NCBI GenBank assembly: GCA_965205865.1
Contig: CBDBHR010000028.1
Span: 384,001-448,000, forward strand
Length of the DNA: 64,000 bases
Direction: 5' to 3'
Origin: a bacterium
GTDB lineage: Bacteria > SAR324 > NAC60-12
Part shown: positions 1 through 64,000 of the stretch, one piece after another
How positions within the stretch are numbered: the stretch's first letter is position 1
How the letters are laid out: the number at the start of each line of letters is the position of its first letter
Notes under the pieces: model-generated
The model's database searches: none
The model's input: the letters and a program-made list of their open reading frames with translations, nothing else
What the model was told of the DNA's origin: nothing
Translations under genes and position numbers: made by a program

Positions 1-12
1 TGACATTCAACC

Positions 13-391
13 TCAAAAATCAAACCCGAATTGTGGCTGTGGCAAACGTAGTGTGCGGTCGAGATCTCGCAGCAAATTGTCGTCGGCGCTGAGATCGTCT
101 GTCAGAGCCAGAACCGATGCGCTTCTCACTCCAAACCACAAACGACTGAATGCGCCTATGGAAGCTTTGAGGGTCGGCAAGGCGCGCGAGTTTCCTTATG
201 TTACCGGGAGATGTGAAGACAACACATTCCGCCTCTCCGTTTATGGGAAACACGACAGCGTCCATCGCGCGCGCCAGTGGTTCGAAAGCCTTGGCCATTT
301 CTTCATTTTCGAGCCAACCTATTTCGAAGTAGATACGCTTGACCGCGTCAAAATCACGATCATGATCGTAGTCGAGAATTTCAATAGTCAT
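13..391 (-). pseudogene. Eis-like GNAT acetyltransferase, internally deleted
   Basis: N-terminus MTIEILDYDHDRDFDAVKRIYFEIGW...SPGNIR is joined out of frame near 195 to a C-terminus ...LPTLKASIGAFSRLWFGVRSASVLALTDDL...LRLPQPQFGFDF* (stop 13-15); the middle of the protein is missing. Confidence 0.6.
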
Positions 392-404
392 TTTCTTTGA
401 CCAA

Positions 405-2161
<1,757 letters not shown>

Positions 2162-2182
2162 GGAGTCTCGGCTTTTTGCAGT

Positions 2183-2872
2183 CTAGCGCTTCCGTTCAAT
2201 GATTTCGGTGGCATCCCCGCGTCCCACGATACATCGTGCCGTCATACCAACAAATAAACCGTTGATCACTACGCCTGGAATGGCATTCAGTCTTGCTTCC
2301 AATGACTGAGGATCTGTGATTTCTTCAAAATGACAGTCGAGGATGTAATTTTGATTGTCTGTAACAAACACCTTCTCTCCCTTTTTCCGTAAAGTGATTT
2401 CCGCCCCCAGACCTTCGATTCGTCTGGCAACTGTCTGCCAACCGAATGGCGTGACTTCAACAGGAAGGGGAAATTTTCCCAGCATGGTGACGTATTTGGA
2501 AGAATCGACAATGATAATCAACTCCTTGGAAATCGAAGCAACTATTTTTTCCCGCAGAAGCGCGCCTCCGGCACCTTTGATCAACACCAATTGTGGATCT
2601 ACTTCGTCGGCACCGTCAATAGTGAGGTCCGGTTTTGGGGTTTCCGTGAAATCCACCAGGGGAATTTGAGCCTTTTCTGCCAATTGCCGGGTTTGCTCCG
2701 AGGTGGGAATGGCTCGTATGGAGAGTCCCTCCCGGATTCTTTGTCCTAGAGCTCGAATGGCATAATTGGCCGTCGATCCGGTTCCCAGTCCCACCACCAT
2801 TCCCGATTGCGCATAATCTACGGCTTTTTCTCCTGCAAGTTGTTTTTCCTGCTCTACATTTTGTTGAGGCAT
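2183..2872 (-). CDS. rpiA: ribose-5-phosphate isomerase A
   Basis: GLGTGST, DGADEVD, IKGAGGALLREKIVA. Confidence 0.97.
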   Translation of the reverse strand: MPQQNVEQEKQLAGEKAVDYAQSGMVVGLGTGSTANYAIRALGQRIREGLSIRAIPTSEQTRQLAEKAQIPLVDFTETPKPDLTIDGADEVDPQLVLIKGAGGALLREKIVASISKELIIIVDSSKYVTMLGKFPLPVEVTPFGWQTVARRIEGLGAEITLRKKGEKVFVTDNQNYILDCHFEEITDPQSLEARLNAIPGVVINGLFVGMTARCIVGRGDATEIIERKR

Positions 2873-2888
2873 CTTAAATTTTCTTCAG

Positions 2889-2926
2889 TTCTCCCCTCCC
2901 CTTGAGGGAGGGGCTGGGGGAGGGGG
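2889..2926. repeat. REP-like GC-rich hairpin (CCCCTCCC-CTTGA-GGGAGGGG family), copy 1
   Basis: ttctcccctccccttgagggagggg also occurs at 51595; diverged copy at ~57591; all intergenic. Confidence 0.75.
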
Positions 2927-2933
2927 TTTGTGG

Positions 2934-4964
2934 TTAAATCAATCCTTCTAACCAATTTGTGATATTTTGGGTCATTTGCTCTGCAGTGAAACCGAATTTT
3001 TCAGCAATTATTTTTCCAGGAGCAGAGTGTCCGTAGGATTCTTGTCCAATCACATGATCCGCATAGCGGTACCAAGGTCCTGAGACACCGGCTTCAACAA
3101 CTATTATTTCTGATGTCCGAGGAAGTAAAGAGTACTGGTATTCCTCACTTTGCGCTTCGAATAATTCAAGGCAGGGCATGGAAACATGGCGGACGCCGAT
3201 CCCCTTACTTTCTAAATTGTTCCGCAGGGCTTGCACGGGCCCTCCTTCAGAGCCGGTCGAAACCAAGATGATTCGAGGATCCGCATTGCTCGCTTCCTGG
3301 ACTATGTAACCACCTTTCCAAATTTCTTCAGGATTGAAATCAGGGGGGCGCGCCAAATTGCTGACGCCTTGACGGCTCAAGAGCAGAGCCGATGGCTGGT
3401 TTCCATCAGGGCGTTCCAATGCATGAGCCCAGGCGGCAGCAGTTTCCATGGCGTCGGCAGGACGCCAAACATTGAGGTTGGGAATCACGCGTAAAGCCCA
3501 CGCGTGCTCAATCGGTTGATGGGTGGGACCGTCTTCTCCGACCCAAAATGAATCGTGGGTGTAGACAAAGATCGTAGGAAGATGGGAAATGGCCGCCAAC
3601 CGCACACTGGGGCGCATGTAATCGGAAAAAACCACAAAGGTGGCACAAAAAGGCAGCCAAAATCCGGAAAGATACAATCCATTGCTCACCGACCCCATAC
3701 CATGTTCCCGTATGCCAAAGTGAATGTTGCGGCCGGAAAAAGAAGGATCCGGCAGTTGCCTGGATTTGACTGAGGCAGGAATGACACTGTTGTCCGCTTT
3801 TATGAGAGTGAGGGTACTGGGTTCCAAATCCCCGGAACCTCCCGTCATCTGGGGAAGCAGTCGGGCTGCTTCCTGAATGACGGTTTGGGAAAGTTTGCGG
3901 GTGGCGCCTTCCTTGCCTTCTACGGCAGCAATCAGTTTTTCCATGAGATCCTCCGGCGTTTGCTTTTCGGTATGGAGCCGCCATTGCTCAGCCAATTCCG
4001 GATGAGTGGTCTTCCACTGCTGGTGCTGTTGCTGCCATTGTTGATAGAGTTGCAGAGTTTCTTCAGCCCGTTGATCAAAAACCATTCGCACCTCTGGCGG
4101 AATGTGGAACAACGGTTCCTGAGGCCATCCTGAGGACTCTTTGGCCCGTTGCACTTCTTCTGTTCCGAGCGGACTGCCATGAGTTGCCGCAGTTCCTGCC
4201 ATGGTGGGGGCGCCTTTGCCAATGATGGTTTGGGCCACAATCAAAGAAGGCTGTTGGGATTGCTCCGTGGCTTTTTGCAGACAAGCTTCCAATTCTTCGT
4301 GATTGTGCCCGTCGCATCGCTGCGCATGCCAACCGTATGCTTCAAAGCGTTTGCCGACGTCTTCGCTCATGGAAAGGTCGATCTCCCCTCCAATGGTAAT
4401 CCGGTTCTGGTCGTAAATGGCAATCACATTGTTCAGCTTCAAATGACCGGCGAGCGAGGCGGATTCGGCACAAACGCCTTCCTGCATGTCCCCGTCCGAA
4501 CACAAGATATAAACAAAGGCATCCACCATGGCGCATTCCGGCGTGTTGAAACGGGACGCTGCCATTTTCAGTCCCAAGGCAATCCCCACGGCATTGCCAA
4601 AACCGGCGCCAAGTGGTCCGGTGGTGCATTCGACTCCGGGTGTCAATCCGTATTCAGGGTGACCGGGAGTGCGACTTGACCACTGGCGGAATTGTTGCAA
4701 TTCTGCTAAGGGGAGATCATAACCGGAAAGGTGCAGCATCGCGTAAAGCAGCATCGAAGCATGTCCTGCAGAAAGGACAACCCGATCCCGATTAGGCCAA
4801 TGGGGATCTTGCGGGTTGTAGCGTACAAATTTATTCCACAACACAAAGGCAATATCAGCCAGTCCCATGGGTGCGCCAGGATGGCCGGAATTGGCCTTCT
4901 GCACCGCATCGGCTGCTAAAAAGCGGATTGTGTTGACACATTGCTCTCTTAATTCCGGTGCCAT
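2934..4964 (-). CDS. tkt: transketolase
   Basis: NSGHPGAPMG, TPGHPE, THDSFWVGEDGPTHQP; likely start MAPELREQ at 4964. Confidence 0.97.
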   Translation of the reverse strand: MAPELREQCVNTIRFLAADAVQKANSGHPGAPMGLADIAFVLWNKFVRYNPQDPHWPNRDRVVLSAGHASMLLYAMLHLSGYDLPLAELQQFRQWSSRTPGHPEYGLTPGVECTTGPLGAGFGNAVGIALGLKMAASRFNTPECAMVDAFVYILCSDGDMQEGVCAESASLAGHLKLNNVIAIYDQNRITIGGEIDLSMSEDVGKRFEAYGWHAQRCDGHNHEELEACLQKATEQSQQPSLIVAQTIIGKGAPTMAGTAATHGSPLGTEEVQRAKESSGWPQEPLFHIPPEVRMVFDQRAEETLQLYQQWQQQHQQWKTTHPELAEQWRLHTEKQTPEDLMEKLIAAVEGKEGATRKLSQTVIQEAARLLPQMTGGSGDLEPSTLTLIKADNSVIPASVKSRQLPDPSFSGRNIHFGIREHGMGSVSNGLYLSGFWLPFCATFVVFSDYMRPSVRLAAISHLPTIFVYTHDSFWVGEDGPTHQPIEHAWALRVIPNLNVWRPADAMETAAAWAHALERPDGNQPSALLLSRQGVSNLARPPDFNPEEIWKGGYIVQEASNADPRIILVSTGSEGGPVQALRNNLESKGIGVRHVSMPCLELFEAQSEEYQYSLLPRTSEIIVVEAGVSGPWYRYADHVIGQESYGHSAPGKIIAEKFGFTAEQMTQNITNWLEGLI

Positions 4965-5173
4965 CTTCGACCTTTCTATGGTTTGGCTTATCCTTCGTAA
5001 ATTTATTACCAACAATTCTAAATTTCAAGATTTAGTAGCATCTTGAAAAGCGAATAATGAGACTAGTGCAGACCCCTCAGAAGTCAAGCAATATTCTAAG
5101 AGGCTGTTTGATAAATTTCGTTGGCACTCTGCAATAGCAAATCCGTATATCAGCCATGAATCGAAGGATGGAG

Positions 5174-6694
5174 TTATGAATGACCCGCCATGTGATGTCC
5201 GATGACGGAAAGATCGATGGCGTCCGCAGTGGTTTGATAAACGAGCTTTCCGTTGCGCATCACCACAATACGGTCAGAGAGTTCCAGAATTTCGTCTAAC
5301 TCTTCACTTACCAACAAAACCGCGGTTCCTTTGTTACGAACCTTCATGATTTGGGTTCGGATCTCATCTGTTGCGGAAAAATCCAGACCCAAACAAGGGT
5401 TGGCCACGATCAGGACCTCCACTTCTCCGGAAAGCTCTCGTGCTAAAACTACACGTTGGATATTGCCGCCTGACAAATTCCACAGGGGTGTATCCGGAGA
5501 CGTGGTTTGGATACGATAGCGTTCGATCAGGGAGTGGGCCGTCCGTTTCAATGCAAATGTATTCAAAAGCCATCCCGCAATAGAATGAGGGGGACGATCA
5601 AAAAGGCGGAAAGCCATATTTTCGCAAACACTCATATATCCGACACAGGCATTCTGCAAAGGCTCTTCGGGTAGCACATGAAACTTGTTCCGAAATATTT
5701 CCCGGCGGGTAGCGGTGTAATGCGCTCCGCGTATTTTTATCGTGCCAGAGAGGAGGGAACGTTGTCCGGCCAACACTTCGAGGAATTCTTTTTGTCCATT
5801 CCCCGAAACACCGGCAATGCCAACTATTTCTCCTGCACCGACTGCAATGCTCAAATCCTCAACCACAATTGTTTCTCTATCGCCAGCCACCCGGATATTT
5901 TCAATCTCCAACTTTCGGGTCCGCTTGGGGATTGCCTGCCGTTCCCTGGCAGTGATCACCATCCTGGAGCCAATCATCATTTCAGCCATTTGATGAGTTG
6001 TCAGAGCAGATACTTTCTCACTGCCTATCGACTTGCCCCGACGTAAAATGGTGACGGTATCCGCAAAATCAACGACTTCACGAAACCTGTGAGTGATCAT
6101 TAAGATACTCAGTTGCTTTTCATCGCTCATCTGGCGCAGTAATGACAAAATCTCGTCGCTTTCCTCGGGGGTGAGAACAGAGGTGGGCTCGTCGAGAATC
6201 AGAATATTGCTTTTCAGGTAAAGCTGCTTGAGGATTTCCAATTTTTGTTTTTCTCCGGCAGCCAACATGCCAACTGTACCTTCCAAAGGCACTTGAAAAG
6301 GCATGGATTCCATGAACAAGGCTAACTCTTTTTTTTCGGCATACCAGTCCAGCACGAAAGGGAGTTGTGGGCGGGACATCACCAGGTTCTCAATAACCGT
6401 CATATTGGGAATCAGGGTGAAATGTTGATAAACCATGCCTATTCCCATTTCATGGGCAGTCCCTGGGTTGTCAATCGTCACCGGCTGGTTATTGATCAAG
6501 ATCTTTCCCTCGTCTGGGCGGTAGTAGCCCATAATGCACTTGACCAATGTGCTTTTCCCCGCACCATTTTCTCCCAGGATGGCGTGGAATTCGCCAGGCT
6601 CCAAGCGCAAAGAGACGTGATCCAATGCCCGCAAAGAGCCGAATCGCTTGGTCATGCGAAGAACTTCCAGACTTTGAAAAGGATTATTCATCAT
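5174..6694 (-). CDS. ABC transporter ATP-binding protein (two NBDs, nucleoside/CUT2 type)
   Basis: GENGAGKST, LILDEPT, second domain LSGGNIQR. Confidence 0.92.
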   Translation of the reverse strand: MMNNPFQSLEVLRMTKRFGSLRALDHVSLRLEPGEFHAILGENGAGKSTLVKCIMGYYRPDEGKILINNQPVTIDNPGTAHEMGIGMVYQHFTLIPNMTVIENLVMSRPQLPFVLDWYAEKKELALFMESMPFQVPLEGTVGMLAAGEKQKLEILKQLYLKSNILILDEPTSVLTPEESDEILSLLRQMSDEKQLSILMITHRFREVVDFADTVTILRRGKSIGSEKVSALTTHQMAEMMIGSRMVITARERQAIPKRTRKLEIENIRVAGDRETIVVEDLSIAVGAGEIVGIAGVSGNGQKEFLEVLAGQRSLLSGTIKIRGAHYTATRREIFRNKFHVLPEEPLQNACVGYMSVCENMAFRLFDRPPHSIAGWLLNTFALKRTAHSLIERYRIQTTSPDTPLWNLSGGNIQRVVLARELSGEVEVLIVANPCLGLDFSATDEIRTQIMKVRNKGTAVLLVSEELDEILELSDRIVVMRNGKLVYQTTADAIDLSVIGHHMAGHS

Positions 6695-6726
6695 GCAGTC
6701 ATTTTTATAAAATGCTTGGGCTCTTT

Positions 6727-7659
6727 TCAGCGTATCAAGCTCAATTCAGTGGGCGCACCCAGCAATTTACGTTTGGAAGAGGAGGAAAGAATCATAACCA
6801 GCAACGTCAAAAAGTAGGGGACGGCATTGAACAAATAATAACCGGAAGTCACGCCGACCGCCTGCAAAGCAGGTCCCAATGCGCTTGATCCTCCAAACAA
6901 TAAAGCAGCCCACAGGCAATTGAGTGGATTCCAACGGGCAAAAATGACGAGAGCAACCGCCATGAGCCCTTGTCCGCTGGAGAGACCTTCGGACCAACTT
7001 CCAGGGTAATAAAGCGAAAGATAGGCGCCGCCAATGCCAGCCATAGCGCCGCCGATTGCCGTACTCCAAGATCTTATTTTTACAACTGAAAATCCCATCG
7101 CTTTCCCTGCATCCGCGCTCTCCCCGACAATCCGGACCTGCAGTCCCCATTTTGTATGTTTCAAAGCCCAATTGAGCAGAAAAGCTGCTCCCACTCCGAA
7201 CAGAAAGAGCGCATTGATTTGCAGAGCCGCTTTGAGCTGGGACATTTCACTCCACCAGCCTAATTCAATAGAGGGAAGACGTGGTGCGGAAGGTTGGATA
7301 TAAGGCGTACCCAAAAAAAAAGCCAGACCGGTGCCAAAAATCATCAGGGCAATCCCAATGGCAATATCATTCACTTTTGGAAAACTGCACAACCAACTGT
7401 GTAGCAGGCCAAATACAGCACCAATCATTGCGGCGCCAATCACCGCCAGCCAGGGAGAACCACTGCGCAGGGCAAGGGCATACCCACCCATTGCCCCCAT
7501 CACCAGTGTCCCTTCCAGTCCCAGGTTGATGCGCCCACTCTTTTCGGTCAGGCATTCTCCCAGACTGACAAAGAGGAAAGGCGTACCCACCCGAATGGCT
7601 CCGGCAAAAACTGCCAGGAAAACCCCAAGCCAGCCAATTTCATAAGCAATCATAGTCAC
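6727..7659 (-). CDS. ABC transporter permease
   Basis: hydrophobic; EKSGRINLGLEG motif of BMP-associated permeases. Confidence 0.9.
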   Translation of the reverse strand: MTMIAYEIGWLGVFLAVFAGAIRVGTPFLFVSLGECLTEKSGRINLGLEGTLVMGAMGGYALALRSGSPWLAVIGAAMIGAVFGLLHSWLCSFPKVNDIAIGIALMIFGTGLAFFLGTPYIQPSAPRLPSIELGWWSEMSQLKAALQINALFLFGVGAAFLLNWALKHTKWGLQVRIVGESADAGKAMGFSVVKIRSWSTAIGGAMAGIGGAYLSLYYPGSWSEGLSSGQGLMAVALVIFARWNPLNCLWAALLFGGSSALGPALQAVGVTSGYYLFNAVPYFLTLLVMILSSSSKRKLLGAPTELSLIR

Positions 7660-8723
7660 TTTTGGGCAGCTCCATTTTGTTGGAATATTCTGAAGCGCCC
7701 ATAGAGGGTCTCACTGAACAAAATGACGACAAAAACGATGCCTTGCAGGACCAATACCGTGGCATCGGGAAGATCCTGCGTCCGCTGCAACAAACCACTA
7801 CTGCTACGGATCCCTCCCAGCAAAATGGCCACGGGAATTATTGCAATTGGATTGTGCCGGGCAACGAAGGCAACCAAAATCCCCGTGTAACCATAATTCG
7901 CATTCAAAGAACTATTGGCGCTTCCATGGACCGCCGCCACTTCAATCATCCCCGCGAGTCCCCCTCCGGCTCCTGCAAAAAAACAGACAAGCACAATCAA
8001 TCGTCCTACAGGAAGCCCTGATAACAGGGCGGCTTTCACGTTACCGCCCGTTATTCTTGTCGCAAAGCCAAACGTGGTTTTATGCATCAAAAACCAACAT
8101 AAGAGGCAAGTCGCGACTCCGAAAATCAACCCCCAATGTATGTCGCTTCCGGGAATCACTCCCAACATACTTTCTTCACCAATGGGAGAAGTTGACGGTT
8201 TGTTCAAACTACGGGGATCCCGGAAAGGGCCGGAAAAAAGATGGCTGGCGACGGCAATTGCAATGTAGTTGAGCAACAAACTGCTGATTGTTTCATTTAC
8301 CCCGCGATAGTGGCGCAAGGCTCCGCAGAGAGCGATCCACAATCCTCCAACAGTCATTCCGGCAAGGGCCATACCGATTAAGACAATCCATGGTGTTTGC
8401 GCTATCAGCACCAAACCTAACAGTGCAGCTGCCAATCCTCCGATGACAAAAGCGCCTTCTCCTCCAATTATGACCAGACCCAAATAAGCGGGAAGTGCGG
8501 TGCATAAAGCAGTCAACATTAAAGGAGCCGCACGAACCAGAGTGTTCTGCCAGGAAAACCAGGAACCGAATGCCGCCCTGTAAATAGAATAATAGACTCC
8601 CCCTAAATCCGCACGGATTGCCAGTAAAAAAAAGCTGAAAACGACCATAGAAACCATCAATGCCAAAAAGGGAATTACGATGGCTTCTGCAGCTTTATTC
8701 CAGTGTCTGATGGGGGATGACAT
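7656..8723 (-). CDS. ABC transporter permease
   Basis: hydrophobic; GVNETISSLLLNYIA, GYTGILVAF. Confidence 0.9.
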   Translation of the reverse strand: MSSPIRHWNKAAEAIVIPFLALMVSMVVFSFFLLAIRADLGGVYYSIYRAAFGSWFSWQNTLVRAAPLMLTALCTALPAYLGLVIIGGEGAFVIGGLAAALLGLVLIAQTPWIVLIGMALAGMTVGGLWIALCGALRHYRGVNETISSLLLNYIAIAVASHLFSGPFRDPRSLNKPSTSPIGEESMLGVIPGSDIHWGLIFGVATCLLCWFLMHKTTFGFATRITGGNVKAALLSGLPVGRLIVLVCFFAGAGGGLAGMIEVAAVHGSANSSLNANYGYTGILVAFVARHNPIAIIPVAILLGGIRSSSGLLQRTQDLPDATVLVLQGIVFVVILFSETLYGRFRIFQQNGAAQK

Positions 8724-9856
8724 TAAACTCCTGTCGTGCCGACGACTCCTTCAACCAGCCAATCCATGGATTCCAGCCATATATCCGTTTGCACGCGTTC
8801 TTTGCCAGCAGCAATGACAATATTGCCTTTATTATCTCGGAGGGGACCTTTGAAGATCGACATGGTTCCAGCGATCAGTTGAGCTTTAATTGCATCTGCT
8901 TTTTTCCGAGTTGCCGCATCCACAGCAGGGCCATAGGGAGAAACTTTGACGATTTCTTCTTTCAAACCACCTCTCAAAGAGTGAGGGATTTTTTCACCAT
9001 TTTGTATCATTACCGCATATTCATGGTAGACTGCAGACCAGTTCCATTCTGCGCCACTGAGATATCCTTTTGGTGCCAATACGGACTGGTTAGTATGAAA
9101 GCCGCTGCAGAAAATTCTCCGGTTTTCACATGTCTCTATCACCACTTTGGGACTGTCGACATGGCAGGTTATCACATCGATACCTTGATCAATAAGACTG
9201 TTTGTCGCTTCCGCTTCGCGAACGGGTAAAGCCCAATCTCCCGTAAAAATCACATGGGTCGTCACCTGTGGATTGACGGTTTGCGCACCCAGGGTGAACG
9301 CATTGATATTTCTGAGTACTAAAGGAATGGGTTTGGCTGCCACGAATCCCAATTTTCCCGACTTGCTCGTTCCACCTGCTACTATCCCTGCCACGTACTG
9401 CGCCTCATCGATATAGCCAAAATAACTTCCCACATTGGTTGGATGCGCTCCTTCCTGATACAATCCACCACAATGCAGAAATACGACATTCGGGTATTTT
9501 TTTGCCATTTTCAATATGTGCGGATCGAAGTAGCCATAGGAAGTGGGGAACAACACGTCGGTTCCATCCAAATGGATCATGCTTTCCATGGTTTTTTGCA
9601 CTTCAATATTCTCAGGTACCTTTTCCTCATCAACCGCATTGACCCATGGTAAACGGGAAATAGCGCTTTTCCCTTCAAAATGGGATTGATTGTAACCATA
9701 GTCATCCCGAGAACCTACGTATATGAATCCCATGGAAATTTTTTTTGCAGCTTTGGCTTCTGGCAGAGGAACCAGATTGCCAATGGCACTAAGTAAACCA
9801 GCAGTTGCAATGCCTTTAATGGCTTGCCTCCTTGTCAATAATGTCACTTTTTTCAT
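8723..9856 (-). CDS. BMP-family ABC substrate-binding protein (Tat-type signal)
   Basis: TRRQAIK signal, GFIYVGSRDDYGYNQSH; likely start 9856. Confidence 0.9.
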   Translation of the reverse strand: MKKVTLLTRRQAIKGIATAGLLSAIGNLVPLPEAKAAKKISMGFIYVGSRDDYGYNQSHFEGKSAISRLPWVNAVDEEKVPENIEVQKTMESMIHLDGTDVLFPTSYGYFDPHILKMAKKYPNVVFLHCGGLYQEGAHPTNVGSYFGYIDEAQYVAGIVAGGTSKSGKLGFVAAKPIPLVLRNINAFTLGAQTVNPQVTTHVIFTGDWALPVREAEATNSLIDQGIDVITCHVDSPKVVIETCENRRIFCSGFHTNQSVLAPKGYLSGAEWNWSAVYHEYAVMIQNGEKIPHSLRGGLKEEIVKVSPYGPAVDAATRKKADAIKAQLIAGTMSIFKGPLRDNKGNIVIAAGKERVQTDIWLESMDWLVEGVVGTTGV

Positions 9857-10145
9857 AAAATCCTCTTTGAGGGGTAAAGTCGAGCTTGAAAAGCCCAGGA
9901 TTTTTCGATACGTCAGAAAAGTATCACAATATATTTTTTGCATACAGTAAAGTCAAAAAACCGATTCGGAATTATGGCGCCTTCCTTTATGCAGCAATGA
10001 AAAATTCACAAATTTTCTCTTGTTGATTCCTGATGAAAACCTTGACAACGCTTCAAGAAGAAAATATCTCTCATACTAAAATTTACTCCTCTTTTATAAA
10101 AACTTCATTGGTATCACTTTTTCCTCCTTTCCCGCGAGCAAGATT

Positions 10146-11261
10146 GTGTCCCGGAAAAATCGATCGCGAGTCGTAATTTGTGGCGGAGGTGTCATTGGTA
10201 CGTCAATCGCTTATTTTCTCAGTCTGAGGAACGTGGAGACCCTCGTCGTCGAGCGCGCTGGTGTCGCCAATGCGGCATCGGGCAAATCAGGGGGTTTTCT
10301 GGCACTCGACTGGTGCCAGGGCACGCCTGTTGATGCCCTGGCGCGGCGTAGCTTTGTACTCCATGGAGAATTGGCATCAACCCTTGGTTCCGAAATGAAT
10401 TTGGATTGGGGATACCGCCGGTTGGACACCTTGAGTGTTGCTGCCAGTGAACGTCGCGATCTCAGCAAACTGGCTCGGATAAAATCACCACGCTGGCTCG
10501 GACCCACTGCGGCTGTTAACGCGCAAATTGGTACTGAGGAGACGACGGCTCAGGTGAATCCGATGGAATTCACGCAGGGTTTGATGTCAGCAGCAGAAGC
10601 GAGAGGGGCACGCCTTGTCTCGGGCGCAGTGCAAGAGGTTGTTTTGTCACCCGGTGGTCGACGAGTGAAAGGCGTATTGGTCGATAACGAGATGTTGAAA
10701 GCGGATAAGGTTGTCATCGCAATGGGGCCTTGGACGATTCTCGCCTGTGAGTGGTTGCCGTTACCTGCGATTTATGGTCTCAAGGGTCATAGCTTAGTCT
10801 TACGCTACACTCCGCCCGAACCACATGCGCTCTTTGTGGAGTTCGAAACCAACACTGGTATTCAAACACCGGAAGTAATGCCTCGGAGCGACGGCACGAC
10901 CTACGTCTGTGGTTTGTCAGGTGATGAGCCGTTGCCAGTCGATCCATCCCTGGTGAACGTGGAGCCCGGCGTCTGTGATCGCTTGAGGGCAATCACGACG
11001 ACGTTTTCTCCACCATTGGGAGCAGCAGAAGTGCTGGCCGAACAAGCCTGCTATCGTCCCGTTGCTGAAGATGGCCTGCCATTGATCGGGCGAATACCAG
11101 GCGTAAAAGGAGCTTTCGTCGCGACCGGACACAGTGTCTGGGGTATGCTCAATGGACCTGCCACCGGCGAAGTAATGGCAGAATTGATCATTGACGGTAT
11201 GGCAACGGCTGTCGATATTGCTCCTTTCAATCCGGGGCGATTGAAAGAATTCCGACTCTAA
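10146..11261 (+). CDS. FAD-dependent oxidoreductase (DAO/glycine oxidase family)
   Basis: GGGVIG, ASGKSGGFL, ATGHSVWGMLNGPATG. Confidence 0.9.
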   Translation: MSRKNRSRVVICGGGVIGTSIAYFLSLRNVETLVVERAGVANAASGKSGGFLALDWCQGTPVDALARRSFVLHGELASTLGSEMNLDWGYRRLDTLSVAASERRDLSKLARIKSPRWLGPTAAVNAQIGTEETTAQVNPMEFTQGLMSAAEARGARLVSGAVQEVVLSPGGRRVKGVLVDNEMLKADKVVIAMGPWTILACEWLPLPAIYGLKGHSLVLRYTPPEPHALFVEFETNTGIQTPEVMPRSDGTTYVCGLSGDEPLPVDPSLVNVEPGVCDRLRAITTTFSPPLGAAEVLAEQACYRPVAEDGLPLIGRIPGVKGAFVATGHSVWGMLNGPATGEVMAELIIDGMATAVDIAPFNPGRLKEFRL

Positions 11262-11268
11262 CCCGGAA

Positions 11269-12093
11269 TCAGTGAAGCTGAGTGCCTCCATCCACGTTGA
11301 TTGCCTGCCCGGTGACGTTTTTTGCAGTTGCCAGATAGACTGCCAGTTGGCCTATGTCCTCAGGTGTTTGAGGGCGACCAAGCGGGATAACATTCCGGAT
11401 GAATCGCTGCCAGGATTGCTCTTTTGTTTCGCTTTCCTGCCTGAATCCATCTGCCAGGTATTCCCACATCTGAGTGCGGAGGATTCCCGGGCAAATCGCA
11501 TTGACCCGGATATCGTCGGATGCAAGCTCTTTCGCAAGGGAATTGGTAAATCCGACGACGGCAAACTTCGAGGCGCAATAGTGCGCTAGTCGAGCGTCGC
11601 CATTCTTCCCGGCCACCGATGCAATGTTGATGATACAGCCTTCGTTGCCTTGGGTTTTCAAGACAGGGATGGCTGCCTGACACGAGAGGAAGACCCCTTT
11701 TACATTGACGTCCAAGGTAAGATCCCAGATTTCCTCACTCATCTCTTCGACTTTTGAAAGACTGATAACCCCGGCATTGCAAACAAGGATATTCAGACCG
11801 CCGAGTTGTCGAACGGTTTCTGCGACCATGTGCTGCGTATCCTTTTTCCGGATCACATCAGCATGCATGGCGATTGCCCGACGGCCAACAGCGTTAATTT
11901 CTTCCAGAGTCTTTTGAGCGGCAGCCAGGCCACCTACCTCAGACGTCCCGTATTGTTGCTCCGCACTGGAAATATGATCAACGTCGGTGATCGCGACGTC
12001 GGCTCCAGCCTTTGCCAGCGCAATTGCAATTCCGCGTCCGATACCGCGTCCCCCTCCAGTAATAAGGGCTACCTTACCTTCAAGTGTCGTCAT
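11269..12093 (-). CDS. short-chain dehydrogenase/reductase
   Basis: TGGGRGIG, NAG, YCASK; likely start MTTLEGK at 12093. Confidence 0.93.
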   Translation of the reverse strand: MTTLEGKVALITGGGRGIGRGIAIALAKAGADVAITDVDHISSAEQQYGTSEVGGLAAAQKTLEEINAVGRRAIAMHADVIRKKDTQHMVAETVRQLGGLNILVCNAGVISLSKVEEMSEEIWDLTLDVNVKGVFLSCQAAIPVLKTQGNEGCIINIASVAGKNGDARLAHYCASKFAVVGFTNSLAKELASDDIRVNAICPGILRTQMWEYLADGFRQESETKEQSWQRFIRNVIPLGRPQTPEDIGQLAVYLATAKNVTGQAINVDGGTQLH

Positions 12094-12211
12094 TTCTACC
12101 TCCCATTTTCTTGGAATCCAAGCAAAACATGCAACCACAAGGCCAAAGCCATCGTTTTAATCTGTAATTTCCTTTTAGAATTCATATGGGAATGTACGAG
12201 TCCACGGATTC

Positions 12212-12385
12212 AACAAATTGCTCGAAGTGGCCGGATGGCGCTTCTACCCCGAAGGGGATAAGCCCAAGAGGATCGCTGCGGCAGCCGTCATCGAGCTTTT
12301 TCTCCGTTTCACCGCCTGGAAACACCATGCCGGATGCCGACACCAAACGCCGCATCGACACCGCCCGCAACATCCTGGTGGGCAA
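12212..12385 (+). pseudogene. collapsed type I restriction-modification remnant (HsdR N-terminus plus HsdM N-terminus)
   Basis: NKLLEVAGWRFYPEGDKP (12212-12265) resembles HsdR starts; MPDADTKRRIDTARNILVG (from 12327) resembles HsdM starts; recognised from memory. Confidence 0.6.
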
Positions 12386-12516
12386 CGAGACATCTTAAAA
12401 CTCAAACACTATCGGTTGACAGTACCTGATATCCACGTTGAGGGGGAAGGAGTTTTCTCCGTCGCCTGCCAAGCATGAAGTTACGCTTCCAGCTTCTTCT
12501 TCTCCGAAAACAATCT

Positions 12517-12735
12517 AACCTGAGTTCGAGATAAGAATTTAATAAATTCAATATGTTATGGAATCTTCATATCGTAGAGAAACCTTGTCATTCCTGCGAA
12601 AGCAGGAATCCGGAGGTATGCAGCCAGACTGAAATCCGGATCCCCGCTCCCCGCTTTCGCGGGGACAAGTTTCGCGAGGATGACATATACACTTAGGATA
12701 CTCATATTATTGAAGATTTATGTCGAACTCAGGTT
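12517..12735. mobile_element. MITE (219 bp) with terminal inverted repeats, ATCT target duplication and internal REP-like hairpins
   Basis: aacctgagttcgagataa / ttatgtcgaactcaggtt (17/18 inverted match); ATCT at 12513-12516 and 12736-12739; internal gtcattcctgcgaaagcaggaatcc and ggatccccgc...gaggatgac. Confidence 0.8.
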
Positions 12736-12958
12736 ATCTACCTGCTTGCGGAATCTTTTCTATATTGTGCCGGGACAACTGCCACAAAGGGTCTTCATCG
12801 GGAATCATTCGTACAACTCGCGAAATCGTAAGAAGCCCATTGGCTAAAAAATTGCTTGTTTACTAATTTACTATTTTTTTCAGAAGGAAATGGATGTATC
12901 CGGGCGACTTATGCGATCAGGAATGGTCTGATGAAATCGAATGGGGAGTGAGCGACCA

Positions 12959-13882
12959 ATGAACATTTTTCAATTTCCGGATACTAAATCCGCACAACAA
13001 TTTTTGGATTCTTTTTGCGAACATCCTCCGATTATTACTGCTGCTCAACTTACAAAAATCAAGATACCGATCGACGCAGAAAAAATCGGAAGCGTCCGAC
13101 TCATAGATGCCAATATCTTCACAGATTACCAAACCTTAAATCGGATTCTCTATGGATCACGGAGAATAAAAGAAAGCAATGAGACTCCTACCATGGCGAC
13201 ACGTACGGCTTGGTCTTTTGCAGGAGCAACTGCTGAGAATTTTAGTGAACATGTTCGACGTTCCATCCCATTCTATGAAGTCGGGCATGATCTCGTATGT
13301 AGGCTCAGTGATTTTTTCGTCAAACCAGATACCGTTGTCTATGAGATTGGCGTTTCAGTGGGAGATTTATTGATAAAACTGGTGCAACATCATCAAGATA
13401 AATCACAATGCCAATGGGTGGGGTTGGATCTCGAGAAAAACATGATCAAAAAAGCCCAAGAAAAATTTGAAAGAGGAAGAAATGTTTCTTTGAAAGTCGC
13501 CGATATTGTTTTGTATGATCTGGAACCCACGGACTTGGTGGTTTCTTATTATTGCATTCAATTCATATCTCCAAAATGGAGGCAACAGGTGATTGACAAA
13601 ATATACAATGCCCTGAATTGGGGGGGAGCCTTTATTTGGTTTGAGAAAGTGAGAGCATGCGATGCCAGATTTCAAGACATCATGACAACTTTATACACGG
13701 ACTACAAATTGGAACAACGGTACAGTGCTGACGAGATTATTGCCAAAACACAAAGCCTGAAAGGAGTAATGGAACCGTTTTCCACACAAGGTAATCTGGA
13801 TTTGCTGAAACGGGCAGGATTTGTTGACACAATCACTGTTTTCAAGTACTTATGCTTTGAAGGGTTATTGGCCATCAAATGA
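12959..13882 (+). CDS. CmoA-like class I SAM-dependent methyltransferase with possible N-terminal extension
   Basis: WSF...FSEHVRRSIPFY, YEIGVSVG, GGAFIWFEK; start at 12959 or 13193 uncertain. Confidence 0.8.
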   Translation: MNIFQFPDTKSAQQFLDSFCEHPPIITAAQLTKIKIPIDAEKIGSVRLIDANIFTDYQTLNRILYGSRRIKESNETPTMATRTAWSFAGATAENFSEHVRRSIPFYEVGHDLVCRLSDFFVKPDTVVYEIGVSVGDLLIKLVQHHQDKSQCQWVGLDLEKNMIKKAQEKFERGRNVSLKVADIVLYDLEPTDLVVSYYCIQFISPKWRQQVIDKIYNALNWGGAFIWFEKVRACDARFQDIMTTLYTDYKLEQRYSADEIIAKTQSLKGVMEPFSTQGNLDLLKRAGFVDTITVFKYLCFEGLLAIK

Positions 13883-14108
13883 ATATTCAATCAGCCTGAA
13901 GCCGGAATTTGTACAGGAAAAATCTCTCCCGCATCGATACCTTCCTCAATCGGAATAAAAACCGGTACGATAAAATAAATTTTAATTGAATTCTACCATT
14001 GAGAAATTCCGAAAAACCGGAGGCTCTGAACAGAACCATATTCCTGATTTTGCCCCGGTTGTCCATTTGAAACCATAATTGTCTGATAACCTCGCAACGT
14101 GAGTTGCT

Positions 14109-14933
14109 ATGCCCCGCGCCAGTGTGATCATTCCGACATACAATCGAGTTGGTTGGCTTGCTCATGCAATTGATTCCGTGCTGTTACAAACTTGCAAGGA
14201 CCGGGAATTGATTGTTGTGGATGACGCATCCACAGATGAAACAGCAGAATTGCTCTCCCGTTATGGCTCGGCATTGCGGACAATCACTCTTTCCCCGAAT
14301 CAGGGAGTGAGCGCCTCCCGCAACGCCGGTATTCAAAATTCAGAAAGCCCCTGGATTGCCTTCCTCGATTCGGATGATCGCTGGCTTCCCCAAAAACTGG
14401 AAAAGCAGGTACAATATCAGCAGCGGCATCCCCAATCTCAAATCCTTTTTACCGACGAAATCTGGATCCGTAACGGGAAGCGCGTCAATCCGGGAAAAAG
14501 GCATCAAAAGCGTGCAGGATGGATTTTTCAGGCCAGTCTCTCTTTGTGCTTGATGGCACCCTCTTCAACCATGATTCGAAGGAATGTTTTTGAGACTACC
14601 GGCCTGTTCGATGAGAGTTTACCGATTTGTGAGGACTATGATCTCTGGTTGAGGATGGCCGCGCGATTCCCGGTTTATTTGTTGAATGAAAAACTAATGA
14701 TACGCTACGGGGGGCACAAAGACCAATTGTCTTCCCGATGTTGGGGAAACGATCGCTATCGAGTACGCGCGCTGCAGAAAATAATTCGTACTGTTCCCTT
14801 GAGACCACAGGATCGGGACGCTGCCGTGGCCAAACTGATTGAAAAATGCGGGATATTGAGACAAGGATATCAAAAACGCGGCAAGCTGCGAGAGGCTGCC
14901 TATTACCAGCAAATTATCGAAGAACATAAATGA
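14109..14933 (+). CDS. glycosyltransferase family 2
   Basis: SVIIPTYNR, VVDDAS, FLDSDD, EDYDLW. Confidence 0.92.
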   Translation: MPRASVIIPTYNRVGWLAHAIDSVLLQTCKDRELIVVDDASTDETAELLSRYGSALRTITLSPNQGVSASRNAGIQNSESPWIAFLDSDDRWLPQKLEKQVQYQQRHPQSQILFTDEIWIRNGKRVNPGKRHQKRAGWIFQASLSLCLMAPSSTMIRRNVFETTGLFDESLPICEDYDLWLRMAARFPVYLLNEKLMIRYGGHKDQLSSRCWGNDRYRVRALQKIIRTVPLRPQDRDAAVAKLIEKCGILRQGYQKRGKLREAAYYQQIIEEHK

Positions 14934-15934
14934 TTGATTTGAAATGGTCCTTTCGGGATATTCCCCTGGATTGGATAATCGTGAAAGACTCGCCCTATGA
15001 CTGGAAAATCACGCAAGCGGATCAACTCCTTCGGCAATCCCTGGAAATAAATGGAATCCTCATGCCTCTGATCGTGCAGGAGATCGGAAATAAGCAATTT
15101 TATTTGGTGGACGGATTCAAACGCATGAGCATAATTCCACGCTTGAGAATCAAAACCTCTACCCTTTTTCATTGCCTTGTCATCGCGCCTGATGTTTCTT
15201 TTCGTGAATTGATACTCTGGCGTTTGGAAACCGAAGCGGAACAACACCCCTTCAAAGGCCTGGAAATTTGCCGAATTTTGAAGCTGCTGTTTGAAGAGGG
15301 AATTGAAGAATCACAACTTACTAAGCAGGTTTTGCCGCGCTTGGGATTGAAACCTTCCCGCAAAATAACACTGGATTTACTGAAATTGGCAGAAATATTG
15401 GATTTGGAGGAAAGGGCTTGTCTGGAAAATTATACGGCAGAAGATTTGCTGCCTCTGATGAAATTTTCCGGGGCGGAGATTCGCTTGCTCGTCCGGCATC
15501 TGAAAGATTTCGAGTTGGGGGGTAATAAATGGAAAAGCCTGCTGCAACTCATTCGCGAAGTGAGTCGTCTGCGAGGTTGGACGTTGGTAGATATGATGGA
15601 ATCCCCGGAGATTGTTCGTATTATCCAAGAGGAGCGCATGCAGTCGCCCGTGCGTTTTCGTATGCTCAAACAAAAACTGGAATCCTGGCGTTTCCCGGAA
15701 TTGACCGCTTCTCAAAAAGAATTTGAACACTGCCTGCAACAACTTCAAATACCGGCCCGTACCAGCGTCCACTATGATCCTTTTTTTGAAAAGGATGATA
15801 TGCTCCTCAAACTCCAAGTGGGTTCCCTGGAAGAGTTGACCGGGCAACTGAGGGCATTGCAGCAGAGTGCCATGCAGCATACGGAATGGAAAAAAATGTT
15901 CCAACTGCTCCATGGTCAGTGCTCGAAAATCTGA
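14930..15934 (+). CDS. ParB/Sulfiredoxin N-terminal domain protein
   Basis: SLEINGILMPLIV...YLVDGFKR ParB-like motif; ATGA overlap with the GT2 gene. Confidence 0.7.
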   Translation: MIDLKWSFRDIPLDWIIVKDSPYDWKITQADQLLRQSLEINGILMPLIVQEIGNKQFYLVDGFKRMSIIPRLRIKTSTLFHCLVIAPDVSFRELILWRLETEAEQHPFKGLEICRILKLLFEEGIEESQLTKQVLPRLGLKPSRKITLDLLKLAEILDLEERACLENYTAEDLLPLMKFSGAEIRLLVRHLKDFELGGNKWKSLLQLIREVSRLRGWTLVDMMESPEIVRIIQEERMQSPVRFRMLKQKLESWRFPELTASQKEFEHCLQQLQIPARTSVHYDPFFEKDDMLLKLQVGSLEELTGQLRALQQSAMQHTEWKKMFQLLHGQCSKI

Positions 15935-16129
15935 AACCTTTTTTTAAAAAAGAGTATCGGGATTCACTCGTTTCGTGAAAGTATTTGAATATGTTCGGAA
16001 AATCTTATAAGAATATTGACCGGATGTCTGATCCGGTATTTGAATCAAAACAGGCGATCGATACATGTCTTGCAGACAATTACAGCTTTGTTGCCTGAAT
16101 GAAGTTCTGATCAAAGTAGTTTCGATTCC

Positions 16130-16711
16130 ATGAAAACGGACAAAGACGCAACACGGGATGTGGGAAATTGGGCAGACGAATATGGTGACATGCTTTTTCG
16201 TTTTGCCCTCGTTCGTGTTGGCGACGAAAATGTAGCGGCTGACGTGGTACAAAATACGCTACTGGCCGCCATGATCGCCAAAGATTCTTTTCTGGGTAAA
16301 TCCACGATCAAAACCTGGTTGTTGGGGATTTTGAAACACAAGATCATGGACCATTTTCGACAAAGGCGAAAGGAAAACCTGATCACGGATACGGAATTAG
16401 CCAGTCTGGGAAACCCGGAATTCACGCCTGAAGGGATGTGGCGGGAAAAACCCCGGGAATGGAATTTCACGCCGGAGCAGGTCCTGGAGAACGAGGAGGC
16501 GCGCCAGATTTTATGGGAATGCATCGATACGCTTCCGGAGCGGATGCGCCTGTTGTTTATTCTTCGTGAGATCGATGGCGAGAGTACCACAACGATTTGT
16601 GAGCGAATGAATCTATCGGCTTCCAATTTTTCCGTAATGCTCTTCCGTGCCCGCCACAAACTCCGCAAAGAATTCAGCATCCGTGGGGTCAAAGTCCTCA
16701 ATATGCTCTGA
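16130..16711 (+). CDS. ECF sigma-70 factor
   Basis: AADVVQNTLL, TWLLGILKHK, LFRARHKLR. Confidence 0.9.
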   Translation: MKTDKDATRDVGNWADEYGDMLFRFALVRVGDENVAADVVQNTLLAAMIAKDSFLGKSTIKTWLLGILKHKIMDHFRQRRKENLITDTELASLGNPEFTPEGMWREKPREWNFTPEQVLENEEARQILWECIDTLPERMRLLFILREIDGESTTTICERMNLSASNFSVMLFRARHKLRKEFSIRGVKVLNML

Positions 16712-16804
16712 TACCATCTCGCCACCACAAACTCTTTGACCCGTCAACGCCGATCTCGCCGGAGACCGTTTATGAGATCGTCAGTGATTATGCCTCTCCG
16801 AAGA

Positions 16805-19579
16805 CTACAACCGTTCGATACGGACTCCGTCACCGAGTTCGAGATCATCCAGAATCTGCTTCAGTTCCATTTCCATGTTCCGCGCAAACTGTGAATCGAC
16901 GCTTACCGAAAGCTCGATACCCACCCTGAGATCGTCTCCCGAACGCAGCTTAGGCAGGATTTTGGTTCCCAGCCGGTTCCAGACTTCGGGGGGCACGGTG
17001 CCGGCAAGCCGGAGCTTTGTTTTCCGACCTGCCTGCAGCGCGCAGGCGGCAGACGAATTGTCCGCAACCGGTTCAGAGTCGGGTACCGGCTGCTGTTCCG
17101 GACCGGGTGGTGGTTGCGTATGTGGCGGATCTCCGGGTGTCGCTTTGAGCGCTTCGGCTCTGGCCTTGGTCACCAGGAAGACGTTCGTCTCGAAAGCCAC
17201 CTCTTCCACATGGACCGGCTCCGCGTACCAAAGTCGCTCGAAGCTACCATCGTCCCCGGTACCGGATGCCAGGCCGAAGTCGCCGCGAGCCACGAACTCG
17301 ACGACCTGCCGGCGCAGGATTGCGTCGGGATCGATCAACCTCGTCAATGCTCCATTGAGAAAGCTCTGACGCAGACTGGTTAGAGGCCAGGCCCCGCTGT
17401 CTTTGAATGCGGGTGGCCAATGGCGGTCAATGTAACCGGCACCCACGTTTTCGTTGAGCAGGGCTTCGGCCTTCAACGCGGCAATGATCCGTCCACAAAG
17501 CGTTTCGCTGGCGCTGGAATGCCCGGCTCCGAGATCGATGATCCTCAATCCCCGCTTCTCCTGCCTGTCCCCCAGCGCTATGAAGCGATAGCTGGCCCAC
17601 ACTTCCTCCCTGGCTGCTTCAAGGGAGTCTCTGACCCATGCCTCGACTTCCCGGAGATCTGCGCGCTCATATTCAGTGCCGAGAACTCCCTGGGATACCT
17701 CGTACCTCACGCGTTTCCAGGCGAGCCACAACTCGACCTTCCGGCGAAGCTCCCGCCCCGGTTTCCTCACGCACCAGACCAACGAGCCCGGGTACAGCCT
17801 AGGCGAAGTGCCACGTTCCCTGGTCCAATGGCCAATGCGTTCCGCGATTTCGCCGTCGTCCTGCCATTCGGTTTCGGGATCGAGAACGATCAGGGAGAGT
17901 CGCGGAGAATCCTGGACCGCGGCGCTGTCCTCCAGGAAGAAAGCAAGCGGGAGGCTCGTCCCGGATTTGAACTCGCTCTCGACGAGCTTGCGTACCGCCG
18001 GATTTATTTCCGTTTCTTCGTCCAGGGAAGCCTGCCGGTCACTGACGACTTTCTTCAATGTCGCCTGGTGGTGGATGCGATAGCCGTCCGTGCCGACCTT
18101 ACGAATGAAGAACCCGGACGTCTCCAGAGCCGTTGCGGCGTTATCGATGGTGGTGGTCTCGACCTCGGGTTCGCCGAGGGCGAAGCGCAATTCCGGCAGG
18201 TGCGCCACCTTGTCCACCTGTCCGCCGGAGGACTCGAACAGGATGGCCGCTCCCACGCGGCGATGGACGTCTCGCAGAGCTCCCGAAGTATCCACGTCCA
18301 GGGATCTGGCATGCGCTATCGGTCCCGCGATGTCGGCATCGATGGCAACGTCGAGCCGGGTTTCACCCAGCTGACCTAGGACCACGGCCCGGAACTCGGG
18401 TACGTCCAAGGGAGCCGATCCCAGCGTAATCAGTGGCTCGTTGCGCGCTTTGTGGAATTGCTCGCGAGCCGCCCGGGAAATCCATTGCGCCAGCATGGCC
18501 AACGCCCCCCGGGTCTGCTGGAATTGGGCCAGGGCGCGCCATTTCCGTTGAAAGACCGAAAGGGTCGCGGGGTGGAAGGGATAGCAAGCCTCGAACCGGC
18601 TCCTTAAAAATTCTCTGGCGCCGCTTTCCGTTGTTGCCGTGTCGACTGCCAGCCACTCCGGGGGAAGACGGTTGGATCGTTCGAAGCACCAGTCCGCATA
18701 GCTCCTGGCAACCTTCCTGCGTACGCGAACGTTTCCGAGATCCTGGAACAGCCGCCGGCGCACCACCTCGCTGATTTCGGATTCGTCATTGGCGATCAGG
18801 TCTTGGGCTACGCGGCGGATCACTTTGGTGATCCGCTCCTGCCACTGCCGGTCCCAATCGGTCATTTCGACCTGGCTGCGTGGCAGGCTGATCACCGCGG
18901 CTGCCCGCGTGGTTCCAGTGATGGCTACGGTCAGGTTCTGCATGAAAGCGTGGAAGCTTTCCGCCATATCCCGGTGGCGATTGATAAAGTTGAGCACCTC
19001 GTCGAAGAGTAACAGTACGGGCGCTTCCGCGGCCCTGAAGACGTTTCCCAGCGCCTCCGTGCCCGGCGGAGTATTATGCGCAGCGCTACCGAGCGCGGCA
19101 ACTCCGCGATCACCGGCCAGTTGACGAGCCAGATCAATCCAGGGAGTCTCCCGTCCCTCTCTCGGGTCCCAGGCATTGCCGACGAACACTGCGACGCGAG
19201 TGGAGGGGATTTCCGTTATTCCGGCCTTCTTCAGGAGGTCCGACACGCCGGGGATTTTGAGGCTGTCCGCACCGGCGTTGGCCAGGTGGTAGAGCGCGGT
19301 GAGCGCGTGCGTCTTGCCACCACCGAATTGAGTAACCAGAGTGAGGACCGGGGCCGTGTTCCCGGTTATACCGGAAAGGCGCCTCAGCGTCATGCCCGCA
19401 TGCTCCCGCAAGGCGCGCGTGAAGCAGGTGCGGGAAAAGAACTGCGCCGGGTCACTGTAATCTTCAGGTGCGGTTCCGGCGACTACCTGCTCGAGGGCGA
19501 TGGCAAATTCATCCGGACTGAAGGAGCGACCTTCGCGTACCTCTTCGCGGAGGGTAACATTTTTGTACCAGGGTTGCAT
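16805..19579 (-). CDS. DUF499-family AAA+ ATPase (core of restriction-like system)
   Basis: LVTQFGGGKTH Walker A, LLFDE Walker B, YPFHP, FQQTRGAL. Confidence 0.9.
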   Translation of the reverse strand: MQPWYKNVTLREEVREGRSFSPDEFAIALEQVVAGTAPEDYSDPAQFFSRTCFTRALREHAGMTLRRLSGITGNTAPVLTLVTQFGGGKTHALTALYHLANAGADSLKIPGVSDLLKKAGITEIPSTRVAVFVGNAWDPREGRETPWIDLARQLAGDRGVAALGSAAHNTPPGTEALGNVFRAAEAPVLLLFDEVLNFINRHRDMAESFHAFMQNLTVAITGTTRAAAVISLPRSQVEMTDWDRQWQERITKVIRRVAQDLIANDESEISEVVRRRLFQDLGNVRVRRKVARSYADWCFERSNRLPPEWLAVDTATTESGAREFLRSRFEACYPFHPATLSVFQRKWRALAQFQQTRGALAMLAQWISRAAREQFHKARNEPLITLGSAPLDVPEFRAVVLGQLGETRLDVAIDADIAGPIAHARSLDVDTSGALRDVHRRVGAAILFESSGGQVDKVAHLPELRFALGEPEVETTTIDNAATALETSGFFIRKVGTDGYRIHHQATLKKVVSDRQASLDEETEINPAVRKLVESEFKSGTSLPLAFFLEDSAAVQDSPRLSLIVLDPETEWQDDGEIAERIGHWTRERGTSPRLYPGSLVWCVRKPGRELRRKVELWLAWKRVRYEVSQGVLGTEYERADLREVEAWVRDSLEAAREEVWASYRFIALGDRQEKRGLRIIDLGAGHSSASETLCGRIIAALKAEALLNENVGAGYIDRHWPPAFKDSGAWPLTSLRQSFLNGALTRLIDPDAILRRQVVEFVARGDFGLASGTGDDGSFERLWYAEPVHVEEVAFETNVFLVTKARAEALKATPGDPPHTQPPPGPEQQPVPDSEPVADNSSAACALQAGRKTKLRLAGTVPPEVWNRLGTKILPKLRSGDDLRVGIELSVSVDSQFARNMEMELKQILDDLELGDGVRIERL

Positions 19580-19581
19580 GG

Positions 19582-21279
19582 CTATTTCTCTGTATTGGTC
19601 GGGTTGAGCGACTCCGCGATGCGGTTGAGTTTCTCGGCGATCTCCGGGTGGATCTCATCCTTATGCATTTCACTGGCCAACAGGTACAAATCCTTCTTTA
19701 GCGTGCTCATGCCCGGATTCTCCAATACGGGATCCTCTAACAGCGGAACCAGGAATTCGGTGCTTGCTTTGACTCGCACGAGTGATACGTGATCTCCAAA
19801 GAGATCAGTGCCCGGTGGTACCTGCCTCCAAAACACGTCTTCGATTTTTTTCTCCATCAAAGGGAAATTCACGAATCGTTTGATGACCTCCGGTTGCAGG
19901 AGATAGTTTTCAATCTCGTAGCGACGCCAGCGTAAGACTGCCAGACCCGCGCGCGTCGTCTCCTCATCCGGCTCGTCTCGATTGTCACCATCGAGAAGGC
20001 AGAGCGCTCGCATCTCTGGAAAGACCGCATGCATGGCGAAGAAGTGCGCTCTCGCCTCGTTGAGACTGCGCCCGCCGAGCCAGTGGACAACGGCCCTTTG
20101 GAAGAAACGCTGAGCCGGATGATCGAGGATTCGCGACCATTCGGTCAGAATCTTTTCATCTGACTCTCCCTCGACGTAAAGCACGGCACCAACTTCCTTG
20201 GCAAGTAACAGATCGGTGGTGGTGACTCGCTTGAGCGCCTCGCGCAGCTGATCGCGCTGCGTTTTGCTGGAAAGCGGGCGTGGAGAGTGACCGAAGAAGC
20301 CGATCACCCGGGCCGGTTCCGTGGCATCGAGAACAACCTCGGAATGCGTAGCGACGACGATTTGCCCGCCGCGCTCGCGAGCGACTTTGCGGACCAGGTC
20401 GTACACCTGCTTCTGCAGGATGACGTGCTGGTGGGAATCGGGCTCATCAAGGAGGATCACCGTGGCAGGACGGGCATACAGAAACGCAAGCAGGAGAAGC
20501 ACTTGAAGCGTTCCACTCCCGACGTTGGAAAGGTCCAGCGGCCGTGTATGGTTTGGTTCCCGGTATTCGCAGACAATATAGGGCTGAGCCGGCGAATAGG
20601 ATGGCTGGAGCAATGTAAACCTGAAGAGTTCGTGAATGTATTTTTTCAGATCCTTCCAGCCTTCTTTGTTGGTTTCCGCGATTTCCCAGAGGAGATTTCG
20701 CAGAATCTCGCCCGGCCTCCCCTGGCCTACAAGCAGGTTCTGCATGCCTTGGTCACGGCGTGGTTCATCCCGTTCGATCCCCGAGAGCGGAGGAACGTGG
20801 ACGATATCGAGCTTCTCAGCAGCTGGTGGTGGAAAGTTGAGGATGGCTTCGCGATCGAGAGTTTTTGCTTGCTGAGGCCGCACGTAAACCAACTCCGGAT
20901 TGGCGTATTGAAACTCGAGACCACAGCTCCACGCCTCTCCGTTCGATTCTCCTTCGACGATGATTTCGATCAAACGTGGTATTCCGGGCCTCTCTCCGGA
21001 GACTCGCCGGTCCTCCCACAAAAGGTTCATCTCGCGGAGAGGCACAGGGGTAAAATCGGCGCGCGTGATAGCGACGCCGGATCGTCTGACTGCCTTGCTC
21101 TTCTTGTCTCCTTTACGTTGAGCAATCCAGCGGTCGAGCCCCAGCTTCCAGGTTACGATTCCCTGAAGCAAGGTGGACTTTCCCGCGTTGTTCGGACCGG
21201 CAAGGACGACGGAGTCGGCCAGCTCGAACGGGTGCTCACGAAATCGTTTGAAATTCTTGATTGTGACGCGTCGGATCAT
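19582..21279 (-). CDS. ABC-type ATPase fused to TOPRIM-like domain (OLD/PARIS-like nuclease)
   Basis: GPNNAGKS, LLDEPDSHQH, LYVEGESD, LLDGD, RRYEIENYL; likely start MIRRVTIKNF. Confidence 0.8.
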   Translation of the reverse strand: MIRRVTIKNFKRFREHPFELADSVVLAGPNNAGKSTLLQGIVTWKLGLDRWIAQRKGDKKSKAVRRSGVAITRADFTPVPLREMNLLWEDRRVSGERPGIPRLIEIIVEGESNGEAWSCGLEFQYANPELVYVRPQQAKTLDREAILNFPPPAAEKLDIVHVPPLSGIERDEPRRDQGMQNLLVGQGRPGEILRNLLWEIAETNKEGWKDLKKYIHELFRFTLLQPSYSPAQPYIVCEYREPNHTRPLDLSNVGSGTLQVLLLLAFLYARPATVILLDEPDSHQHVILQKQVYDLVRKVARERGGQIVVATHSEVVLDATEPARVIGFFGHSPRPLSSKTQRDQLREALKRVTTTDLLLAKEVGAVLYVEGESDEKILTEWSRILDHPAQRFFQRAVVHWLGGRSLNEARAHFFAMHAVFPEMRALCLLDGDNRDEPDEETTRAGLAVLRWRRYEIENYLLQPEVIKRFVNFPLMEKKIEDVFWRQVPPGTDLFGDHVSLVRVKASTEFLVPLLEDPVLENPGMSTLKKDLYLLASEMHKDEIHPEIAEKLNRIAESLNPTNTEK

Positions 21280-21401
21280 ACGGTACCTCCGTACGGCCAG
21301 TAGCATGACCGATTGACGGAAAATTCGTACGGGATGAATGCGCAACCCTCCCGGACCTCTTTGCGAAGGGTAACGTTTTTGTACCAGGGATCAAGGGTCA
21401 T
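21276..21401 (-). other. 41-aa linker ORF: diverged DUF499 5' start followed by a DUF1156 3'-end remnant
   Basis: MTLDPWYKNVTLRKEVREGCAFIPYEF has 18/23 identities to the DUF499 start; 21283-21306 encodes MLLAVRR in another frame versus the DUF1156 end MLLAVPK*; its stop overlaps the next ATG (ATGA). Confidence 0.8.
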
Positions 21402-21442
21402 GTTTTCTCCTGTTCACTTGTTGTTTGCCGACATTTCCGCAG

Positions 21443-21928
21443 CTACCCGACCCGGCACAGATCGTTCCTACCAAGCAATCTCCTGTGCGTAGATCTGAAT
21501 TCCTTGTTCGGGTTCTTTTCCGCCTTCGTTGAATAAACTTTTCCTCCCGGATTGTCTACCAGGTTCTTGTTCCTGAAGTCTTTTTGCAATTTTTCGTCAT
21601 TCGTGTACAGCAAACGGGCACCACTGAGCTGAGCCAGGGCAATAACATGCGCATCATTTGATTGGCATAGACCCTCATTTTTGAGTTGCTCTGCCCTATC
21701 GTTGACCTTTTGATCGTTCTCAGTTCTAAACATCCCAGAAAACTGGGCTTCTTTACGCCATTTTCTAAAGTAATCTGAACGGTTATCGAGCTCCACGAGA
21801 AGTTTGCCTCCGGCCACCAGCCGGCCACTTCTCCCCTTTTCGACCCACTCAAAAAATTTCTCCCCTGCCGGACATGGGCTGGAACTGAACACCTCATGGA
21901 CGACGTTTGTATCGACGATTGCGCACAT
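21443..21928 (-). CDS. PIN-like domain protein
   Basis: IVDTNV, NDAHVIALA, LYTND acidic motifs. Confidence 0.7.
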   Translation of the reverse strand: MCAIVDTNVVHEVFSSSPCPAGEKFFEWVEKGRSGRLVAGGKLLVELDNRSDYFRKWRKEAQFSGMFRTENDQKVNDRAEQLKNEGLCQSNDAHVIALAQLSGARLLYTNDEKLQKDFRNKNLVDNPGGKVYSTKAEKNPNKEFRSTHRRLLGRNDLCRVG

Positions 21929-21951
21929 TTCTCAGATCCTCACCAGCTATT

Positions 21952-23310
21952 CTATCGCTTCCATAGCGACCTCTTTACCTCTTCCATGAAGAACCGACGG
22001 TAACCCTTGGGCGCGCCCAGGATGTTCCCCTCTTCGTCGATTCGGAGTGAGTGAATGCGAACGTCCAACTCTCCACGTTTAAAATACAAAATAGAAACGT
22101 CATCGGGTTTCAAACCAGTCGTGCCGTCACGAACGTCCATCCGCACCCGGTCGAGCAAATGGTCGCTGTGCGTTTCGACTACCAATTGGCGCTCCGCACC
22201 GGCGACCTGACAGAATAAACTCCCCAGTGCGGCTTGGGCGCTCGGGTGGAGATGCACTTCCGGTTGCTGTAAAAGGAACATGGACGACGCATCCTGGCGC
22301 AGCAATTCGGTTATCAAGGGTAGCACCTGACTGACGCCGTAGCCCACATCGATCAGGTTGCGCGGGGGACCCTTCAGCCGGCCATCAAATTTCCTGACCT
22401 GCACCTGAAAGGGCTCACTCTCCCTTTTCCCCAAGGGTTTGATAGAAATTTCATCGAAGAGACCTGCGGTTTTCCCGAAGTCTTCGAGACTCTTCTTTAG
22501 AGTTTTCCACATTTTTTTGTTCTGGAAATAGACGTTGGCAAGATAACTGGGAACATAATTGCCTTCAGGATCCGGTGCGGTGCGGGAGGGATCATAGGTG
22601 CGGTGCGGTTTGAACCTGATCGGCGCACCGGCATACAATGCTTGATTTTGATTAAATGTGGACATGGATACGTCAACAATCAGATTCAATTCTTCCGTGG
22701 TGGGTAGATCAATACCATCCAATGGGGCGACATTTTTGATTAATTCTTTTTCATCGTCTCTTAGGCGATTCAGCAGAAATCCAATAGTGAAATCGAAAGT
22801 AGGAATCCGGCCACCATCAAACTGAGTGTGCAATTCGGGCAACTTTATTTGCCAACGGCTATTCGCTGTGCTGAAGCAAAGCAACCACGATCTATCATTT
22901 TGAAGACTGTATTCCAGCCAATGATTCTTTCTCGAAAGTCGTCTTCTCATCGGAAAGGGCACGGTTCCCTTCTTTCCGAAATCCACCTCAAAGCGACAAG
23001 AACCGGTAGCCACATCCATGCCCTTTATGGGGTGTCTGGGAGTGAATTCGAACCCCGCCTCAAAAGTACTTGCCCGGCTTCCTCTTCCACCCCGGTAATG
23101 GGCAATTTCGTCAAAGCTGCCCAGGTCATACGGCTCCTTTTTGAAATCGGGAATGTCGTGCTGGAAGGCAGTGAATAATAGTGCCCGGATCAAAGCCATG
23201 AAAGAGGTTTTTCCAGTGCTGTTTTCGCCTACGAGCAAAGTCAGGGGCGCCAGGCGAGTGGTCTGCTCTTCACGGAAGCAGCGAAAGTTTTTCAGCGTTA
23301 TCTTCTCCAT
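21952..23310 (-). CDS. ABC-type (AAA_15/AAA_21-like) ATPase, partner of the PIN gene
   Basis: GENSTGKT, VGYGVSQ, LLQQPEVHLHP, VETHS. Confidence 0.85.
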   Translation of the reverse strand: MEKITLKNFRCFREEQTTRLAPLTLLVGENSTGKTSFMALIRALLFTAFQHDIPDFKKEPYDLGSFDEIAHYRGGRGSRASTFEAGFEFTPRHPIKGMDVATGSCRFEVDFGKKGTVPFPMRRRLSRKNHWLEYSLQNDRSWLLCFSTANSRWQIKLPELHTQFDGGRIPTFDFTIGFLLNRLRDDEKELIKNVAPLDGIDLPTTEELNLIVDVSMSTFNQNQALYAGAPIRFKPHRTYDPSRTAPDPEGNYVPSYLANVYFQNKKMWKTLKKSLEDFGKTAGLFDEISIKPLGKRESEPFQVQVRKFDGRLKGPPRNLIDVGYGVSQVLPLITELLRQDASSMFLLQQPEVHLHPSAQAALGSLFCQVAGAERQLVVETHSDHLLDRVRMDVRDGTTGLKPDDVSILYFKRGELDVRIHSLRIDEEGNILGAPKGYRRFFMEEVKRSLWKR

Positions 23311-23323
23311 GATCTCTCCTTTT

Positions 23324-26278
23324 TCACTTGGGAACTGCCAGCAGCATCGCGTCTAAAAGTCGCTTTTCTTCGCTGCCACGAGGGTACAGGGCGGAAAGCG
23401 CGTTGGCAAGTCGCAGGAAGTCGGGGCCATGGTCCTGTTCGGCATCGATCAGCTTCCGCAGCGCGTTGGAGTGACCACCGGACTGCAAGAGCATGCCTGA
23501 GTGCACGCGGTCCAAGGTGGTGGCCTCGAGGGAATGAAGTTCGACCTCGCCATCAAGGATGGTTTTTCTTCCACGGCGGCGGTTTCTTGATTTCTCCGGA
23601 GCGTCCATTTCGGGAAAAAGCGTCATCTGCGAGTTGGCTTCCGGTTCATATTCGATCCAGTCGGCTGCTGCGCCTGCTCCGTCCTCGCCAAATAGTTTTC
23701 TGGCCCGCTCGGACACCGGCAGCAGGCGCACCACGCCTTTTTCCTGCTCGATGATACGACCGGTCCAGACGTCGAGATCGATGCCCATGGGTTGGGCGAA
23801 ACGACGCACGACGTCGAAGGGGAGATTGAATCCCCGGGGCGCCACCTTGGTAACCGTTTCTTCTTCCTCCTCTTCCTGTTTAGCATTCTCTTCGGAGGTT
23901 GCCGTACTCTGGAGGGTCCAGAGGAAGAGAGCTGTCAGGCGGGCGTCCTCCTCCAGCGCGCCGACCAAGCCGTTACGCGCCTGCGCTTCCGCCGTGCCAA
24001 GCACCTGCTGGAGCGCCGCGCGACCGACGACTTCCCAGACTTTTTCCAGGTACTCGGGCAGGCCGACCGTGCGGCCCTCGGCAGTCTCCACCGCGCGGTA
24101 ACGACTGAAGATTTCGAGCGCCGGGCCGATGCAGGCGAAGACCAGGTCCGCACCTCGGATACCTTCGCACTGCAAGCGCTCCATCCAGCCTCCCACACGA
24201 ATCGGAAGCTCGCGCAGGACATCGCCCCAGTCCCCGACTACGGCATCCTCGGATCGCGGGCGGCAAATGAGATGGACGCTGGTGGCGAGAGCCGCCGAGT
24301 CCTGCGACCTCAGTCGACCTACCATCTCAGTAGCAATTGGCCAGGAGCCAGTGATGGTCCAGCCACCTAGGATCATACCCGAAAGCAATGCCTCCCAACC
24401 TTCTGTGGTCTTGTGGGCGAAGACGACCGAGCCGATGCCATCTTCGTTTAGAATGCGGTGCCCCTCAGTGAACGTCTTCGCCATCATCTCCTCGAACCAC
24501 GCACGATCTTTCGGTCGTCCATCGTTAGTCTTTGTCTTGTCCTGTACTATCTCGCGTGCCTTCGGTGAGAGTGGATTGTCCGGGTCGAAATAGTCACGTA
24601 GCAGCGAGTAACCGGGTAGTGTTCGTTTGAACCAGACTAAGAAGAAGTCAGCAAGGTCCGCATATGGAATCGCGTCGTAATACGGCGGGTCGGTGAACAA
24701 AACTCCAGCGGATTGGTCGGGAAGTGGGTGATTCGTGGTGTCGGCTGATTGAACTTGTCCGGAGACTAATCCCAGTGAGCGACCCTCAAGTATATAAACT
24801 ATCGAGTTGAGAGCACTGTCCCAGCTTCTCGATGCGGTTGCCAGACAATTCGATTCGCCAAAATCCCAGATGATTGGCAAAGCCTGCCGAGGGATCGCAT
24901 GCTTGACCTCCTCCCCAGAAGCCAGCCATGCAGAAGTAGATGAGCCGCCACCGGCGATTCGGTTTACAGCTATGGCGAGCAAACACCTTATTGATTCCTC
25001 CAACGCTGCGACGGACTGACTCAACGCCACCAACGCCACCTTCTGCCGCGCCGTGAACAAGTCACCCCACTGTAGCATGCCGTAGCGTTGCACGTTAAAG
25101 CCCAACGTCCCAATCGGTGGCAGCGGCTCATCCGGTATCGGGCAGAGTCCTTGCTTTCCCCTATGTTCCCATTCCTCAATAATCTGTACCACCCGCGCCT
25201 GCGCGCGGCGCACCGCTTCGTAGTCCGCGTCGGTAGGAAGACGATAATGTCTTCCGGGCTGTCCGGGCTGGAGCATCACCACAGCTGTCATGAAAGCCCC
25301 GCCTGTCCGACGGTCCTGTTCATCGAAGATAACGTCGGCTCCGCCCCGTTGGGCAGCGAGCTGTGCTCGCACCCGTTCGGGTTGCAATACGATGCCACAA
25401 CACAGACACGTCGCCTTCGCTCGTGTCACGGTGCCTCCATGCACCTCCCTATCCGTTGTCGGCTCGAACACTTCGAACTCGACATGCGGGGGAGCGCCTT
25501 CGGACCGTTCGATCCGGTATCGGAGGGCACGCTTGCGCTTGGGCTTCTTGCACAGCCAGAATGAACGCATGAGCGGGATCTCCGCGCCGCAGTTGGGCGC
25601 TTCGCAGCGCACCGTGCGCGCCCAGAGATAGGCAATCGGGGTGGCGCCATCCGGGTCAGGTGGATAGAGGTCGCCCAGTTCCCGCTTGGCTTTCCGTTTG
25701 ATCTCGCCACCGACTTTGCGCAGTTCCTCGGCCAGTCCCGGACCGTATCGTGGGATGTCCTCCAACATCACCTTGAGGATCAGGCAGGCCACCGGGTTGA
25801 GATCACTGGCGAAGGCTTCACAGCCAAGCCGCAGCGCTTCCAGAGGGATCGAACCCCCACCCGCGAATGGATCCACCACCAGCGGTGGCTCCTCACCATG
25901 GGCCGCCTTCACCAGGGCACGACTCACACCGAGATAGGTGCGATTCGCAGCAAGGTCCCAGTTGGCAAAGTCGGCGATGAACCGCAACAGTACCTTACGC
26001 AACCCCTCGTCCGTGGCATCCGGACGGCAGCCTGCCACCTGTGGCAAGAGCCTGCGTGCCTCGTCCTTGAATTCTGGCGGACATTGCGGATCACACGGGT
26101 CCGGCAGTAGTAGCGCGAGCAGCACTGCCCGACACGAAGCCAGCGGTCGCCGCGCCCACCACAGGTGCAACGTCGAGGGATGTCCATGCCGGATCGATTT
26201 CTCCCGCACCGCATGCCTGGAAACTTCGGCAATGGGAAAGTCCACCTCCGCCAGTCGTTTGCATTCTCTGGGGATCAC
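23324..26278 (-). CDS. DUF1156 adenine-specific DNA methyltransferase
   Basis: LHLWWARRPL, DPFAGGGSIPLEA, TDPPYY, Cys-rich finger; likely GTG start MIPRECKRL at 26278. Confidence 0.92.
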   Translation of the reverse strand: MIPRECKRLAEVDFPIAEVSRHAVREKSIRHGHPSTLHLWWARRPLASCRAVLLALLLPDPCDPQCPPEFKDEARRLLPQVAGCRPDATDEGLRKVLLRFIADFANWDLAANRTYLGVSRALVKAAHGEEPPLVVDPFAGGGSIPLEALRLGCEAFASDLNPVACLILKVMLEDIPRYGPGLAEELRKVGGEIKRKAKRELGDLYPPDPDGATPIAYLWARTVRCEAPNCGAEIPLMRSFWLCKKPKRKRALRYRIERSEGAPPHVEFEVFEPTTDREVHGGTVTRAKATCLCCGIVLQPERVRAQLAAQRGGADVIFDEQDRRTGGAFMTAVVMLQPGQPGRHYRLPTDADYEAVRRAQARVVQIIEEWEHRGKQGLCPIPDEPLPPIGTLGFNVQRYGMLQWGDLFTARQKVALVALSQSVAALEESIRCLLAIAVNRIAGGGSSTSAWLASGEEVKHAIPRQALPIIWDFGESNCLATASRSWDSALNSIVYILEGRSLGLVSGQVQSADTTNHPLPDQSAGVLFTDPPYYDAIPYADLADFFLVWFKRTLPGYSLLRDYFDPDNPLSPKAREIVQDKTKTNDGRPKDRAWFEEMMAKTFTEGHRILNEDGIGSVVFAHKTTEGWEALLSGMILGGWTITGSWPIATEMVGRLRSQDSAALATSVHLICRPRSEDAVVGDWGDVLRELPIRVGGWMERLQCEGIRGADLVFACIGPALEIFSRYRAVETAEGRTVGLPEYLEKVWEVVGRAALQQVLGTAEAQARNGLVGALEEDARLTALFLWTLQSTATSEENAKQEEEEEETVTKVAPRGFNLPFDVVRRFAQPMGIDLDVWTGRIIEQEKGVVRLLPVSERARKLFGEDGAGAAADWIEYEPEANSQMTLFPEMDAPEKSRNRRRGRKTILDGEVELHSLEATTLDRVHSGMLLQSGGHSNALRKLIDAEQDHGPDFLRLANALSALYPRGSEEKRLLDAMLLAVPK

Positions 26279-26349
26279 GGATGCTCCTCCGTCCATTGGA
26301 CGAGCACTTTGGCGGTGTCGATCGCGTCCCGGTATTCCTGCCCATATTC
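26275..26349 (-). pseudogene. 3' remnant of a HEPN-like gene overlapping the DUF1156 start
   Basis: EYGQEYRDAIDTAKVLVQWTEEHP* resembles a HEPN C-terminal helix; GTGA stop/start overlap. Confidence 0.4.
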
Positions 26350-26739
26350 CGAAGTGTGATTTTTAGAATTACAAGGAATCCAATACTCCAATACAATTGC
26401 TTTTTCTCTATCGTATCTTGCAAATCTACGAGGAGTCATAGTCGTGTTCTTTCAAATAGAGGATGTCGCACCGTACCTCCAACCGCTTTCGCTCGCCTGC
26501 TTCCGGCTGGAAATCTATCGCGATCTCATTCGGGATCGGAATGAATGTGCGATATTTCGAGAGAATAGTCGAGGTGATCCTAGTACCGCCTCCGGACGCG
26601 GCACTAACAAGTCCAGGACAAAGAATGTCGTAGTAAAGGTGGAAACGCCTTGAGTGATGTTGGAATATGAATATGACCTTTCGGCCACCCCAGACCACTT
26701 CTGTTGAATGCGGCTGTAGAAAGAAGTCTCCTTTTTCGC

Positions 26740-27155
26740 GCGGGATCTTTCTCGTCATCTTCGTTGGGCCGGTCGACGATTAATTTGTTATCACGAGTTA
26801 CCCGTTCCTTGCGAAGTACGGGGCGCCGCCGGTTGTCCTGAGAGAAAACGATCTCATATTTCCACTGGGCTTCTGCTCTTGTATCCTGCAATTCGACATG
26901 CACTTCTATGTTCGAATATCGCCGTGCCGCCAGGCATCGAATAGCGCTCACCCCACGCCGTCGTAGAACCGCGTCCTGAAAACCTCCTCCGGTCGAAGCG
27001 AGATCACGCAGGAACCGGAAAACATCGAGGAAATTGGATTTCCCCGACGCGTTGGGACCTACGAGAAAGACACGATCTTCTATGGCAACCTCGACATCGA
27101 GAAAATTTTTCCAATTTCGCAGGTGGAGTTTCCTGATTTTCAGGTTATCGCTCAT
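26740..27155 (-). pseudogene. truncated ABC/AAA ATPase (N-terminal part only)
   Basis: LRNWKNF, GPNASGKSN; recognisable similarity ends at EDDEKDPAR, no Walker B. Confidence 0.75.
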
Positions 27156-27170
27156 TGCTTTTCCTTGTGA

Positions 27171-27440
27171 TCATTGTGGCCCATTGTACTTTAGTGGAGG
27201 TTTCCGTACTTGCATTGGTTGGGTCAGGGCGTTGACCTCGAGCCAGTAGTGCTGCACCTTGGTGACCTGATTCCAGGGGAAGCGGGCGGGATTTCTGACC
27301 GGTTCCTGAAGTTCCGGGGCACTCGCGCATTTGGTGACCACGTAGAGCCAGTAGCAATCAGGACGGTCCTCGGCGACGCGCCGTTCATTCGGCGTGAGCA
27401 GGATGGTGCCGACCAGTTGCTTATATTCCTTGGGAATCAC
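27171..27440 (-). other. 89-aa chimeric linker ORF: DUF1156 start (10 codons) fused in frame to a duplicated helicase/DUF3883 C-terminus
   Basis: GTG-IPKEYKQLV versus MIPRECKRLA; 27208-27411 matches 31441-31644 at 190/204 nt by manual alignment. Confidence 0.88.
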
Positions 27441-28672
27441 TTGCATTTGGGTTCCTTCCACAAGCGTACGATGAAGCGGTTCTCTTCTTCGATCAGGTCA
27501 GGCTCGGTTCCGTTGTGGTCCCGCATGCCGGGGATGATTCTATTCCGTACCCCCATCCCGCGATTGTCCACGTATCCGTAGTCGCGCATCACATTGACTA
27601 AGGCTTGGTTGCGGGCGTAGCGCATTCCCACCTTCATTCCTCCGGTCGTCACCGTCTTGGGCAAGCGTCCGGGGCTCACGATCTCCAGACGGTTAGAAAA
27701 GATGGCGAGCATGACGTCCGCCCCCGAGATGCTGTAGTCTCGGTGAACCAAGGCGTTTCCCACGGCCTCGCGCACCACCGCTTCGGGGAATTCCCAGCGG
27801 TCGACCCGGCGTGCGCTTTCAAGCCGAGCGGAAGGCATCGTATTGCGCCGTACGAAATCCCACGCCTGATCAACCAACCCCGGTTCTACCAGCACGCCAT
27901 CGAGAGCGCCAAGCGGAACCAGCGGTCCCCTGAGGTCTTCGTCCGCGCGGGTCGCGTAGTCCGCTTCCTCTCCGGGGTAGCAGACGGCCCGGATGCCCGA
28001 TTGAGGGAGAGGGCGTGCGGGATTCCTCCCGAACAACAACGTACCATCGATGGTTGCAGCCGTTCGCCCCGCTGAGGTCGTCGCCAAGTCCAGGTTCAGC
28101 AACAGCGTCTGCCACCCTTTAGCATCGCTGTCACCCGGAGCGTCACTTCCCAGGACTCGAACGAAGTAGTCGCGCAGGCGACGGAGGTCGAGCGTGTCGA
28201 TGGCGGTTCCCCGCACTGGTTTAAGACCATACCGCAGCCCCCCGGACTGTTGGTAGAGACGTTCTTCTTCCTCGCGAGTCGCATTGCGCGTTGTGGTTCC
28301 CACTCGAACCTTGGTGACCCAGGCCGACCCGTGCTTCGCTTTATACGGCTTGTCCGGCGCGTCCGCCGGCAGTGACACGATACCAACTTCTTTTGCGTCG
28401 TCCCAACATATTGTCTCCCAGTACGGGATTGTGGCTGGTTGAACGTGCGTTCGAGCCACCTCCATGACCCACTCCTCAGCCCTGGCCCGGTCCCGGGTGA
28501 GGCCGCTGACGGTCTGATCGTTTTCGACACCCAGGAGTATGTGGCCGCCTTCCAGATTGAGGAGCGCGACCATCTCTCCCGCCAGTTTGTCCTGAGGGAT
28601 GTTGTCACGTTTGAACTCGACGCCGGAGTTCTCGCCGTTGCGGATCAATTCGATCAATTCAGTTTTGTTCAT
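27437..28672 (-). CDS. Schlafen/AlbA_2 domain protein with RecG-C/HATPase-like domain
   Basis: GENSGVEFK, ALLNLEGG, REAVGNALVHRDY, LEIVSPG. Confidence 0.85.
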   Translation of the reverse strand: MNKTELIELIRNGENSGVEFKRDNIPQDKLAGEMVALLNLEGGHILLGVENDQTVSGLTRDRARAEEWVMEVARTHVQPATIPYWETICWDDAKEVGIVSLPADAPDKPYKAKHGSAWVTKVRVGTTTRNATREEEERLYQQSGGLRYGLKPVRGTAIDTLDLRRLRDYFVRVLGSDAPGDSDAKGWQTLLLNLDLATTSAGRTAATIDGTLLFGRNPARPLPQSGIRAVCYPGEEADYATRADEDLRGPLVPLGALDGVLVEPGLVDQAWDFVRRNTMPSARLESARRVDRWEFPEAVVREAVGNALVHRDYSISGADVMLAIFSNRLEIVSPGRLPKTVTTGGMKVGMRYARNQALVNVMRDYGYVDNRGMGVRNRIIPGMRDHNGTEPDLIEEENRFIVRLWKEPKCK

Positions 28673-28678
28673 GGTCGT

Positions 28679-28718
28679 TCTCTCACGATTTTGTTTGACG
28701 GATGGGGTGGGAACCCTC
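28679..28718 (-). repeat. 36-bp hairpin element, copy 1 (fills most of the intergenic gap)
   Basis: gagg-gttcccaccccatccgtcaaacaaaatcgt-gagaga. Confidence 0.7.
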
Positions 28719-31407
28719 AGAATCCGTATTTCAGTCTGCGAGTCTCAAATGCGTCCTTGCCTCCTTCGAGAATTTCCTCAACCATCTCCCGTACCGGACG
28801 CGCATCGATCGAACCCATATGATTGGGGTCGATGTGAGCATTTCCTCCATCCGCCTCTCCCAGAGCAGTAAGCCCTAGGATCAACTCCGCGTCTCCAAGC
28901 ACCGGGATGTTGGCGTTGTGGGTGGAGAAGATGAACTGACGCCGGCGTTTCTCCTCCCGCATCCTGGGGACCACGCCTTGGGTGATGAAGCGGTTGTCGA
29001 GGTCGTCCTCCGGTTGATCCACGATCAAGGGAGCGTCCGATTCGAGCAGCAGGAGCAGCAGTACCGCGGTTGCTTTCTGTCCCGTCGAGAGGGCTTCGAG
29101 CGTCTGCCATGACGGTGGTTCGCCGGCAGGCGCCGTGTTGAGACGGATTGACGTGGTGGGTAATAACTCCAGTTCTTCAATGCGCATCAAGACCTCTGGA
29201 GATCCTTCGGCAAGACGTTTCGCTTGAGCCGGTGGAATTGCGTATGCCCGGTGAACGGCTTCAGCCCCCATCCTGCAACACTCGACGAAATGTGGCAGAG
29301 AAAACTCCTTCTTCTTAAGGGCATCAATCACCTCGAAGAGACGGCCTCCGATCTCGTCACGCAGCACCCCGAACAACGGTTCTCGATCACCCGCTGCGGC
29401 GACCTCCACCCGGACGCGGTCATGCAGATTTCTGCCGACATTCTTCGCTGCCCGGTCAAGGAGACGGAATTCCTCCGCCTTGAGGTCTTCCCACTCTGCG
29501 AGCAGCGTACGACGCCGTTCCGTGTACTCCTTATTCAAGCGCTGTAACAGGGACGCGCGTTCTCGCAGTGGGCGAAGGCCTTCGATTTCGCGTCGCAGAC
29601 GGATGAACTCCTCGCCGTCCACCGCCGACTTCCGCAGTTCACGCAGGATTCTCTCGTAACCGGTCTGTACTTCGCGCTTGCGCTCATTCCACCGGCTGCG
29701 GATCTCATCGATCCCGCTATCAGCTTGCGCAAGCGCTGCCTCGAATCGGCTCACCAACTCCTCGAGGTCGAGGCTCAGACGTTCAAAGACGTCATTGGCG
29801 GCCGCGAGAATTTCCTTGCCCGGTAGATCCTCAAGGGCCCTTGGCGATAAGAACACGCGGTCGATGGGGATCTCCTGGCGGAGGATCTCCAGACACTCAC
29901 GGAGTGGCTCCAGACGCTCGGGAATCGAACCTAGTACGCGCTCTTCGCGGACGAGGAGGCTCTGCTCACGCAGCCGGTCTTCGAGTCCTGCTTCTCGAAA
30001 GCGTTCAATCGTCTCTTCGAGTCCGGGGAGAGTCGCCAAGCGTTCTTCGATCTGTCCGAGTTCGGTGCTTACTTCCAGCATCGACCGTCCGGTCTTCTCC
30101 AGGTCCCGGCGTAAGTCCACTTTGCGCCTGGACAGCGACGAGTCGCGTTCGACAAAGCGATCGAGCAAGCGTGTGAGTTTTTCACGACTCCTGGTGAGCT
30201 CGGAGATTTCGTGCTGCCCGTACACCTCGACACGGGGGAGTATCTCTTCGGGGAGCAGGTTCGAGACCTGGCCGCTTTCCTCGCGAACCACCGGAGGGTT
30301 CGGGACTGTTCTTTCGATCCGGTACTGTCTATTTGTCGGGCGGTGGGAGCGGACAAGGAGCGAGACTTTTGTCCCGCCCCGGAGCACGTGGCGCACAATC
30401 CCCTGGTGGGCTTTGCTAGCCTCTTCTCCAATGGGATCTAATCCGAGTACGTACCTCAGACTCTCGATGACCGTCGACTTGCCCGCGCCTCGCCCACCAA
30501 TCAGCACGTTCAGGTTCGGGTTGAAGTGAAAAGCCACGCCGTCCAGAAATCCGCCTTGCCAGGTCAGCGAGATGAGTTCAGCATGTTCTTCAGGCGGGGG
30601 ATCGCCGTTCAGACGAATTCTTGATTCCGGATCGAGAAAAGCCTGCCGCAGGCCCTCGATGCCAACTTCGGACATCTTGATCCAGCACATGGCCGAAGGA
30701 TCTTCCAGGTCCTCGGAATTCACGACGTCCTTTGCGTTGACCACGGCCACCGCCAGATTATCCCCCGCTGCGTGGAGTCGGCGGTAATCGGCGTTCTTGT
30801 TTTCAACGATCTGTAACGCACTTCGGGGCAATTCCTTGACAGGCCCCGGAATCTGAATTGCGAGCAGGTCTTTGCTCTGCCATGCTTTGATCCGGGCCTT
30901 TCCATCAAGGACGCTGAACAAACCGCTGTTGTTGGTTGCGTGCGCGGCGATTGTGATGCCACCCTGTGCTCGGACTTTTTCAAGTATTTCGACGAATGAC
31001 AGGCTCGAAAGGTCCGAAGAGGACTCTGTCACGTAAATCCCAAAATCACCAAGATACCGTCCGAGTGTCTCTTCTTCGGTGTCTGGTGAATAGATACAAA
31101 GAACGTGAACGCCTTCAGAGGAGGTAAGTTCAAATCCTGGAAATATCGTGATTCGATAGCCAGTAGCAGCGTTGCGGAATGCTTCAACTCCACTCACGTT
31201 ATTGTGATCAGTGATCGCGAGCGCCGAGACCCCAATTTCGGCGGCTTTCGCGACAATGGCATTGGCGTGAGATTCGACATCGCCTGCAGTCTCTTTGCCT
31301 CGAAACGTTTCGTTGTAGTGGTGGGGATTCACTTGGAGAGAGCAACGGTGAAACTCCGCGCCTCTCGGTAACTTGCTTGATTTCTCACTACAGCCATTGA
31401 AATTCAC
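28717..31407 (-). CDS. PHP-domain + SMC-like ABC ATPase (TrlF/Ppl-like)
   Basis: AITDHN, GVHVL, IAAH; GGRGAGKS; LSTGQ, IVDQPEDDLDN; likely GTG start overlapping the helicase stop. Confidence 0.85.
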   Translation of the reverse strand: MNFNGCSEKSSKLPRGAEFHRCSLQVNPHHYNETFRGKETAGDVESHANAIVAKAAEIGVSALAITDHNNVSGVEAFRNAATGYRITIFPGFELTSSEGVHVLCIYSPDTEEETLGRYLGDFGIYVTESSSDLSSLSFVEILEKVRAQGGITIAAHATNNSGLFSVLDGKARIKAWQSKDLLAIQIPGPVKELPRSALQIVENKNADYRRLHAAGDNLAVAVVNAKDVVNSEDLEDPSAMCWIKMSEVGIEGLRQAFLDPESRIRLNGDPPPEEHAELISLTWQGGFLDGVAFHFNPNLNVLIGGRGAGKSTVIESLRYVLGLDPIGEEASKAHQGIVRHVLRGGTKVSLLVRSHRPTNRQYRIERTVPNPPVVREESGQVSNLLPEEILPRVEVYGQHEISELTRSREKLTRLLDRFVERDSSLSRRKVDLRRDLEKTGRSMLEVSTELGQIEERLATLPGLEETIERFREAGLEDRLREQSLLVREERVLGSIPERLEPLRECLEILRQEIPIDRVFLSPRALEDLPGKEILAAANDVFERLSLDLEELVSRFEAALAQADSGIDEIRSRWNERKREVQTGYERILRELRKSAVDGEEFIRLRREIEGLRPLRERASLLQRLNKEYTERRRTLLAEWEDLKAEEFRLLDRAAKNVGRNLHDRVRVEVAAAGDREPLFGVLRDEIGGRLFEVIDALKKKEFSLPHFVECCRMGAEAVHRAYAIPPAQAKRLAEGSPEVLMRIEELELLPTTSIRLNTAPAGEPPSWQTLEALSTGQKATAVLLLLLLESDAPLIVDQPEDDLDNRFITQGVVPRMREEKRRRQFIFSTHNANIPVLGDAELILGLTALGEADGGNAHIDPNHMGSIDARPVREMVEEILEGGKDAFETRRLKYGF

Positions 31408-34400
31408 GTTTTTCCTCCAAAAGGTGGCGTGTGCTCCCGCACTTGCATTGGTTGGGTCAGGGCGTTGACCTCTAGCCAATAGTGCTGCACCTTGGTGACC
31501 TGGTGCCAGGGAAAGCGGGCGGGATTACTGACCGGCTCCTGAAGTTCAGGCGTGCTCGCGCAGTTGGTGACCACGTAGAGCCAGTAGCAGTCGGGACGGT
31601 CCTCGGCGACGCGCCGTTCATTCGGCGTGAGCAGGATGGTGCCGGTAGTGGCGGAGAGCCCCTTGACCTCGATCAAACGCAGTTCTCCGGATTCCACGTC
31701 GAGACTGGTCACATCGTAGCCCAGGTTTTTCTCGTGCACGTCGTATACCTGTCTACCCCGGACCTTTTCGTGCTCCATGACCAGCCGCATGGCGATCATT
31801 TCGGTCTCGGCGCTGGGTCGCAGGCGTCGCACCTCCGGGGAGTCAGCTTCCGGATGGGGCAGAACCAGGATGCTGGCCAAACGCTGGACTCCTTGTAGTG
31901 TCAGCGCTCGCTGCTGCGCAAGTTCCTGCCGACGCCGGTCACGTCGCGCCAGTGCTTCGTCATGACGGGCTTCCGCTTGTGAGAGGCGTCCCTCGGCACC
32001 GGAGACCTGTCTCTGCAAATCTTCGGCAGCGCGGCCTATTTCCTGGTCAAGGCGTTGCAGTACTTCGGTCAAAGAGAGTTCGACGTGTTCCGCGATGCGT
32101 TCGACCTCGGACAGTCGTTCCTTACGCACCTCGTCGATGAACGGTATCAAGGCATGCTCGGTCAACCAGTTGGTAGCCTGCGAAAGAGAGGTGACGTCAG
32201 GCAGATCGCTCGCTGGAACTACGGCGGGACTGAGGTTTCCCAGAATGTCCGGATCCCTCAAACGGGGTTGGCGGCCATCCCTTAATTCCACGGTGAACAG
32301 CCGTTCGTGAATGACGTGTCCCAGGCCGTCTACGACCTGCGCCCGGTAGAAATCGAGGCGCGCCGGAGCTTCGTGCCCCAGGGAATGAAAACAGGCGCCA
32401 CTGGCAAAAGCGTCCCGGGCAAGATCAAGGCCGTGCCGACGAAGAGATTCGAACAGTGGATGACCCGGGGTAACCCATTCGAGGTTGTGCTCGTCTGCCG
32501 CGTCCCGGTCCGTCGACAGGCGCGGATAACGAGTGGCCAACTGCGGGAGTTTCCAACCCGGTTCACGCTCGTACTTCTTCAAACAGGACGGTATACGCCC
32601 CGGGTCGAAGGTATGCTCCAGACCCTCTACCGGTTTCAGATCCAACCGCGCATTCCGGGCGCCTTCCTTGATGAAACGAGCAATCGTTTCAGGTACGACG
32701 CGCCGTTCCTGCGCCCGGGCACGGCGCTCGGTGAGCATCTCGAGATCAAGCTTTTTGGTAGCCAAGCCTTCCAGAGCCGTCTGGCAAATCGTGCGGAAAT
32801 GACCTTCATCCACATCCTTCAGAAGCCGGTCTTCGAGGTCAGCGTCGCCCAGCTTGCCCGAATAGTATTCTCGCAGCACACGTTCCACGTGGGCGGACGG
32901 CAAGACCTCACCCACGACGTTGAAAACCGAGTCGTCATCGAGGGCGTCACGGATCTCCTGCAGCTTGGCCAAGAGGCGCTGGAGCACCTGTCCCTCGATG
33001 GTGTTGGTGGCAACGAAGTTGAAAATCAGGCAATCGTTCCGCTGTCCGTAACGGTGGATGCGGCCCATGCGCTGCTCGAGCCGGTTCGGGTTCCAGGGGA
33101 TGTCGTAGTTGAAGAGAATGTGACAGCATTGGAGGTTGATGCCTTCGCCAGCCGCCTCGGTAGCCACCAGGATCTGGATGACACCTTCGCGGAATTGCTG
33201 TTCGGCGTAGAGCCGGGTACCCGGTTCGTCTTGCGAGCCGGGTTTCATGCCACCATGGATACAGCCGACGCTGAAGCCCCAGGCTTTCAAATGCTCCATC
33301 AGATGGCCGAGGGTATCCTTGAACTCGGTGAAGAGCAGCAATCGCTGATCGGGACGATCAAAGAATCCCTCATTCCGCATGATCTCACGAAGACGTTTGA
33401 GTTTCGCTTCTCTGCCCGCGCCTTCGACTGCTTTCGCCTCTTCGGCCAGCACCCGGAGTTCGGTGATCTCTTCACGTACCTGATGGGCGTTGCCGGCCAG
33501 CGTGATAGCCTCCAGCAGACGCTCCAGACGCTCGCGCTCGGCGTCCTCCAGTTCCTCGAGATCTTCCGGATCAGGAAGGTCCGGTGGCGCTATTCGCACC
33601 AACTCTTGGGCGCGCTTGAGACCATCCTGTAAACGTCTCGCCCGGTTCTCGAGCGACCGCCGCATGGCGAAGGTACTCGAGGCAAGACGCCTTTGGTAGA
33701 GCGACATCAAGAAACCGACGGCTCGCGCTCGCGGATCATCTTCCTGCGCAGCGGCACGGGCGCTCTGGCGTTTCACGAACCGTGTGATTTGCTGGTAGAG
33801 TTCGAACTCGGGACCGTCGATGGTGAAAGCGGCAGTGCGCGGGATACGTTTGGTGAAGACCGGTTTGGCAGTCCATGTTCCGTCCTGCAGACGTTCCGGA
33901 AAATAAACCATCGCTTCCTTGGCGCGACGCAGGTAGAAGGGCGCTCGCCTCCGATTCATGGCCTCGCGGATAGATTTCACGTCGGCGTATGCGTCCCGGT
34001 CGAGAAGTTGCAGGAACAATGTGAAATTCCCGGGGTCGCCCTTGTGGGGCGTGGCGGTCAACAGAAGCAAGTGATCGGTACTGTCACGCAGCAATTCCCC
34101 CAGCTTGTAGCGCATACTCTTATGGGTCTCGTCACGGGCCGACATGCGGTGCGCCTCGTCGACGATCACCAGGTCCCAGTGCGCCTGTCGTAGTCCGGGC
34201 AAGATATTGGCGCGCTTAGCCAGGTCGAGCGAGGTGATGATCTGCTTATGCTCCAACCACTGGTTGACGCCGAACTGCTCGCGGATATCGCCGCCCTTTT
34301 GAACGAGGAATTTCTCGTCGAACTTTTCCTTCAGTTCTCGCTGCCACTGGAAGGTCAGGTTTGCGGGGCATACCACCAGGACACGTTCGACGAGACCACG

Positions 34401-34841
34401 AAGCTTGAGTTCACGGACCAGCAGGCCTGCCATGATGGTCTTACCCGCCCCCGCATCGTCGGCGAGCAGGAAGCGCACGTTGGGCAGCTTGAGGAGGTGC
34501 TCGTAGACCGCTTCGAGTTGATGGGGCAGAGGGTCCACGCGCGAGATGGAAAGCCCGAAATAGGGGTCGAACTCGTGGGCGATACCGAGTGCATAAGCCT
34601 GAAGACCGATTCGCAGAAGCCGTCCGTCGCCGTCGTAGGAAAGAGTGGAGTCAGCGATGCTCAGGTTCGAGATATCAGCCGACGTCAGTGTAACCCTTCG
34701 GAATCGTTCCGATTGCTGACCAACGAGACCGGCATCCCAGGTGCCGGATCCGTTCGTGCGCACGGTTTCCACTCGCATCGGTTCATTGAACTGCGGGCCA
34801 GTCAGAACCTGTCCTTCCCGGATGGGGCTTTCGGTATCCAA
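31404..34841 (-). CDS. SNF2-family helicase with C-terminal DUF3883 PD-(D/E)xK nuclease
   Basis: LADDAGAGKT, VDEAH, TATPH, EQRMGRIHRYGQ, GYDV...IEVK. Confidence 0.93.
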   Translation of the reverse strand: MDTESPIREGQVLTGPQFNEPMRVETVRTNGSGTWDAGLVGQQSERFRRVTLTSADISNLSIADSTLSYDGDGRLLRIGLQAYALGIAHEFDPYFGLSISRVDPLPHQLEAVYEHLLKLPNVRFLLADDAGAGKTIMAGLLVRELKLRGLVERVLVVCPANLTFQWQRELKEKFDEKFLVQKGGDIREQFGVNQWLEHKQIITSLDLAKRANILPGLRQAHWDLVIVDEAHRMSARDETHKSMRYKLGELLRDSTDHLLLLTATPHKGDPGNFTLFLQLLDRDAYADVKSIREAMNRRRAPFYLRRAKEAMVYFPERLQDGTWTAKPVFTKRIPRTAAFTIDGPEFELYQQITRFVKRQSARAAAQEDDPRARAVGFLMSLYQRRLASSTFAMRRSLENRARRLQDGLKRAQELVRIAPPDLPDPEDLEELEDAERERLERLLEAITLAGNAHQVREEITELRVLAEEAKAVEGAGREAKLKRLREIMRNEGFFDRPDQRLLLFTEFKDTLGHLMEHLKAWGFSVGCIHGGMKPGSQDEPGTRLYAEQQFREGVIQILVATEAAGEGINLQCCHILFNYDIPWNPNRLEQRMGRIHRYGQRNDCLIFNFVATNTIEGQVLQRLLAKLQEIRDALDDDSVFNVVGEVLPSAHVERVLREYYSGKLGDADLEDRLLKDVDEGHFRTICQTALEGLATKKLDLEMLTERRARAQERRVVPETIARFIKEGARNARLDLKPVEGLEHTFDPGRIPSCLKKYEREPGWKLPQLATRYPRLSTDRDAADEHNLEWVTPGHPLFESLRRHGLDLARDAFASGACFHSLGHEAPARLDFYRAQVVDGLGHVIHERLFTVELRDGRQPRLRDPDILGNLSPAVVPASDLPDVTSLSQATNWLTEHALIPFIDEVRKERLSEVERIAEHVELSLTEVLQRLDQEIGRAAEDLQRQVSGAEGRLSQAEARHDEALARRDRRRQELAQQRALTLQGVQRLASILVLPHPEADSPEVRRLRPSAETEMIAMRLVMEHEKVRGRQVYDVHEKNLGYDVTSLDVESGELRLIEVKGLSATTGTILLTPNERRVAEDRPDCYWLYVVTNCASTPELQEPVSNPARFPWHQVTKVQHYWLEVNALTQPMQVREHTPPFGGKT

Positions 34842-35182
34842 TGGAGCTTTCCTTTCCTCAGATCTTTATTTTCAAAAAGTTCAGGACCCAGATTCTTGTA
34901 AGAGAAATGAATCCCCTTCACAAAAAGGAGGGACAATATTACCAGGGAAATATAACACGGATTCTATCGGGTTAACAATCGGAAACCATTTAACGTTATT
35001 TTCCCAGGTCTGAAGGCCGAAGTCTGAGACAAAATGCTGGAAACAAGAAATAATTCTGCAACGTTAAGGATTGTAAGAACCCGTTTTGTCAAATAATACA
35101 TTTGGCTGTGATTGTGATCGCTTTCCGGGTCTACCAGGCTGCCGTCATTGCGCAAGAGAATAAGAGACTATGATACGAGAGA

Positions 35183-35540
35183 TCATTGGATGCGCAAGGG
35201 GCTGATATATTCGTTCTCTTCTGTGATGCATCCTTCCAAGTGCTCGAGCGCCTCCGGAGTCTCGAGAATAAGGCCGAGCAACGTGTTGGCGTTAGCGTGA
35301 GCGCACGCTGCCGGTATATCAGGCGCCCCGTACATGCCAAACGCACGCTTTCCTTCGGGGTGGAATTTGGCAAACTCTATCAACCGCCGGGCCTCCGCTG
35401 CGCTCCTGATACTTGGTAGGATCAGACATTGACAGCCGTTGTCCAGCAATCTCGTGATGAAATGTTGCTCCAAGGCAGGAAGGCGTACCATCGGCGTGAC
35501 ACCAGCAAGATGAGCATAATGGACGGTCTCCTCGACTCGA
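35183..35540 (-). pseudogene. HpcH/HpaI aldolase fragment
   Basis: AGVTPMVRLP...RLLDNG...AKFHPEGKR...LILETPEALE; both termini missing. Confidence 0.7.
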
Positions 35541-35574
35541 ACTCCCTTATCTCATCTCTACCCCTTTCCTTGTT

Positions 35575-35684
35575 AATGAGGCTGAAAGTTCGGGCTGACC
35601 CAAGGTGATGGCAATCCCTTCATCCCCTTCCGACGAGCCGTTCTCAGGGTGGAAAGGAGTCGTAAGACTCCCGACCTGCCCGAC
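35575..35684 (+). mobile_element. degenerate group II intron remnant (collapsed domain V, domain VI)
   Basis: GAGCCG|TTCTCAGGGTGGAAAGGAGTC-GTAA-GACTCCCGACCTGCCCGAC at 35635-35684 resembles group II 3' ends; upstream aatgaggctgaaagttcgggctgacc may derive from domain I. Confidence 0.55.
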
Positions 35685-35739
35685 GGAAATATGAACTTAA
35701 ATTCCCAAAGTCACAGGCCTGACCCCGATTCCCTGATTT

Positions 35740-36696
35740 CTAAGAGAAGGGGTTGATCAGTCTGGAGAGGAAGCCGTTTTTGCGTTTCTTCGCGGTGCCG
35801 TAACTGCTCTGCCCCCCTTTTAATCGGGGATCCAGCAAGTCGCGCATGGCGTCGCCGAACATGTTCAGACTGTAACCGGTAATCGTCAGGGCAAGACCCG
35901 GCCAGAGAGCCAGCCATGGCGCCTGCTCCATGAACTTACGCCCGTCCCTGCTGAGCAGACTACCCCAGCTGGGAACATCCAGTGGCAGACCGAATCCGAG
36001 GAAGCTCAGAGAAGCCTCAGCCATAATCACTCCCCCGACGTTGATGCTGAAGATGATGATTACCGGAGCCGCAATATTGGGCAGCACATGGCGGATCAGG
36101 ATTTGGCTGGTGGGGGTGCCCAGGGCTTTGGCTGCCAGAAAATAGTCATTCTCTTTGACAGCAATAACGGCGCCTCTGACGACTCTTGAGCTGACGATGC
36201 CTCCGGTGACCCCCAGCACCACAATGATCTGGGGGAGACCCCGCTCCACGAGGGACATGATGGTCAACAAAAGCAGCAGCCCCGGGAAGGCCATCCAGGC
36301 ATCAACGAATCTCTGCACCACCAGGTCCACTTTCCCTCCCAGGAATCCGGAGAGACTGCCGATCAGGACCGCGATGAGCACATTAAGCGCCGTCGCGGCC
36401 AGACCGACAGTTAGCGAAATACGAGCGCCGTAGATAATACGGCTAAGGAAGTCTCGACCCAACTGGTCGTTACCAAGGAGATACTGGATTGATGGACCCT
36501 GCAGCCTGTCTACCAAATGTGGTTCATCAATTGGATAAGGGGCCAGAACATCGGCAAAGATAGCCACCAGAATCAATATCAATACGATAATCCCGCAGAC
36601 CATCCCCAGGGGCTTCTCCCGCCACAGCCTGATGAAGAAATCCGCAAACCGGCCCCGTCGCTTGGGCTCACGGATGGGGGAGGGTTTCTTATTCAT
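35740..36696 (-). CDS. peptide/nickel ABC permease (DppC-like)
   Basis: LGNDQLGRD, HVLPN, ASLSFLG. Confidence 0.92.
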   Translation of the reverse strand: MNKKPSPIREPKRRGRFADFFIRLWREKPLGMVCGIIVLILILVAIFADVLAPYPIDEPHLVDRLQGPSIQYLLGNDQLGRDFLSRIIYGARISLTVGLAATALNVLIAVLIGSLSGFLGGKVDLVVQRFVDAWMAFPGLLLLLTIMSLVERGLPQIIVVLGVTGGIVSSRVVRGAVIAVKENDYFLAAKALGTPTSQILIRHVLPNIAAPVIIIFSINVGGVIMAEASLSFLGFGLPLDVPSWGSLLSRDGRKFMEQAPWLALWPGLALTITGYSLNMFGDAMRDLLDPRLKGGQSSYGTAKKRKNGFLSRLINPFS

Positions 36697-37648
36697 ACCG
36701 CACCCTCGGGTCCAGATAGGGGTAAATCAGGTCAATCAGGAGATTGAGCAGCACCACCCCGGTGGCGAAAAACAGGTTGATTCCGGAGACCATCGGGTAG
36801 TCTCTGTCATTGAGTGCTGTCAGCATGAGATTACCCAACCCCGGCAGGTTGAAGATGTTCTCCATGATGACGGCGCCTCCCACCAGGATCGGCAACTGCA
36901 GGCCAATCAGGGTCACGACCGGGATGAGGGCATTCTTGACGGCGTGTCTCACGACAACCACCCGCTCCTTGAGCCCCTTGGACCAGGCCGTCCGGATATA
37001 GTCCTGCCGAAGCACCTCCAGCATCATGGTGCGCGTCATCCGCATGGTGGCGGCAGCCATGGCGGTCCCCAGAATCAGGCTGGGAATGAGGAACATTCCG
37101 AGATTGCCCAGCGGGTCCTCCGCGAAGGGAATGAGCCTCATCGGTGGCGACCAGCCCCACCAGAGTGCCGGGTAGATCATCACCATGATTCCCAACCAGA
37201 AGTTCGGCGTTACCAAGCCGATGATGGCGGCAGAGCGCCCCACGTAGTCGGCAGCGGTATCCTGCCGAATCGCCGAGTAAATGCCGACGGGCAGGGCGAT
37301 CAAGAGCGAGATGACGATGGCCAGGAGGCCAAGCTCGATGGTTACCGGCAATCTCCCGATTATGATCTCCTCTACCGCCCAACGGCCCATCAGGGATTTG
37401 CCAAGGGTGCCGTGCTGGAAAATATTTCCTATCCACCGTCCATATTGCACGTAGACGGGCACGTCCAGTCCCAGCCTATGCTCAAGAGCTTCACGGTCGA
37501 TCGTGCCGCCGGACATCAATTGCATCCTGCCCAACATTGCGTCTATGACATCGCCTGGGATGAAGCGGACGGAGAGAAAGACCAGGATGGACAATAGAAA
37601 CAGGGTGGGGATTACAAGCAATAACCGCCTGATGATATATGCTCTCAC
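36689..37648 (-). CDS. peptide/nickel ABC permease (DppB-like)
   Basis: MRAYIIRRLL, QDYIRTAWSKG, YPYLDPRVR. Confidence 0.92.
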   Translation of the reverse strand: MRAYIIRRLLLVIPTLFLLSILVFLSVRFIPGDVIDAMLGRMQLMSGGTIDREALEHRLGLDVPVYVQYGRWIGNIFQHGTLGKSLMGRWAVEEIIIGRLPVTIELGLLAIVISLLIALPVGIYSAIRQDTAADYVGRSAAIIGLVTPNFWLGIMVMIYPALWWGWSPPMRLIPFAEDPLGNLGMFLIPSLILGTAMAAATMRMTRTMMLEVLRQDYIRTAWSKGLKERVVVVRHAVKNALIPVVTLIGLQLPILVGGAVIMENIFNLPGLGNLMLTALNDRDYPMVSGINLFFATGVVLLNLLIDLIYPYLDPRVRYE

Positions 37649-37677
37649 TTAACATTCCTCAATGGCCTTGTTTCAAT

Positions 37678-37717
37678 GAGAAAGGGAGCTGGAACGTCTG
37701 AGTGCCCCAGCTCCCTC
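37678..37717 (-). terminator. stem-loop between the binding-protein and permease genes
   Basis: agggagctgg...ccagctccct followed by ttctc on the minus strand. Confidence 0.5.
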
Positions 37718-37735
37718 GATTCCTATCGCGGTAGG

Positions 37736-39526
37736 CTATTTGCCCATTTCCCGCTTCAGGTCCTGGTCAATCCAAATGCGAGAGAATATGGTGTTACGGT
37801 CGCCCCATCCCAGATCTACTTCGCCGTTGTAGCCCTTGACCCACGGCTGATTCACGTTAAACCATGGAACCTTGGGGCTCCACACGAGAAAGTGGTTCCG
37901 CGCCAGGTATAGATCTATCTCTCTCACCAGCCTCTGCTGCTCCTCCACCGTGGCCGCGGCCTTGGCCGCGTCGAACATGGCATCGTAGACCGGGTCCCGA
38001 AGTCCAGTATAGTTCTGTTGCCGCCCTGCGCTCGAGTGGTACAAACTCACTGTATGCGTGGCCTCGGCATCAATGGCGGCGAGCCACAAAAACATACCTT
38101 CATAGGTAAGTTCTTTCAAAGCGGCATAAAAAGCAGGATGGTCCAGTACGTTCATCTCGATGTCGACGCCAATCGCATCGAAGTAGGTGGCAGCCAATTG
38201 CGGGTAGTCCAAATCAAAGGTATCTATGAGTAGAAAGTCGGTCTTGAATCGAGTGCCGTCTGCGCCACGAGGATACCCCGCCTCATCAAGGAGCTGCTCC
38301 GCCCTTTGCGGGTTATACGTGTACTCCTCCTTCACATCGTCCGGCCACTCGTCGAACGGAACGCTGTAGCCAACGTGCGCATCTCCTAGCAGCGTTTGCG
38401 GGGTTGCGCTTGCATAACCCTTGTAGAACGTGTTGTTAATTGTCTCGAGGTCGAGCGCCAGCTGCATTGCTATGCGGACATTGACGTCGTTGAAGGGAGG
38501 CTCCATGAGTTTGAACGAGATAGCATTTTCCGCTCGTTGAAAGAATTGCGTAAGCTCGAGCTCTGGGTTGCTTTTGCTAAGCGCGTCTGCCCGATCGATA
38601 GAATCTATCTGAGCGCCGCAGCCGCCCGGCAGACCGATGTAATCTATGCTGCCTGATCGCAATCCGGCATCAATTGTTGCCGTGTCACTCATGAATAGGG
38701 CCGTTAGCTCGTCGATGTAGGGCAGGCGGTTCTCCGGATACTTTTCGTCGAAGCGCCAGTAGTCAGGATTCTTGGTCCACGTGATAGAGCTGCCCTCGAC
38801 GGCGTCGGTGAGCATGTAGGGCCCGGTGCCGACCGAATTTCTCCAGTCCTGCAGGTCGCCATGTTCCTCGATTACCTCGGGCGGGTAAACCCAACTGGAG
38901 TGGTGGACGAGGAGCGTATGCAGTAGACCCGATTGTGGCTCGGTCGTCTTGAATACAACCGTGTACCGATCGGTAGCCGTTATCGACTCAAATGGTATGT
39001 CCTTGAGAGCCTGACTGGGTGAACCTCCGGCTGCGGTGAATTCGCCCATACCCACCATGCGGTGCCAGTTAAAAACTACGTCCTCGGCGGTCAATTCCCT
39101 TCCATTCATTGGTGCCTTATCAAACCAGCGAACGCCCTCACGGATGCGGAAGACATAGGTGTTCGGGTCTGGTTGCTCCCAGCTCTCAGCCAGCGCACCT
39201 CCGATGACTGATACGGGCACGTAGGTCTTTCTTAAACTGAACTGGTCCCGATCGATTTCCCACCTGGCGATGCCGAGCTTCTCGGTAACGCCGGCCTGGG
39301 TGGAACCAGAGAAGCCACCGAACCAGCTGTCAACCATGATAGTCTTGCAGCCTCGATTGGCGAACGTCAATGTCCCACCATACGCCGGCTCGGTCACCAT
39401 CTTGCCGGTGGTGGGATCTTTGACCATCTTGGCTGCCCAGACCTGGCCAGCCATGAAGACGCTTGCTCCCATGATGAGAGCCAGCAGGGTTGCGCTCAAT
39501 TTTGAGCTGCTTTTTAGATTAAACAT
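37736..39526 (-). CDS. ABC substrate-binding protein, family 5
   Basis: YGGTL, LAESWE, GTGPY; signal peptide after MFNLK (GGAG RBS); in-frame upstream starts at 39634 and 39733. Confidence 0.9.
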   Translation of the reverse strand: MFNLKSSSKLSATLLALIMGASVFMAGQVWAAKMVKDPTTGKMVTEPAYGGTLTFANRGCKTIMVDSWFGGFSGSTQAGVTEKLGIARWEIDRDQFSLRKTYVPVSVIGGALAESWEQPDPNTYVFRIREGVRWFDKAPMNGRELTAEDVVFNWHRMVGMGEFTAAGGSPSQALKDIPFESITATDRYTVVFKTTEPQSGLLHTLLVHHSSWVYPPEVIEEHGDLQDWRNSVGTGPYMLTDAVEGSSITWTKNPDYWRFDEKYPENRLPYIDELTALFMSDTATIDAGLRSGSIDYIGLPGGCGAQIDSIDRADALSKSNPELELTQFFQRAENAISFKLMEPPFNDVNVRIAMQLALDLETINNTFYKGYASATPQTLLGDAHVGYSVPFDEWPDDVKEEYTYNPQRAEQLLDEAGYPRGADGTRFKTDFLLIDTFDLDYPQLAATYFDAIGVDIEMNVLDHPAFYAALKELTYEGMFLWLAAIDAEATHTVSLYHSSAGRQQNYTGLRDPVYDAMFDAAKAAATVEEQQRLVREIDLYLARNHFLVWSPKVPWFNVNQPWVKGYNGEVDLGWGDRNTIFSRIWIDQDLKREMGK

Positions 39527-39572
39527 ACGAGATTCTCCGTTTGGATGTTTAAAAATATTAAGGATTGATTTG

Positions 39573-39729
39573 AAACCTGCCTTCATGCCCGAAAGCACGT
39601 TCTCGACGATTTCTCTACTTTTTTGACGGTTCAAGGTGCTCCTTTCTGCTTTTTGATTAAAAACAAGATTGCGGGTTGCTTTAAAACCTGCTTTTGTTCC
39701 CGAAAGCACGTTCTCGACGATTGCTCTAC
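39573..39729. repeat. two 46-bp direct repeats, 111-bp period, in the leader of the binding-protein gene
   Basis: 39573-39618 versus 39684-39729, 41/46 identical. Confidence 0.85.
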
Positions 39730-39915
39730 ACATTGGGTCTCCTTCATTTTCAAGTGATCAAAAAACCGATTCATTGCCTCCAGGATTGGGCAATGAACCA
39801 TAAACCGACGCACTCAGGCGCCGATGATTTTCCAAATTCCCCATTGCCGTTCCCGGAACGGGGAACGAGGGATCTTAGGGATCTCTCCCTGATGTCGAGA
39901 TAAGATAAGGGGGTA

Positions 39916-40010
39916 GAACTTGGGATTGGGGACTTGTGACTTGTTGCTTGGAACTTATTACTGGGAACTGGGAACTGGGAACTGGGAACTTATTGGAACT
40001 GGGAACTGGG
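39916..40010. repeat. degenerate heptamer tandem repeat (GAACTGG)n, about 13 units
   Basis: gaactgg/gaacttg/ggacttg units read directly. Confidence 0.85.
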
Positions 40011-40231
40011 TGTTTAAGATTACTCTCATATCCACCTTATTATCAAGGGATTTTTTAAAAAGATGATTCATTTAATAATTGAGTATTTTCTTATGGTTTT
40101 TAAAGAGTTTACGGACATTTGGGAAGATAAGAATAATTTGATTATTCACTCATCCCTGAAGCTCATTCAATCTAACCTGTAGCAGCAATCATTTTTTTTA
40201 AAAAATCGTAAATATTCAGGTCTCTGAAAAA

Positions 40232-40655
40232 CCCGTTTAGTTCAATATCATTAAAAAAGATTCCCTGGGAGGACCGATCGTTTTCAATTCCTCTCACGAT
40301 ATTGTTCAATCGATCGGGAACCTTCTCTTTCACTGAAACAACTTAATGATGGCTTAAATACAGCACAAAACAACGCAATGTCAACCCCCTGAGGTAAAAT
40401 AAATGCGGGATTCGCAAAAAAAACAAAAAATCAATAAATCTGCTCAAATCCGGGGACAGTCAGAAGCCGTTCAGTTCAATATCGTTTAAAAAATTCCCGG
40501 AGAGGATCCATCTTTTTCACGTCCTCCCACGATATTATTCAATCGATCAAGCGGGAACCCTCTCCTTCCTTAAAACAACAAGGCATAATTTTAACACTTA
40601 AATACGCAGGGTCAAGCCCCAAATGAAATAAATGCAGGATTCGTAAAAAAAACGA
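40232..40655 (-). repeat. two tandem diverged ~190-200 bp non-coding units (period ~235 bp), each with a sigma70-like promoter and a copy of the 36-bp element; candidate sRNAs
   Basis: shared ccgtt.agttcaatatc...cacgatatt.ttcaatcgatc...gtcaa.cccc...aaataaatgc.ggattcg.aaaaaaaac; minus strand TTGACC-16-TAAAAT with a TG extension in unit 2 and TTGACA in unit 1. Confidence 0.7.
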
Positions 40656-40658
40656 TAA

Positions 40659-40809
40659 GGAATGAAATTTAAATAAGTCAGAAGTATGGATACGCAAATT
40701 TAGGGGACAGGTAACAGCAGGAAAACAGTAGAGTTGGGATGCCGCTGTACATGTCCCCCAATTTTGCTCACACCATTGGAAGAATTACAGGTTATTTAAG
40801 GTTTGTTCC
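40659..40809. mobile_element. MITE family 2, copy A (151 bp, TAA target duplication)
   Basis: imperfect TIR ggaatgaaatttaaataa / ttatttaaggtttgttcc, TAA on both sides; closely similar copy at 49909. Confidence 0.8.
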
Positions 40810-40976
40810 TAAATCAAAAAATCAAGGAAATCCGCTTCTTTATGATTATGAGCCAAAAAGCAATTGTCCGCTCCACAGTCTCAGACCATTCCTGATCGCT
40901 TGAGTTGCTTGGATACATAAATCTCCTTTTAAAAAATGGAAATTAGTAAACATGCAATTTTTTATCCAAACAGCTT

Positions 40977-41480
40977 CTAAGAGGAGGAGGGTTCTAAATC
41001 GGACTGATTCTTCGTTTTTCCAAACATAGTGGATAGGATGAAAAAACAGATCCCGACGCTGATGAAACAATCTGCCAGATTATTCACGAAAAAACTGAAA
41101 TCATACCAACGGAAATGAAGAAAATCCGTCACTGAGCCAAAAATCGCCCGGTCAATCAAATTTCCCAACGCCCCCGGAATGATCAATACCAACGCCGTTT
41201 TCATGATACGGTCACTCTTTTTCCAATACCAAATCAGGTAATAGAGCATCCCCACCACCGCGATCGTCGAAATGGACAGCAGAAGTGGCAGGCGAACGGT
41301 TTCCGGCCAATCGGACATAAAACTGAAGCTCACGCCTTTGTTTTGTACCAGCGTCAATTCCAGAAAATTGGGCAGGATAGGGATCATGTGGTATGAATCG
41401 ACATGCTGGCGCACCCAAATTTTAGACCCTTGGTCCAGCAGCACCAGCAAACTGATTGCTAAGAACGCAATTCGCATCAA
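40977..41480 (-). CDS. lspA: lipoprotein signal peptidase II
   Basis: DQGSK, NKGVSFS, GALGNLIDR, VTDF, NLAD. Confidence 0.93.
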   Translation of the reverse strand: MMRIAFLAISLLVLLDQGSKIWVRQHVDSYHMIPILPNFLELTLVQNKGVSFSFMSDWPETVRLPLLLSISTIAVVGMLYYLIWYWKKSDRIMKTALVLIIPGALGNLIDRAIFGSVTDFLHFRWYDFSFFVNNLADCFISVGICFFILSTMFGKTKNQSDLEPSSS

Positions 41481-41516
41481 GCATTTATCAAGCGAAAGGT
41501 CATGAACATAATGGGA

Positions 41517-42794
41517 TTATTTGCTCTTTAAGAGGAGGTCTTCAATAGAAATATTTTTTTGTTGGCGGGTTTTCAAGTCTCGTAAGACCACTTCTCCATG
41601 CGCCAGTTCCTCAGGAAAAAGCAAGACAGCCTTGCTGACATTCATTGTATCAGCCCGTTGCAGAATTCGTTTGACTTTTTTCAGGCTGTAGTCACACTCC
41701 ACTCTTTTTCCTTGTCGCCGTAGTCGATTACTGATGTTGAGGGCCATGCCTTCTTCTTCTGCGGAAAATGGGATTACCATATAATCCACATTCCGGCTCA
41801 ATACCGGCAGGCGTTTCAGATCTGACAGCATATCTAAAATCGCAATATCTCCGAATCCAAAGCCCACGGCCGGAATCGTATCGCCTCCATAAGTAGAAAG
41901 CAAAGAATCGTAACGGCCTCCTCCGCAGATGGAGCGATGGGCTTTGTGAATATCCTTCACTTCAAAAATCACTCCCGTATAATAGGACAGTCCCCGAACA
42001 ATGGAGATATCAAATTTCAAGTATTCCCCAAAACCCGCCTGAGTCAGCATTTGCATCACCGTAATTAGGGATTGCAGCGCCCGGCTACCAGCCAACTTTT
42101 CTGCCAACTCATTGATCGTCGTGATTGCCAGAAATCCATTCAATCCATGGATTTGCGAATGAGTGAGTTGCTCTTTTTGCAGCAGTTCGGCAAATGCGTC
42201 TTGGGAAATTTTATCCCGTTTGTCCATTACGATCATCACTTTATCATGCAGGATTTCAGGGACATCCAGAAAAGTGAGAATTTCATTAAGAATTTGACGA
42301 TCGTTTAAGAAGAGACGAATATCTTGCGAAGTGAGTCCCAGATTCTGGCAGCCCATCAGGAGTAATGAAAGAATTTCCGCTTCTGCGGTCACGCTTGATT
42401 CTCCAACGACATCGGCATTCCATTGAAAATGTTCCCGTCTTCGTCCACGCATCATGCGTTCATAGCGAAAACATTGTGGAATGGAGAACCATTTCAACGG
42501 ATACGACAGGGCTCTTTGTTGTTGAAGAACCATCCGGGCCAGCGAGGGGGTCATTTCGGGGCGCAAACTCAGATGACGCCCTGCTTTGTCCTGGAAGGCA
42601 TAAATCTGCTCGGTTATTTCATCTCCCGCTTTGCGTGTGTAAAGCTCTGCGTGTTCCAGGATACAGGCGTCATATTCTTCGAATCCAAATTGTTGAGCAG
42701 TACCGCGCCACATGTCAAACAACCAATTTCGTAATCGCATCTCTTCCGGATAAAAGTCCCTGGTCCCTTTCACGCCTTGTACTTCAATTGCCAT
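41517..42794 (-). CDS. hisS: histidine--tRNA ligase
   Basis: KGTRDF, LRPEMT, RGLSYYTG, GGGRYD. Confidence 0.97.
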   Translation of the reverse strand: MAIEVQGVKGTRDFYPEEMRLRNWLFDMWRGTAQQFGFEEYDACILEHAELYTRKAGDEITEQIYAFQDKAGRHLSLRPEMTPSLARMVLQQQRALSYPLKWFSIPQCFRYERMMRGRRREHFQWNADVVGESSVTAEAEILSLLLMGCQNLGLTSQDIRLFLNDRQILNEILTFLDVPEILHDKVMIVMDKRDKISQDAFAELLQKEQLTHSQIHGLNGFLAITTINELAEKLAGSRALQSLITVMQMLTQAGFGEYLKFDISIVRGLSYYTGVIFEVKDIHKAHRSICGGGRYDSLLSTYGGDTIPAVGFGFGDIAILDMLSDLKRLPVLSRNVDYMVIPFSAEEEGMALNISNRLRRQGKRVECDYSLKKVKRILQRADTMNVSKAVLLFPEELAHGEVVLRDLKTRQQKNISIEDLLLKSK

Positions 42795-42844
42795 TTGCCG
42801 TCCTATTTAAATGATTTGTAAGCACTCGAGTCGAAGCGGGATGC

Positions 42845-43666
42845 TCACTTGGTCTGATGAGCGTTTTGTTCGAAGCACAAATAACGAATTTTTTTAAAAT
42901 CATTCCATGCCAACGCCATTGCTGAAGAATTACGCAAGAGGTAAGCAGGATGGAATGTTGGTAACACGCTCCACTGTTGATAGGAATAGAGTTGTCCGCG
43001 AGATTCGGTTATCCCCGGCGCGTTGGGGGCTAAAACCCGGGTGGGGACATTGCCCAGCGTGACGATCAGGCGGGGATCGATCAATTCAATTTGACGCTGC
43101 AAAATTGGAAAACATTTTGCGATTTCTTCGGGTTGGGGATTCCGATTGCCAGGAGGGCGGCATTTGACGACGTTGGCAATATAGACATCAGGACGGTCAA
43201 TCCCAATGGATTGGATCATGGTGGTGAGCAGTTTGCCGGCCCTGCCAACAAAAGGCTCACCCAGCCGGTCTTCCTCCGCACCAGGAGCTTCTCCGATGAA
43301 AAGCAGCACTGTATGGCGATGACCCACTCCAAAAACAAAATTGGTGCGGCCGGCACCCAAGGGACAACGTTGACAGGTACAGTATTGCTGCTCTAAGTTT
43401 TCCAGAGAATCGAACCCGGGAATCGACGTCGGAGAATGAGTTTCAGAAGAGGGACGGTCTCGATTCCTCTTCCGTAGAGGATCATCACTCAGTTTAGCAA
43501 TGGAGGAATTATTCTCTGGCACTATGCCCATCATGGCTTGCAATCCCAGGGTCAGTTTACGAGATTCTTCCGTGGCAAGGGGTGCCAAATTCAAACGCTT
43601 GTATTTTTGCTGTCGAAACCACTCCAACTGATTTTCCAAGCGCCTCAAGAGTGTCTTGGTTTCCAT
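42845..43666 (-). CDS. uracil-DNA glycosylase family 4
   Basis: [31 protein letters not shown]. Confidence 0.93.
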
Positions 43667-43683
43667 GGCAGTCGCATCAAAAA

Positions 43684-45024
43684 TTACAAAATATAACGCG
43701 TCAGGTCCTGATCTTTCAACAATTCCGAGAGACGATCCTGGATATATTCGGGAGTCACGGTGATCTCTTGTCCCTGCATTTGTGGAGCCTCAAAACTGAC
43801 TTCCTCCAACAATTGTTCCATGATTGTGTGCAAACGGCGGGCTCCGATATTTTCTGCCTGTTCATTCACTTCACAGGCAATCCTGGCGATTTCCTCAATG
43901 GCTTCATCAGTGAAATTCAAAATCACTTTTTCAGTGGCAAGCAATTCGGTGTATTGCACAATGAGAGCGTTTTTTGGTTCAGTGAGAATACGGATGAAAT
44001 CTGCTTTGCTCAAAGATTTCAGTTCCACACGAATAGGAAAACGTCCCTGCAATTCCGGGATGAGATCCGACGGTTTGGCGGCATGAAATGCACCGGCTGC
44101 GATGAACAAGATATGGTCCGTTTGCACGGGACCATATTTGGTATTGATGGTCGAACCTTCGACAATCGGCAATAAATCGCGCTGGACGCCTTCCCTGGAA
44201 ACATCCGGCCCCTGGGCCGAACTGCGCGTGGCAATTTTATCTATTTCATCCAGAAAAACGATTCCCGTTTGCTCTACGCGAAGGATAGCCTCGCGTGAGA
44301 CTTCCTCCATGTCGAGCAACTTGTGTATTTCCTCTTGCTCGAGAATACTCCGCGCGTCCCCGATTTTAACTTTTCGACGTTTACTGCGCTTGGGCATCAT
44401 ATTGGAGAGCATATCCCGAATATTCATATCCAGATTGTCATTGAGAGAAATGGGCATCATTTCGATAAATGATCCGGATCCCTTTTCAGGAACATCTAGT
44501 TCGACAGGCTTGTCATCGAGCTTGCCATTGCGCAATTTTTGGCGAAATTTTTCTTTGGTCGAATTATTTTCTTCAGATTCGCGGGGGTTCGTTGAAGGAA
44601 CGAGTAAATCGAGGATTCGTTCTTCAGCCTGCGCCTGTGCCTGGGTTTGAATTCTTCTGGTATGTTCATGGCGGACCATGTTGACAGCCATTTCTGCAAG
44701 ATCCCGGATGATCGACTCCACATCGCGTCCGACATATCCAACTTCGGTGAATTTAGAGGCTTCTATTTTGGTGAACGGAGCATTGACCAGACGTGCCATC
44801 CTCCTGGCAATTTCTGTTTTTCCCACCCCTGTTGGTCCGATCATAACAATGTTTTTTGGCAAAATTTCATCCCGCAGTTCTTCACGGACTTGAAGCCGAC
44901 GCCATCGATTACGCAAGGCAATTGCCACCGCCTTTTTTGCAGCTTCCTGGCCAACAATGTATTTGTCCAATTCTTCTGCAATTTCCCGGGGCGTTTGATT
45001 CTGATGCGAAAGAGTGTTTTCCAT
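43684..45024 (-). CDS. hslU: ATP-dependent protease ATPase subunit HslU
   Basis: [23 protein letters not shown]. Confidence 0.98.
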
Positions 45025-45042
45025 GAATGCTTTCGATATATT

Positions 45043-45564
45043 TTAGTAATTGAGTTCTTCAAAAGAGAACTGCTGGTTGGTATAGAGGCAAATGTCACCG
45101 GCAATTCGCATGGCTTTTTCCGCAATGATTTTTGCCGGCAAGTCACTGTCCAACAATGCGCGTGCGGCCGCCAGGGCATACGGGCCACCTGCACCAATGG
45201 CTATAACTCCATCATCCGGTTCTATCACGTCTCCATTCCCGGAAATTATAAGCGCCGCTTCTTTGCTGGCAACTGCCAACAAGGCTTCCAGGTTTCTCAA
45301 CATTTTGTTTGTTCGCCATTCTTTAGCCAATTCTACAGCAGCTCGCACGATCTGTCCGCTGTATTGTTCCAGTTTTTCATCAAACTTCTCAAACAAGGCA
45401 AACGCATCCGCCGTAGAGCCGGCAAAGCCGGCAAGTACTCTACCATCGTAAGTAGTTCGAATTTTGGTTGCAGTGGATTTCATCACTGTGTTGCCCATGG
45501 TCACCTGGCCGTCTCCGGCCATAACCACGGAATTGTCTTTTCTGATACAAAGGATGGTGGTCAT
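45043..45564 (-). CDS. hslV: ATP-dependent protease subunit HslV
   Basis: [19 protein letters not shown]. Confidence 0.97.
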
Positions 45565-45599
45565 GGTAATAACGTTTGGATCAAAATTCGGGTTTCAGT

Positions 45600-46805
45600 C
45601 TATCTATGCGTTTTTTGCTGTTTCCAATAAGATTCTTCAACAACGCTAAAAATATGATTAAGGGAAATTCCATGCGCAACGGCAATTTTTCGACAGTCCT
45701 CAAATTCCGGGCTGAATCGGGACTGCTCTTCGAAGACGGATTGCTTCCCTCGGACCTTGCCCCAGGGGGTTTGCACTTCCACGATAGCGCGTTTCAGGAA
45801 AGTGCGGTGAAAATTTCGGTATCTTATCCCTAAGGATGTTGTTTCCTGGAAAACCAAGCGGTGTAATTGCCAACGTTTTTCTGGCGCATGTAAGATTTGT
45901 AGCAACACTCCCGGACGATTTTTTTTCATTTGAATCGGAATGAACCACACGTCCAGTGCCCCTGCGGCCATCAATTGTTCGTGCACAAATCCTAAACATT
46001 CAGGGGTACAATCGTCTATGTTGGTCTCGGAGCATTCCACCAATTCAAAGAGTAAGCTATCCTCAGAAACCCGAGATTCCTTTTGAAAGCCGAGAATGCA
46101 ACGAATGATATTGGGAACTTCACTCCGGTCCTGACTTCCCGTTCCAATCCCGATACGATCGACCCTGTACCGTAATGCGTCAGATTGTGGTTCTGCCAGA
46201 GCGGCCAATATGGCTGCTCCTGTCGGGGTGGTACGCTCAAAAGGAAGTGTATCCTGTATAATATCAAACCCATGTAGCAATTCTAAGGTGGCTGGGGCTG
46301 GAATCGGCATCATCCCATGCGCTGTTTTAACAAACCCTGCGCCCAGTGGAATCGAAGACACATAAATACCAGCTATTTCTAAATAGTCCAGACATAAGGC
46401 CACACAGACAATATCTGCAATCGAATCCCAGGCGCCGACTTCATGAAAATGTACGTCCTCCGGGAGCTTATTGTGAATTTTTCCTTCGACAAGGGCCAGC
46501 TGCTTAAAAATCTTAAGCGCTAATTCCTTCACATGGAAGGAGAGAGACGAATTTCCAATCAATTGCCGGATTGTTTGAAAAGATCGATGGGGATGGGCGT
46601 CCCCCGTCAGACTTTCTACATGAAAATGCGTGCCCGAGATTTCATGCCGTTTTGTTTTTTGGCGAGAAAGTCGCAATGGTAGACTTTCCAATTGGCTCAT
46701 TCCCTCCTCGAGAAGGGCAAAAGGGACTCCCAAATCCAAGAGTCCTCCTACCACCATATCTCCCGCAATTCCACCAATGACATTTAAATGTAAGATTCTA
46801 CGCAT
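45600..46805 (-). CDS. larC: nickel pincer cofactor biosynthesis protein LarC
   Basis: GIAGDM, HFHEVG, PAPAT, TPTGAA, MKKNRPG; likely start 46805. Confidence 0.9.
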   Translation of the reverse strand: MRRILHLNVIGGIAGDMVVGGLLDLGVPFALLEEGMSQLESLPLRLSRQKTKRHEISGTHFHVESLTGDAHPHRSFQTIRQLIGNSSLSFHVKELALKIFKQLALVEGKIHNKLPEDVHFHEVGAWDSIADIVCVALCLDYLEIAGIYVSSIPLGAGFVKTAHGMMPIPAPATLELLHGFDIIQDTLPFERTTPTGAAILAALAEPQSDALRYRVDRIGIGTGSQDRSEVPNIIRCILGFQKESRVSEDSLLFELVECSETNIDDCTPECLGFVHEQLMAAGALDVWFIPIQMKKNRPGVLLQILHAPEKRWQLHRLVFQETTSLGIRYRNFHRTFLKRAIVEVQTPWGKVRGKQSVFEEQSRFSPEFEDCRKIAVAHGISLNHIFSVVEESYWKQQKTHR

Positions 46806-47217
46806 AGTCGTTTCCTGATTTTTCATAGGCAGCATCATATGTTGGATCCACAAAACTTTCCAGTATTTCGCAGGAATTGCAAAATGAAAAACCTGTTATT
46901 GAAAAACATACCAAAAAGTACGTCACTTCAATTACTGACAACTTTTTCTATTGTAAAAAAGCTTGAGGATGACGTAGAATTGAAGAATGATATATTTAAC
47001 ATATTCAGGGAAGTAGGGGAGTATAATACACAAAATATTGATTTTATTGAGGAAATTTCAAATTTTATTAAATTGGATAATCTGAATTGACAGAAAATAC
47101 GAAAATTTCAAAACAGGAATTCAATGGTATCGGTGTGAGTTAGTCTTGACTCGCTGGTTCCGACGTAGTATTTGGCACAGTATAATGACTCTACTAAATC
47201 AGCAGGGATGCTGATGT

Positions 47218-48621
47218 ATGGAGGAAGTATCAAACTCACTTTTGTTTAGAAAGCGAGACCGTATGAATAAATTTTCGATCATTTTCATAAAAGATTCTCA
47301 TGCCTCCGTACGGCAGTACTCAATGAGTTATCGACTCTTTTTTGTGTGTGGGTTTTTGTTCATTAGTTCTGTTATTGCTTTGGGGTCGCTTTATTATTCC
47401 CAGCATCAAAAAATCGTTGCCCAACAATATCGACTGGAGAAGAATGAGACGCTGCAAGCAAACATGCAAAAAGAAATAGGGGGTTTTGCTGAAAAAGAAA
47501 AACGCCTCAAATTTTTAGAATCTTATTTGGAGGAATTGAAATGGACAGCGTATAAAAGCGAAAATTCCTTAAAAAAGTACGTTGCCCAATACAAAACGAG
47601 TATCAACAAATTGACGGGTCTTCACCGCTACATTTGTCAGACTATGGAGACAGATTGCGTGGTTAATATTGATAATCCGCAGCGAGTTCCTACCTGGACG
47701 GAGGCCGATCAAGTGAGTGCCTGGATGGAAAAGGCTCAAACCAATTTTGAAACGCTTGCTAAGACGGTGGCGGACTTCAATGAAAAAAAGATCACTATTG
47801 AAGATCAGGAAAAAACGATTTCCCGCTTGGAACTGCGGATCTCCCAAATTGAAGCACAAATGAAGAGACATTTGCAATTGTTGAAGGATAAGGAAATAGC
47901 CATTGGACATTTCTCCAGCAGGATTCATGAAGTCACGGGAATTAAAATCGACTTGGCAGAACAATTCATGCCCAAAACTGACAATTTCGAGAATGAGAAA
48001 GGGCGAGGTGGCCCCAGCGTATCCGATCATGCGGTTGATTTCGCCGATTTTAGCGAATTCAGTTACTTGCAAAGATATCTTGAAGAAACAGCGCAATATT
48101 ATGAAAATATTGTCAAGTCGATTGACAAATTGAGCAAGTCGATTGACCAAGACAGCCGGCTTTGGCAAAATACTCCTACCATTCGCCCCGTCAAAACACG
48201 TTCAATATCAGATCGATTTGGAAGACGGGTACATCCCGTAACTCGCAAACCTGATTATCATCGAGGAGTCGATTTCCCGGCAAAAACCGGGACTTCGGTT
48301 TATACGCCTGCAGACGGAGTCGTCACCAGGGCGGCTCGCTGGGGTGGGTGTGGCCGTTTTATTGAAATCCAACATGGGCTGGGGTTTTACAAGAACAAAC
48401 GTAAGAAAGTGTATTTCACGACTCGATACTGTCATCTGCACCGCATCAAAGTTAAAAAAGGCCAGAGAGTAAAACGCGGCCAGATAATTGGGCTTGTGGG
48501 AAATACTGGCATAAGTACGGGCCCACATCTTCACTATGAGATCATACTCAATAAAAACGATAAGAAATACGTTGATCCTCTCAATCTCATTTACCATTTT
48601 GAATCCCATCTGAAAAACTAA
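47218..48621 (+). CDS. M23 metallopeptidase with TM segment and coiled coil
   Basis: HRGVD, STGPHLHYE. Confidence 0.9.
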   Translation: MEEVSNSLLFRKRDRMNKFSIIFIKDSHASVRQYSMSYRLFFVCGFLFISSVIALGSLYYSQHQKIVAQQYRLEKNETLQANMQKEIGGFAEKEKRLKFLESYLEELKWTAYKSENSLKKYVAQYKTSINKLTGLHRYICQTMETDCVVNIDNPQRVPTWTEADQVSAWMEKAQTNFETLAKTVADFNEKKITIEDQEKTISRLELRISQIEAQMKRHLQLLKDKEIAIGHFSSRIHEVTGIKIDLAEQFMPKTDNFENEKGRGGPSVSDHAVDFADFSEFSYLQRYLEETAQYYENIVKSIDKLSKSIDQDSRLWQNTPTIRPVKTRSISDRFGRRVHPVTRKPDYHRGVDFPAKTGTSVYTPADGVVTRAARWGGCGRFIEIQHGLGFYKNKRKKVYFTTRYCHLHRIKVKKGQRVKRGQIIGLVGNTGISTGPHLHYEIILNKNDKKYVDPLNLIYHFESHLKN

Positions 48622-48665
48622 TCAAACCCACTAAAGCTCCGACTCACGTTGGAGTAGAATGCAGC

Positions 48666-49835
48666 ATGGAACGCTATCAAATTCGTGGGGTTTCGGCAAA
48701 TAAAGCAGACATCCATCAAGCTATTCTGCATGTTGACAAAGGGATTTTTCCTTTGGCCTTTTGTAAGGTGGTCGCAGATCATTTAGGAGGCGATCCTGCC
48801 TACTGCAATATCATGCATGCTGACGGCGCAGGTAGTAAAGCCTCTTTGGCTTATCTCTACTATAGGGAAACAGGAGACCTATCTGTTTTTGAAGGAATCG
48901 CGCGGGACACGACTGTGATGAACGTAGACGATCTGCTTTGTGTCGGTGTTTATGATCATCTGCTGCTATCGAGTACCATTGGACGGCATGCGAAAAGAAT
49001 TCCCAGCGCAATCATCAAAGCTGTCATCGAAGGGCACGAAAAGGTTGCGACACACTTTACCGCCCTTGGTATTTCTCTGGTCACCACCGGAGGAGAAACT
49101 GCCGATTTGGGGGATTTGGTGCGAACCTTGGTTGTTGATTCTACCATCACCGCCCGTTGGCCCCGCAACCGAATCCTGACAAATGAGCGAATCCAGCCTG
49201 GAGATATCATCATTGGCTTGTCCAGCTTCGGACAAACATCCTATGAAACTCAATACAACAGCGGCATTGGCAGCAATGGCCTCACTTCTGCGCGGCACGA
49301 TTTACTCCATCGAGATTATGGCGAACGATTTCCTGAAAGCTATGATCCTGAAATGTCTCCGGAGATGGCCTATGCCGGACCTTATCGCCTCAATGATTCC
49401 CTGGAAGGCACCCCCTTGACCATCGGACAAGCCCTGCTCTCCCCTGCCCGGACTTATGCGCCGGTACTCAAGGACCTACTGGAAACACATTTTCACAAAG
49501 TTTCCGGTGTGATCCACTGTACGGGAGGCGGACAGACCAAATGCTTGAAGTTCGGACAGGGAATCCACTATATCAAAGACCGGCTTTTTCCAATCCCGCC
49601 ATTGTTTCAGTACTATCCAACGGGTGTCCCAAACGTCTTGGCAAGAAATGTACGAGTGTGTTCAATATGGGACATCGCATGGAGATTTTAGGACCGCCTG
49701 ATTTGTTACCGGTGAGCAAAATCCATTGGAGAAAAATATAACCTCGCCGTTAGGCAGGTTGGCATTTGTGAAGCAAGCTCGGCAAACAACAGGTTGCAAA
49801 TAGTTTCAGAAGTTGGAAGCTTTGACTTTGAATAG
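48666..49835 (+). CDS. purM: AIR synthase (PurM), with three +1 frameshifts near the 3' end
   Basis: HADGAG, GGETAD, HCTGGGQTK; the C-terminus (TIQRVSQTSWQEMYE / VFNMGHRME / KSIGEKYN...GSFDFE*) is split over three frames. Confidence 0.85.
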
Positions 49836-49908
49836 TCACCAAGGTCTGATTTCGAGAAAATAGATGGTAGAAATCAAGGCGTAATTTCAATTCCACATCG
49901 ATAATTAA

Positions 49909-50066
49909 GGAATGAAATTTAAATAAGTTAGAAGTATGGATACGCAAAATTAGGGTACAGGTAACAGCAGGCATAAAACAGTAGAGTTGGGATGCGCAGC
50001 GGTGTACCTGTCCCCCAATTTTGCTCACACAATTGGAATAATTACAGGTTATTTAAGGTTTGTTCC
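49909..50066. mobile_element. MITE family 2, copy B (158 bp, TAA target duplication)
   Basis: same TIRs and internal ggg.acagg...tgtccccc hairpin as 40659-40809. Confidence 0.8.
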
Positions 50067-50084
50067 TAAGTCCCGACTACTAAA

Positions 50085-50870
50085 ATGGACATAAATGATC
50101 ATTCCGGAGCGCCTTTGATGAGGGTCTCCAACGTGACTGTGAAATTTGGGGGAATTACAGCACTGCAGCGAGTTTCTTTTGACGTCCGGCAGGGAATCAT
50201 TTTTGGACTGATTGGTCCCAATGGTGCGGGAAAGACGACCCTCTTCAATTGCATGAGCCGCCTTTATGATACCAGCGAAGGAGATATTATATTTGAAGGG
50301 AGATCCATTTTAGGACTCCCCACCTATAAGGCGTGTACCGTCGGGATTGGGCGTACATTTCAAAACCTGGCCTTGTTCAAGACCATGAGTGTAATGGACA
50401 ATGTGTTGGTAGGCGGGCACCATCACACCAGGAGTGACTACGTCAGCAATGCGCTCAAGCTTCCATGGGCCTGCCGGGAAGACCGTCTGTTGCGTGAGGA
50501 AACCTTGGAACTGCTCCAGTACTTGGATCTGAGCGAGCAGGCCCATACTCCGGTTTTGACTTTGCCCTTTGGCACGCAAAAGCGTGTCGAACTGGCCCGT
50601 GCACTGGCGACCCGCCCCAAACTATTGCTACTGGATGAACCAGCTGGCGGTCTGAATCATGATGAGATCAACCATTTGATTGGCCTGATTCTCAAAATTC
50701 GGAAAGAAAAAAATCTCACCATTTTAATTGTAGAGCATCACATGCGCCTCGTCATGCGGGTCTCAGAACAAGTTGCAGTGCTCAATTTTGGTCAAAAAAT
50801 AGCGGATGGTTCCCCGGAAGCCATTCAAAAGGACCCGGCAGTCATTGCCGCCTATCTCGGCAAAGGATAA
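50085..50870 (+). CDS. branched-chain amino acid-type ABC ATPase (LivG-like)
   Basis: GPNGAGKTT, LLDEPAGG, VIAAYLG. Confidence 0.92.
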   Translation: MDINDHSGAPLMRVSNVTVKFGGITALQRVSFDVRQGIIFGLIGPNGAGKTTLFNCMSRLYDTSEGDIIFEGRSILGLPTYKACTVGIGRTFQNLALFKTMSVMDNVLVGGHHHTRSDYVSNALKLPWACREDRLLREETLELLQYLDLSEQAHTPVLTLPFGTQKRVELARALATRPKLLLLDEPAGGLNHDEINHLIGLILKIRKEKNLTILIVEHHMRLVMRVSEQVAVLNFGQKIADGSPEAIQKDPAVIAAYLGKG

Positions 50871-50872
50871 TC

Positions 50873-51586
50873 ATGGCTGCTTTGCTGGAGGTGAAGAGGT
50901 TAGTAGCCTTTTATGGGGAGACCAAAGTCTTGCACGGGGTTGATTTTTCTTTGCAGCCTGAAAATATTACAACCCTCCTGGGTGCCAATGGTGCGGGAAA
51001 AACCACCACTTTGCGTGCCATCTGCGGGATGGTTGAGACCAAAGGGGAGATCATTTTCGATGGTGTTTCACTCCTGGGGAAAGCCACCGAAAACATCGTT
51101 CGCCATCGTATTGCCCATGTTGCGGAAGGTCGAGAAACTTTTGAACGATTGACCACGGCGGAAAATCTGCGGCTTGGGGCGATCACTCGTAAAGGCAGTT
51201 CTGAGATCGAAGAAGACATCGAACGCATGTATGGCTATTTTCCAGTCCTCAAAAAGCGTCACAATCAGCAAGCCGGCACTTTGAGCGGAGGAGAACAACA
51301 GATGTTGGCGATTGCACGGGCCTTAATGCTCCGTCCCCGCCTTTTGCTTTTAGACGAGCCTTCCTTTGGATTGGCGCCCATGCTGGTGAAAGCCGTATTT
51401 GAAAATCTCCGTCAAGTCAATGAAACGGAACAGGTCTGTATGCTGATTGTCGAACAGAACGCGACACTGGCACTGGAACTGGCAAGTCATGCTTATTTGC
51501 TGGAAACTGGTAAAGTGGTGATTTCAGGAACTGCCGAGGAAATCAAAAACGACCAGTCGATACGCCGTTCTTATTTGGGATATTGA
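50873..51586 (+). CDS. branched-chain amino acid-type ABC ATPase (LivF-like)
   Basis: GANGAGKTT, LSGGEQQML. Confidence 0.92.
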   Translation: MAALLEVKRLVAFYGETKVLHGVDFSLQPENITTLLGANGAGKTTTLRAICGMVETKGEIIFDGVSLLGKATENIVRHRIAHVAEGRETFERLTTAENLRLGAITRKGSSEIEEDIERMYGYFPVLKKRHNQQAGTLSGGEQQMLAIARALMLRPRLLLLDEPSFGLAPMLVKAVFENLRQVNETEQVCMLIVEQNATLALELASHAYLLETGKVVISGTAEEIKNDQSIRRSYLGY

Positions 51587-51594
51587 GCGCCCGG

Positions 51595-51646
51595 TTCTCC
51601 CCTCCCCTTGAGGGAGGGGTCGGGGGTCAGGTGTCGCGGGGAGGGG
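51595..51646. repeat. REP-like GC-rich hairpin, copy 2
   Basis: first 25 nt identical to the copy at 2889. Confidence 0.75.
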
Positions 51647-51649
51647 TAA

Positions 51650-52525
51650 ATGGAACTTTTTCTACAGCAAGTATTGGCAGGTCTGGCCAACGGGGCGATT
51701 TATGCCAGTCTCGGACTAGCCATTGTAATGATTTATCAAGCCATCGATCATATCAATTTTGCCCAGGGCGAAATGGCAATGTTCAGCACTTATATTGCCT
51801 GGTCTTTGATTGTCGACTACGGCGTCCCTTATTGGCTTTCTTTTTTTATAACTCTCTTGATTTCCTTCATTGGAGGAATGGTCATCGAACGCTTGGTGTT
51901 TGCTCCACTGCGCAAAGCCCCTTTTTTGAGTCATCTGATTGTTTTTCTGGGATTGTTTGCCATCTTCAACAGTTTGGCCGGAGAGATTTGGGACCATAGC
52001 ATTCGGAGTTTTCCCAGTCCATTTCCCGACTATTCATTTCGTGGGTTGATCGGCGGTCACCAAATTGGCACAGTGGCGATCGTGCTTGTGCTATTGGGGG
52101 TGATCTACGGTTTTTTTCGTTTCACGAGAATCGGCCTTGCTATGCGTGCTGCCGCATCGAATGCGGGAGCGGCCCGCTTGGTTGGGATCAAAGTGGCTTG
52201 GATGATGGGCCTGGGATGGGGATTGGCGGCTGCGTTAGGCAGTGTTTCAGGTATGTTGGTGGCTCCAATGATTTTTCTGGATCCGAATATGATGGGAGGG
52301 ATCCTGATCTATAGTTTTGCGGCAACATTGATTGGGGGAATCAACAACCCGATAGGAGCAGTCAGTGGTGGATTCTTGTTTGGCGTCTTGGAAAATCTGG
52401 TCGGAACCTATGTCGATCTTATCGGCAGTGAATTGAAGCTGACTTTCGCCCTGCTCGTGATCACGCTGGTGTTGTTGTTCAAACCCAATGGTCTTTTTGG
52501 ACGCAAGATCATTACAAGAGTCTGA
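51650..52525 (+). CDS. LivH-like permease
   Basis: INFAQGE, KPNGLFG. Confidence 0.9.
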   Translation: MELFLQQVLAGLANGAIYASLGLAIVMIYQAIDHINFAQGEMAMFSTYIAWSLIVDYGVPYWLSFFITLLISFIGGMVIERLVFAPLRKAPFLSHLIVFLGLFAIFNSLAGEIWDHSIRSFPSPFPDYSFRGLIGGHQIGTVAIVLVLLGVIYGFFRFTRIGLAMRAAASNAGAARLVGIKVAWMMGLGWGLAAALGSVSGMLVAPMIFLDPNMMGGILIYSFAATLIGGINNPIGAVSGGFLFGVLENLVGTYVDLIGSELKLTFALLVITLVLLFKPNGLFGRKIITRV

Positions 52526-52534
52526 TCATGGCAA

Positions 52535-53506
52535 GTGATTCCAAAACAAAAGAAACCTGGCGCTTGCTCGAGCTATCTGTTATGCTTGGCAGTCGCGGTC
52601 GCTATCCCATTCATTTTTTCGGGATTCACCGTATTTCAATTCACCTTGGCAGGCATCTATGCCATTGCAATTCTGGGTTTGAATCTATTGACCGGTTACA
52701 ATGGACAGTTTTCCTTGGGGCACGGCACATTTTATGCGATCGGAGGATACGCCGCGGCAATCCTGATGAGCAGGTTTGAGATGTTGATTTACCTGACAAT
52801 ACCAATAGCCGGTATTATAAGTTTGGCTGCGGGGTTTCTTTTCGGCATCACCGTGACTCGCCTGATAGGAATATACCTGGCACTGGCCACGTTCGCTCTC
52901 AGTATTGCCACGCCCCAAATCCTCAAATCCAGGCATCTTGAAGCATTCACAGGTGGAGTGCAGGGATTGGACTTATTCAGGCCAGAGGTCCCTTCCTTAA
53001 TCCCTTTGGATTTGGACCAGTGGTGGTATTTTGTCATGCTGATTATTCTCTTGTTTTTGTTATGGGCTTCAAGCAACCTGATCAACAGCCGTTCCGGGCG
53101 AGCGATGATTGCCATTCGGGATAATCCAATCGCCGCCCGTTCCATGGGAATCAATACCACTTTTTACAAAGCCATCACTTTTGGGGTAAGTGGTCTTTAT
53201 GCTGGCATTGCAGGTGCCCTGTCTGCAATCGTTATTGAATTTGTCGCTCCGGACAGTTTTACATTTATCATTTCATTCACTTTTCTGACGGGAATGGTGA
53301 TAGGCGGCATTGCTTCGATCCCCGGAGTAATTTTCGGCGCGTTGTTTGTTTTGTTTGTTCCCAATATTGCAGAGGATTTTTCTAAAAACCTTGCTTATGG
53401 CGTATTTGGTTTGTTGCTCATTTTAACAGTTTATGTGATGCCGACCGGATCGGCCGGTCTCACCCGCATGATCATTGCGCTTCTCAGAAAAAACATCAGA
53501 CGTTAA
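52535..53506 (+). CDS. LivM-like permease
   Basis: GYNGQFSLGH, YLALAT, GRAMIAIRDN. Confidence 0.9.
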   Translation: MIPKQKKPGACSSYLLCLAVAVAIPFIFSGFTVFQFTLAGIYAIAILGLNLLTGYNGQFSLGHGTFYAIGGYAAAILMSRFEMLIYLTIPIAGIISLAAGFLFGITVTRLIGIYLALATFALSIATPQILKSRHLEAFTGGVQGLDLFRPEVPSLIPLDLDQWWYFVMLIILLFLLWASSNLINSRSGRAMIAIRDNPIAARSMGINTTFYKAITFGVSGLYAGIAGALSAIVIEFVAPDSFTFIISFTFLTGMVIGGIASIPGVIFGALFVLFVPNIAEDFSKNLAYGVFGLLLILTVYVMPTGSAGLTRMIIALLRKNIRR

Positions 53507-53667
53507 GAAATCCATGTTCTTTGTGAGAAAAAAGAGGTAAGATTTTAGTTGCTTGCGCTGCTTTCTTGATCGATAGAAAAGCGTATTTGTTATGCTGTTT
53601 TTTATTGAAGATAGGCGCCTTTTTAATATTTCTCAATGAAACATTCGATGACTCTCTTGGAGGAAGT

Positions 53668-54897
53668 ATGAAAATTCTCAAACAAATGATGATCAGTCTG
53701 GTTTTCTGTTCCCTTATTTTTACTGTTGGCAATACATTCGCTCAAAAAGATTATGCTCCTGGCGTATCGGACATCGAAATCAAAATTGGCAATACCAATC
53801 CATATAGTGGTCCTGCCTCTTCATACAGTACCATTGGAAAGGCCATTAAAGCCTACTTTGACAAAGTCAATGCCGAAGGGGGAATCAACGGCCGTAAAAT
53901 CAACTTCATCTCTTTAGATGACGGCTACAGTCCGCCAAAAACCAAGGAACAATTCCGTAAACTGATTGAAAAAGAGGAAGTATTCGCCATTTTTCAAAGT
54001 TTGGGAACGCCTACCAATTCGGCGGTTCATCGCTACATAAATCGAAAGCAGGTCCCGCATTTGTTTCTCGCAACTGGAGCCGCCAAGTGGGCAGACCCCG
54101 AAAATTTCCCATGGACCATAGGATTCCAGCCCGATTATCAGGTGGAAGGTGCCATTTTTGGCTCTTATCTCTTACAAAATCACTCCAACGGCAAAATTGC
54201 TATTCTCTATCAAAACGATGATTACGGAAAAGATTACGTGACAGGCTTGAAAAATGGACTGGGTAATAAAGCCGATTCCATGATCATTGCCGAGGAAAGT
54301 TATGAAGTGACCGATCCCTCTATTGATTCTCAAATTATTAAATTGAAAGCATCTGGGGCAGATATTTTTTATAATGTAACCATTCCCAAATTTTCCGCGC
54401 AAGCCATCAAGAAAATGTACGAACTGCGATGGAAACCCGTGCACCTGTTCAATAGTGTTTCCAACTCGATTGCGGGGGTCTTGAAACCAGTGGGCTTTGA
54501 AAAATCACAGGGAATTATTTCCACGCGCTATCTACTCGATCCCAATGATCCCGAGCATGCGCAACATGAGGATATTCTCGACTGGCAGGAGTTCATGGAC
54601 CAATACTATCCCAATGGAGACCGTAAAAGCCCATTCAATCTCTATGGATACGTGGTGGCTCAAACATTGGTACATGTCCTGGAAAAATGTGGGGATAACC
54701 TGACTCGAGAAAACCTGATGAAACAAGCCACCAACATCAAAAACCTGAGAGTGCGAGGGCTATCTCCTGGTATTTTGATCACGACCACGCCCACAGACTA
54801 CCGACCGATTGAATCGATGGAATTGATCCAGTTCAAAGGAGATGGTTATATTAGTTTAGGTGGCGTCATTAAAGGTGGCAATGATCTGAACTTATAG
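53668..54897 (+). CDS. LivK-type substrate-binding protein
   Basis: GGINGRKI, DDGYSP; GGAGG RBS before MKILKQ. Confidence 0.9.
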   Translation: MKILKQMMISLVFCSLIFTVGNTFAQKDYAPGVSDIEIKIGNTNPYSGPASSYSTIGKAIKAYFDKVNAEGGINGRKINFISLDDGYSPPKTKEQFRKLIEKEEVFAIFQSLGTPTNSAVHRYINRKQVPHLFLATGAAKWADPENFPWTIGFQPDYQVEGAIFGSYLLQNHSNGKIAILYQNDDYGKDYVTGLKNGLGNKADSMIIAEESYEVTDPSIDSQIIKLKASGADIFYNVTIPKFSAQAIKKMYELRWKPVHLFNSVSNSIAGVLKPVGFEKSQGIISTRYLLDPNDPEHAQHEDILDWQEFMDQYYPNGDRKSPFNLYGYVVAQTLVHVLEKCGDNLTRENLMKQATNIKNLRVRGLSPGILITTTPTDYRPIESMELIQFKGDGYISLGGVIKGGNDLNL

Positions 54898-54920
54898 TTC
54901 TTGTATTTTCTTGAATGGGT

Positions 54921-56321
54921 TCATTGAAACAACTCCAGGTTCGCGTTTAAAATGTCATGAAACTCCCGGATTCGCTGGACGTAGCGCACGGGTTCTGAAC
55001 CCCGGGCATATCCTCTTTTCAGTGTTTTATAATATTTACGCTGTGATAAGAGCGGCAAGACAGTTTTCAGATCATGCCATTTGTTGGGATTCTTGCCAAA
55101 TTGTTTCGCCAGCGTCCGGGCATCATAGACATGCCCCATGCCTACATTGTAAGCTGCCAGAGCAAACAAAAGGCGATCGTCGCCTTGCACTTCTTGAGGA
55201 ATTCGATCAAATAATTGAGCAAGATACTTGGCTCCTCCCATAATGCTTTGCTCTACGTCCAAGCGGTTTTTAATGCCCAATTGTTTGGCCGTCTTCAGAG
55301 TCAACATCATCATCCCTCGTACTCCTGTCGGACTCTTGGCCCTGCTATTCCAATGAGATTCTTGATAGGCTTGCGCGGCCAAAAGGGTCCAAGGAAAATT
55401 GTGTTTTTCTGCCGCTTTTTTAAAAAGAGGTAACAAGGAAGGTAATCGCTCTGAAAGACGTTTGTGGAAGGTACGGATATCCACATAATCGAAGATTGGC
55501 AAATAGCTATAATAGCGTTCATACAATGCAGCAAGATGGTGGTTGGATTCATACTTCTCCAGCCAGCGGATGCTTGCCTCTTTCAGATCTTCGGCGCCAG
55601 GACGGATGATCCATGCGATTGGCAGAGCATCGGTGAGCGGAAATGCGATTTCCAATTCCGGGAAATAACGGCGATTGATTGCCACGATATTGGAATCCGC
55701 AACGACACATTCGAGTTCCTTTTTCCATACTTTTTCCAGCAGTATTTCCGTGGACATGTCTGTCACCGCCGTCCACTGAATTTCAGGCACCTCTTGTTGT
55801 AACTCATACAAACGTTCTTCATGACCACTGTCTTTGACGATGGTGATTTTGAAATTTGGCAATTCGTCGATGCTGCGCGGTATTTCTCCACCACGATGGC
55901 ATACTACCTGTTGCTGAACCTGGAAATAATCCGGTCCAAATAGATATTGAAGTTCCCTTTGTTCGATACGAGTCAATCCTGCCGCGGCAATATCCCCTGT
56001 TCCCTCTTTTATGGCTTCCAGGATTTCTGAGACACTATCCAGCACCTCGAACTGAGCGTTGACGCCTAAGTAGGCAGCAAAATCAGAGGCCAGGTCATAT
56101 TCAAATCCCGCCAGGCCGTCCTGTGCTTCATAATAAGTGGTGGAAGTATTGTGCGTCAGAACAACCAACACGCCTTGTTGACGAATCTTTTCGAGAGGCG
56201 AAAGTGGATCGGATTTTTGGAAAACATCGCATCCGGATGCTAGCACAACCGATAATCCGGCGAGACAAAGATACCACTTCATGAAACGCTCCTTGAGAGT
56301 CTTCGGGAAACGATATTTCAC
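54921..56321 (-). CDS. mltF: membrane-bound lytic murein transglycosylase F
   Basis: PBP domain plus YQESHW, GMMML, AAYNVG. Confidence 0.93.
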   Translation of the reverse strand: MKYRFPKTLKERFMKWYLCLAGLSVVLASGCDVFQKSDPLSPLEKIRQQGVLVVLTHNTSTTYYEAQDGLAGFEYDLASDFAAYLGVNAQFEVLDSVSEILEAIKEGTGDIAAAGLTRIEQRELQYLFGPDYFQVQQQVVCHRGGEIPRSIDELPNFKITIVKDSGHEERLYELQQEVPEIQWTAVTDMSTEILLEKVWKKELECVVADSNIVAINRRYFPELEIAFPLTDALPIAWIIRPGAEDLKEASIRWLEKYESNHHLAALYERYYSYLPIFDYVDIRTFHKRLSERLPSLLPLFKKAAEKHNFPWTLLAAQAYQESHWNSRAKSPTGVRGMMMLTLKTAKQLGIKNRLDVEQSIMGGAKYLAQLFDRIPQEVQGDDRLLFALAAYNVGMGHVYDARTLAKQFGKNPNKWHDLKTVLPLLSQRKYYKTLKRGYARGSEPVRYVQRIREFHDILNANLELFQ

Positions 56322-57475
56322 AACCGTCCGGGAGAGAGCATTGCTTCGCTGATACCCGCCTCAACCACATGTTTGGGAAAGCGGCGTTCCCGGATAAGGG
56401 AAGCGCAACAGACTGCCATGATTGGAGAAGTTTTGATCCCATATCCACCTTGTCCCACTAACCAGAAAAAATTTTGCACTTGGGGGTCGAATCCTAAGAC
56501 GGGAATACGGTCGCGGACGAAAGAGCGCAATCCGGCCCATTTGTGGCTGACATGTTGAATACGAAAATTAATAGCGGCATGGATTCTGTCGATACCAATC
56601 GCGATATCCAGATCATCCGGCCTGGCATCGTGGGGAGCCACGGGAGTCTCGTCGGCAGGAGAACCGAGAAATTTTCCGGAATCGGGCTTGAAATAGAATT
56701 TTTCGTCAATGTCTATAATCATGGGCCACTTGTCGATTTGGTATACTTCGGGAGGGTTCCCACCCGGTCGATGGCACAATACTGTGGGAGGATTGAACAA
56801 GAATGCCGTTCTTTTTTTGGGGACAAGACCGATTGATTTTGCCCCTGCTAATGTTCCAATGGTCTCTCCCCAGGCACCGGCTGCATTGACAATTAATTTG
56901 CAGGAAAATTCTTCTTTTTCAGTTATCACCAGCCAACCCTCTTGCAAAGATTGCAAGGCAATCACTTTGACATTGGTCGTCAGAGTCCCTCCCTGTTGCC
57001 TCATTGAATGCAGAAATCCTTGATGAAGGGCATGCACGTCAAGGTCCTTCGAATGCGGGTCATAGATGCCTGCCATTGCATATCCCGGTGTCAAAGCAGG
57101 AAAAAGGGAAAATAAATCGCTTTCTTGAAGTTGTTCGACTTTCCTTCCAGCCGTATTGATCCTACGAATTTCACTGTCCATTTGCTCTTTTTGATCTGCA
57201 CGAATAAGAAAGAGGACACCCCTGTCATTCAATAGAGGAAATTCACTGAACCCTTCAGGCGGAGACTGGAGAAATGGTTTGCTCAACTTGGCGAGTCTGC
57301 GAATCACGGAATTGCCGTAAAATTCCGTGAAAAGAGCCGCTGATCTACCCGTCGAATGATAACCAGGGTGCCCTTCCATTTCAAGAACCATCACTTTATG
57401 ATCCTTTGCCAGTTCAAATGCAGCCGAAGTCCCCGCAATGCCTGCGCCAATGACGATGATGTCGATATCTGTCAT
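56318..57475 (-). CDS. FAD-dependent oxidoreductase (D-amino acid dehydrogenase-like) with a 12-aa in-frame insertion
   Basis: GAGIAG, HSTGRSAA, WAGLRSF, GQGGYG. Confidence 0.9.
   Translation of the reverse strand: MTDIDIIVIGAGIAGTSAAFELAKDHKVMVLEMEGHPGYHSTGRSAALFTEFYGNSVIRRLAKLSKPFLQSPPEGFSEFPLLNDRGVLFLIRADQKEQMDSEIRRINTAGRKVEQLQESDLFSLFPALTPGYAMAGIYDPHSKDLDVHALHQGFLHSMRQQGGTLTTNVKVIALQSLQEGWLVITEKEEFSCKLIVNAAGAWGETIGTLAGAKSIGLVPKKRTAFLFNPPTVLCHRPGGNPPEVYQIDKWPMIIDIDEKFYFKPDSGKFLGSPADETPVAPHDARPDDLDIAIGIDRIHAAINFRIQHVSHKWAGLRSFVRDRIPVLGFDPQVQNFFWLVGQGGYGIKTSPIMAVCCASLIRERRFPKHVVEAGISEAMLSPGRL
56752..56791 (+). repeat. 36-bp hairpin element inside a CDS (in frame)
   Basis: gggagg-gttcccacccggtcgatggcacaatactgt-gggagg. 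Confidence 0.8.
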
Positions 57476-57590
57476 GATCGATTTTTATGCGTATTTGAAG
57501 GTGGCCTTGATTCTTTTTTCAATTTAAGGAGCGAGGTCACAACGTCGAGCTCTCCAATGCACGAAAACTCTGCGGAAACATCCGGAAAAT

Positions 57591-57623
57591 CCCTTCCCCT
57601 TGCGGGACGGGTCAGGCGAGGGG
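57591..57623. repeat. REP-like GC-rich hairpin, diverged copy 3
   Basis: cccttccccttgcgggacgggtcaggcgagggg. Confidence 0.5.
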
Positions 57624-57656
57624 ATATGAAATTTACCCTGCAACCGCGCGGGTTGT

Positions 57657-57696
57657 GAGGGTTCCCACCCCCATCGATCGGACAATATGTGGGAAT
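57657..57696 (+). repeat. 36-bp hairpin element, intergenic copy
   Basis: gagg-gttcccacccccatcgatcggacaatatgt-gggaat. Confidence 0.75.
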
Positions 57697-57716
57697 GCGC
57701 AATACAACAATAAATC

Positions 57717-58943
57717 TCAGTTGATCGTTAAAAGTTCTGTGATTTCCGAAAATCCGTTCTTATGAGCGATCATGAGAGCGGTCAGCCCCTTAAAATTTCT
57801 GGATTTGGTATCAATGCCTTTGTCAATGAGAAGTTGTACTGATCCAATATGGTGCTTGGCCACGGCAAGGGTGAGGGCGTTGTCGCCATCTTTTTGTTGG
57901 GCATTGATATCGGCACCCGCTTCGAGAAGCAGAGTAAGAATTTTCGGATGATATCCGGATGCCGCCAACATCAGCGCGGTCCAGCCTTCATTGTCTTTGG
58001 CATTCACATCGGCTCCCAGTTCGATCAGGGCACCCGCAGTATCCAGATGTCCCCGGACAGTTGCCAGCATCAAAGCAGTAACCCCGTCTTTCCTTTTCGC
58101 GTCGATGTCAGCTCCCCGTTCAACCAGCAGACGGACAATTGCGCTATCTCCCAAAAAACCTGCGAGAATGAGAGGAGTCCATTGCTCTTCACCGGGAGAA
58201 TTGACATCCAGTCCCTGCACCAGCAGTTTTTGGACTTTTTCAGAATCACCTTTCAGGATGGCATTGGCAACATCTTGCCATCCTTTGGCATCGGTATCCG
58301 AGCCGGAGGAAGTTTGCCACGCAGTGACATAATAATTCGGATTTGACAAGAGATTGATGATATCAAGATGGCCTTGTTCGATTGCCAGGATGAGAGCTGT
58401 TTTGTTGTTGGTGCTTTGCCGGAGGGGGTCAGCTCCTTGAGAGAGAAGAAGACTCACCATTTCTCTTTGATCACTGTAAGCCGCGATCATCAAAGCCGTC
58501 CAGCCGGTATTGTCCACGGATTCGAGATCTGCTCCTTTCTCCAAAAGCAGCCGGGCAATCTCTATGTTTCCCAGCATCGCAGCAGCCATCAAAGCCGTCC
58601 ACCCGTCTACACTTTTTTGATGCGGATCAACAGGATATCGCAGCAGCAATTCCACCATCTGAGCATGTCCCCGAAATGCGGAAATTATCAAGGGAGTCCA
58701 CCCATTTTCATCTCTGACATTCGCATTGGCGCCTCGACTGAGGAATTGGGTAGCAAGTCGAGTATCATTGTTCTCCGCCGCAGACAACAACGTTCTATCA
58801 CTTTGACTCCGGACGGGGGCAAGCATCACCCCAAAAAATGTAAATGCAAGAATCGGCAGGATGGCATAGTGGAGATGAAACAGCATGAGGGGTATCTGGG
58901 TAGAGAAAGAATGGTCATTCCTCCAGATTATCAAGGAGTTCAA
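57717..58943 (-). CDS. ankyrin-repeat protein, probably exported
   Basis: about 10 GWTALM/TPL...GADVN repeats after a hydrophobic N-terminus; start uncertain. Confidence 0.92.
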   Translation of the reverse strand: MNSLIIWRNDHSFSTQIPLMLFHLHYAILPILAFTFFGVMLAPVRSQSDRTLLSAAENNDTRLATQFLSRGANANVRDENGWTPLIISAFRGHAQMVELLLRYPVDPHQKSVDGWTALMAAAMLGNIEIARLLLEKGADLESVDNTGWTALMIAAYSDQREMVSLLLSQGADPLRQSTNNKTALILAIEQGHLDIINLLSNPNYYVTAWQTSSGSDTDAKGWQDVANAILKGDSEKVQKLLVQGLDVNSPGEEQWTPLILAGFLGDSAIVRLLVERGADIDAKRKDGVTALMLATVRGHLDTAGALIELGADVNAKDNEGWTALMLAASGYHPKILTLLLEAGADINAQQKDGDNALTLAVAKHHIGSVQLLIDKGIDTKSRNFKGLTALMIAHKNGFSEITELLTIN

Positions 58944-59057
58944 GAAAGTGACACGTTCAGTTTACACAACAAATCTTAAAAAGGCGAAATTATATTCAGG
59001 CTGATTGTCGGGAGAGTCTCGGTAACTTTATAAAAAGCATATGGCGCAACCGCCACT

Positions 59058-60515
59058 TTATACCAGGGGGGCAGAGACGAGCAATTTTTGGTGGGCTCTC
59101 AATAACCTGGCATTCTTCAATTTATTCCATCGCATCAAATTTCGAACGGAGACTTGGTATTTTTTGGCCAACGCATATAAGGTGGCACCAGGTTTGACAA
59201 CAATTGATTTAGGGACCGGGAAACGTTTTACGGTTCGCTTTGTCTTTTCTCGCAGCAATAATTCATATACGTTTCCGTTGGGACGGTAAATTTTTAGGTG
59301 CTGACCAATCTTGAGGAAGCTTTTTTTATTGATCCTGTTCCAATACCTGAGACGTGCTACGGTGGTATCGTGTTTTTGTGCCAGTTTCCAGAGACTGTCT
59401 CCTTTTTTGACACGTATATACATAAGGTTTCCGTATTTCGTCAGATATTGCAACATTTGGGTGGATTTGTTTGAATTCCTAATTTTAATTTTCCATCGTA
59501 TGTCGGGACCTGGTTGTTTTTTTAAGGACATGGCCAAATGGAGTTCCCGGTTGCGGGGGATATAAAGGGTGTATTTTTTTTCACGGATTGGAGGGATTCC
59601 TTGCTGCAAAGCCGGATTGTGTTGTCGCAATTCCTGAAATGTCATTTTGCTGCGTCTGGCGATCTCCTGCAATGAAAAACCAGTAGAAAGCGTGATTGTT
59701 TTCCAATCGATCGGTGAGGTTTTTACAATATGATCTAACTGATATTCCTCCAGATTCTTTGAAATTATGGTAACAGCCATGTAGTCGGCGACATATCGTT
59801 TAGTTTCTTTAGGTAGAGGCAAAGACCAGTAATCCGCAGGACTTCCTTTGGCTTTTGCTCGTTTGATATCTCGCCGAACGCGTCCTTCTCCTGCATTGTA
59901 GGCGGCCAATGCCAATTCCCATGAATTGAATTTTTTGTATAGATATTTCAAATGACGCGCTGCCGCCCGAGTCGATTTGAACACATCCATTCGCTCATCA
60001 AGCCACTGGTTTTGACGAAGATTGTAGTGAAGCCCGGTTGTCCTTATGAATTGCCAAAGCCCAACAGCTTTTGCTCTAGAACGAGCTTGTGGATTGTAGT
60101 TGCTCTCTGTCGCTGCCAAATATGCCAGATCTTGCGGAATTCCTTCTTCTTTGAAAATCTTTCGGATCAGTGGTAGATATTTTCCGGAACGTTCAATCCC
60201 GGTGATCAAGTTTTTTTTGCCTTCATTCAAATAAAAGCTCAAAAGCAGGTTCACTCTATTATTATAAAGGATGGGGATGTCGTAGTGAACTGGCTTTTTC
60301 TCTTCCTGGAGAGAAGAAATCTCTGGTTTGTCTGCTGCATGAATTTTGAGAGATGGGGAATTTTTTGCAGATTGATGCTTGGAAGCGTCCGCAGGTGTGA
60401 GAATGATTGCTTCCGATTGGGGAGGTATTGGTTCGGAAATGGTACAGGCAGTTACCAGAAAAATGGTAACCGCCCATCCCAACCAACCGTATTTTGGTTG
60501 AATCATGTCCGACAT
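59058..60515 (-). CDS. MltD-like lytic transglycosylase with LysM domains (lipoprotein)
   Basis: ES, GLWQF, AAYNAG, two LysM repeats, LVTAC lipobox. Confidence 0.9.
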   Translation of the reverse strand: MSDMIQPKYGWLGWAVTIFLVTACTISEPIPPQSEAIILTPADASKHQSAKNSPSLKIHAADKPEISSLQEEKKPVHYDIPILYNNRVNLLLSFYLNEGKKNLITGIERSGKYLPLIRKIFKEEGIPQDLAYLAATESNYNPQARSRAKAVGLWQFIRTTGLHYNLRQNQWLDERMDVFKSTRAAARHLKYLYKKFNSWELALAAYNAGEGRVRRDIKRAKAKGSPADYWSLPLPKETKRYVADYMAVTIISKNLEEYQLDHIVKTSPIDWKTITLSTGFSLQEIARRSKMTFQELRQHNPALQQGIPPIREKKYTLYIPRNRELHLAMSLKKQPGPDIRWKIKIRNSNKSTQMLQYLTKYGNLMYIRVKKGDSLWKLAQKHDTTVARLRYWNRINKKSFLKIGQHLKIYRPNGNVYELLLREKTKRTVKRFPVPKSIVVKPGATLYALAKKYQVSVRNLMRWNKLKNARLLRAHQKLLVSAPLV

Positions 60516-60664
60516 CCGTGTCTGACTTATATTGATTCAGCATCATGCTGAAGGAAATAATCATTGGGATGAAAAAATATTCTCTACCTTCTCCCAACAA
60601 TCATGCTGTAAATATTCTATGCAAATGATTTGCCATAATCTCTTACATTTACAAAATGATTACA

Positions 60665-61765
60665 TCAGACGGGATTGTATTTTTCCAGAAATGATTGTTT
60701 GAAGCCGGCAAACTGCTTGTTTTCGATAGCAACACGGGCTTTTTTGACCAAATTCAGATAGAAATATAGGTTATGATACGTGTTTAAACGCACAGAAAGG
60801 ATTTCCTTGGAAATGTAAAGGTGCCTCAAATAAGCTCTTGAATAGTGCCGGCATACATAACAGGCGCAGTCGGGATCAGCAGGTAACGAATCTTCTCGGT
60901 ATTGCGCCTGTTTGACGGAAATTTTTCCACGAGACGTGAACAAACAACCATTGCGGGCATTACGGGTTGGTAACACGCAATCGAACATGTCAATTCCGTG
61001 GTCAATCGCTTCCAGCAAATCTTCCGGCTCGCCAATTCCCATCACGTAGCGTGGTTGCTTCTCCGGAAGCAAAGGTGTGATTGTTTCCAGTATGCCATAC
61101 ATTTCATCCTTAGATTCCCCAACACTCAATCCTCCAATAGCATAGCCATCGAAGCCGATTTCCAACAACTCTTGCAAACTGCGTTTGCGCAAATCAAGAT
61201 GCAATCCTCCCTGGACAATACCAAACAACGCATGGCTGTTTTTACGAGCATCTTTACAGCGTTTCGCCCAAGATGAGGTCAGGGATAGCGATTTTTCGAT
61301 TTCTGCATAGGAGGCTGGAAGTCGTAAACATTCGTCAAAGCACATCATTATGTCAGATCCCAGATTCTCCTGAATGGCAATCGATTTTTCCGGAGTGAGT
61401 AAAATTGTGTTCCCGTTGAGATGGTTCTGAAAAACCACACCCTCTTCAGAAAGTTTGCGCAACTTCGCCAAAGAGAAGACTTGGAATCCTCCGCTATCAG
61501 TCAGGATGGGGTATGGCCAGCCCATGAATTGGTGCAATCCTCCTAATTGACGCACGACCTCATCTCCCGGACGCAGATGCAAGTGATAGGCATTTCCTAA
61601 AATAATTGATGCCCCTACCTCTCTCAATTCCTCCGGGGTCATAGCTCTGACAGTTCCAAGTGTACCGACGGGCATGAAAACAGGGGTGGAAATGTGTCCC
61701 CGGGTTGTTTGGATACGGCCTTTTCTTGCAAGACCGATATGCTCTTGCTGTTCAAACGAAATCAT
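60665..61765 (-). CDS. tgt: tRNA-guanine transglycosylase
   Basis: TPVFMPVGT, TDSGGFQ, FDCVLPTR. Confidence 0.97.
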   Translation of the reverse strand: MISFEQQEHIGLARKGRIQTTRGHISTPVFMPVGTLGTVRAMTPEELREVGASIILGNAYHLHLRPGDEVVRQLGGLHQFMGWPYPILTDSGGFQVFSLAKLRKLSEEGVVFQNHLNGNTILLTPEKSIAIQENLGSDIMMCFDECLRLPASYAEIEKSLSLTSSWAKRCKDARKNSHALFGIVQGGLHLDLRKRSLQELLEIGFDGYAIGGLSVGESKDEMYGILETITPLLPEKQPRYVMGIGEPEDLLEAIDHGIDMFDCVLPTRNARNGCLFTSRGKISVKQAQYREDSLPADPDCACYVCRHYSRAYLRHLYISKEILSVRLNTYHNLYFYLNLVKKARVAIENKQFAGFKQSFLEKYNPV

Positions 61766-61815
61766 AAATGATCAAGGCAGGTGGTTTCTGGTGCTTCCTC
61801 TTACAAAACAACGCC

Positions 61816-62601
61816 TTATTTGCCGGTGAAAGACTGAGTTGAGAAGACGGTTGAAGAATCTGAGGGTTCCCACCCGGTCGATCGAACAATACCGGAGGAG
61901 GAACAGGGTGTTTGCAGGTCTTGCCACTGTCCCCGGACGAGTACTTGCGCGGGACGGTATTCGGCCTTGTAGTTCATTTTGTAAGAATCTTTGACCCAAA
62001 ATCCCAGATAGAGCCAGGGAATCTTTAATTCCCGGCAGTATTCGATTTCATAAAGAATTGAATAGACTCCCAAGCGACGGAATGCGAAATCAGGGTGGAA
62101 GATGAAATAAACAGAACTGATAGCGGACGGCAAGCGATCAATCCAACTCACTCCGACGAGAAGATCTCCCAAGTAATAATGCGCCATCTCCGTATCTACC
62201 GGGCTTTCAATCAAAAAATTTTGAAATTCCCAAAAATCCGGCTTCTCGGAATTGTGATGCCATGCCACTTGATATTTCTGGTAAAGCTCAAAGCTCTCCC
62301 GGGAAAAATCAACAGGGTAATGTTCGATGCAAAGATCCTGGTTTTTTTGCCATGTCCGGCGTTGGCTCTTTGTCATGCGAAACTGCTTGACATCCACTCG
62401 AAGTGGGATGCAGAGGTGGCAATTGTTGCAGATAGGATGGTACACGGAACAACCGCTGCGCCGAAAACCATGGTTGAGTAATTTTTCGTAGGTTGCACCA
62501 GGGAGCGTTTCGGTTTCGAATGTGAGGTTCTCCCAAATACCCTTGTTTCGATAAGGACAAGGGCCATTGTTGGTGTGATAAAGTTTAAAATTCAGTGTCA
62601 T
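61816..62601 (-). CDS. bpt: ATE1-like aminoacyl-tRNA protein transferase (Bpt/arginyltransferase)
   Basis: CPY, GFRRSG, PICNNC, SQRR, YLGFWV, MNYK. Confidence 0.85.
   Translation of the reverse strand: MTLNFKLYHTNNGPCPYRNKGIWENLTFETETLPGATYEKLLNHGFRRSGCSVYHPICNNCHLCIPLRVDVKQFRMTKSQRRTWQKNQDLCIEHYPVDFSRESFELYQKYQVAWHHNSEKPDFWEFQNFLIESPVDTEMAHYYLGDLLVGVSWIDRLPSAISSVYFIFHPDFAFRRLGVYSILYEIEYCRELKIPWLYLGFWVKDSYKMNYKAEYRPAQVLVRGQWQDLQTPCSSSGIVRSTGWEPSDSSTVFSTQSFTGK
61862..61901 (+). repeat. 36-bp hairpin element inside the 3' end of bpt (in frame)
   Basis: gagg-gttcccacccggtcgatcgaacaataccggag-gagg; the two GAGG are exactly 36 nt apart. Confidence 0.75.
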
Positions 62602-62647
62602 AGTTGGCCTGAAATTGAACCAATTTTAGCTTTTTCCCGGAGAATGA

Positions 62648-63625
62648 TCAATCCGGAATGCCGGTAGCAATAATGGTCACCGCCACATTTTCTCCCATTG
62701 ACTCCAGCGTGGTTAATCCAAAAATAAGATTGACTTCTTCATCCGCCAATTCTTCAATGGCACTGACAGCTTCGTTGATTTCTAACATTCCGATATCCTG
62801 ATTGCCTACCACATGTACCAGAATTCCCTTGGCGCCTCGAATATCAGTATCTTGCATGAGTGGACTCTTGATCGCATTTTGAGTTGCTTTCACCATCCGT
62901 TCTTCTCCGGATGCGACCCCTTTGCCAATCACGGCTGTGCCCATGCCTCCCATGATGGTCTTCACGTCGGCAAAATCCACATTGATTTCTCCTACGTTGT
63001 TGATCAAATCGGTAATCCCTTGGATCGCATTGATCAGCACCTCATCGACCAAATGAAAGGCATCCAGTAAACTGGTCGATGGGCTGGTCGCCTCCAGAAG
63101 TTTGTCATTGGGAATAACCAGGAGAGTGTCTGCATACTGACGCAAATTCTCAATTCCCTCCAAGGCGATCCTCATACGTTTGCGGCCTTCGAAGGTAAAA
63201 GGGATGGTGACGATCCCTACAGTCAAAATTTTTTGTGATTTGGCAATCCTGCCGATGACGGGTACAGTTCCGGTTCCAGTTCCACCACCCATACCCGCAG
63301 TGATGAAAACCATATGTGCGCCTTCCATGCTTTTTTCAAGCTCATGTGAACTTTCTTCTGCCGCTTTTTCTCCTGTTTCCGGATCTGCGCCGGCACCCAA
63401 TCCCCGGGTAAGATTCCTTCCCAATTCTATTTTGACATTTGCATTTGTGCTCTCCAGCGCTTTGATATCGGTATTGCAAGCAACAAAATCCACATACTTG
63501 ACATCCAAGTTCACCATTTTTGTTATGACATTACACCCTGCCCCGCCAGCTCCCGTGACAACGATTTTAGGGGTAAAGACACCCTGCGCTGAAACGAAGA
63601 CATTTTCATCAGATTGCTCTACCAT
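62648..63625 (-). CDS. ftsZ: FtsZ homologue lacking the C-terminal linker and tail
   Basis: GAGGAG, GGGTGTG, INVDFAD; ends at TIIATGIPD*. Confidence 0.92.
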   Translation of the reverse strand: MVEQSDENVFVSAQGVFTPKIVVTGAGGAGCNVITKMVNLDVKYVDFVACNTDIKALESTNANVKIELGRNLTRGLGAGADPETGEKAAEESSHELEKSMEGAHMVFITAGMGGGTGTGTVPVIGRIAKSQKILTVGIVTIPFTFEGRKRMRIALEGIENLRQYADTLLVIPNDKLLEATSPSTSLLDAFHLVDEVLINAIQGITDLINNVGEINVDFADVKTIMGGMGTAVIGKGVASGEERMVKATQNAIKSPLMQDTDIRGAKGILVHVVGNQDIGMLEINEAVSAIEELADEEVNLIFGLTTLESMGENVAVTIIATGIPD

Positions 63626-63908
63626 TGTATTTCCTGTTTTTGTTACCGAAGATCGGAAACGTTATCACGAAAACGTTTCCTCTGATCGTCAAATTGCGGT
63701 GAGAGCGTTTTTGGCATTATTGTGTACTCCATTCCTGTATTATTGAGAATGTACCACGATGAGGCGTATTTTCAAGAAATAGTCTTTTGCATCTGCATAC
63801 AAATGATGTTAATTATGAGTAAATTTTGTTTATTTACCCTCTCCTTTCTAAATGCCCACAAGGGATACCAAGTGGATTTGGCCTAACTGTAGCAACCTGT
63901 ATAAGACC

Positions 63909-64000
63909 ATGGGGACGAAAACGGTTATTGAGCCCAAAACCAAACCCAAACTGGATTATCCCAAACAGTACAAAGTTCTTTTGCACAATGATGACTTTAC
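63909..64000 (+). CDS. clpS: ClpS adaptor (5' part; runs off the window)
   Basis: MGTKTVIEPKTKPKLDYPKQYKVLLHNDDF. Confidence 0.85.
   Translation, partial: MGTKTVIEPKTKPKLDYPKQYKVLLHNDDF

Follow-up and report, generated by a model that had tools for sequence, protein, structure and literature searches.

Core-gene remnants between stacked defence cassettes of an Hma operon suggest one-sided recombination with related operons

Hma operons with embedded "HEC" cassettes have already been published (Payne et al. 2024, doi 10.1101/2024.01.29.577857; Nucleic Acids Res 2026, PMC12839542), anti-phage activity has been shown for HmaA of Halomonas (PMC11232893), and cargo is reported for 62.7% (Payne, doi 10.1101/2024.01.29.577857) and 66.5% (Microb Biotechnol 2024, PMC11232893) of Hma loci. 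In their available portions, these papers (doi 10.1101/2024.01.29.577857, PMC12839542, PMC11232893) list the embedded genes and test some of them for defence, and give no insertion route; the Payne preprint and PMC12839542 do not contain the word "recombination", and PMC11232893 uses it a single time, in the legend of a figure. In the survey of Payne et al. (doi 10.1101/2024.01.29.577857), loci with pseudogenes were excluded and no more than three embedded genes were admitted per slot. The initial annotation of the locus described here knew of no description of its scar pattern, and our search of the available text of the Hma literature likewise found none.

Stacked cassettes are familiar from the "orphan" arrays of toxin and immunity genes that follow rhs and cdiA genes, attributed to an incoming tip, together with its immunity gene, taking the place of the old gene tip. 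Homology-facilitated illegitimate recombination has reportedly been observed in laboratory crosses of naturally transformable bacteria, by de Vries and Wackernagel and by Prudhomme and colleagues, in both cases in 2002.

The window, the 64,000-nt stretch of DNA analysed here, carries on its minus strand a type-1, DUF499-centred, BREX-related restriction-like Hma operon, hmaA-hmaB-hmaC, with defence cargo embedded in both intergenic slots (slot 1, hmaA-hmaB; slot 2, hmaB-hmaC). As in published Hma loci, all three core families are present on one strand in the order A-B-C, and the cargo types are those named in the available text of these accounts: ABC ATPases with TOPRIM or PIN partners, fused ATPase-TOPRIM, Ppl, Schlafen and HEPN proteins. 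Unlike in those accounts, in whose available text they go unmentioned, terminal stubs of core genes lie between the cargo sets.

Operon architecture and cargo

Pfam and PADLOC profile matches confirmed the gene order and families of the initial annotation (Table 1). Along the minus strand, HmaA is followed by the PHP-ABC ATPase, the Schlafen/AlbA_2 protein, scar 1, the truncated HEC-01A ATPase and HmaB, and then by an AAA_15/21 ATPase with a PIN protein, scar 2, an ABC ATPase with an AriAB-like C-terminus and HmaC. The PADLOC match of HmaA spans residues 7-1092, with the PD-(D/E)XK-like NOV_C domain at the C-terminus. Across 80 related loci the core order is kept in nearly all (L029 is rearranged), and both slots are hypervariable.

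Table 1. Features of the Hma operon, in minus-strand order
Feature	Position	Strand	Evidence
hmaA, SNF2 helicase with C-terminal NOV_C nuclease domain	31404..34841	-	PADLOC HmaA E 1.3e-169; Pfam SNF2-rel_dom, Helicase_C, NOV_C
Cargo P gene 1, PHP-domain ABC ATPase (Ppl-like)	28717..31407	-	Pfam PHP, AAA_21, SMC_N; PADLOC Ppl E 6.7e-42
Cargo P gene 2, Schlafen/AlbA_2 + HATPase_c_4 protein	27437..28672	-	Pfam
Scar 1 piece 1, diverged hmaB start, about 12 codons	27412..27446	-	Aligns with L025 and L040 Schlafen-stop/hmaB-start junctions
Scar 1 piece 2, copy of last 80 hmaA codons + stop	27171..27411	-	208 nt at 93% identity
Cargo Q remnant, HEC-01A-type ABC ATPase	26604..27155	-	PADLOC HEC-01A E 7e-52, profile positions 1-141 of 382
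DUF4276 (HEC-01B-type) partner gene, probable remnant	26522..26692	-	tblastn with L009 DUF4276 protein, E 2e-5 (small search)
HEPN gene, C-terminal remnant	26275..26340	-	tblastn with end of L048 HEPN protein, E 1e-3 (small search)
hmaB, DUF1156 N6-adenine methyltransferase	23324..26296	-	PADLOC HmaB E 1.6e-109; Pfam DUF1156 E 9.2e-23
Slot 2 cargo gene 1, AAA_15/AAA_21 ABC ATPase (HEC-03-like together with PIN gene)	21952..23310	-	Pfam, PADLOC
Slot 2 cargo gene 2, PIN-domain protein	21443..21928	-	Pfam PIN E 3.5e-7
Scar 2 piece a, resembles hmaB stop + ribosome-binding site	21402..21420	-	Local alignment; compare 23330-23308
Scar 2 piece b, hmaC start copy (ATG + 28 codons)	21315..21401	-	75 nt at 80%; tile HmaC_1_40 E 6.7e-11
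Scar 2 piece c, last 7 hmaB codons, "MLLAVRR", stop lost	21284..21306	-	After 8 nt filler
Slot 2 cargo, ABC ATPase with AriAB/DUF4435-like C-terminus (HEC-04/OLD-like)	19582..21279	-	Pfam AAA_21/AAA_15; PADLOC AriAB E 4.3e-20
hmaC, DUF499 AAA+ ATPase	16805..19579	-	PADLOC HmaC E 3.9e-92; Pfam DUF499

Comparison with relatives indicates that hmaB probably starts at a GTG at 26278. The PHP-ATPase had been given a start at 31479, up to which its ORF is open; it probably starts instead at GTG 31407, overlapping the hmaA stop (GTGA). Its homologues occur in slot 1 of L009 and L040, and those of the Schlafen protein in slot 1 of L009 (two copies), L014, L021, L025 and L040. Homology of the HEC-01A remnant stops near residue 141 (about 26737), and the remnant is 89% identical to the first 140 residues of the intact 383-aa gene in a genome of the same genus (G001). 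The HEPN remnant noted in front of hmaB does hold a HEPN end, with a stop that overlaps the probable GTG start of hmaB (GTGA); to this can be added that the same filler contains the probable DUF4276 remnant, for which a Pfam scan gave no match. In slot 2, homologues of the AAA_15/AAA_21 ATPase are found in slot 2 of L006, L009, L014 and L023, and those of the PIN protein in L006, L009 and L014. The OLD-like ATPase, whose ORF is open to 21345, has a homologue directly after hmaB in L029; the initial annotation called it an ATPase-TOPRIM protein, of which the ATPase stands, and TOPRIM is weakly supported in the 587-aa protein (DUF4435, E 0.045).

Anatomy of the two scars

Scar 1 is the downstream-start::upstream-end joint that had been described for slot 1, an hmaB start fused in frame to an hmaA end, with the two pieces forming one 91-aa ORF (27446-27171). 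The hmaB piece, "MQVIPKEYKQLV", has an ATG at 27446 and a GTG at 27440 that overlaps the Schlafen stop, and reads "VIPKEYKQLVG" directly before the hmaA-end copy. It is weak alone, its score being reached by 4 of 300 shuffles, and the HmaB_1_40 HMM tile does not detect it; in L025 and L040, however, the genuine junctions between Schlafen stop and hmaB start align with it base for base. At the hmaB'::hmaA' junction there is a CGG microhomology. In the hmaA piece, 27411-27204 copies 31644-31437, amounting to 69 near-identical codons, and an 11-codon diverged tail then leads to its own stop; HMM tiles (E 1.6e-24 and 2.1e-19) and Pfam NOV_C (E 3.3e-6) recognise it. Over the 208 nt the resident and scar copies show 15 differences, fewer than separate either of them from G001, and the assignment of donor and recipient therefore rests mainly on the tail and the adjacent cargo.

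In slot 2, the reported joint of an hmaC-start copy to an hmaB-end copy is present as well, and is additionally preceded by a stretch resembling the hmaB stop and ribosome-binding site, whose score was reached by 0 of 300 shuffles in a restricted comparison. Within piece b, 21389-21315 copies 19573-19499, and the piece opens a 41-aa ORF (21401-21276) with a stop that overlaps the ATG of the next gene (ATGA). Piece c aligns continuously with the hmaB-end/OLD-start junction of L029 (score 73); its score against the resident hmaB end was reached by 2 of 300 shuffles.

Scars and breakpoints in related loci

The six-frame translations of all slots (246 kb, 10,231 pieces) were searched with 78 HMM tiles of 40 aa over HmaA, HmaB and HmaC. 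With the complete second hmaB of L017 set aside, every match at E<=1e-3 was to a terminal or near-terminal tile and on the sense strand. Scars were thus detected in 10 of the 49 loci of the same subfamily (the window, L006, L009, L014, L016, L017, L018, L027, L038 and L075); L021 and L062 gave weaker terminal matches. In 560 kb of control flanks (22,587 pieces), the only tile matches came from L029, whose core genes are rearranged, and from L056, where there is a second helicase. The grammar of the window recurs in independent loci, as hmaB-start::hmaA-end in L016 and L021 and as hmaC-start::hmaB-end in L027. Stubs of the hmaA end occur in the window, L016, L017, L018, L075 and, more weakly, L021; those of the hmaB end in the window, L006 and L027. 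Every record with a scar is a metagenome-assembled genome. The tile test found no scars in 32 loci of a more distant subfamily of about 45% identity, and none were found in 72 metagenome loci (53 scanned slots; about 15 loci in the close subfamily) or in two isolate plasmid loci. Scars are not universal among multi-cargo slots: slot 2 of L008, L009, L014, L023 and L075 and slot 1 of L023, L039 and L062 are long and hold several cargo genes without them.

Stub lengths vary, from 12-42 codons for the hmaB start and 17-80 for the hmaA end to 20-29 for the hmaC start and 7-65 for the hmaB end, and the junctions show 3-9 nt of microhomology. The joints of L016 and L021 lie at imperfect short matches around hmaB "LAEVD" and hmaA "LEVDA", and that of L027 at an exact 8-nt GGGCGCTC common to hmaC and hmaB. 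Stubs cluster within 100 codons of the gene termini, which purely random illegitimate joining would not predict; selection is needed to explain it, or else a failure of homologous recombination where the arms are very short. Stubs of HEC-01A (window, L025), PHP (L014) and Schlafen (L018) genes, cut at other places, show that illegitimate joining also took place away from the core termini.

A single-cargo allele, which the initial annotation had suggested looking for in relatives, is present in G001, another species of the same genus with an Hma locus at the same chromosomal site. Its slot 1 has intact HEC-01A+B directly after the hmaA end, then hmaB, and contains neither the PHP-ATPase/Schlafen set nor scar 1. 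Identity between the window and G001 along the locus is mosaic, from 47% to 96% in 150-nt windows.

Route of cassette gain

The slots had been read as "gene end-cargo-gene start" units from related operons stacked in tandem, and the recurrent grammar, the single-cargo allele and the lack of a recombinase family in the slots examined all agree with this. We consider it likely that one homologous and one illegitimate crossover between alleles stacked the cassettes, by a mechanism that is not integron-like. We propose a scenario in which (i) accessory defence cassettes of related Hma operons would have entered both slots on several occasions; (ii) each gain would begin with a homologous crossover in a conserved core gene; (iii) the other end would be joined illegitimately, near the terminus of a core gene and across a few bases of microhomology; (iv) where this second joint preceded the resident cargo, that cargo would be kept and not replaced, and between the two cargo sets there would remain a stub of the start of the downstream gene, of the end of the upstream gene, or of both. 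In slot 2, ATPase+PIN may have been gained before an hmaC that directly followed hmaB, and the OLD-like ATPase with 7 hmaB-end codons may then have been added, joined at hmaC codon 29. The ancestral cargo of slot 1 would be HEC-01, as still seen in the same-genus genome; PHP-ATPase+Schlafen with 12 hmaB-start codons would have been joined 80 codons before the hmaA stop, and HEC-01 would have decayed afterwards.

Variable breakpoints and microhomology fit homology-facilitated illegitimate recombination, one of the routes considered in the initial annotation, and the loci display its product, continuous homology on one side and a microhomology joint on the other. The Hma loci resemble that process in the homologous anchor, the joint of a few bases and the additive integration of foreign DNA; it was observed in laboratory crosses, whereas here, in uncultured bacteria, the footprints in natural defence operons are what points to it. 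With the rhs/cdiA orphan arrays they share stacked cassettes, each after a leftover piece of a conserved upstream gene (here a 3' piece precedes the displaced cassette), and, on the proposed route, the addition of sets by one-sided homology without a dedicated recombinase, old sets being kept and decaying. In rhs/cdiA, however, what varies is the conserved gene's own C-terminal domain; a variable C-terminal toxin domain with an immunity gene was not found in the Hma locus, where the cargo consists of separate genes, independent defence operons between intact core genes with complete proteins. The Hma slots also differ in having stubs of the downstream gene's start, and in that two slots of one operon behave alike.

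Site-specific capture, driven by an integron-like element or a transposon and using conserved gene termini as attachment sites, could account for cargo that always occupies the same two slots in sense orientation, and L016 and L021 do share their hmaB'::hmaA' joint at the same motif (hmaB "RLAEVD", hmaA "LEVDA"). All other scars differ in breakpoint. No integrase was in view in the initial annotation, and this extends to relatives: 190 slot ORFs (145 sense, 45 antisense), taken from those other loci of the subfamily whose slot is measurable, gave no match to integrase or transposase families, the window operon and its flanks contain no integrase family and no IntI next to the array, no transposase family lies beside the operon, and the window has no tRNA gene. 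Nor do the boundaries share an inverted repeat or attC-like element; attC-type imperfect inverted repeats were absent from 16000-36000. We regard such capture as very improbable. The promoterless, co-oriented cassette array in a fixed platform resembles an integron in outcome only, as the slots lack an integrase and attI/attC sites and their joints vary; because there is no fixed site, the initial term "integron-like array" holds as an analogy and not as a mechanism. Circularisation is a more serious, though still unlikely, alternative: a fragment of hmaA end, cargo and hmaB start would have closed illegitimately at hmaB'::hmaA' and integrated in the hmaA end in Campbell fashion, and a single homologous crossover of this kind would leave direct repeats of the hmaA end, exactly the product observed. 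Over the first four informative sites of the 208-nt repeat G001 mostly matches the resident copy, and beyond them mostly the scar copy, a switch expected from a crossover inside the repeat, and the ATPase+PIN set lies between 22-nt imperfect direct repeats of the hmaB stop/RBS/ATG. The site order is not clean, however (r s r r s s s s s s r r s s over ~14 sites; r, resident; s, scar), and no circle, excised form or such joint was seen among the public contigs listed; structure alone does not separate this route from the linear one-sided one.

The 93% identity of the two hmaA-end copies, their identical first 50 nt and their being the only two in the genome would also suit a local tandem duplication of the slot and its flanks, after which the copies diverged and one of the cargo sets was replaced. 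The two cargo sets, however, belong to unrelated families, the stubs of hmaB and hmaC differ by 20-25% from the resident genes and are in places nearer to alleles of other loci, the hmaB-end stub matches an L029-type junction with an OLD gene, and the codon differences between the hmaA ends (9 synonymous, 4 non-synonymous) are as expected for divergence inside working genes, all of which makes duplication highly unlikely. We give almost no weight to an assembly artefact merging two strains with different cargo. The assembly is incomplete (30 contigs, 91.9% complete, 3.7% contamination), and public contigs break inside both repeat copies, none among the matches listed bridging 27411. Assemblers, however, join at shared sequence, whereas here an hmaA end and a diverged hmaB stub of 35 nt overlap by 3 nt; G001 also carries scar 2, which is thus present in two separate assemblies from different species; the L009 and L014 stubs are each common to two assemblies; the same grammar appears in nine other records from several phyla; and in run X2 both hmaA tails are reached by contigs, with 0 and 1 other letters, whose depths are similar (5.0 and 5.7).

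Under stacking by one homologous and one illegitimate crossover, the scars suggest how "embedded" defences arise, namely by being added one after another through sloppy recombination with related operons. The stubs are now short ORFs that retain the stop/start overlaps of the operon, and may in this way preserve translational coupling.

Anatomy of the scars in the Hma operon

PADLOC models match the three core genes of the minus-strand operon at 34841-16805 (HmaA, E 1.3e-169; HmaB, E 1.6e-109; HmaC, E 3.9e-92), and Pfam assigns SNF2, Helicase_C and NOV_C domains to hmaA, DUF1156 to hmaB and DUF499 to hmaC. Hma was renamed a type-1 DUF499-centred BREX-related system in a 2026 paper (PMC12839542). 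Both slots between the core genes hold cargo (see table); the TOPRIM-type C-terminal domain of the 587-aa ATPase gives a weak signal (DUF4435, E 0.045). The operon is flanked by housekeeping genes (glycosyltransferase, ECF sigma factor, peptide ABC transporter), with no adjoining integrase and no tRNA gene in the whole window. Immediately before hmaA lies part of an HpcH/HpaI aldolase gene, which may mark the insertion point of the operon; the GC content rises from about 0.45 to 0.60 at 16500. Elsewhere, the window's own genome encodes distant paralogues of the DUF1156 methylase and of the SNF2 helicase, at 35-47% identity; one of them has an internal stop, and they may represent additional Hma-like systems.

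The initial annotation had described scars of stacked gene ends, cargo and gene starts in both slots. These scars are present, their anatomy is confirmed by repeats and alignments, and they are seen in other loci. The 208-nt hmaA-end repeat of scar 1 occurs in two copies only, genome-wide, and its copy in the slot runs into a diverged tail and a stop codon of its own. Directly upstream lies ATGCAAGTGATTCCCAAGGAATATAAGCAACTGGTCGG, which overlaps the Schlafen stop codon. Its match to the resident hmaB start is weak (the score was equalled by 4 of 300 shuffles), and HMM tiles cut from the core-protein alignments did not detect an hmaB-start piece in scar 1. It aligns base for base with real Schlafen-stop/hmaB-start junctions in two related loci (L025 and L040), and also with hmaB-start stubs behind Schlafen genes in L009, L014 and L021. 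The two pieces of scar 1 are joined at a CGG microhomology common to both parents and form a single 91-aa ORF with a Pfam NOV_C end (E 3.3e-6).

In scar 2, the hmaB-end piece aligns continuously with L029, where a homologous ATPase directly follows hmaB, and the 41-aa stub ORF overlaps the ATPase start codon with its stop in an ATGA. Two more remnants lie in the 440 nt before hmaB: one probably derives from a DUF4276 gene (E 2e-5), and the other is the final approximately 20 codons of a HEPN gene (E 1e-3), with E values from a small search. Slot 1 therefore retains pieces from three or more generations of cargo. A candidate boundary motif, CAAGTG, was dropped, as it is probably accounted for by lysine-stop codons and the GTGA/ATGA stop-start overlaps of real junctions.

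Features of the window and of related Hma loci (positions without a prefix are those of the window)
Location	Feature	Coordinates	Strand	Evidence or remark
Upstream of hmaA	HpcH/HpaI aldolase fragment, 102 aa	35183-35491	-	profile positions 63-136 of 221
Slot 1 (hmaA-hmaB)	PHP-domain ABC ATPase		-	PADLOC Ppl, E 6.7e-42
Slot 1	Schlafen/AlbA_2 protein		-	
Slot 1, scar 1	hmaA-end copy	27411-27204		repeat of hmaA 3' end 31644-31437 (208 nt, 93% identity)
Slot 1, scar 1	stop of hmaA-end copy	27173-27171		
Slot 1	183-aa ORF		-	HEC-01A ATPase model positions 1-141 only, E 7e-52
Mid-hmaB	low identity to G001	24500-25550		49-65%
Slot 2 (hmaB-hmaC)	AAA_15/21 ATPase and PIN partner		-	
Slot 2, PIN gene, first half	low identity to G001	21650-21950		47-79%
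Slot 2, scar 2	resembles hmaB stop and ribosome-binding site	21420-21402		score reached by 0 of 300 shuffles (restricted comparison)
Slot 2, scar 2	hmaC-start copy	21401-21315		75 nt, 80%; tile E 6.7e-11
Slot 2, scar 2	last seven hmaB codons	21306-21284		after 8-nt filler; leads straight into ATPase start
Slot 2	587-aa ABC ATPase, AriAB-like C-terminus		-	
Window's genome (G000)	DUF1156/SNF2 paralogues	G000:C30:1366282-1368882; G000:C28:242249-247001; G000:C29:869266-871536		
Same-genus genome (G001)	Hma locus (L088/L089)	G001:C1:385800-395300		
L006	[ATPase+PIN] - hmaB end - [321-aa ORF]			
L027	[324-aa ORF] - scar - [MNT+HepT]			
L038	[Schlafen] - hmaB start - [DUF3644]			
L009	46-nt hairpin-forming element	L009:8765-8810; L009:9754-9799		copies 98% identical
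L017, L118	second complete hmaB in tandem	L017:6472-12976; L118:12135-15152		
L121, L140, L068	slot 1 ORFs, NOV_C-like end	L121:929-2083; L140:8790-9983; L068:8806-9963		about 390 aa

Terminal stubs in related Hma loci

Using HmaB as the query, 80 loci were fetched from species-representative genomes; with the window included, HmaB is at least 52% identical in 49 loci (the subfamily) and about 45% identical in 32. The hmaA-hmaB slot ranges from overlapping genes (estimate -38 nt) to 7870 nt and the hmaB-hmaC slot from 9 to 7493 nt. In loci with an empty slot 1, hmaA stop and hmaB start overlap as ATGA or GTGA. The core-protein alignments were cut into 78 tiles of 40 residues, and the resulting HMMs were run against the 10,231 stop-to-stop pieces obtained by translating every slot in all six frames (246 kb), with the complete second hmaB of L017 and the matches in L068 set aside from the count. 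Every match at E ≤ 1e-3, the second hmaB of L017 aside, is to a terminal or near-terminal tile on the sense strand, the best antisense match having E 0.02. In 560 kb of sequence flanking the operons, the same tiles found nothing except in L029, with a rearranged core order, and L056, with a second helicase.

At this threshold, stubs comprise hmaA ends (window, L016, L017, L018, L075), hmaB starts (L009, L014, L016, L038), hmaB ends (L006, L027) and hmaC starts (window, L027); weaker terminal matches occur in L021 and L062, and as further copies in L009, where three hmaB-start stubs accompany the genuine start. The junction of a downstream start with an upstream end, which the initial annotation had proposed to seek in homologous loci, recurs with the same grammar and in one reading frame in L016 (MLPKECKRLAEVD / TMTQPMQVRE...), L021 (VIPASLGGWQEVD / AMTRPMRVRE...) and L027 (MDPWYKIATPCKELGEGRIS / RIKADQDRGPDFL...MLLAVPR; slashes mark the joints). 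Every scar mapped against the ORF annotation lies at the boundary of different cargo sets. In L017, the first hmaB is frameshifted and followed by an hmaA-end stub, so that the stacked unit there is a whole core gene. A possible hmaB-start stub upstream of the hmaA-end copy in L075 was too weak to be counted. The L068 matches were excluded as scars for their likeness to those in L121 and L140, where the matching ORFs are cargo genes encoding a NOV_C-like domain; these ORFs, whose ends resemble the HmaA nuclease end, are a separate cargo family and not a scar, and L068 is taken to belong with them. Shortly after two of its three hmaB-start stubs, L009 carries copies of a GC-rich hairpin-forming element, perhaps a repeat of REP or terminator type. 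The order in L029 (hmaC, an hmaB stub of residues 5-112, hmaB-OLD, hmaA) is that of a rearranged or double locus.

The expectation that homologues with several cargo genes carry terminal duplications was borne out in part: stubs occur in 10 of the 49 subfamily loci, and they are absent from slot 2 of L009, L014 and L023, though three ATPase-partner sets stand end to end there, and from slot 2 of L075 with two such sets. In the distant subfamily, stubs are absent from all 32 loci. For replication, 72 metagenome loci were searched, about 15 of them from the close subfamily; their 25 and 28 scannable slots (83 kb) yielded no short terminal stubs, the only matches being the second complete hmaB of L118 and the cargo proteins of L121 and L140. 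All 108 matching records of a plasmid collection have less than 60% identity, and two Planktothrix plasmid loci from isolates were scanned and contain no stubs. The scar-bearing records are all metagenome-assembled genomes, from several phyla and studies.

Order of events and read evidence

The Hma locus of the same-genus genome G001 occupies the same site, with a downstream flank collinear with the window. Its hmaA lacks residues 51-900, and the hmaA 3' end, with a scar-type tail, leads directly into an intact 383-aa HEC-01A (a published embedded cassette type), a 209-aa partner and hmaB; PHP-ATPase, Schlafen gene and scar 1 are all absent from this locus. Slot 1 of G001 is therefore a single-cargo allele in a relative, of the kind that the initial annotation had proposed to look for. 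G001 also has scar 2, diverged in sequence (MTLDLWYKSPTHRKEVREGRAFIPKKLTVNR); this scar is thus older than the species split and was assembled twice independently. In the simplest scenario, an ancestor had hmaA-HEC-01-hmaB; in the window lineage, the PHP-ATPase/Schlafen set then came in upstream of HEC-01, bringing a foreign hmaB start, and HEC-01 later lost its middle. Alternatively, G001 may have lost this set by recombination between two hmaA ends; the sites in the 208-nt repeat that are informative on donor and recipient are few and mixed.

Identity between the window and G001 swings from 47% to 96% along the locus, so recombination with other alleles is frequent. The low-identity patches in the PIN gene and in mid-hmaB (probably the target-recognition part), next to stretches with 85-96%, look like patchwise allele replacement. 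All three core genes of G001 are broken, with stops in hmaB and hmaC cut after 35 codons, and its HEC-01, ATPase+PIN and OLD-like cassettes are still open; in this comparison, cargo outlives its platform.

The public read data are short Logan contigs from runs of several studies. A contig of run X2 (26139-27237) joins the tail of scar 1 to the truncated ATPase; none of the contigs listed crosses the hmaB'::hmaA' joint at 27411, and public contigs end inside both copies of the repeat; as evidence on the assembly they are neutral. In runs X1 and X7, which come from two further studies, contigs follow the window over 26219-26756 and then diverge into another sequence, which was not found in G001; this points to strains with another upstream neighbour of the pre-hmaB filler. 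Two strains merged into an artefactual contig would be joined at shared sequence and not at a 3-nt overlap beside a unique diverged stub, which argues against such a merger, as does the recurrence of scars in other records.

Mechanism and bearing on cassette embedding

Stub lengths vary from 12 to 42 codons for hmaB starts, 17 to 80 for hmaA ends and 7 to 65 for hmaB ends, with 20 and 29 codons for the hmaC starts, and the joints share no single site. At the joints the two parents have brief stretches in common: the CGG of the window, inexact ones near hmaB 'LAEVD' and hmaA 'LEVDA' in L016 and L021, and an exact 8-nt match (GGGCGCTC) in L027. No integrase or transposase family was found among 145 sense and 45 antisense slot ORFs of the other subfamily loci. 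Cargo genes are often cut too, as seen from stubs of HEC-01A (36 aa, L025), PHP (L014) and Schlafen (111 aa, L018) genes; illegitimate joints are therefore not peculiar to core termini.

This footprint is the signature of one homologous crossover and one microhomology joint between two operon alleles, and the stubs indicate that alleles are exchanged via the conserved ends of the core genes and that an illegitimate joint on one side leads to cargo being added, not replaced. We propose that an illegitimate joint beyond the resident cargo would replace it, and that a joint in front of the resident cargo would add a new set and leave stubs. Addition may take place when homologous recombination fails on one arm of the incoming DNA because that arm is too short or too diverged, which the short stubs fit. 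The linear route and one in which the fragment circularises before a single crossover integrates it would give identical products. The interpretation in the initial annotation is upheld except for its comparison with integrons, which fails on the integrase and the fixed sites. We consider it improbable that the scars are working parts of an accretion system and not debris, that is, of a recombinase-free platform in which 'upstream-gene end-cargo-downstream-gene start' units move between phyla, stacking crossovers prefer RLAEVD/LEVDA, common to hmaB start and hmaA end, and in-frame stub ORFs are selected to carry ribosomes over the joint to the next cassette.

The Hma system and its embedded cargo are already known. 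Embedded cassettes were reported in 62.7% of 1,485 Hma systems, with 376 cassette types and the names HEC-01 to HEC-09 (preprint by Payne et al. 2024, doi 10.1101/2024.01.29.577857), insertions in 66.5% of Hma loci (PMC11232893), and OLD-ABC, PIN, HEPN and Schlafen proteins as 'backup effectors' (PMC12839542). The available text of these three sources gives no insertion route, a 'genomic sink' being the sole idea on cassette arrival in that of Payne et al. 2024; a text search for the word 'recombination' found it once, in a figure legend, in PMC11232893, and not in the other two. Payne et al. 2024 removed pseudogene loci and allowed up to three embedded genes per slot, filters by which stub arrays would be hidden. 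Literature searches over the main texts of articles found no description of such stubs. The scar footprint and its bearing on embedding thus appear new, though they rest on ordinary recombination; we take the displaced 'orphan' tips of rhs/cdi loci and homology-facilitated illegitimate recombination to be among the closest process-level parallels. Embedding in Hma, BREX, DISARM and type I R-M operons is used to discover defences ('guilt by embedding'), and the stubs are direct footprints of the embedding process. They allow cargo gains to be ordered in time, cassette boundaries to be located, and short 'orphan' ORFs in such operons to be flagged as stubs instead of new genes.

Follow-up and report, generated by a model that had tools for sequence, protein, structure and literature searches.

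Six copies of a 36-nt repeat lie in the window, by which we mean the whole 64,000-nucleotide stretch of DNA that was analysed. They are of two kinds: four are solo copies, each directly 3' of a GAGG tetranucleotide, and two are segments of longer leader units at 40.2-40.65 kb. As judged from alignment with homologues, the two solo copies within protein-coding genes are true insertions, since their removal restores gap-free colinearity with the nearest homologues. We hold, with modest confidence, that the four solo copies form a lineage-restricted family of 36-bp insertions which has the leader as its probable source and was spread by an enzyme supplied in trans.

Six copies of two kinds

With a profile built from the six copies themselves, nhmmer found exactly six in the window, with E values from 1.9e-10 for the weakest to 2.5e-13, and the seventh-best match had an E value of only 0.98. 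The copies are therefore real, and they lie where the initial annotation had placed them. Their alignment has 17 invariant columns and a mean column identity of 67%, and any two copies diverge by 12-30%. A degenerate 19-base pattern matched 4 of the 6 copies compared with 0.00 matches expected from 100 shuffles. A looser pattern, in which 16 positions were free, was uninformative, with 37 matches where 23 would be expected, and it was superseded by the profile and the tighter pattern. The proposed design of a 30-nt core followed by a purine-rich 6-mer holds in five copies, the exception being the copy at 40290-40325 with its 4-nt deletion. The description of all six as one element is kept for the four solo copies only, because the copies at 40.29 and 40.52 kb are parts of a longer conserved unit. 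The solo copies are as follows.

28679..28714, minus strand: solo copy c1, 36 nt directly 3' of GAGG (28715-28718), filling an operon junction
56756..56791, plus strand: solo copy c4, 36 nt 3' of GAGG (56752-56755), antisense and in frame in an FAD dehydrogenase gene
57661..57696, plus strand: solo copy c5, 36 nt 3' of GAGG (57657-57660), intergenic
61866..61901, plus strand: solo copy c6, 36 nt 3' of GAGG (61862-61865), antisense and in frame in the 3' tail of bpt

The window contains 517 GAGG sites, both strands counted. Targeting of Shine-Dalgarno-like GAGG cores, as suggested by the initial annotation, agrees with the position of all four solo copies directly 3' of GAGG and with the resemblance of one such GAGG to a Shine-Dalgarno sequence. 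GAGG is present on both sides of c4 and c6 and not of c1 or c5; with four events, it could be a 4-bp target duplication or a target plus an element-borne end, the two being indistinguishable. The right boundary of c1 and the boundaries of c5 are assumed by analogy. The length of 36 nt is fixed by the 12-residue gaps in the host proteins and by the gap-free alignments obtained once the element is removed. It is a multiple of 3, and in 3 of the 4 solo copies none of the six frames contains a stop (as is true of 9.1% of background 40-mers from the window), in line with the earlier idea that such a length is tolerated in coding sequence. Unlike these three, the leader copies contain stops. Relative to the local genes one solo copy is sense and three are antisense, and these three are therefore complementary to the leader RNA. 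Three of the four solo copies fall within 5.2 kb of one another.

Insertions in two protein-coding genes

The genes that carry c4 and c6 are these.

56318..57475, minus strand: FAD-dependent oxidoreductase of the DAO family, DauA-like, with a match to 3nyc; carries c4
61816..62601, minus strand: bpt-type aminoacyl-tRNA protein transferase with ATE_N and ATE_C; carries c6 in its non-conserved C-terminal tail

The FAD oxidoreductase matches the solved D-arginine dehydrogenase DauA (3nyc) with an E value of 8e-91, and c4 encodes 12 extra residues in it. When exactly 36 nt after the GAGG are deleted, the gap columns against the nearest homologue decrease from 12 to 0 (373 vs 373 aa), which confirms the in-frame segment first reported in this gene. 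The insert is absent from 12 of 13 aligned DAO homologues, reaching down to 50% identity and including P0002 (83% identical, 373 aa), and solved DauA has a 13-residue gap where the insert sits. The one homologue that carries it, P0001, is 97% identical and independently assembled, and 3 of its 12 insert residues differ. Homologues that lack the insert still have the PP motif for which GGGAGG, the target, codes; the target therefore pre-existed. In the AF2 model of the enzyme, with a mean pLDDT of 87.7, values below 50 occur only at residues 233-241, inside the insert.

For bpt, the element was said to encode part of the C-terminal tail. This is correct: the closest relative of the protein, the 249-aa P0122 (80% identity across 90% of the query), lacks exactly the 12 residues at c6, and with c6 removed the alignment of 249 vs 249 aa has 0 gap columns. 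Empty sites in orthologues were thus found for both protein insertions, and both host proteins retain full-length family matches. Since stops are absent from every frame of three of the four copies, the FAD dehydrogenase tolerates the insert in a surface loop and bpt in its variable tail.

A reading in which the relatives have lost ancestral 12-residue segments, or in which the similarity is an artefact of assembly, is close to refuted, and we give it hardly any probability. It gains some room from the single close comparator for bpt; it is opposed by the 12 insert-free DAO homologues together with solved DauA, by the presence of the same DNA sequence at six unrelated loci, and by P0001, in which the insert was assembled independently.

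Copies outside coding sequence

Copy c1 lies at 28.7 kb in the defence island, as the initial annotation had it; the island is GC-rich. The copy is found with a Ppl/TrlF-like PHP-AAA gene upstream and the following gene downstream.

27437..28672, minus strand: Schlafen-AlbA2 / HATPase_c_4 gene, its ribosome-binding region now provided by c1

The TGA stop of the PHP-AAA ORF (28717-28719) overlaps the target GAGG of c1. When the 36 nt are taken out, the order of stop codon, GAGG, 6-nt spacer and ATG at 28672 is reconstituted; with c1 in place, its 3' end GAGAGA occupies the position of the GAGG at the same spacing to this ATG. At this operon junction, the target GAGG looks like the Shine-Dalgarno sequence of the downstream gene, replaced by the purine-rich end of the element. 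In search of a c1-free junction, the 4-kb gene pair was compared with plasmid records; in the 43 records obtained, coverage of the query never exceeded 4%, and none of them spanned the junction.

Copy c5 is flanked by the FAD dehydrogenase gene, which starts at 57475, and an ankyrin-repeat gene, which stops at 57717, and it is antisense to both. It differs from the other copies by an insertion and a deletion of 1 nt each.

Leader units upstream of binding-protein genes

The two remaining copies belong to tandem units that precede a transporter gene.

40433..40647, minus strand: leader unit A, about 215 nt, nhmmer E 4.5e-65
40203..40418, minus strand: leader unit B, in tandem with A and more decayed, E 4e-66
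37736..39733, minus strand: SBP_bac_5 ABC-transporter binding-protein gene, downstream of both leader units

Unit A consists of a promoter-like site (TTGACC-16-TAAAAT), a 15-codon ORF, the element-homologous segment at 40523-40562 and a 3' arm that is predicted to pair with this segment. In unit B the element-homologous segment, at 40290-40325, has the 4-nt deletion, and the small ORF no longer has its ATG. The element is homologous to the 5' arm of the long hairpin predicted for the roughly 215-nt promoter-leader unit, in which its segment is bracketed by GAGG-like tetranucleotides. The leader profile matches the solo copies solely over positions 86-147.

The leader unit is conserved at four loci in two genomes with a mean column identity of about 78%. 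In MAG OZ242383.1, leader units occur immediately upstream of two different binding-protein genes, SBP_bac_5 and Peripla_BP_4, and the SBP_bac_5 protein of the window, the true start of which is likely near 39526, is 43% identical to the SBP directly after the leader unit in L001. Since two copies lie within a leader unit that is common to another genome and precedes binding-protein genes, the family likely has a cellular source. Across the whole window no Rfam family matched at its gathering threshold; in a search of 39700-41000 with E values up to 10, the best match was to a microRNA family at chance level (E 0.12, 22 bits compared with a gathering threshold of 61).

Inverted repeat and folding

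The TCCCAC/GTGGGA inverted repeat noted at the outset is present, with 90.6% of cells pairing compared with 48-59% in slid controls. It is internal, it is the sole inverted repeat of the element, which has no terminal ones, and it comprises 6 bp only across a loop of 18-20 nt. Neither folding energy nor covariation supports the name of hairpin element: RNA and DNA folds of the copies were no better than those of shuffles (z from -0.86 to +0.79), and among the six copies a compensatory change was seen in 0 of the 6 pairs.

Search for further copies and an enzyme

The proteins of the window are nearest to those of SAR324-cluster MAGs. A scan of one genome per species, from which the genome of the window itself was evidently absent, gave two leader loci, both from the same MAG, and no solo copies, and a profile search of 8 kb of the MAG loci likewise returned the two leader copies only. 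Beyond the window, these two leader units are the only further copies found. Further in-frame copies were also sought through the encoded peptide, and a 40-residue query from the bpt tail returned one candidate, the window's own protein; this search used one frame, required several shared 5-mers and covered proteins of 143-457 aa.

A transposase or recombinase bounded by the same ends had been suggested as a thing to look for. The 52 translated ORFs of the window contain no transposase, recombinase, HUH or reverse-transcriptase domain and include no RAYT gene, and mobility by a dedicated enzyme is something that we infer.

Several other identities were considered from the sequence and dropped. 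The absence of an array and of cas genes speaks against a CRISPR repeat or tracrRNA, that of a reverse transcriptase against a diversity-generating retroelement, and that of terminal inverted repeats against a DDE-type MITE. An integron attC core is unlikely because the junction departs from G/TTRRRY, and a tRNA-derived piece was set aside as well.

Origin of the solo copies

Each solo copy directly follows a GAGG that was there before it and ends in a GAGG-like purine tract; the insertion therefore regenerates the sequence ahead of its landing point. At the operon junction a Shine-Dalgarno-like sequence is thereby left at the original spacing, and inside genes 12 codons are added. According to the explanation that we prefer, the copies would have been spread by a target-specific reaction of cutting and insertion, with an enzyme encoded elsewhere and acting in trans, and the roughly 215-nt leader would be the probable source. 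This geometry, with insertion 3' of a fixed tetranucleotide and a similar tetranucleotide at the 3' end of the element, seems to resemble single-strand transposition of the HUH/IS200-IS605/RAYT type most. Against the explanation stand the lack of terminal inverted repeats and of a significant hairpin, the mixed orientation of the solo copies relative to local genes, the lack of an enzyme gene in the window and that of solo copies in the genomes scanned. The solo copies are probably functionless, tolerated passengers. Copies that are 12-30% apart give no sign of current activity and, together with the FAD-gene insert common to the 97%-identical relative, suggest that the insertions are not recent.

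The same layout might have arisen with no enzyme, if a GAGG-bounded leader segment was copied into GAGG sites by microhomology-driven template switching or repair, possibly from an abundant leader transcript or from the gene. We consider this unlikely, although the leader segment is itself flanked by GAGG-like tetranucleotides, no enzyme gene lies within the window and 3 of the 4 solo copies are inside 5.2 kb. A microhomology of 4 nt is very little for four events with identical boundaries. The right flank of c4 is also leader-like past the element, with the profile match extending to position 147, but this likeness falls in conserved coding sequence and may be due to chance. Moreover, the solo copies share states absent from all four leader copies, such as ACCC in place of ACTT/GCTT after GTTCCC, and their identity to the leaders is 0.70-0.81 compared with 0.88 between c4 and c6. 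These shared states and identities suggest descent from another solo copy or an unseen master and not from these leaders. A selected motif is more doubtful still: the repeat would be a ribosome-binding or translation-enhancing piece, or a protein site around the central TCGATCGA palindrome, with the antisense copies in the FAD, bpt and intergenic transcripts as pairing sites for the abundant binding-protein leader RNA, by which these genes would be linked to transporter expression. The conservation of the leader unit at about 78% in four loci of two genomes, with the element as 5' arm of a predicted long hairpin, would suit such a role, and so would the position of c1 exactly where a ribosome-binding site is required and the antisense orientation of 3 of the 4 solo copies to their host transcripts. 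On the other hand, the solo copies are without the 3' arm and unable to form the leader structure, no Rfam family matches, and the insert is disordered in the protein model. Evolution is also fast, as 3 of 12 insert residues differ in a 97%-identical protein and the copies are 12-30% apart.

A bolder proposal, which we regard as a long shot, would make the repeat the smallest self-contained bacterial insertion module seen so far: 36 nt from a highly expressed transporter-gene leader that insert 3' of GAGG, bring a replacement GAGG and need no terminal repeats, by an HUH-like single-strand or RNA-templated route, with antisense copies wiring genes to transporter expression. If this were true, the replacement GAGG would make insertion invisible to selection at ribosome-binding sites, and freedom from stops in six frames would let the element be carried in coding sequence. 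Antisense copies in mRNAs would pair with abundant leader RNA, and each insertion would tie a new gene to the expression of the transporter.

Rickettsia, Coxiella and some REP families are the main known cases of short repeats inserted in frame into working genes. The same phenomenon is now found in a free-living SAR324-like lineage with an element of 36 bp, a fixed Shine-Dalgarno-like GAGG target and both protein insertions verified against empty sites, and the leader of transporter binding-protein genes is a concrete candidate for the source sequence. Should there be many copies genome-wide, they would provide a compact natural system for the minimal insertion substrate, neutrality at ribosome-binding sites and the tolerance of 12-residue loops; should there be none beyond these, the family would be a curiosity of local sequence copying.

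Comparison with known systems

The family is best described as lineage-restricted micro-insertions of a REP-, RPE- or MIRU-like kind that probably stem from the leader. Elements of the IS200/IS605 type insert without duplication on the 3' side of a fixed tetra- or pentanucleotide, have subterminal hairpins at either end and depend on a TnpA (HUH) gene; HUH-type systems normally need a hairpin. All four solo copies lie directly 3' of GAGG, where a 4-bp duplication is indistinguishable from none. They differ from the IS200/IS605 type in having one weak internal inverted repeat only, with no HUH domain in the window.

REP/REPIN elements (RAYT, IS200/IS605-like HUH) have a size of 20-40 bp, dispersed copies and a conserved tetranucleotide at one end, as does our 36-nt element. 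In the account of PMC3733652, some REPs lie within ORFs, and flanking genes can take a stop codon from a REP end; here two copies are intragenic and the flank of c1 supplies a TGA. The REP tag given there is GTAG or CGTC, whereas GAGG is found in all four solo copies. The palindrome here is also only 6 bp and energetically insignificant, half of the solo copies are intragenic with no doublets, and the window has no RAYT gene.

Rickettsia palindromic elements (RPEs) are several times longer than 36 nt and clearly palindromic, unlike the present element without a significant palindrome. Their host is an obligate intracellular alphaproteobacterium, and the window is nearest to SAR324-cluster MAG proteins. 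As they are portrayed in PMC3733652, they share the in-frame insertion into functional genes with a tolerated peptide, seen here in 2 of the 4 solo copies. The Coxiella repeats QMITE1 and QMITE2 are small and non-autonomous, overlap ORFs, extend C-termini in frame and contain promoters or are a source of small RNAs, by the description in PMC5896051. Our repeat resembles them as a small repeat overlapping ORFs in frame, but by the same description QMITEs are 150-400 bp long with TIRs and variable direct repeats, compared with 36 bp, no TIRs and a fixed GAGG here. Under the definition quoted in PMC3733652, a MITE has 70-300 bp and terminal inverted repeats of 15-30 bp; our 36-nt element with its sole, internal 6-bp inverted repeat does not fit it.

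Mycobacterial interspersed repetitive units (MIRUs) are short, mobile-looking repeats that insert at start codons within operons with little effect on downstream expression, by the account of PMC12548453. The order of stop, GAGG, element, purine tract, 6 nt and ATG at c1 is similar, and the other three solo copies are unlike it. MIRUs carry a small coupled ORF, are not reported as 12-codon inserts in enzymes, and have an unrelated target and sequence. Finally, the roughly 215-nt unit preceding non-homologous SBP_bac_5 and Peripla_BP_4 genes in two genomes recalls the groups of reused or mobile prokaryotic promoters outlined in PMC3575422, with the difference that 36 nt from within the unit also occur dispersed by themselves, coding sequence included.

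Copies of the 36-nt element and their genomic setting

All six copies of a 36-nt element claimed in the initial annotation were found where it had placed them. They are listed below with their gene context, for which Pfam was applied to the 52 ORF translations of the window. Copies c1, c4, c5 and c6 are referred to as solo copies, and c2 and c3 as leader copies.

Copies of the element and Hma genes of the defence island in the window
28679-28714(-): c1, after the stop of the 920-aa PHP-AAA (Ppl/TrlF-like) gene and before the Schlafen-AlbA2 gene, whose ATG is at 28672
40.29 and 40.52 kb (-): c2 and c3, a tandem pair between lspA and the SBP_bac_5 binding-protein gene
56756-56791(+): c4, inside the DAO-family FAD oxidoreductase gene 56318-57475(-), antisense
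57661-57696(+): c5, intergenic between the ankyrin-repeat gene and the FAD oxidoreductase gene, antisense to both
61866-61901(+): c6, at the 3' end of bpt 61816-62601(-), antisense
16805-19579: HmaC
23324-26296: HmaB
31404-34841: HmaA

The alignment of the six copies has a mean column identity of 67% with 17 invariant columns, and a profile built from it, when searched over the 64-kb window, returned exactly these six (E 2.5e-13 to 1.9e-10), the next match having an E of 0.98. A degenerate 19-base pattern matches four of the six, with 0.00 matches expected from 100 shuffles. A looser early pattern was uninformative (37 matches compared to 23 expected). As for the transposase or recombinase that the initial annotation had suggested looking for, none was found: transposase, recombinase, HUH and reverse-transcriptase domains are absent by Pfam from all 52 ORF translations.

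Copy c1 lies inside a GC-rich defence island, with a GC content of 0.54-0.60 compared to 0.41-0.50 outside. The island (16805-34841) carries an Hma (helicase-methylase-ATPase) defence system, and among the Hma genes there are other defence-type genes, namely those for two NsnB/AriA/GajA-like ATPases, a PIN protein, a HEC-01A-like fragment, the Ppl-like PHP-AAA protein and the Schlafen-AlbA2 protein. Two short ORFs at 26604-27461(-) resemble gene fragments; the match of one, of 183 aa, is limited to the opening ~140 positions of the HEC-01A ATPase model and that of the other, of 96 aa, to the final ~35 positions of NOV_C, which suggests decay or rearrangement within the island. Adjoining the FAD dehydrogenase gene, 57717-58943(-) encodes a 408-aa protein consisting almost entirely of ankyrin repeats (Ank_2, E 2e-81), which is unusual here, the nearest named relatives of the lineage being free-living SAR324-cluster MAGs.

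Insertions within the FAD enzyme and bpt genes

The two intragenic copies, c4 and c6, are true insertions. For the FAD enzyme, which is DauA-like, 8000 candidate homologues were scored, the best 120 were listed and 13 were aligned (the nearest ~10 and three named distant ones). The 12-residue segment is present in one of the 13, P0001, which is 97% identical and was assembled independently; the other 12 lack it, including P0002 (83% identical; 373 aa compared to 385). The bpt search returned 546 proteins at E <=0.001, from which the best 120 were listed and 11 aligned. P0122, the closest of them (80% identity across 90% of the query; 249 aa compared to 261), is without exactly 12 residues of the C-terminal tail, and the tails of the ten more distant aligned homologues are too variable to inform. 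When exactly 36 nt after GAGG were removed by script, the gap columns fell from 12 to 0 in both proteins and the lengths became equal, 373/373 for the FAD enzyme and 249/249 for bpt, with no stop created. Both in-frame insertions that had been proposed, in the FAD oxidoreductase and in the bpt tail, are confirmed by these alignments. The two are read in different frames of the same element strand; a peptide search with one frame returned only the window's own protein.

As modelled by AlphaFold (mean pLDDT 87.7), the FAD enzyme drops below 50 in one segment only, residues 233-241, which falls within the insert, in a loop that follows strand 218-228. At this position there is a gap of 13 residues in the solved structure of D-arginine dehydrogenase DauA (3nyc, E 8e-91). 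Three of the 12 insert residues differ between P0001 and the window enzyme in spite of the 97% identity of the whole proteins, and so the insert is under little constraint. From its presence in both, the insert is older than the split of the two strains.

Flanks and anatomy of the solo copies

GAGG stands directly 5' of all four solo copies, the left flanks being CTGAGG, GGGAGG, GTGAGG and CTGAGG; the window contains 517 GAGG sites on both strands. The 36 nt themselves begin with GTTCCC and end with a purine tract (GGGAGG or a variant). Since the bases preceding the left GAGG vary among sites and those preceding the right tract are conserved in all copies, leaders included, our reading is that the left GAGG is the target and that the right tract belongs to the element. 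In the homologues of the FAD enzyme the PP after the gap is kept, so that one GGGAGG (on the opposite strand) existed before the insertion. Alternatively, GAGG may be a 4-bp target duplication.

When the 36 nt are taken out at c1, the upstream stop TGA overlaps GAGG and is followed by 6 nt and then ATG, which would be a standard operon junction with GAGG as a putative Shine-Dalgarno sequence; as read from the sequence, the element's own end is now at Shine-Dalgarno spacing. No empty-site comparator was found for c1. Of the four solo copies, c4, c5 and c6 are free of stop codons in all six frames, a state shared by 9.1% of random 40-mers of the window (4535/50000), and as the three are kin by descent they do not count as three independent trials. 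A tandem 7-nt array (6.9 copies, 82% matches) is located at 39960-40010, ~200 nt downstream of leader unit B, and on the minus strand its unit is the heptamer opening the element, GTTCCCA. For the octamer GGTTCCCA the window has 7 occurrences, compared to 3.0 expected.

The hairpin attributed to the element in the initial annotation is weak. Its inverted repeat, TCCCAC/GTGGGA, does pair, in 90.6% of cells compared to 48-59% in slid controls, but none of the 6 pairs is changed on both sides, and folds are no better than shuffles, either as RNA for the six copies (z -0.47 to +0.79) or as DNA for both strands of the four solo copies (z -0.86 to +0.22).

The leader unit containing c2 and c3

Copies c2 and c3 are parts of a larger leader unit, which occurs in the window as two tandem units of ~215 nt, A (40433-40647(-), with c3) and B (40203-40418(-), with c2). 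The 19-base pattern was scanned over one genome per species for 185,579 species. Further copies, which the claim of a mobile element had anticipated, were found at two loci only, both of the leader type and both in one MAG, OZ242383.1 (L001 and L002). The scan returned none of the four window copies matching the pattern, and thus the window's own genome is evidently outside the scanned collection. The MAG loci align to the tandem pair over ~215 nt, beyond the 36-mer, with 78% mean column identity (nhmmer E 4e-65 to 4e-71 for window and MAG copies). No Rfam family matches the unit.

The unit opens with a conserved GGGGGTTGAC box. A scan for sigma-70-type sites was passed in unit A alone (TTGACC, 16 nt, TAAAAT, with TG), and not in L001 or L002. 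Past the segment homologous to the element the unit continues into a 3' arm, which RNAalifold, run on just four sequences, pairs with the element in 30 pairs, 2 of them showing compensatory changes. Both MAG units stop ~15-20 nt short of an ATG, that of an SBP_bac_5 gene at L001 and that of a Peripla_BP_4 gene at L002. The window pair also lies upstream of an SBP_bac_5 gene, whose product is 43% identical to the L001 protein, with ~700 nt of AT-rich sequence in between.

Several smaller features were observed at these loci. An ORF of 15-17 codons is present in three of the four units (window 40539-40586(-); L001 2007-2060(-); L002 2007-2060(-)), beginning close to the predicted transcript start and terminated by a TGA within the segment homologous to the element; unit A has an in-frame 6-nt deletion compared to the MAG copies, the ATG is lost in unit B, and the differences among units are mostly non-synonymous. 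It could be a leader peptide or a chance ORF. In the window, a ~40-nt stretch occurs twice, ~118 nt apart, at 39570-39730(-), just upstream of the probable SBP_bac_5 start (near 39526); judged by the L001 protein, the ORF as called, starting at 39733, is probably ~70 codons too long. Upstream of the MAG unit, L001 2943-3552(+) holds a divergent pair of genes, Gp49-like (DUF891) and HTH_3, arranged as in a toxin-antitoxin module of the HigB/HigA type.

Relations among copies and possible origins

When the leader profile was compared with the solo copies, matches were confined to profile positions 86-147 and three of the four passed, c5 not being among them. Leader copies share identities of 0.83-0.97 with each other, and solo copies 0.70-0.88 with each other and 0.70-0.81 with leaders. 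GTTCCC is followed by ACCC in the solo copies, but by ACTT or GCTT in three of the leader copies, and in the remaining one, unit B, there is a deletion at this position. The TGA triplets that close two sense frames of the leaders lie in this region and in the block after it. The shared ACCC and the identities make the solo copies look like a lineage of their own, descended from each other or from an unseen leader variant and not copied afresh from units A and B. That they have diverged this far speaks against recent activity.

A fixed 36-nt sequence, then, was inserted 3' of GAGG and is tolerated in proteins, and from the alignments it is homologous to part of a conserved leader. We lean slightly towards a genuine target-specific insertion family, in which a target-specific reaction, with the enzyme supplied in trans, would have spread the copies. 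In transposition of the HUH/IS200-IS605/RAYT type, the mobile DNA goes in 3' of a fixed tetranucleotide and no duplication results; the geometry here may be closest to this single-strand type, an assignment of enzyme class in which we place far less confidence than in the family itself.

The homology to the leader would also fit templated copying from it through GAGG microhomology, for which no enzyme would be needed; with the solo copies looking like a separate lineage, we consider this unlikely. A selected RNA or DNA motif, including one by which host mRNAs pair in antisense with leader RNA, is more doubtful still; in its favour, c4 and c6 are antisense to the genes they sit in and c5 to its two neighbours. 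That the copies are ancestral segments, or an artefact, is scarcely credible, as the 12 residues are missing from all but one of the aligned FAD enzyme homologues.

Comparison with known systems

SAR324 is not mentioned in any paper that one literature search listed, with SAR324 as an optional term, which gives thin ground for calling an element of this sort unreported in the lineage. REPs are described as 20-40 bp long with a tetranucleotide tag, GTAG or CGTC, and as lying inside ORFs in several species, where their ends can supply stop codons (PMC3733652); the 36-nt element has neither tag and no significant palindrome. Compared to MITEs, it is far shorter and without terminal inverted repeats. 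MIRUs are reported to insert at start codons and to alter expression little (PMC12548453), QMITEs of Coxiella carry promoters, and they overlap with ORFs and lengthen C-termini (PMC5896051), and groups of promoters reused before unrelated genes have been described (PMC3575422). RPEs insert in frame in Rickettsia genes (PMC3733652), as the 36-nt element likewise does within genes, though it is far shorter. Without their defining features, the element behaves like REPs, RPEs, MIRUs and QMITEs.
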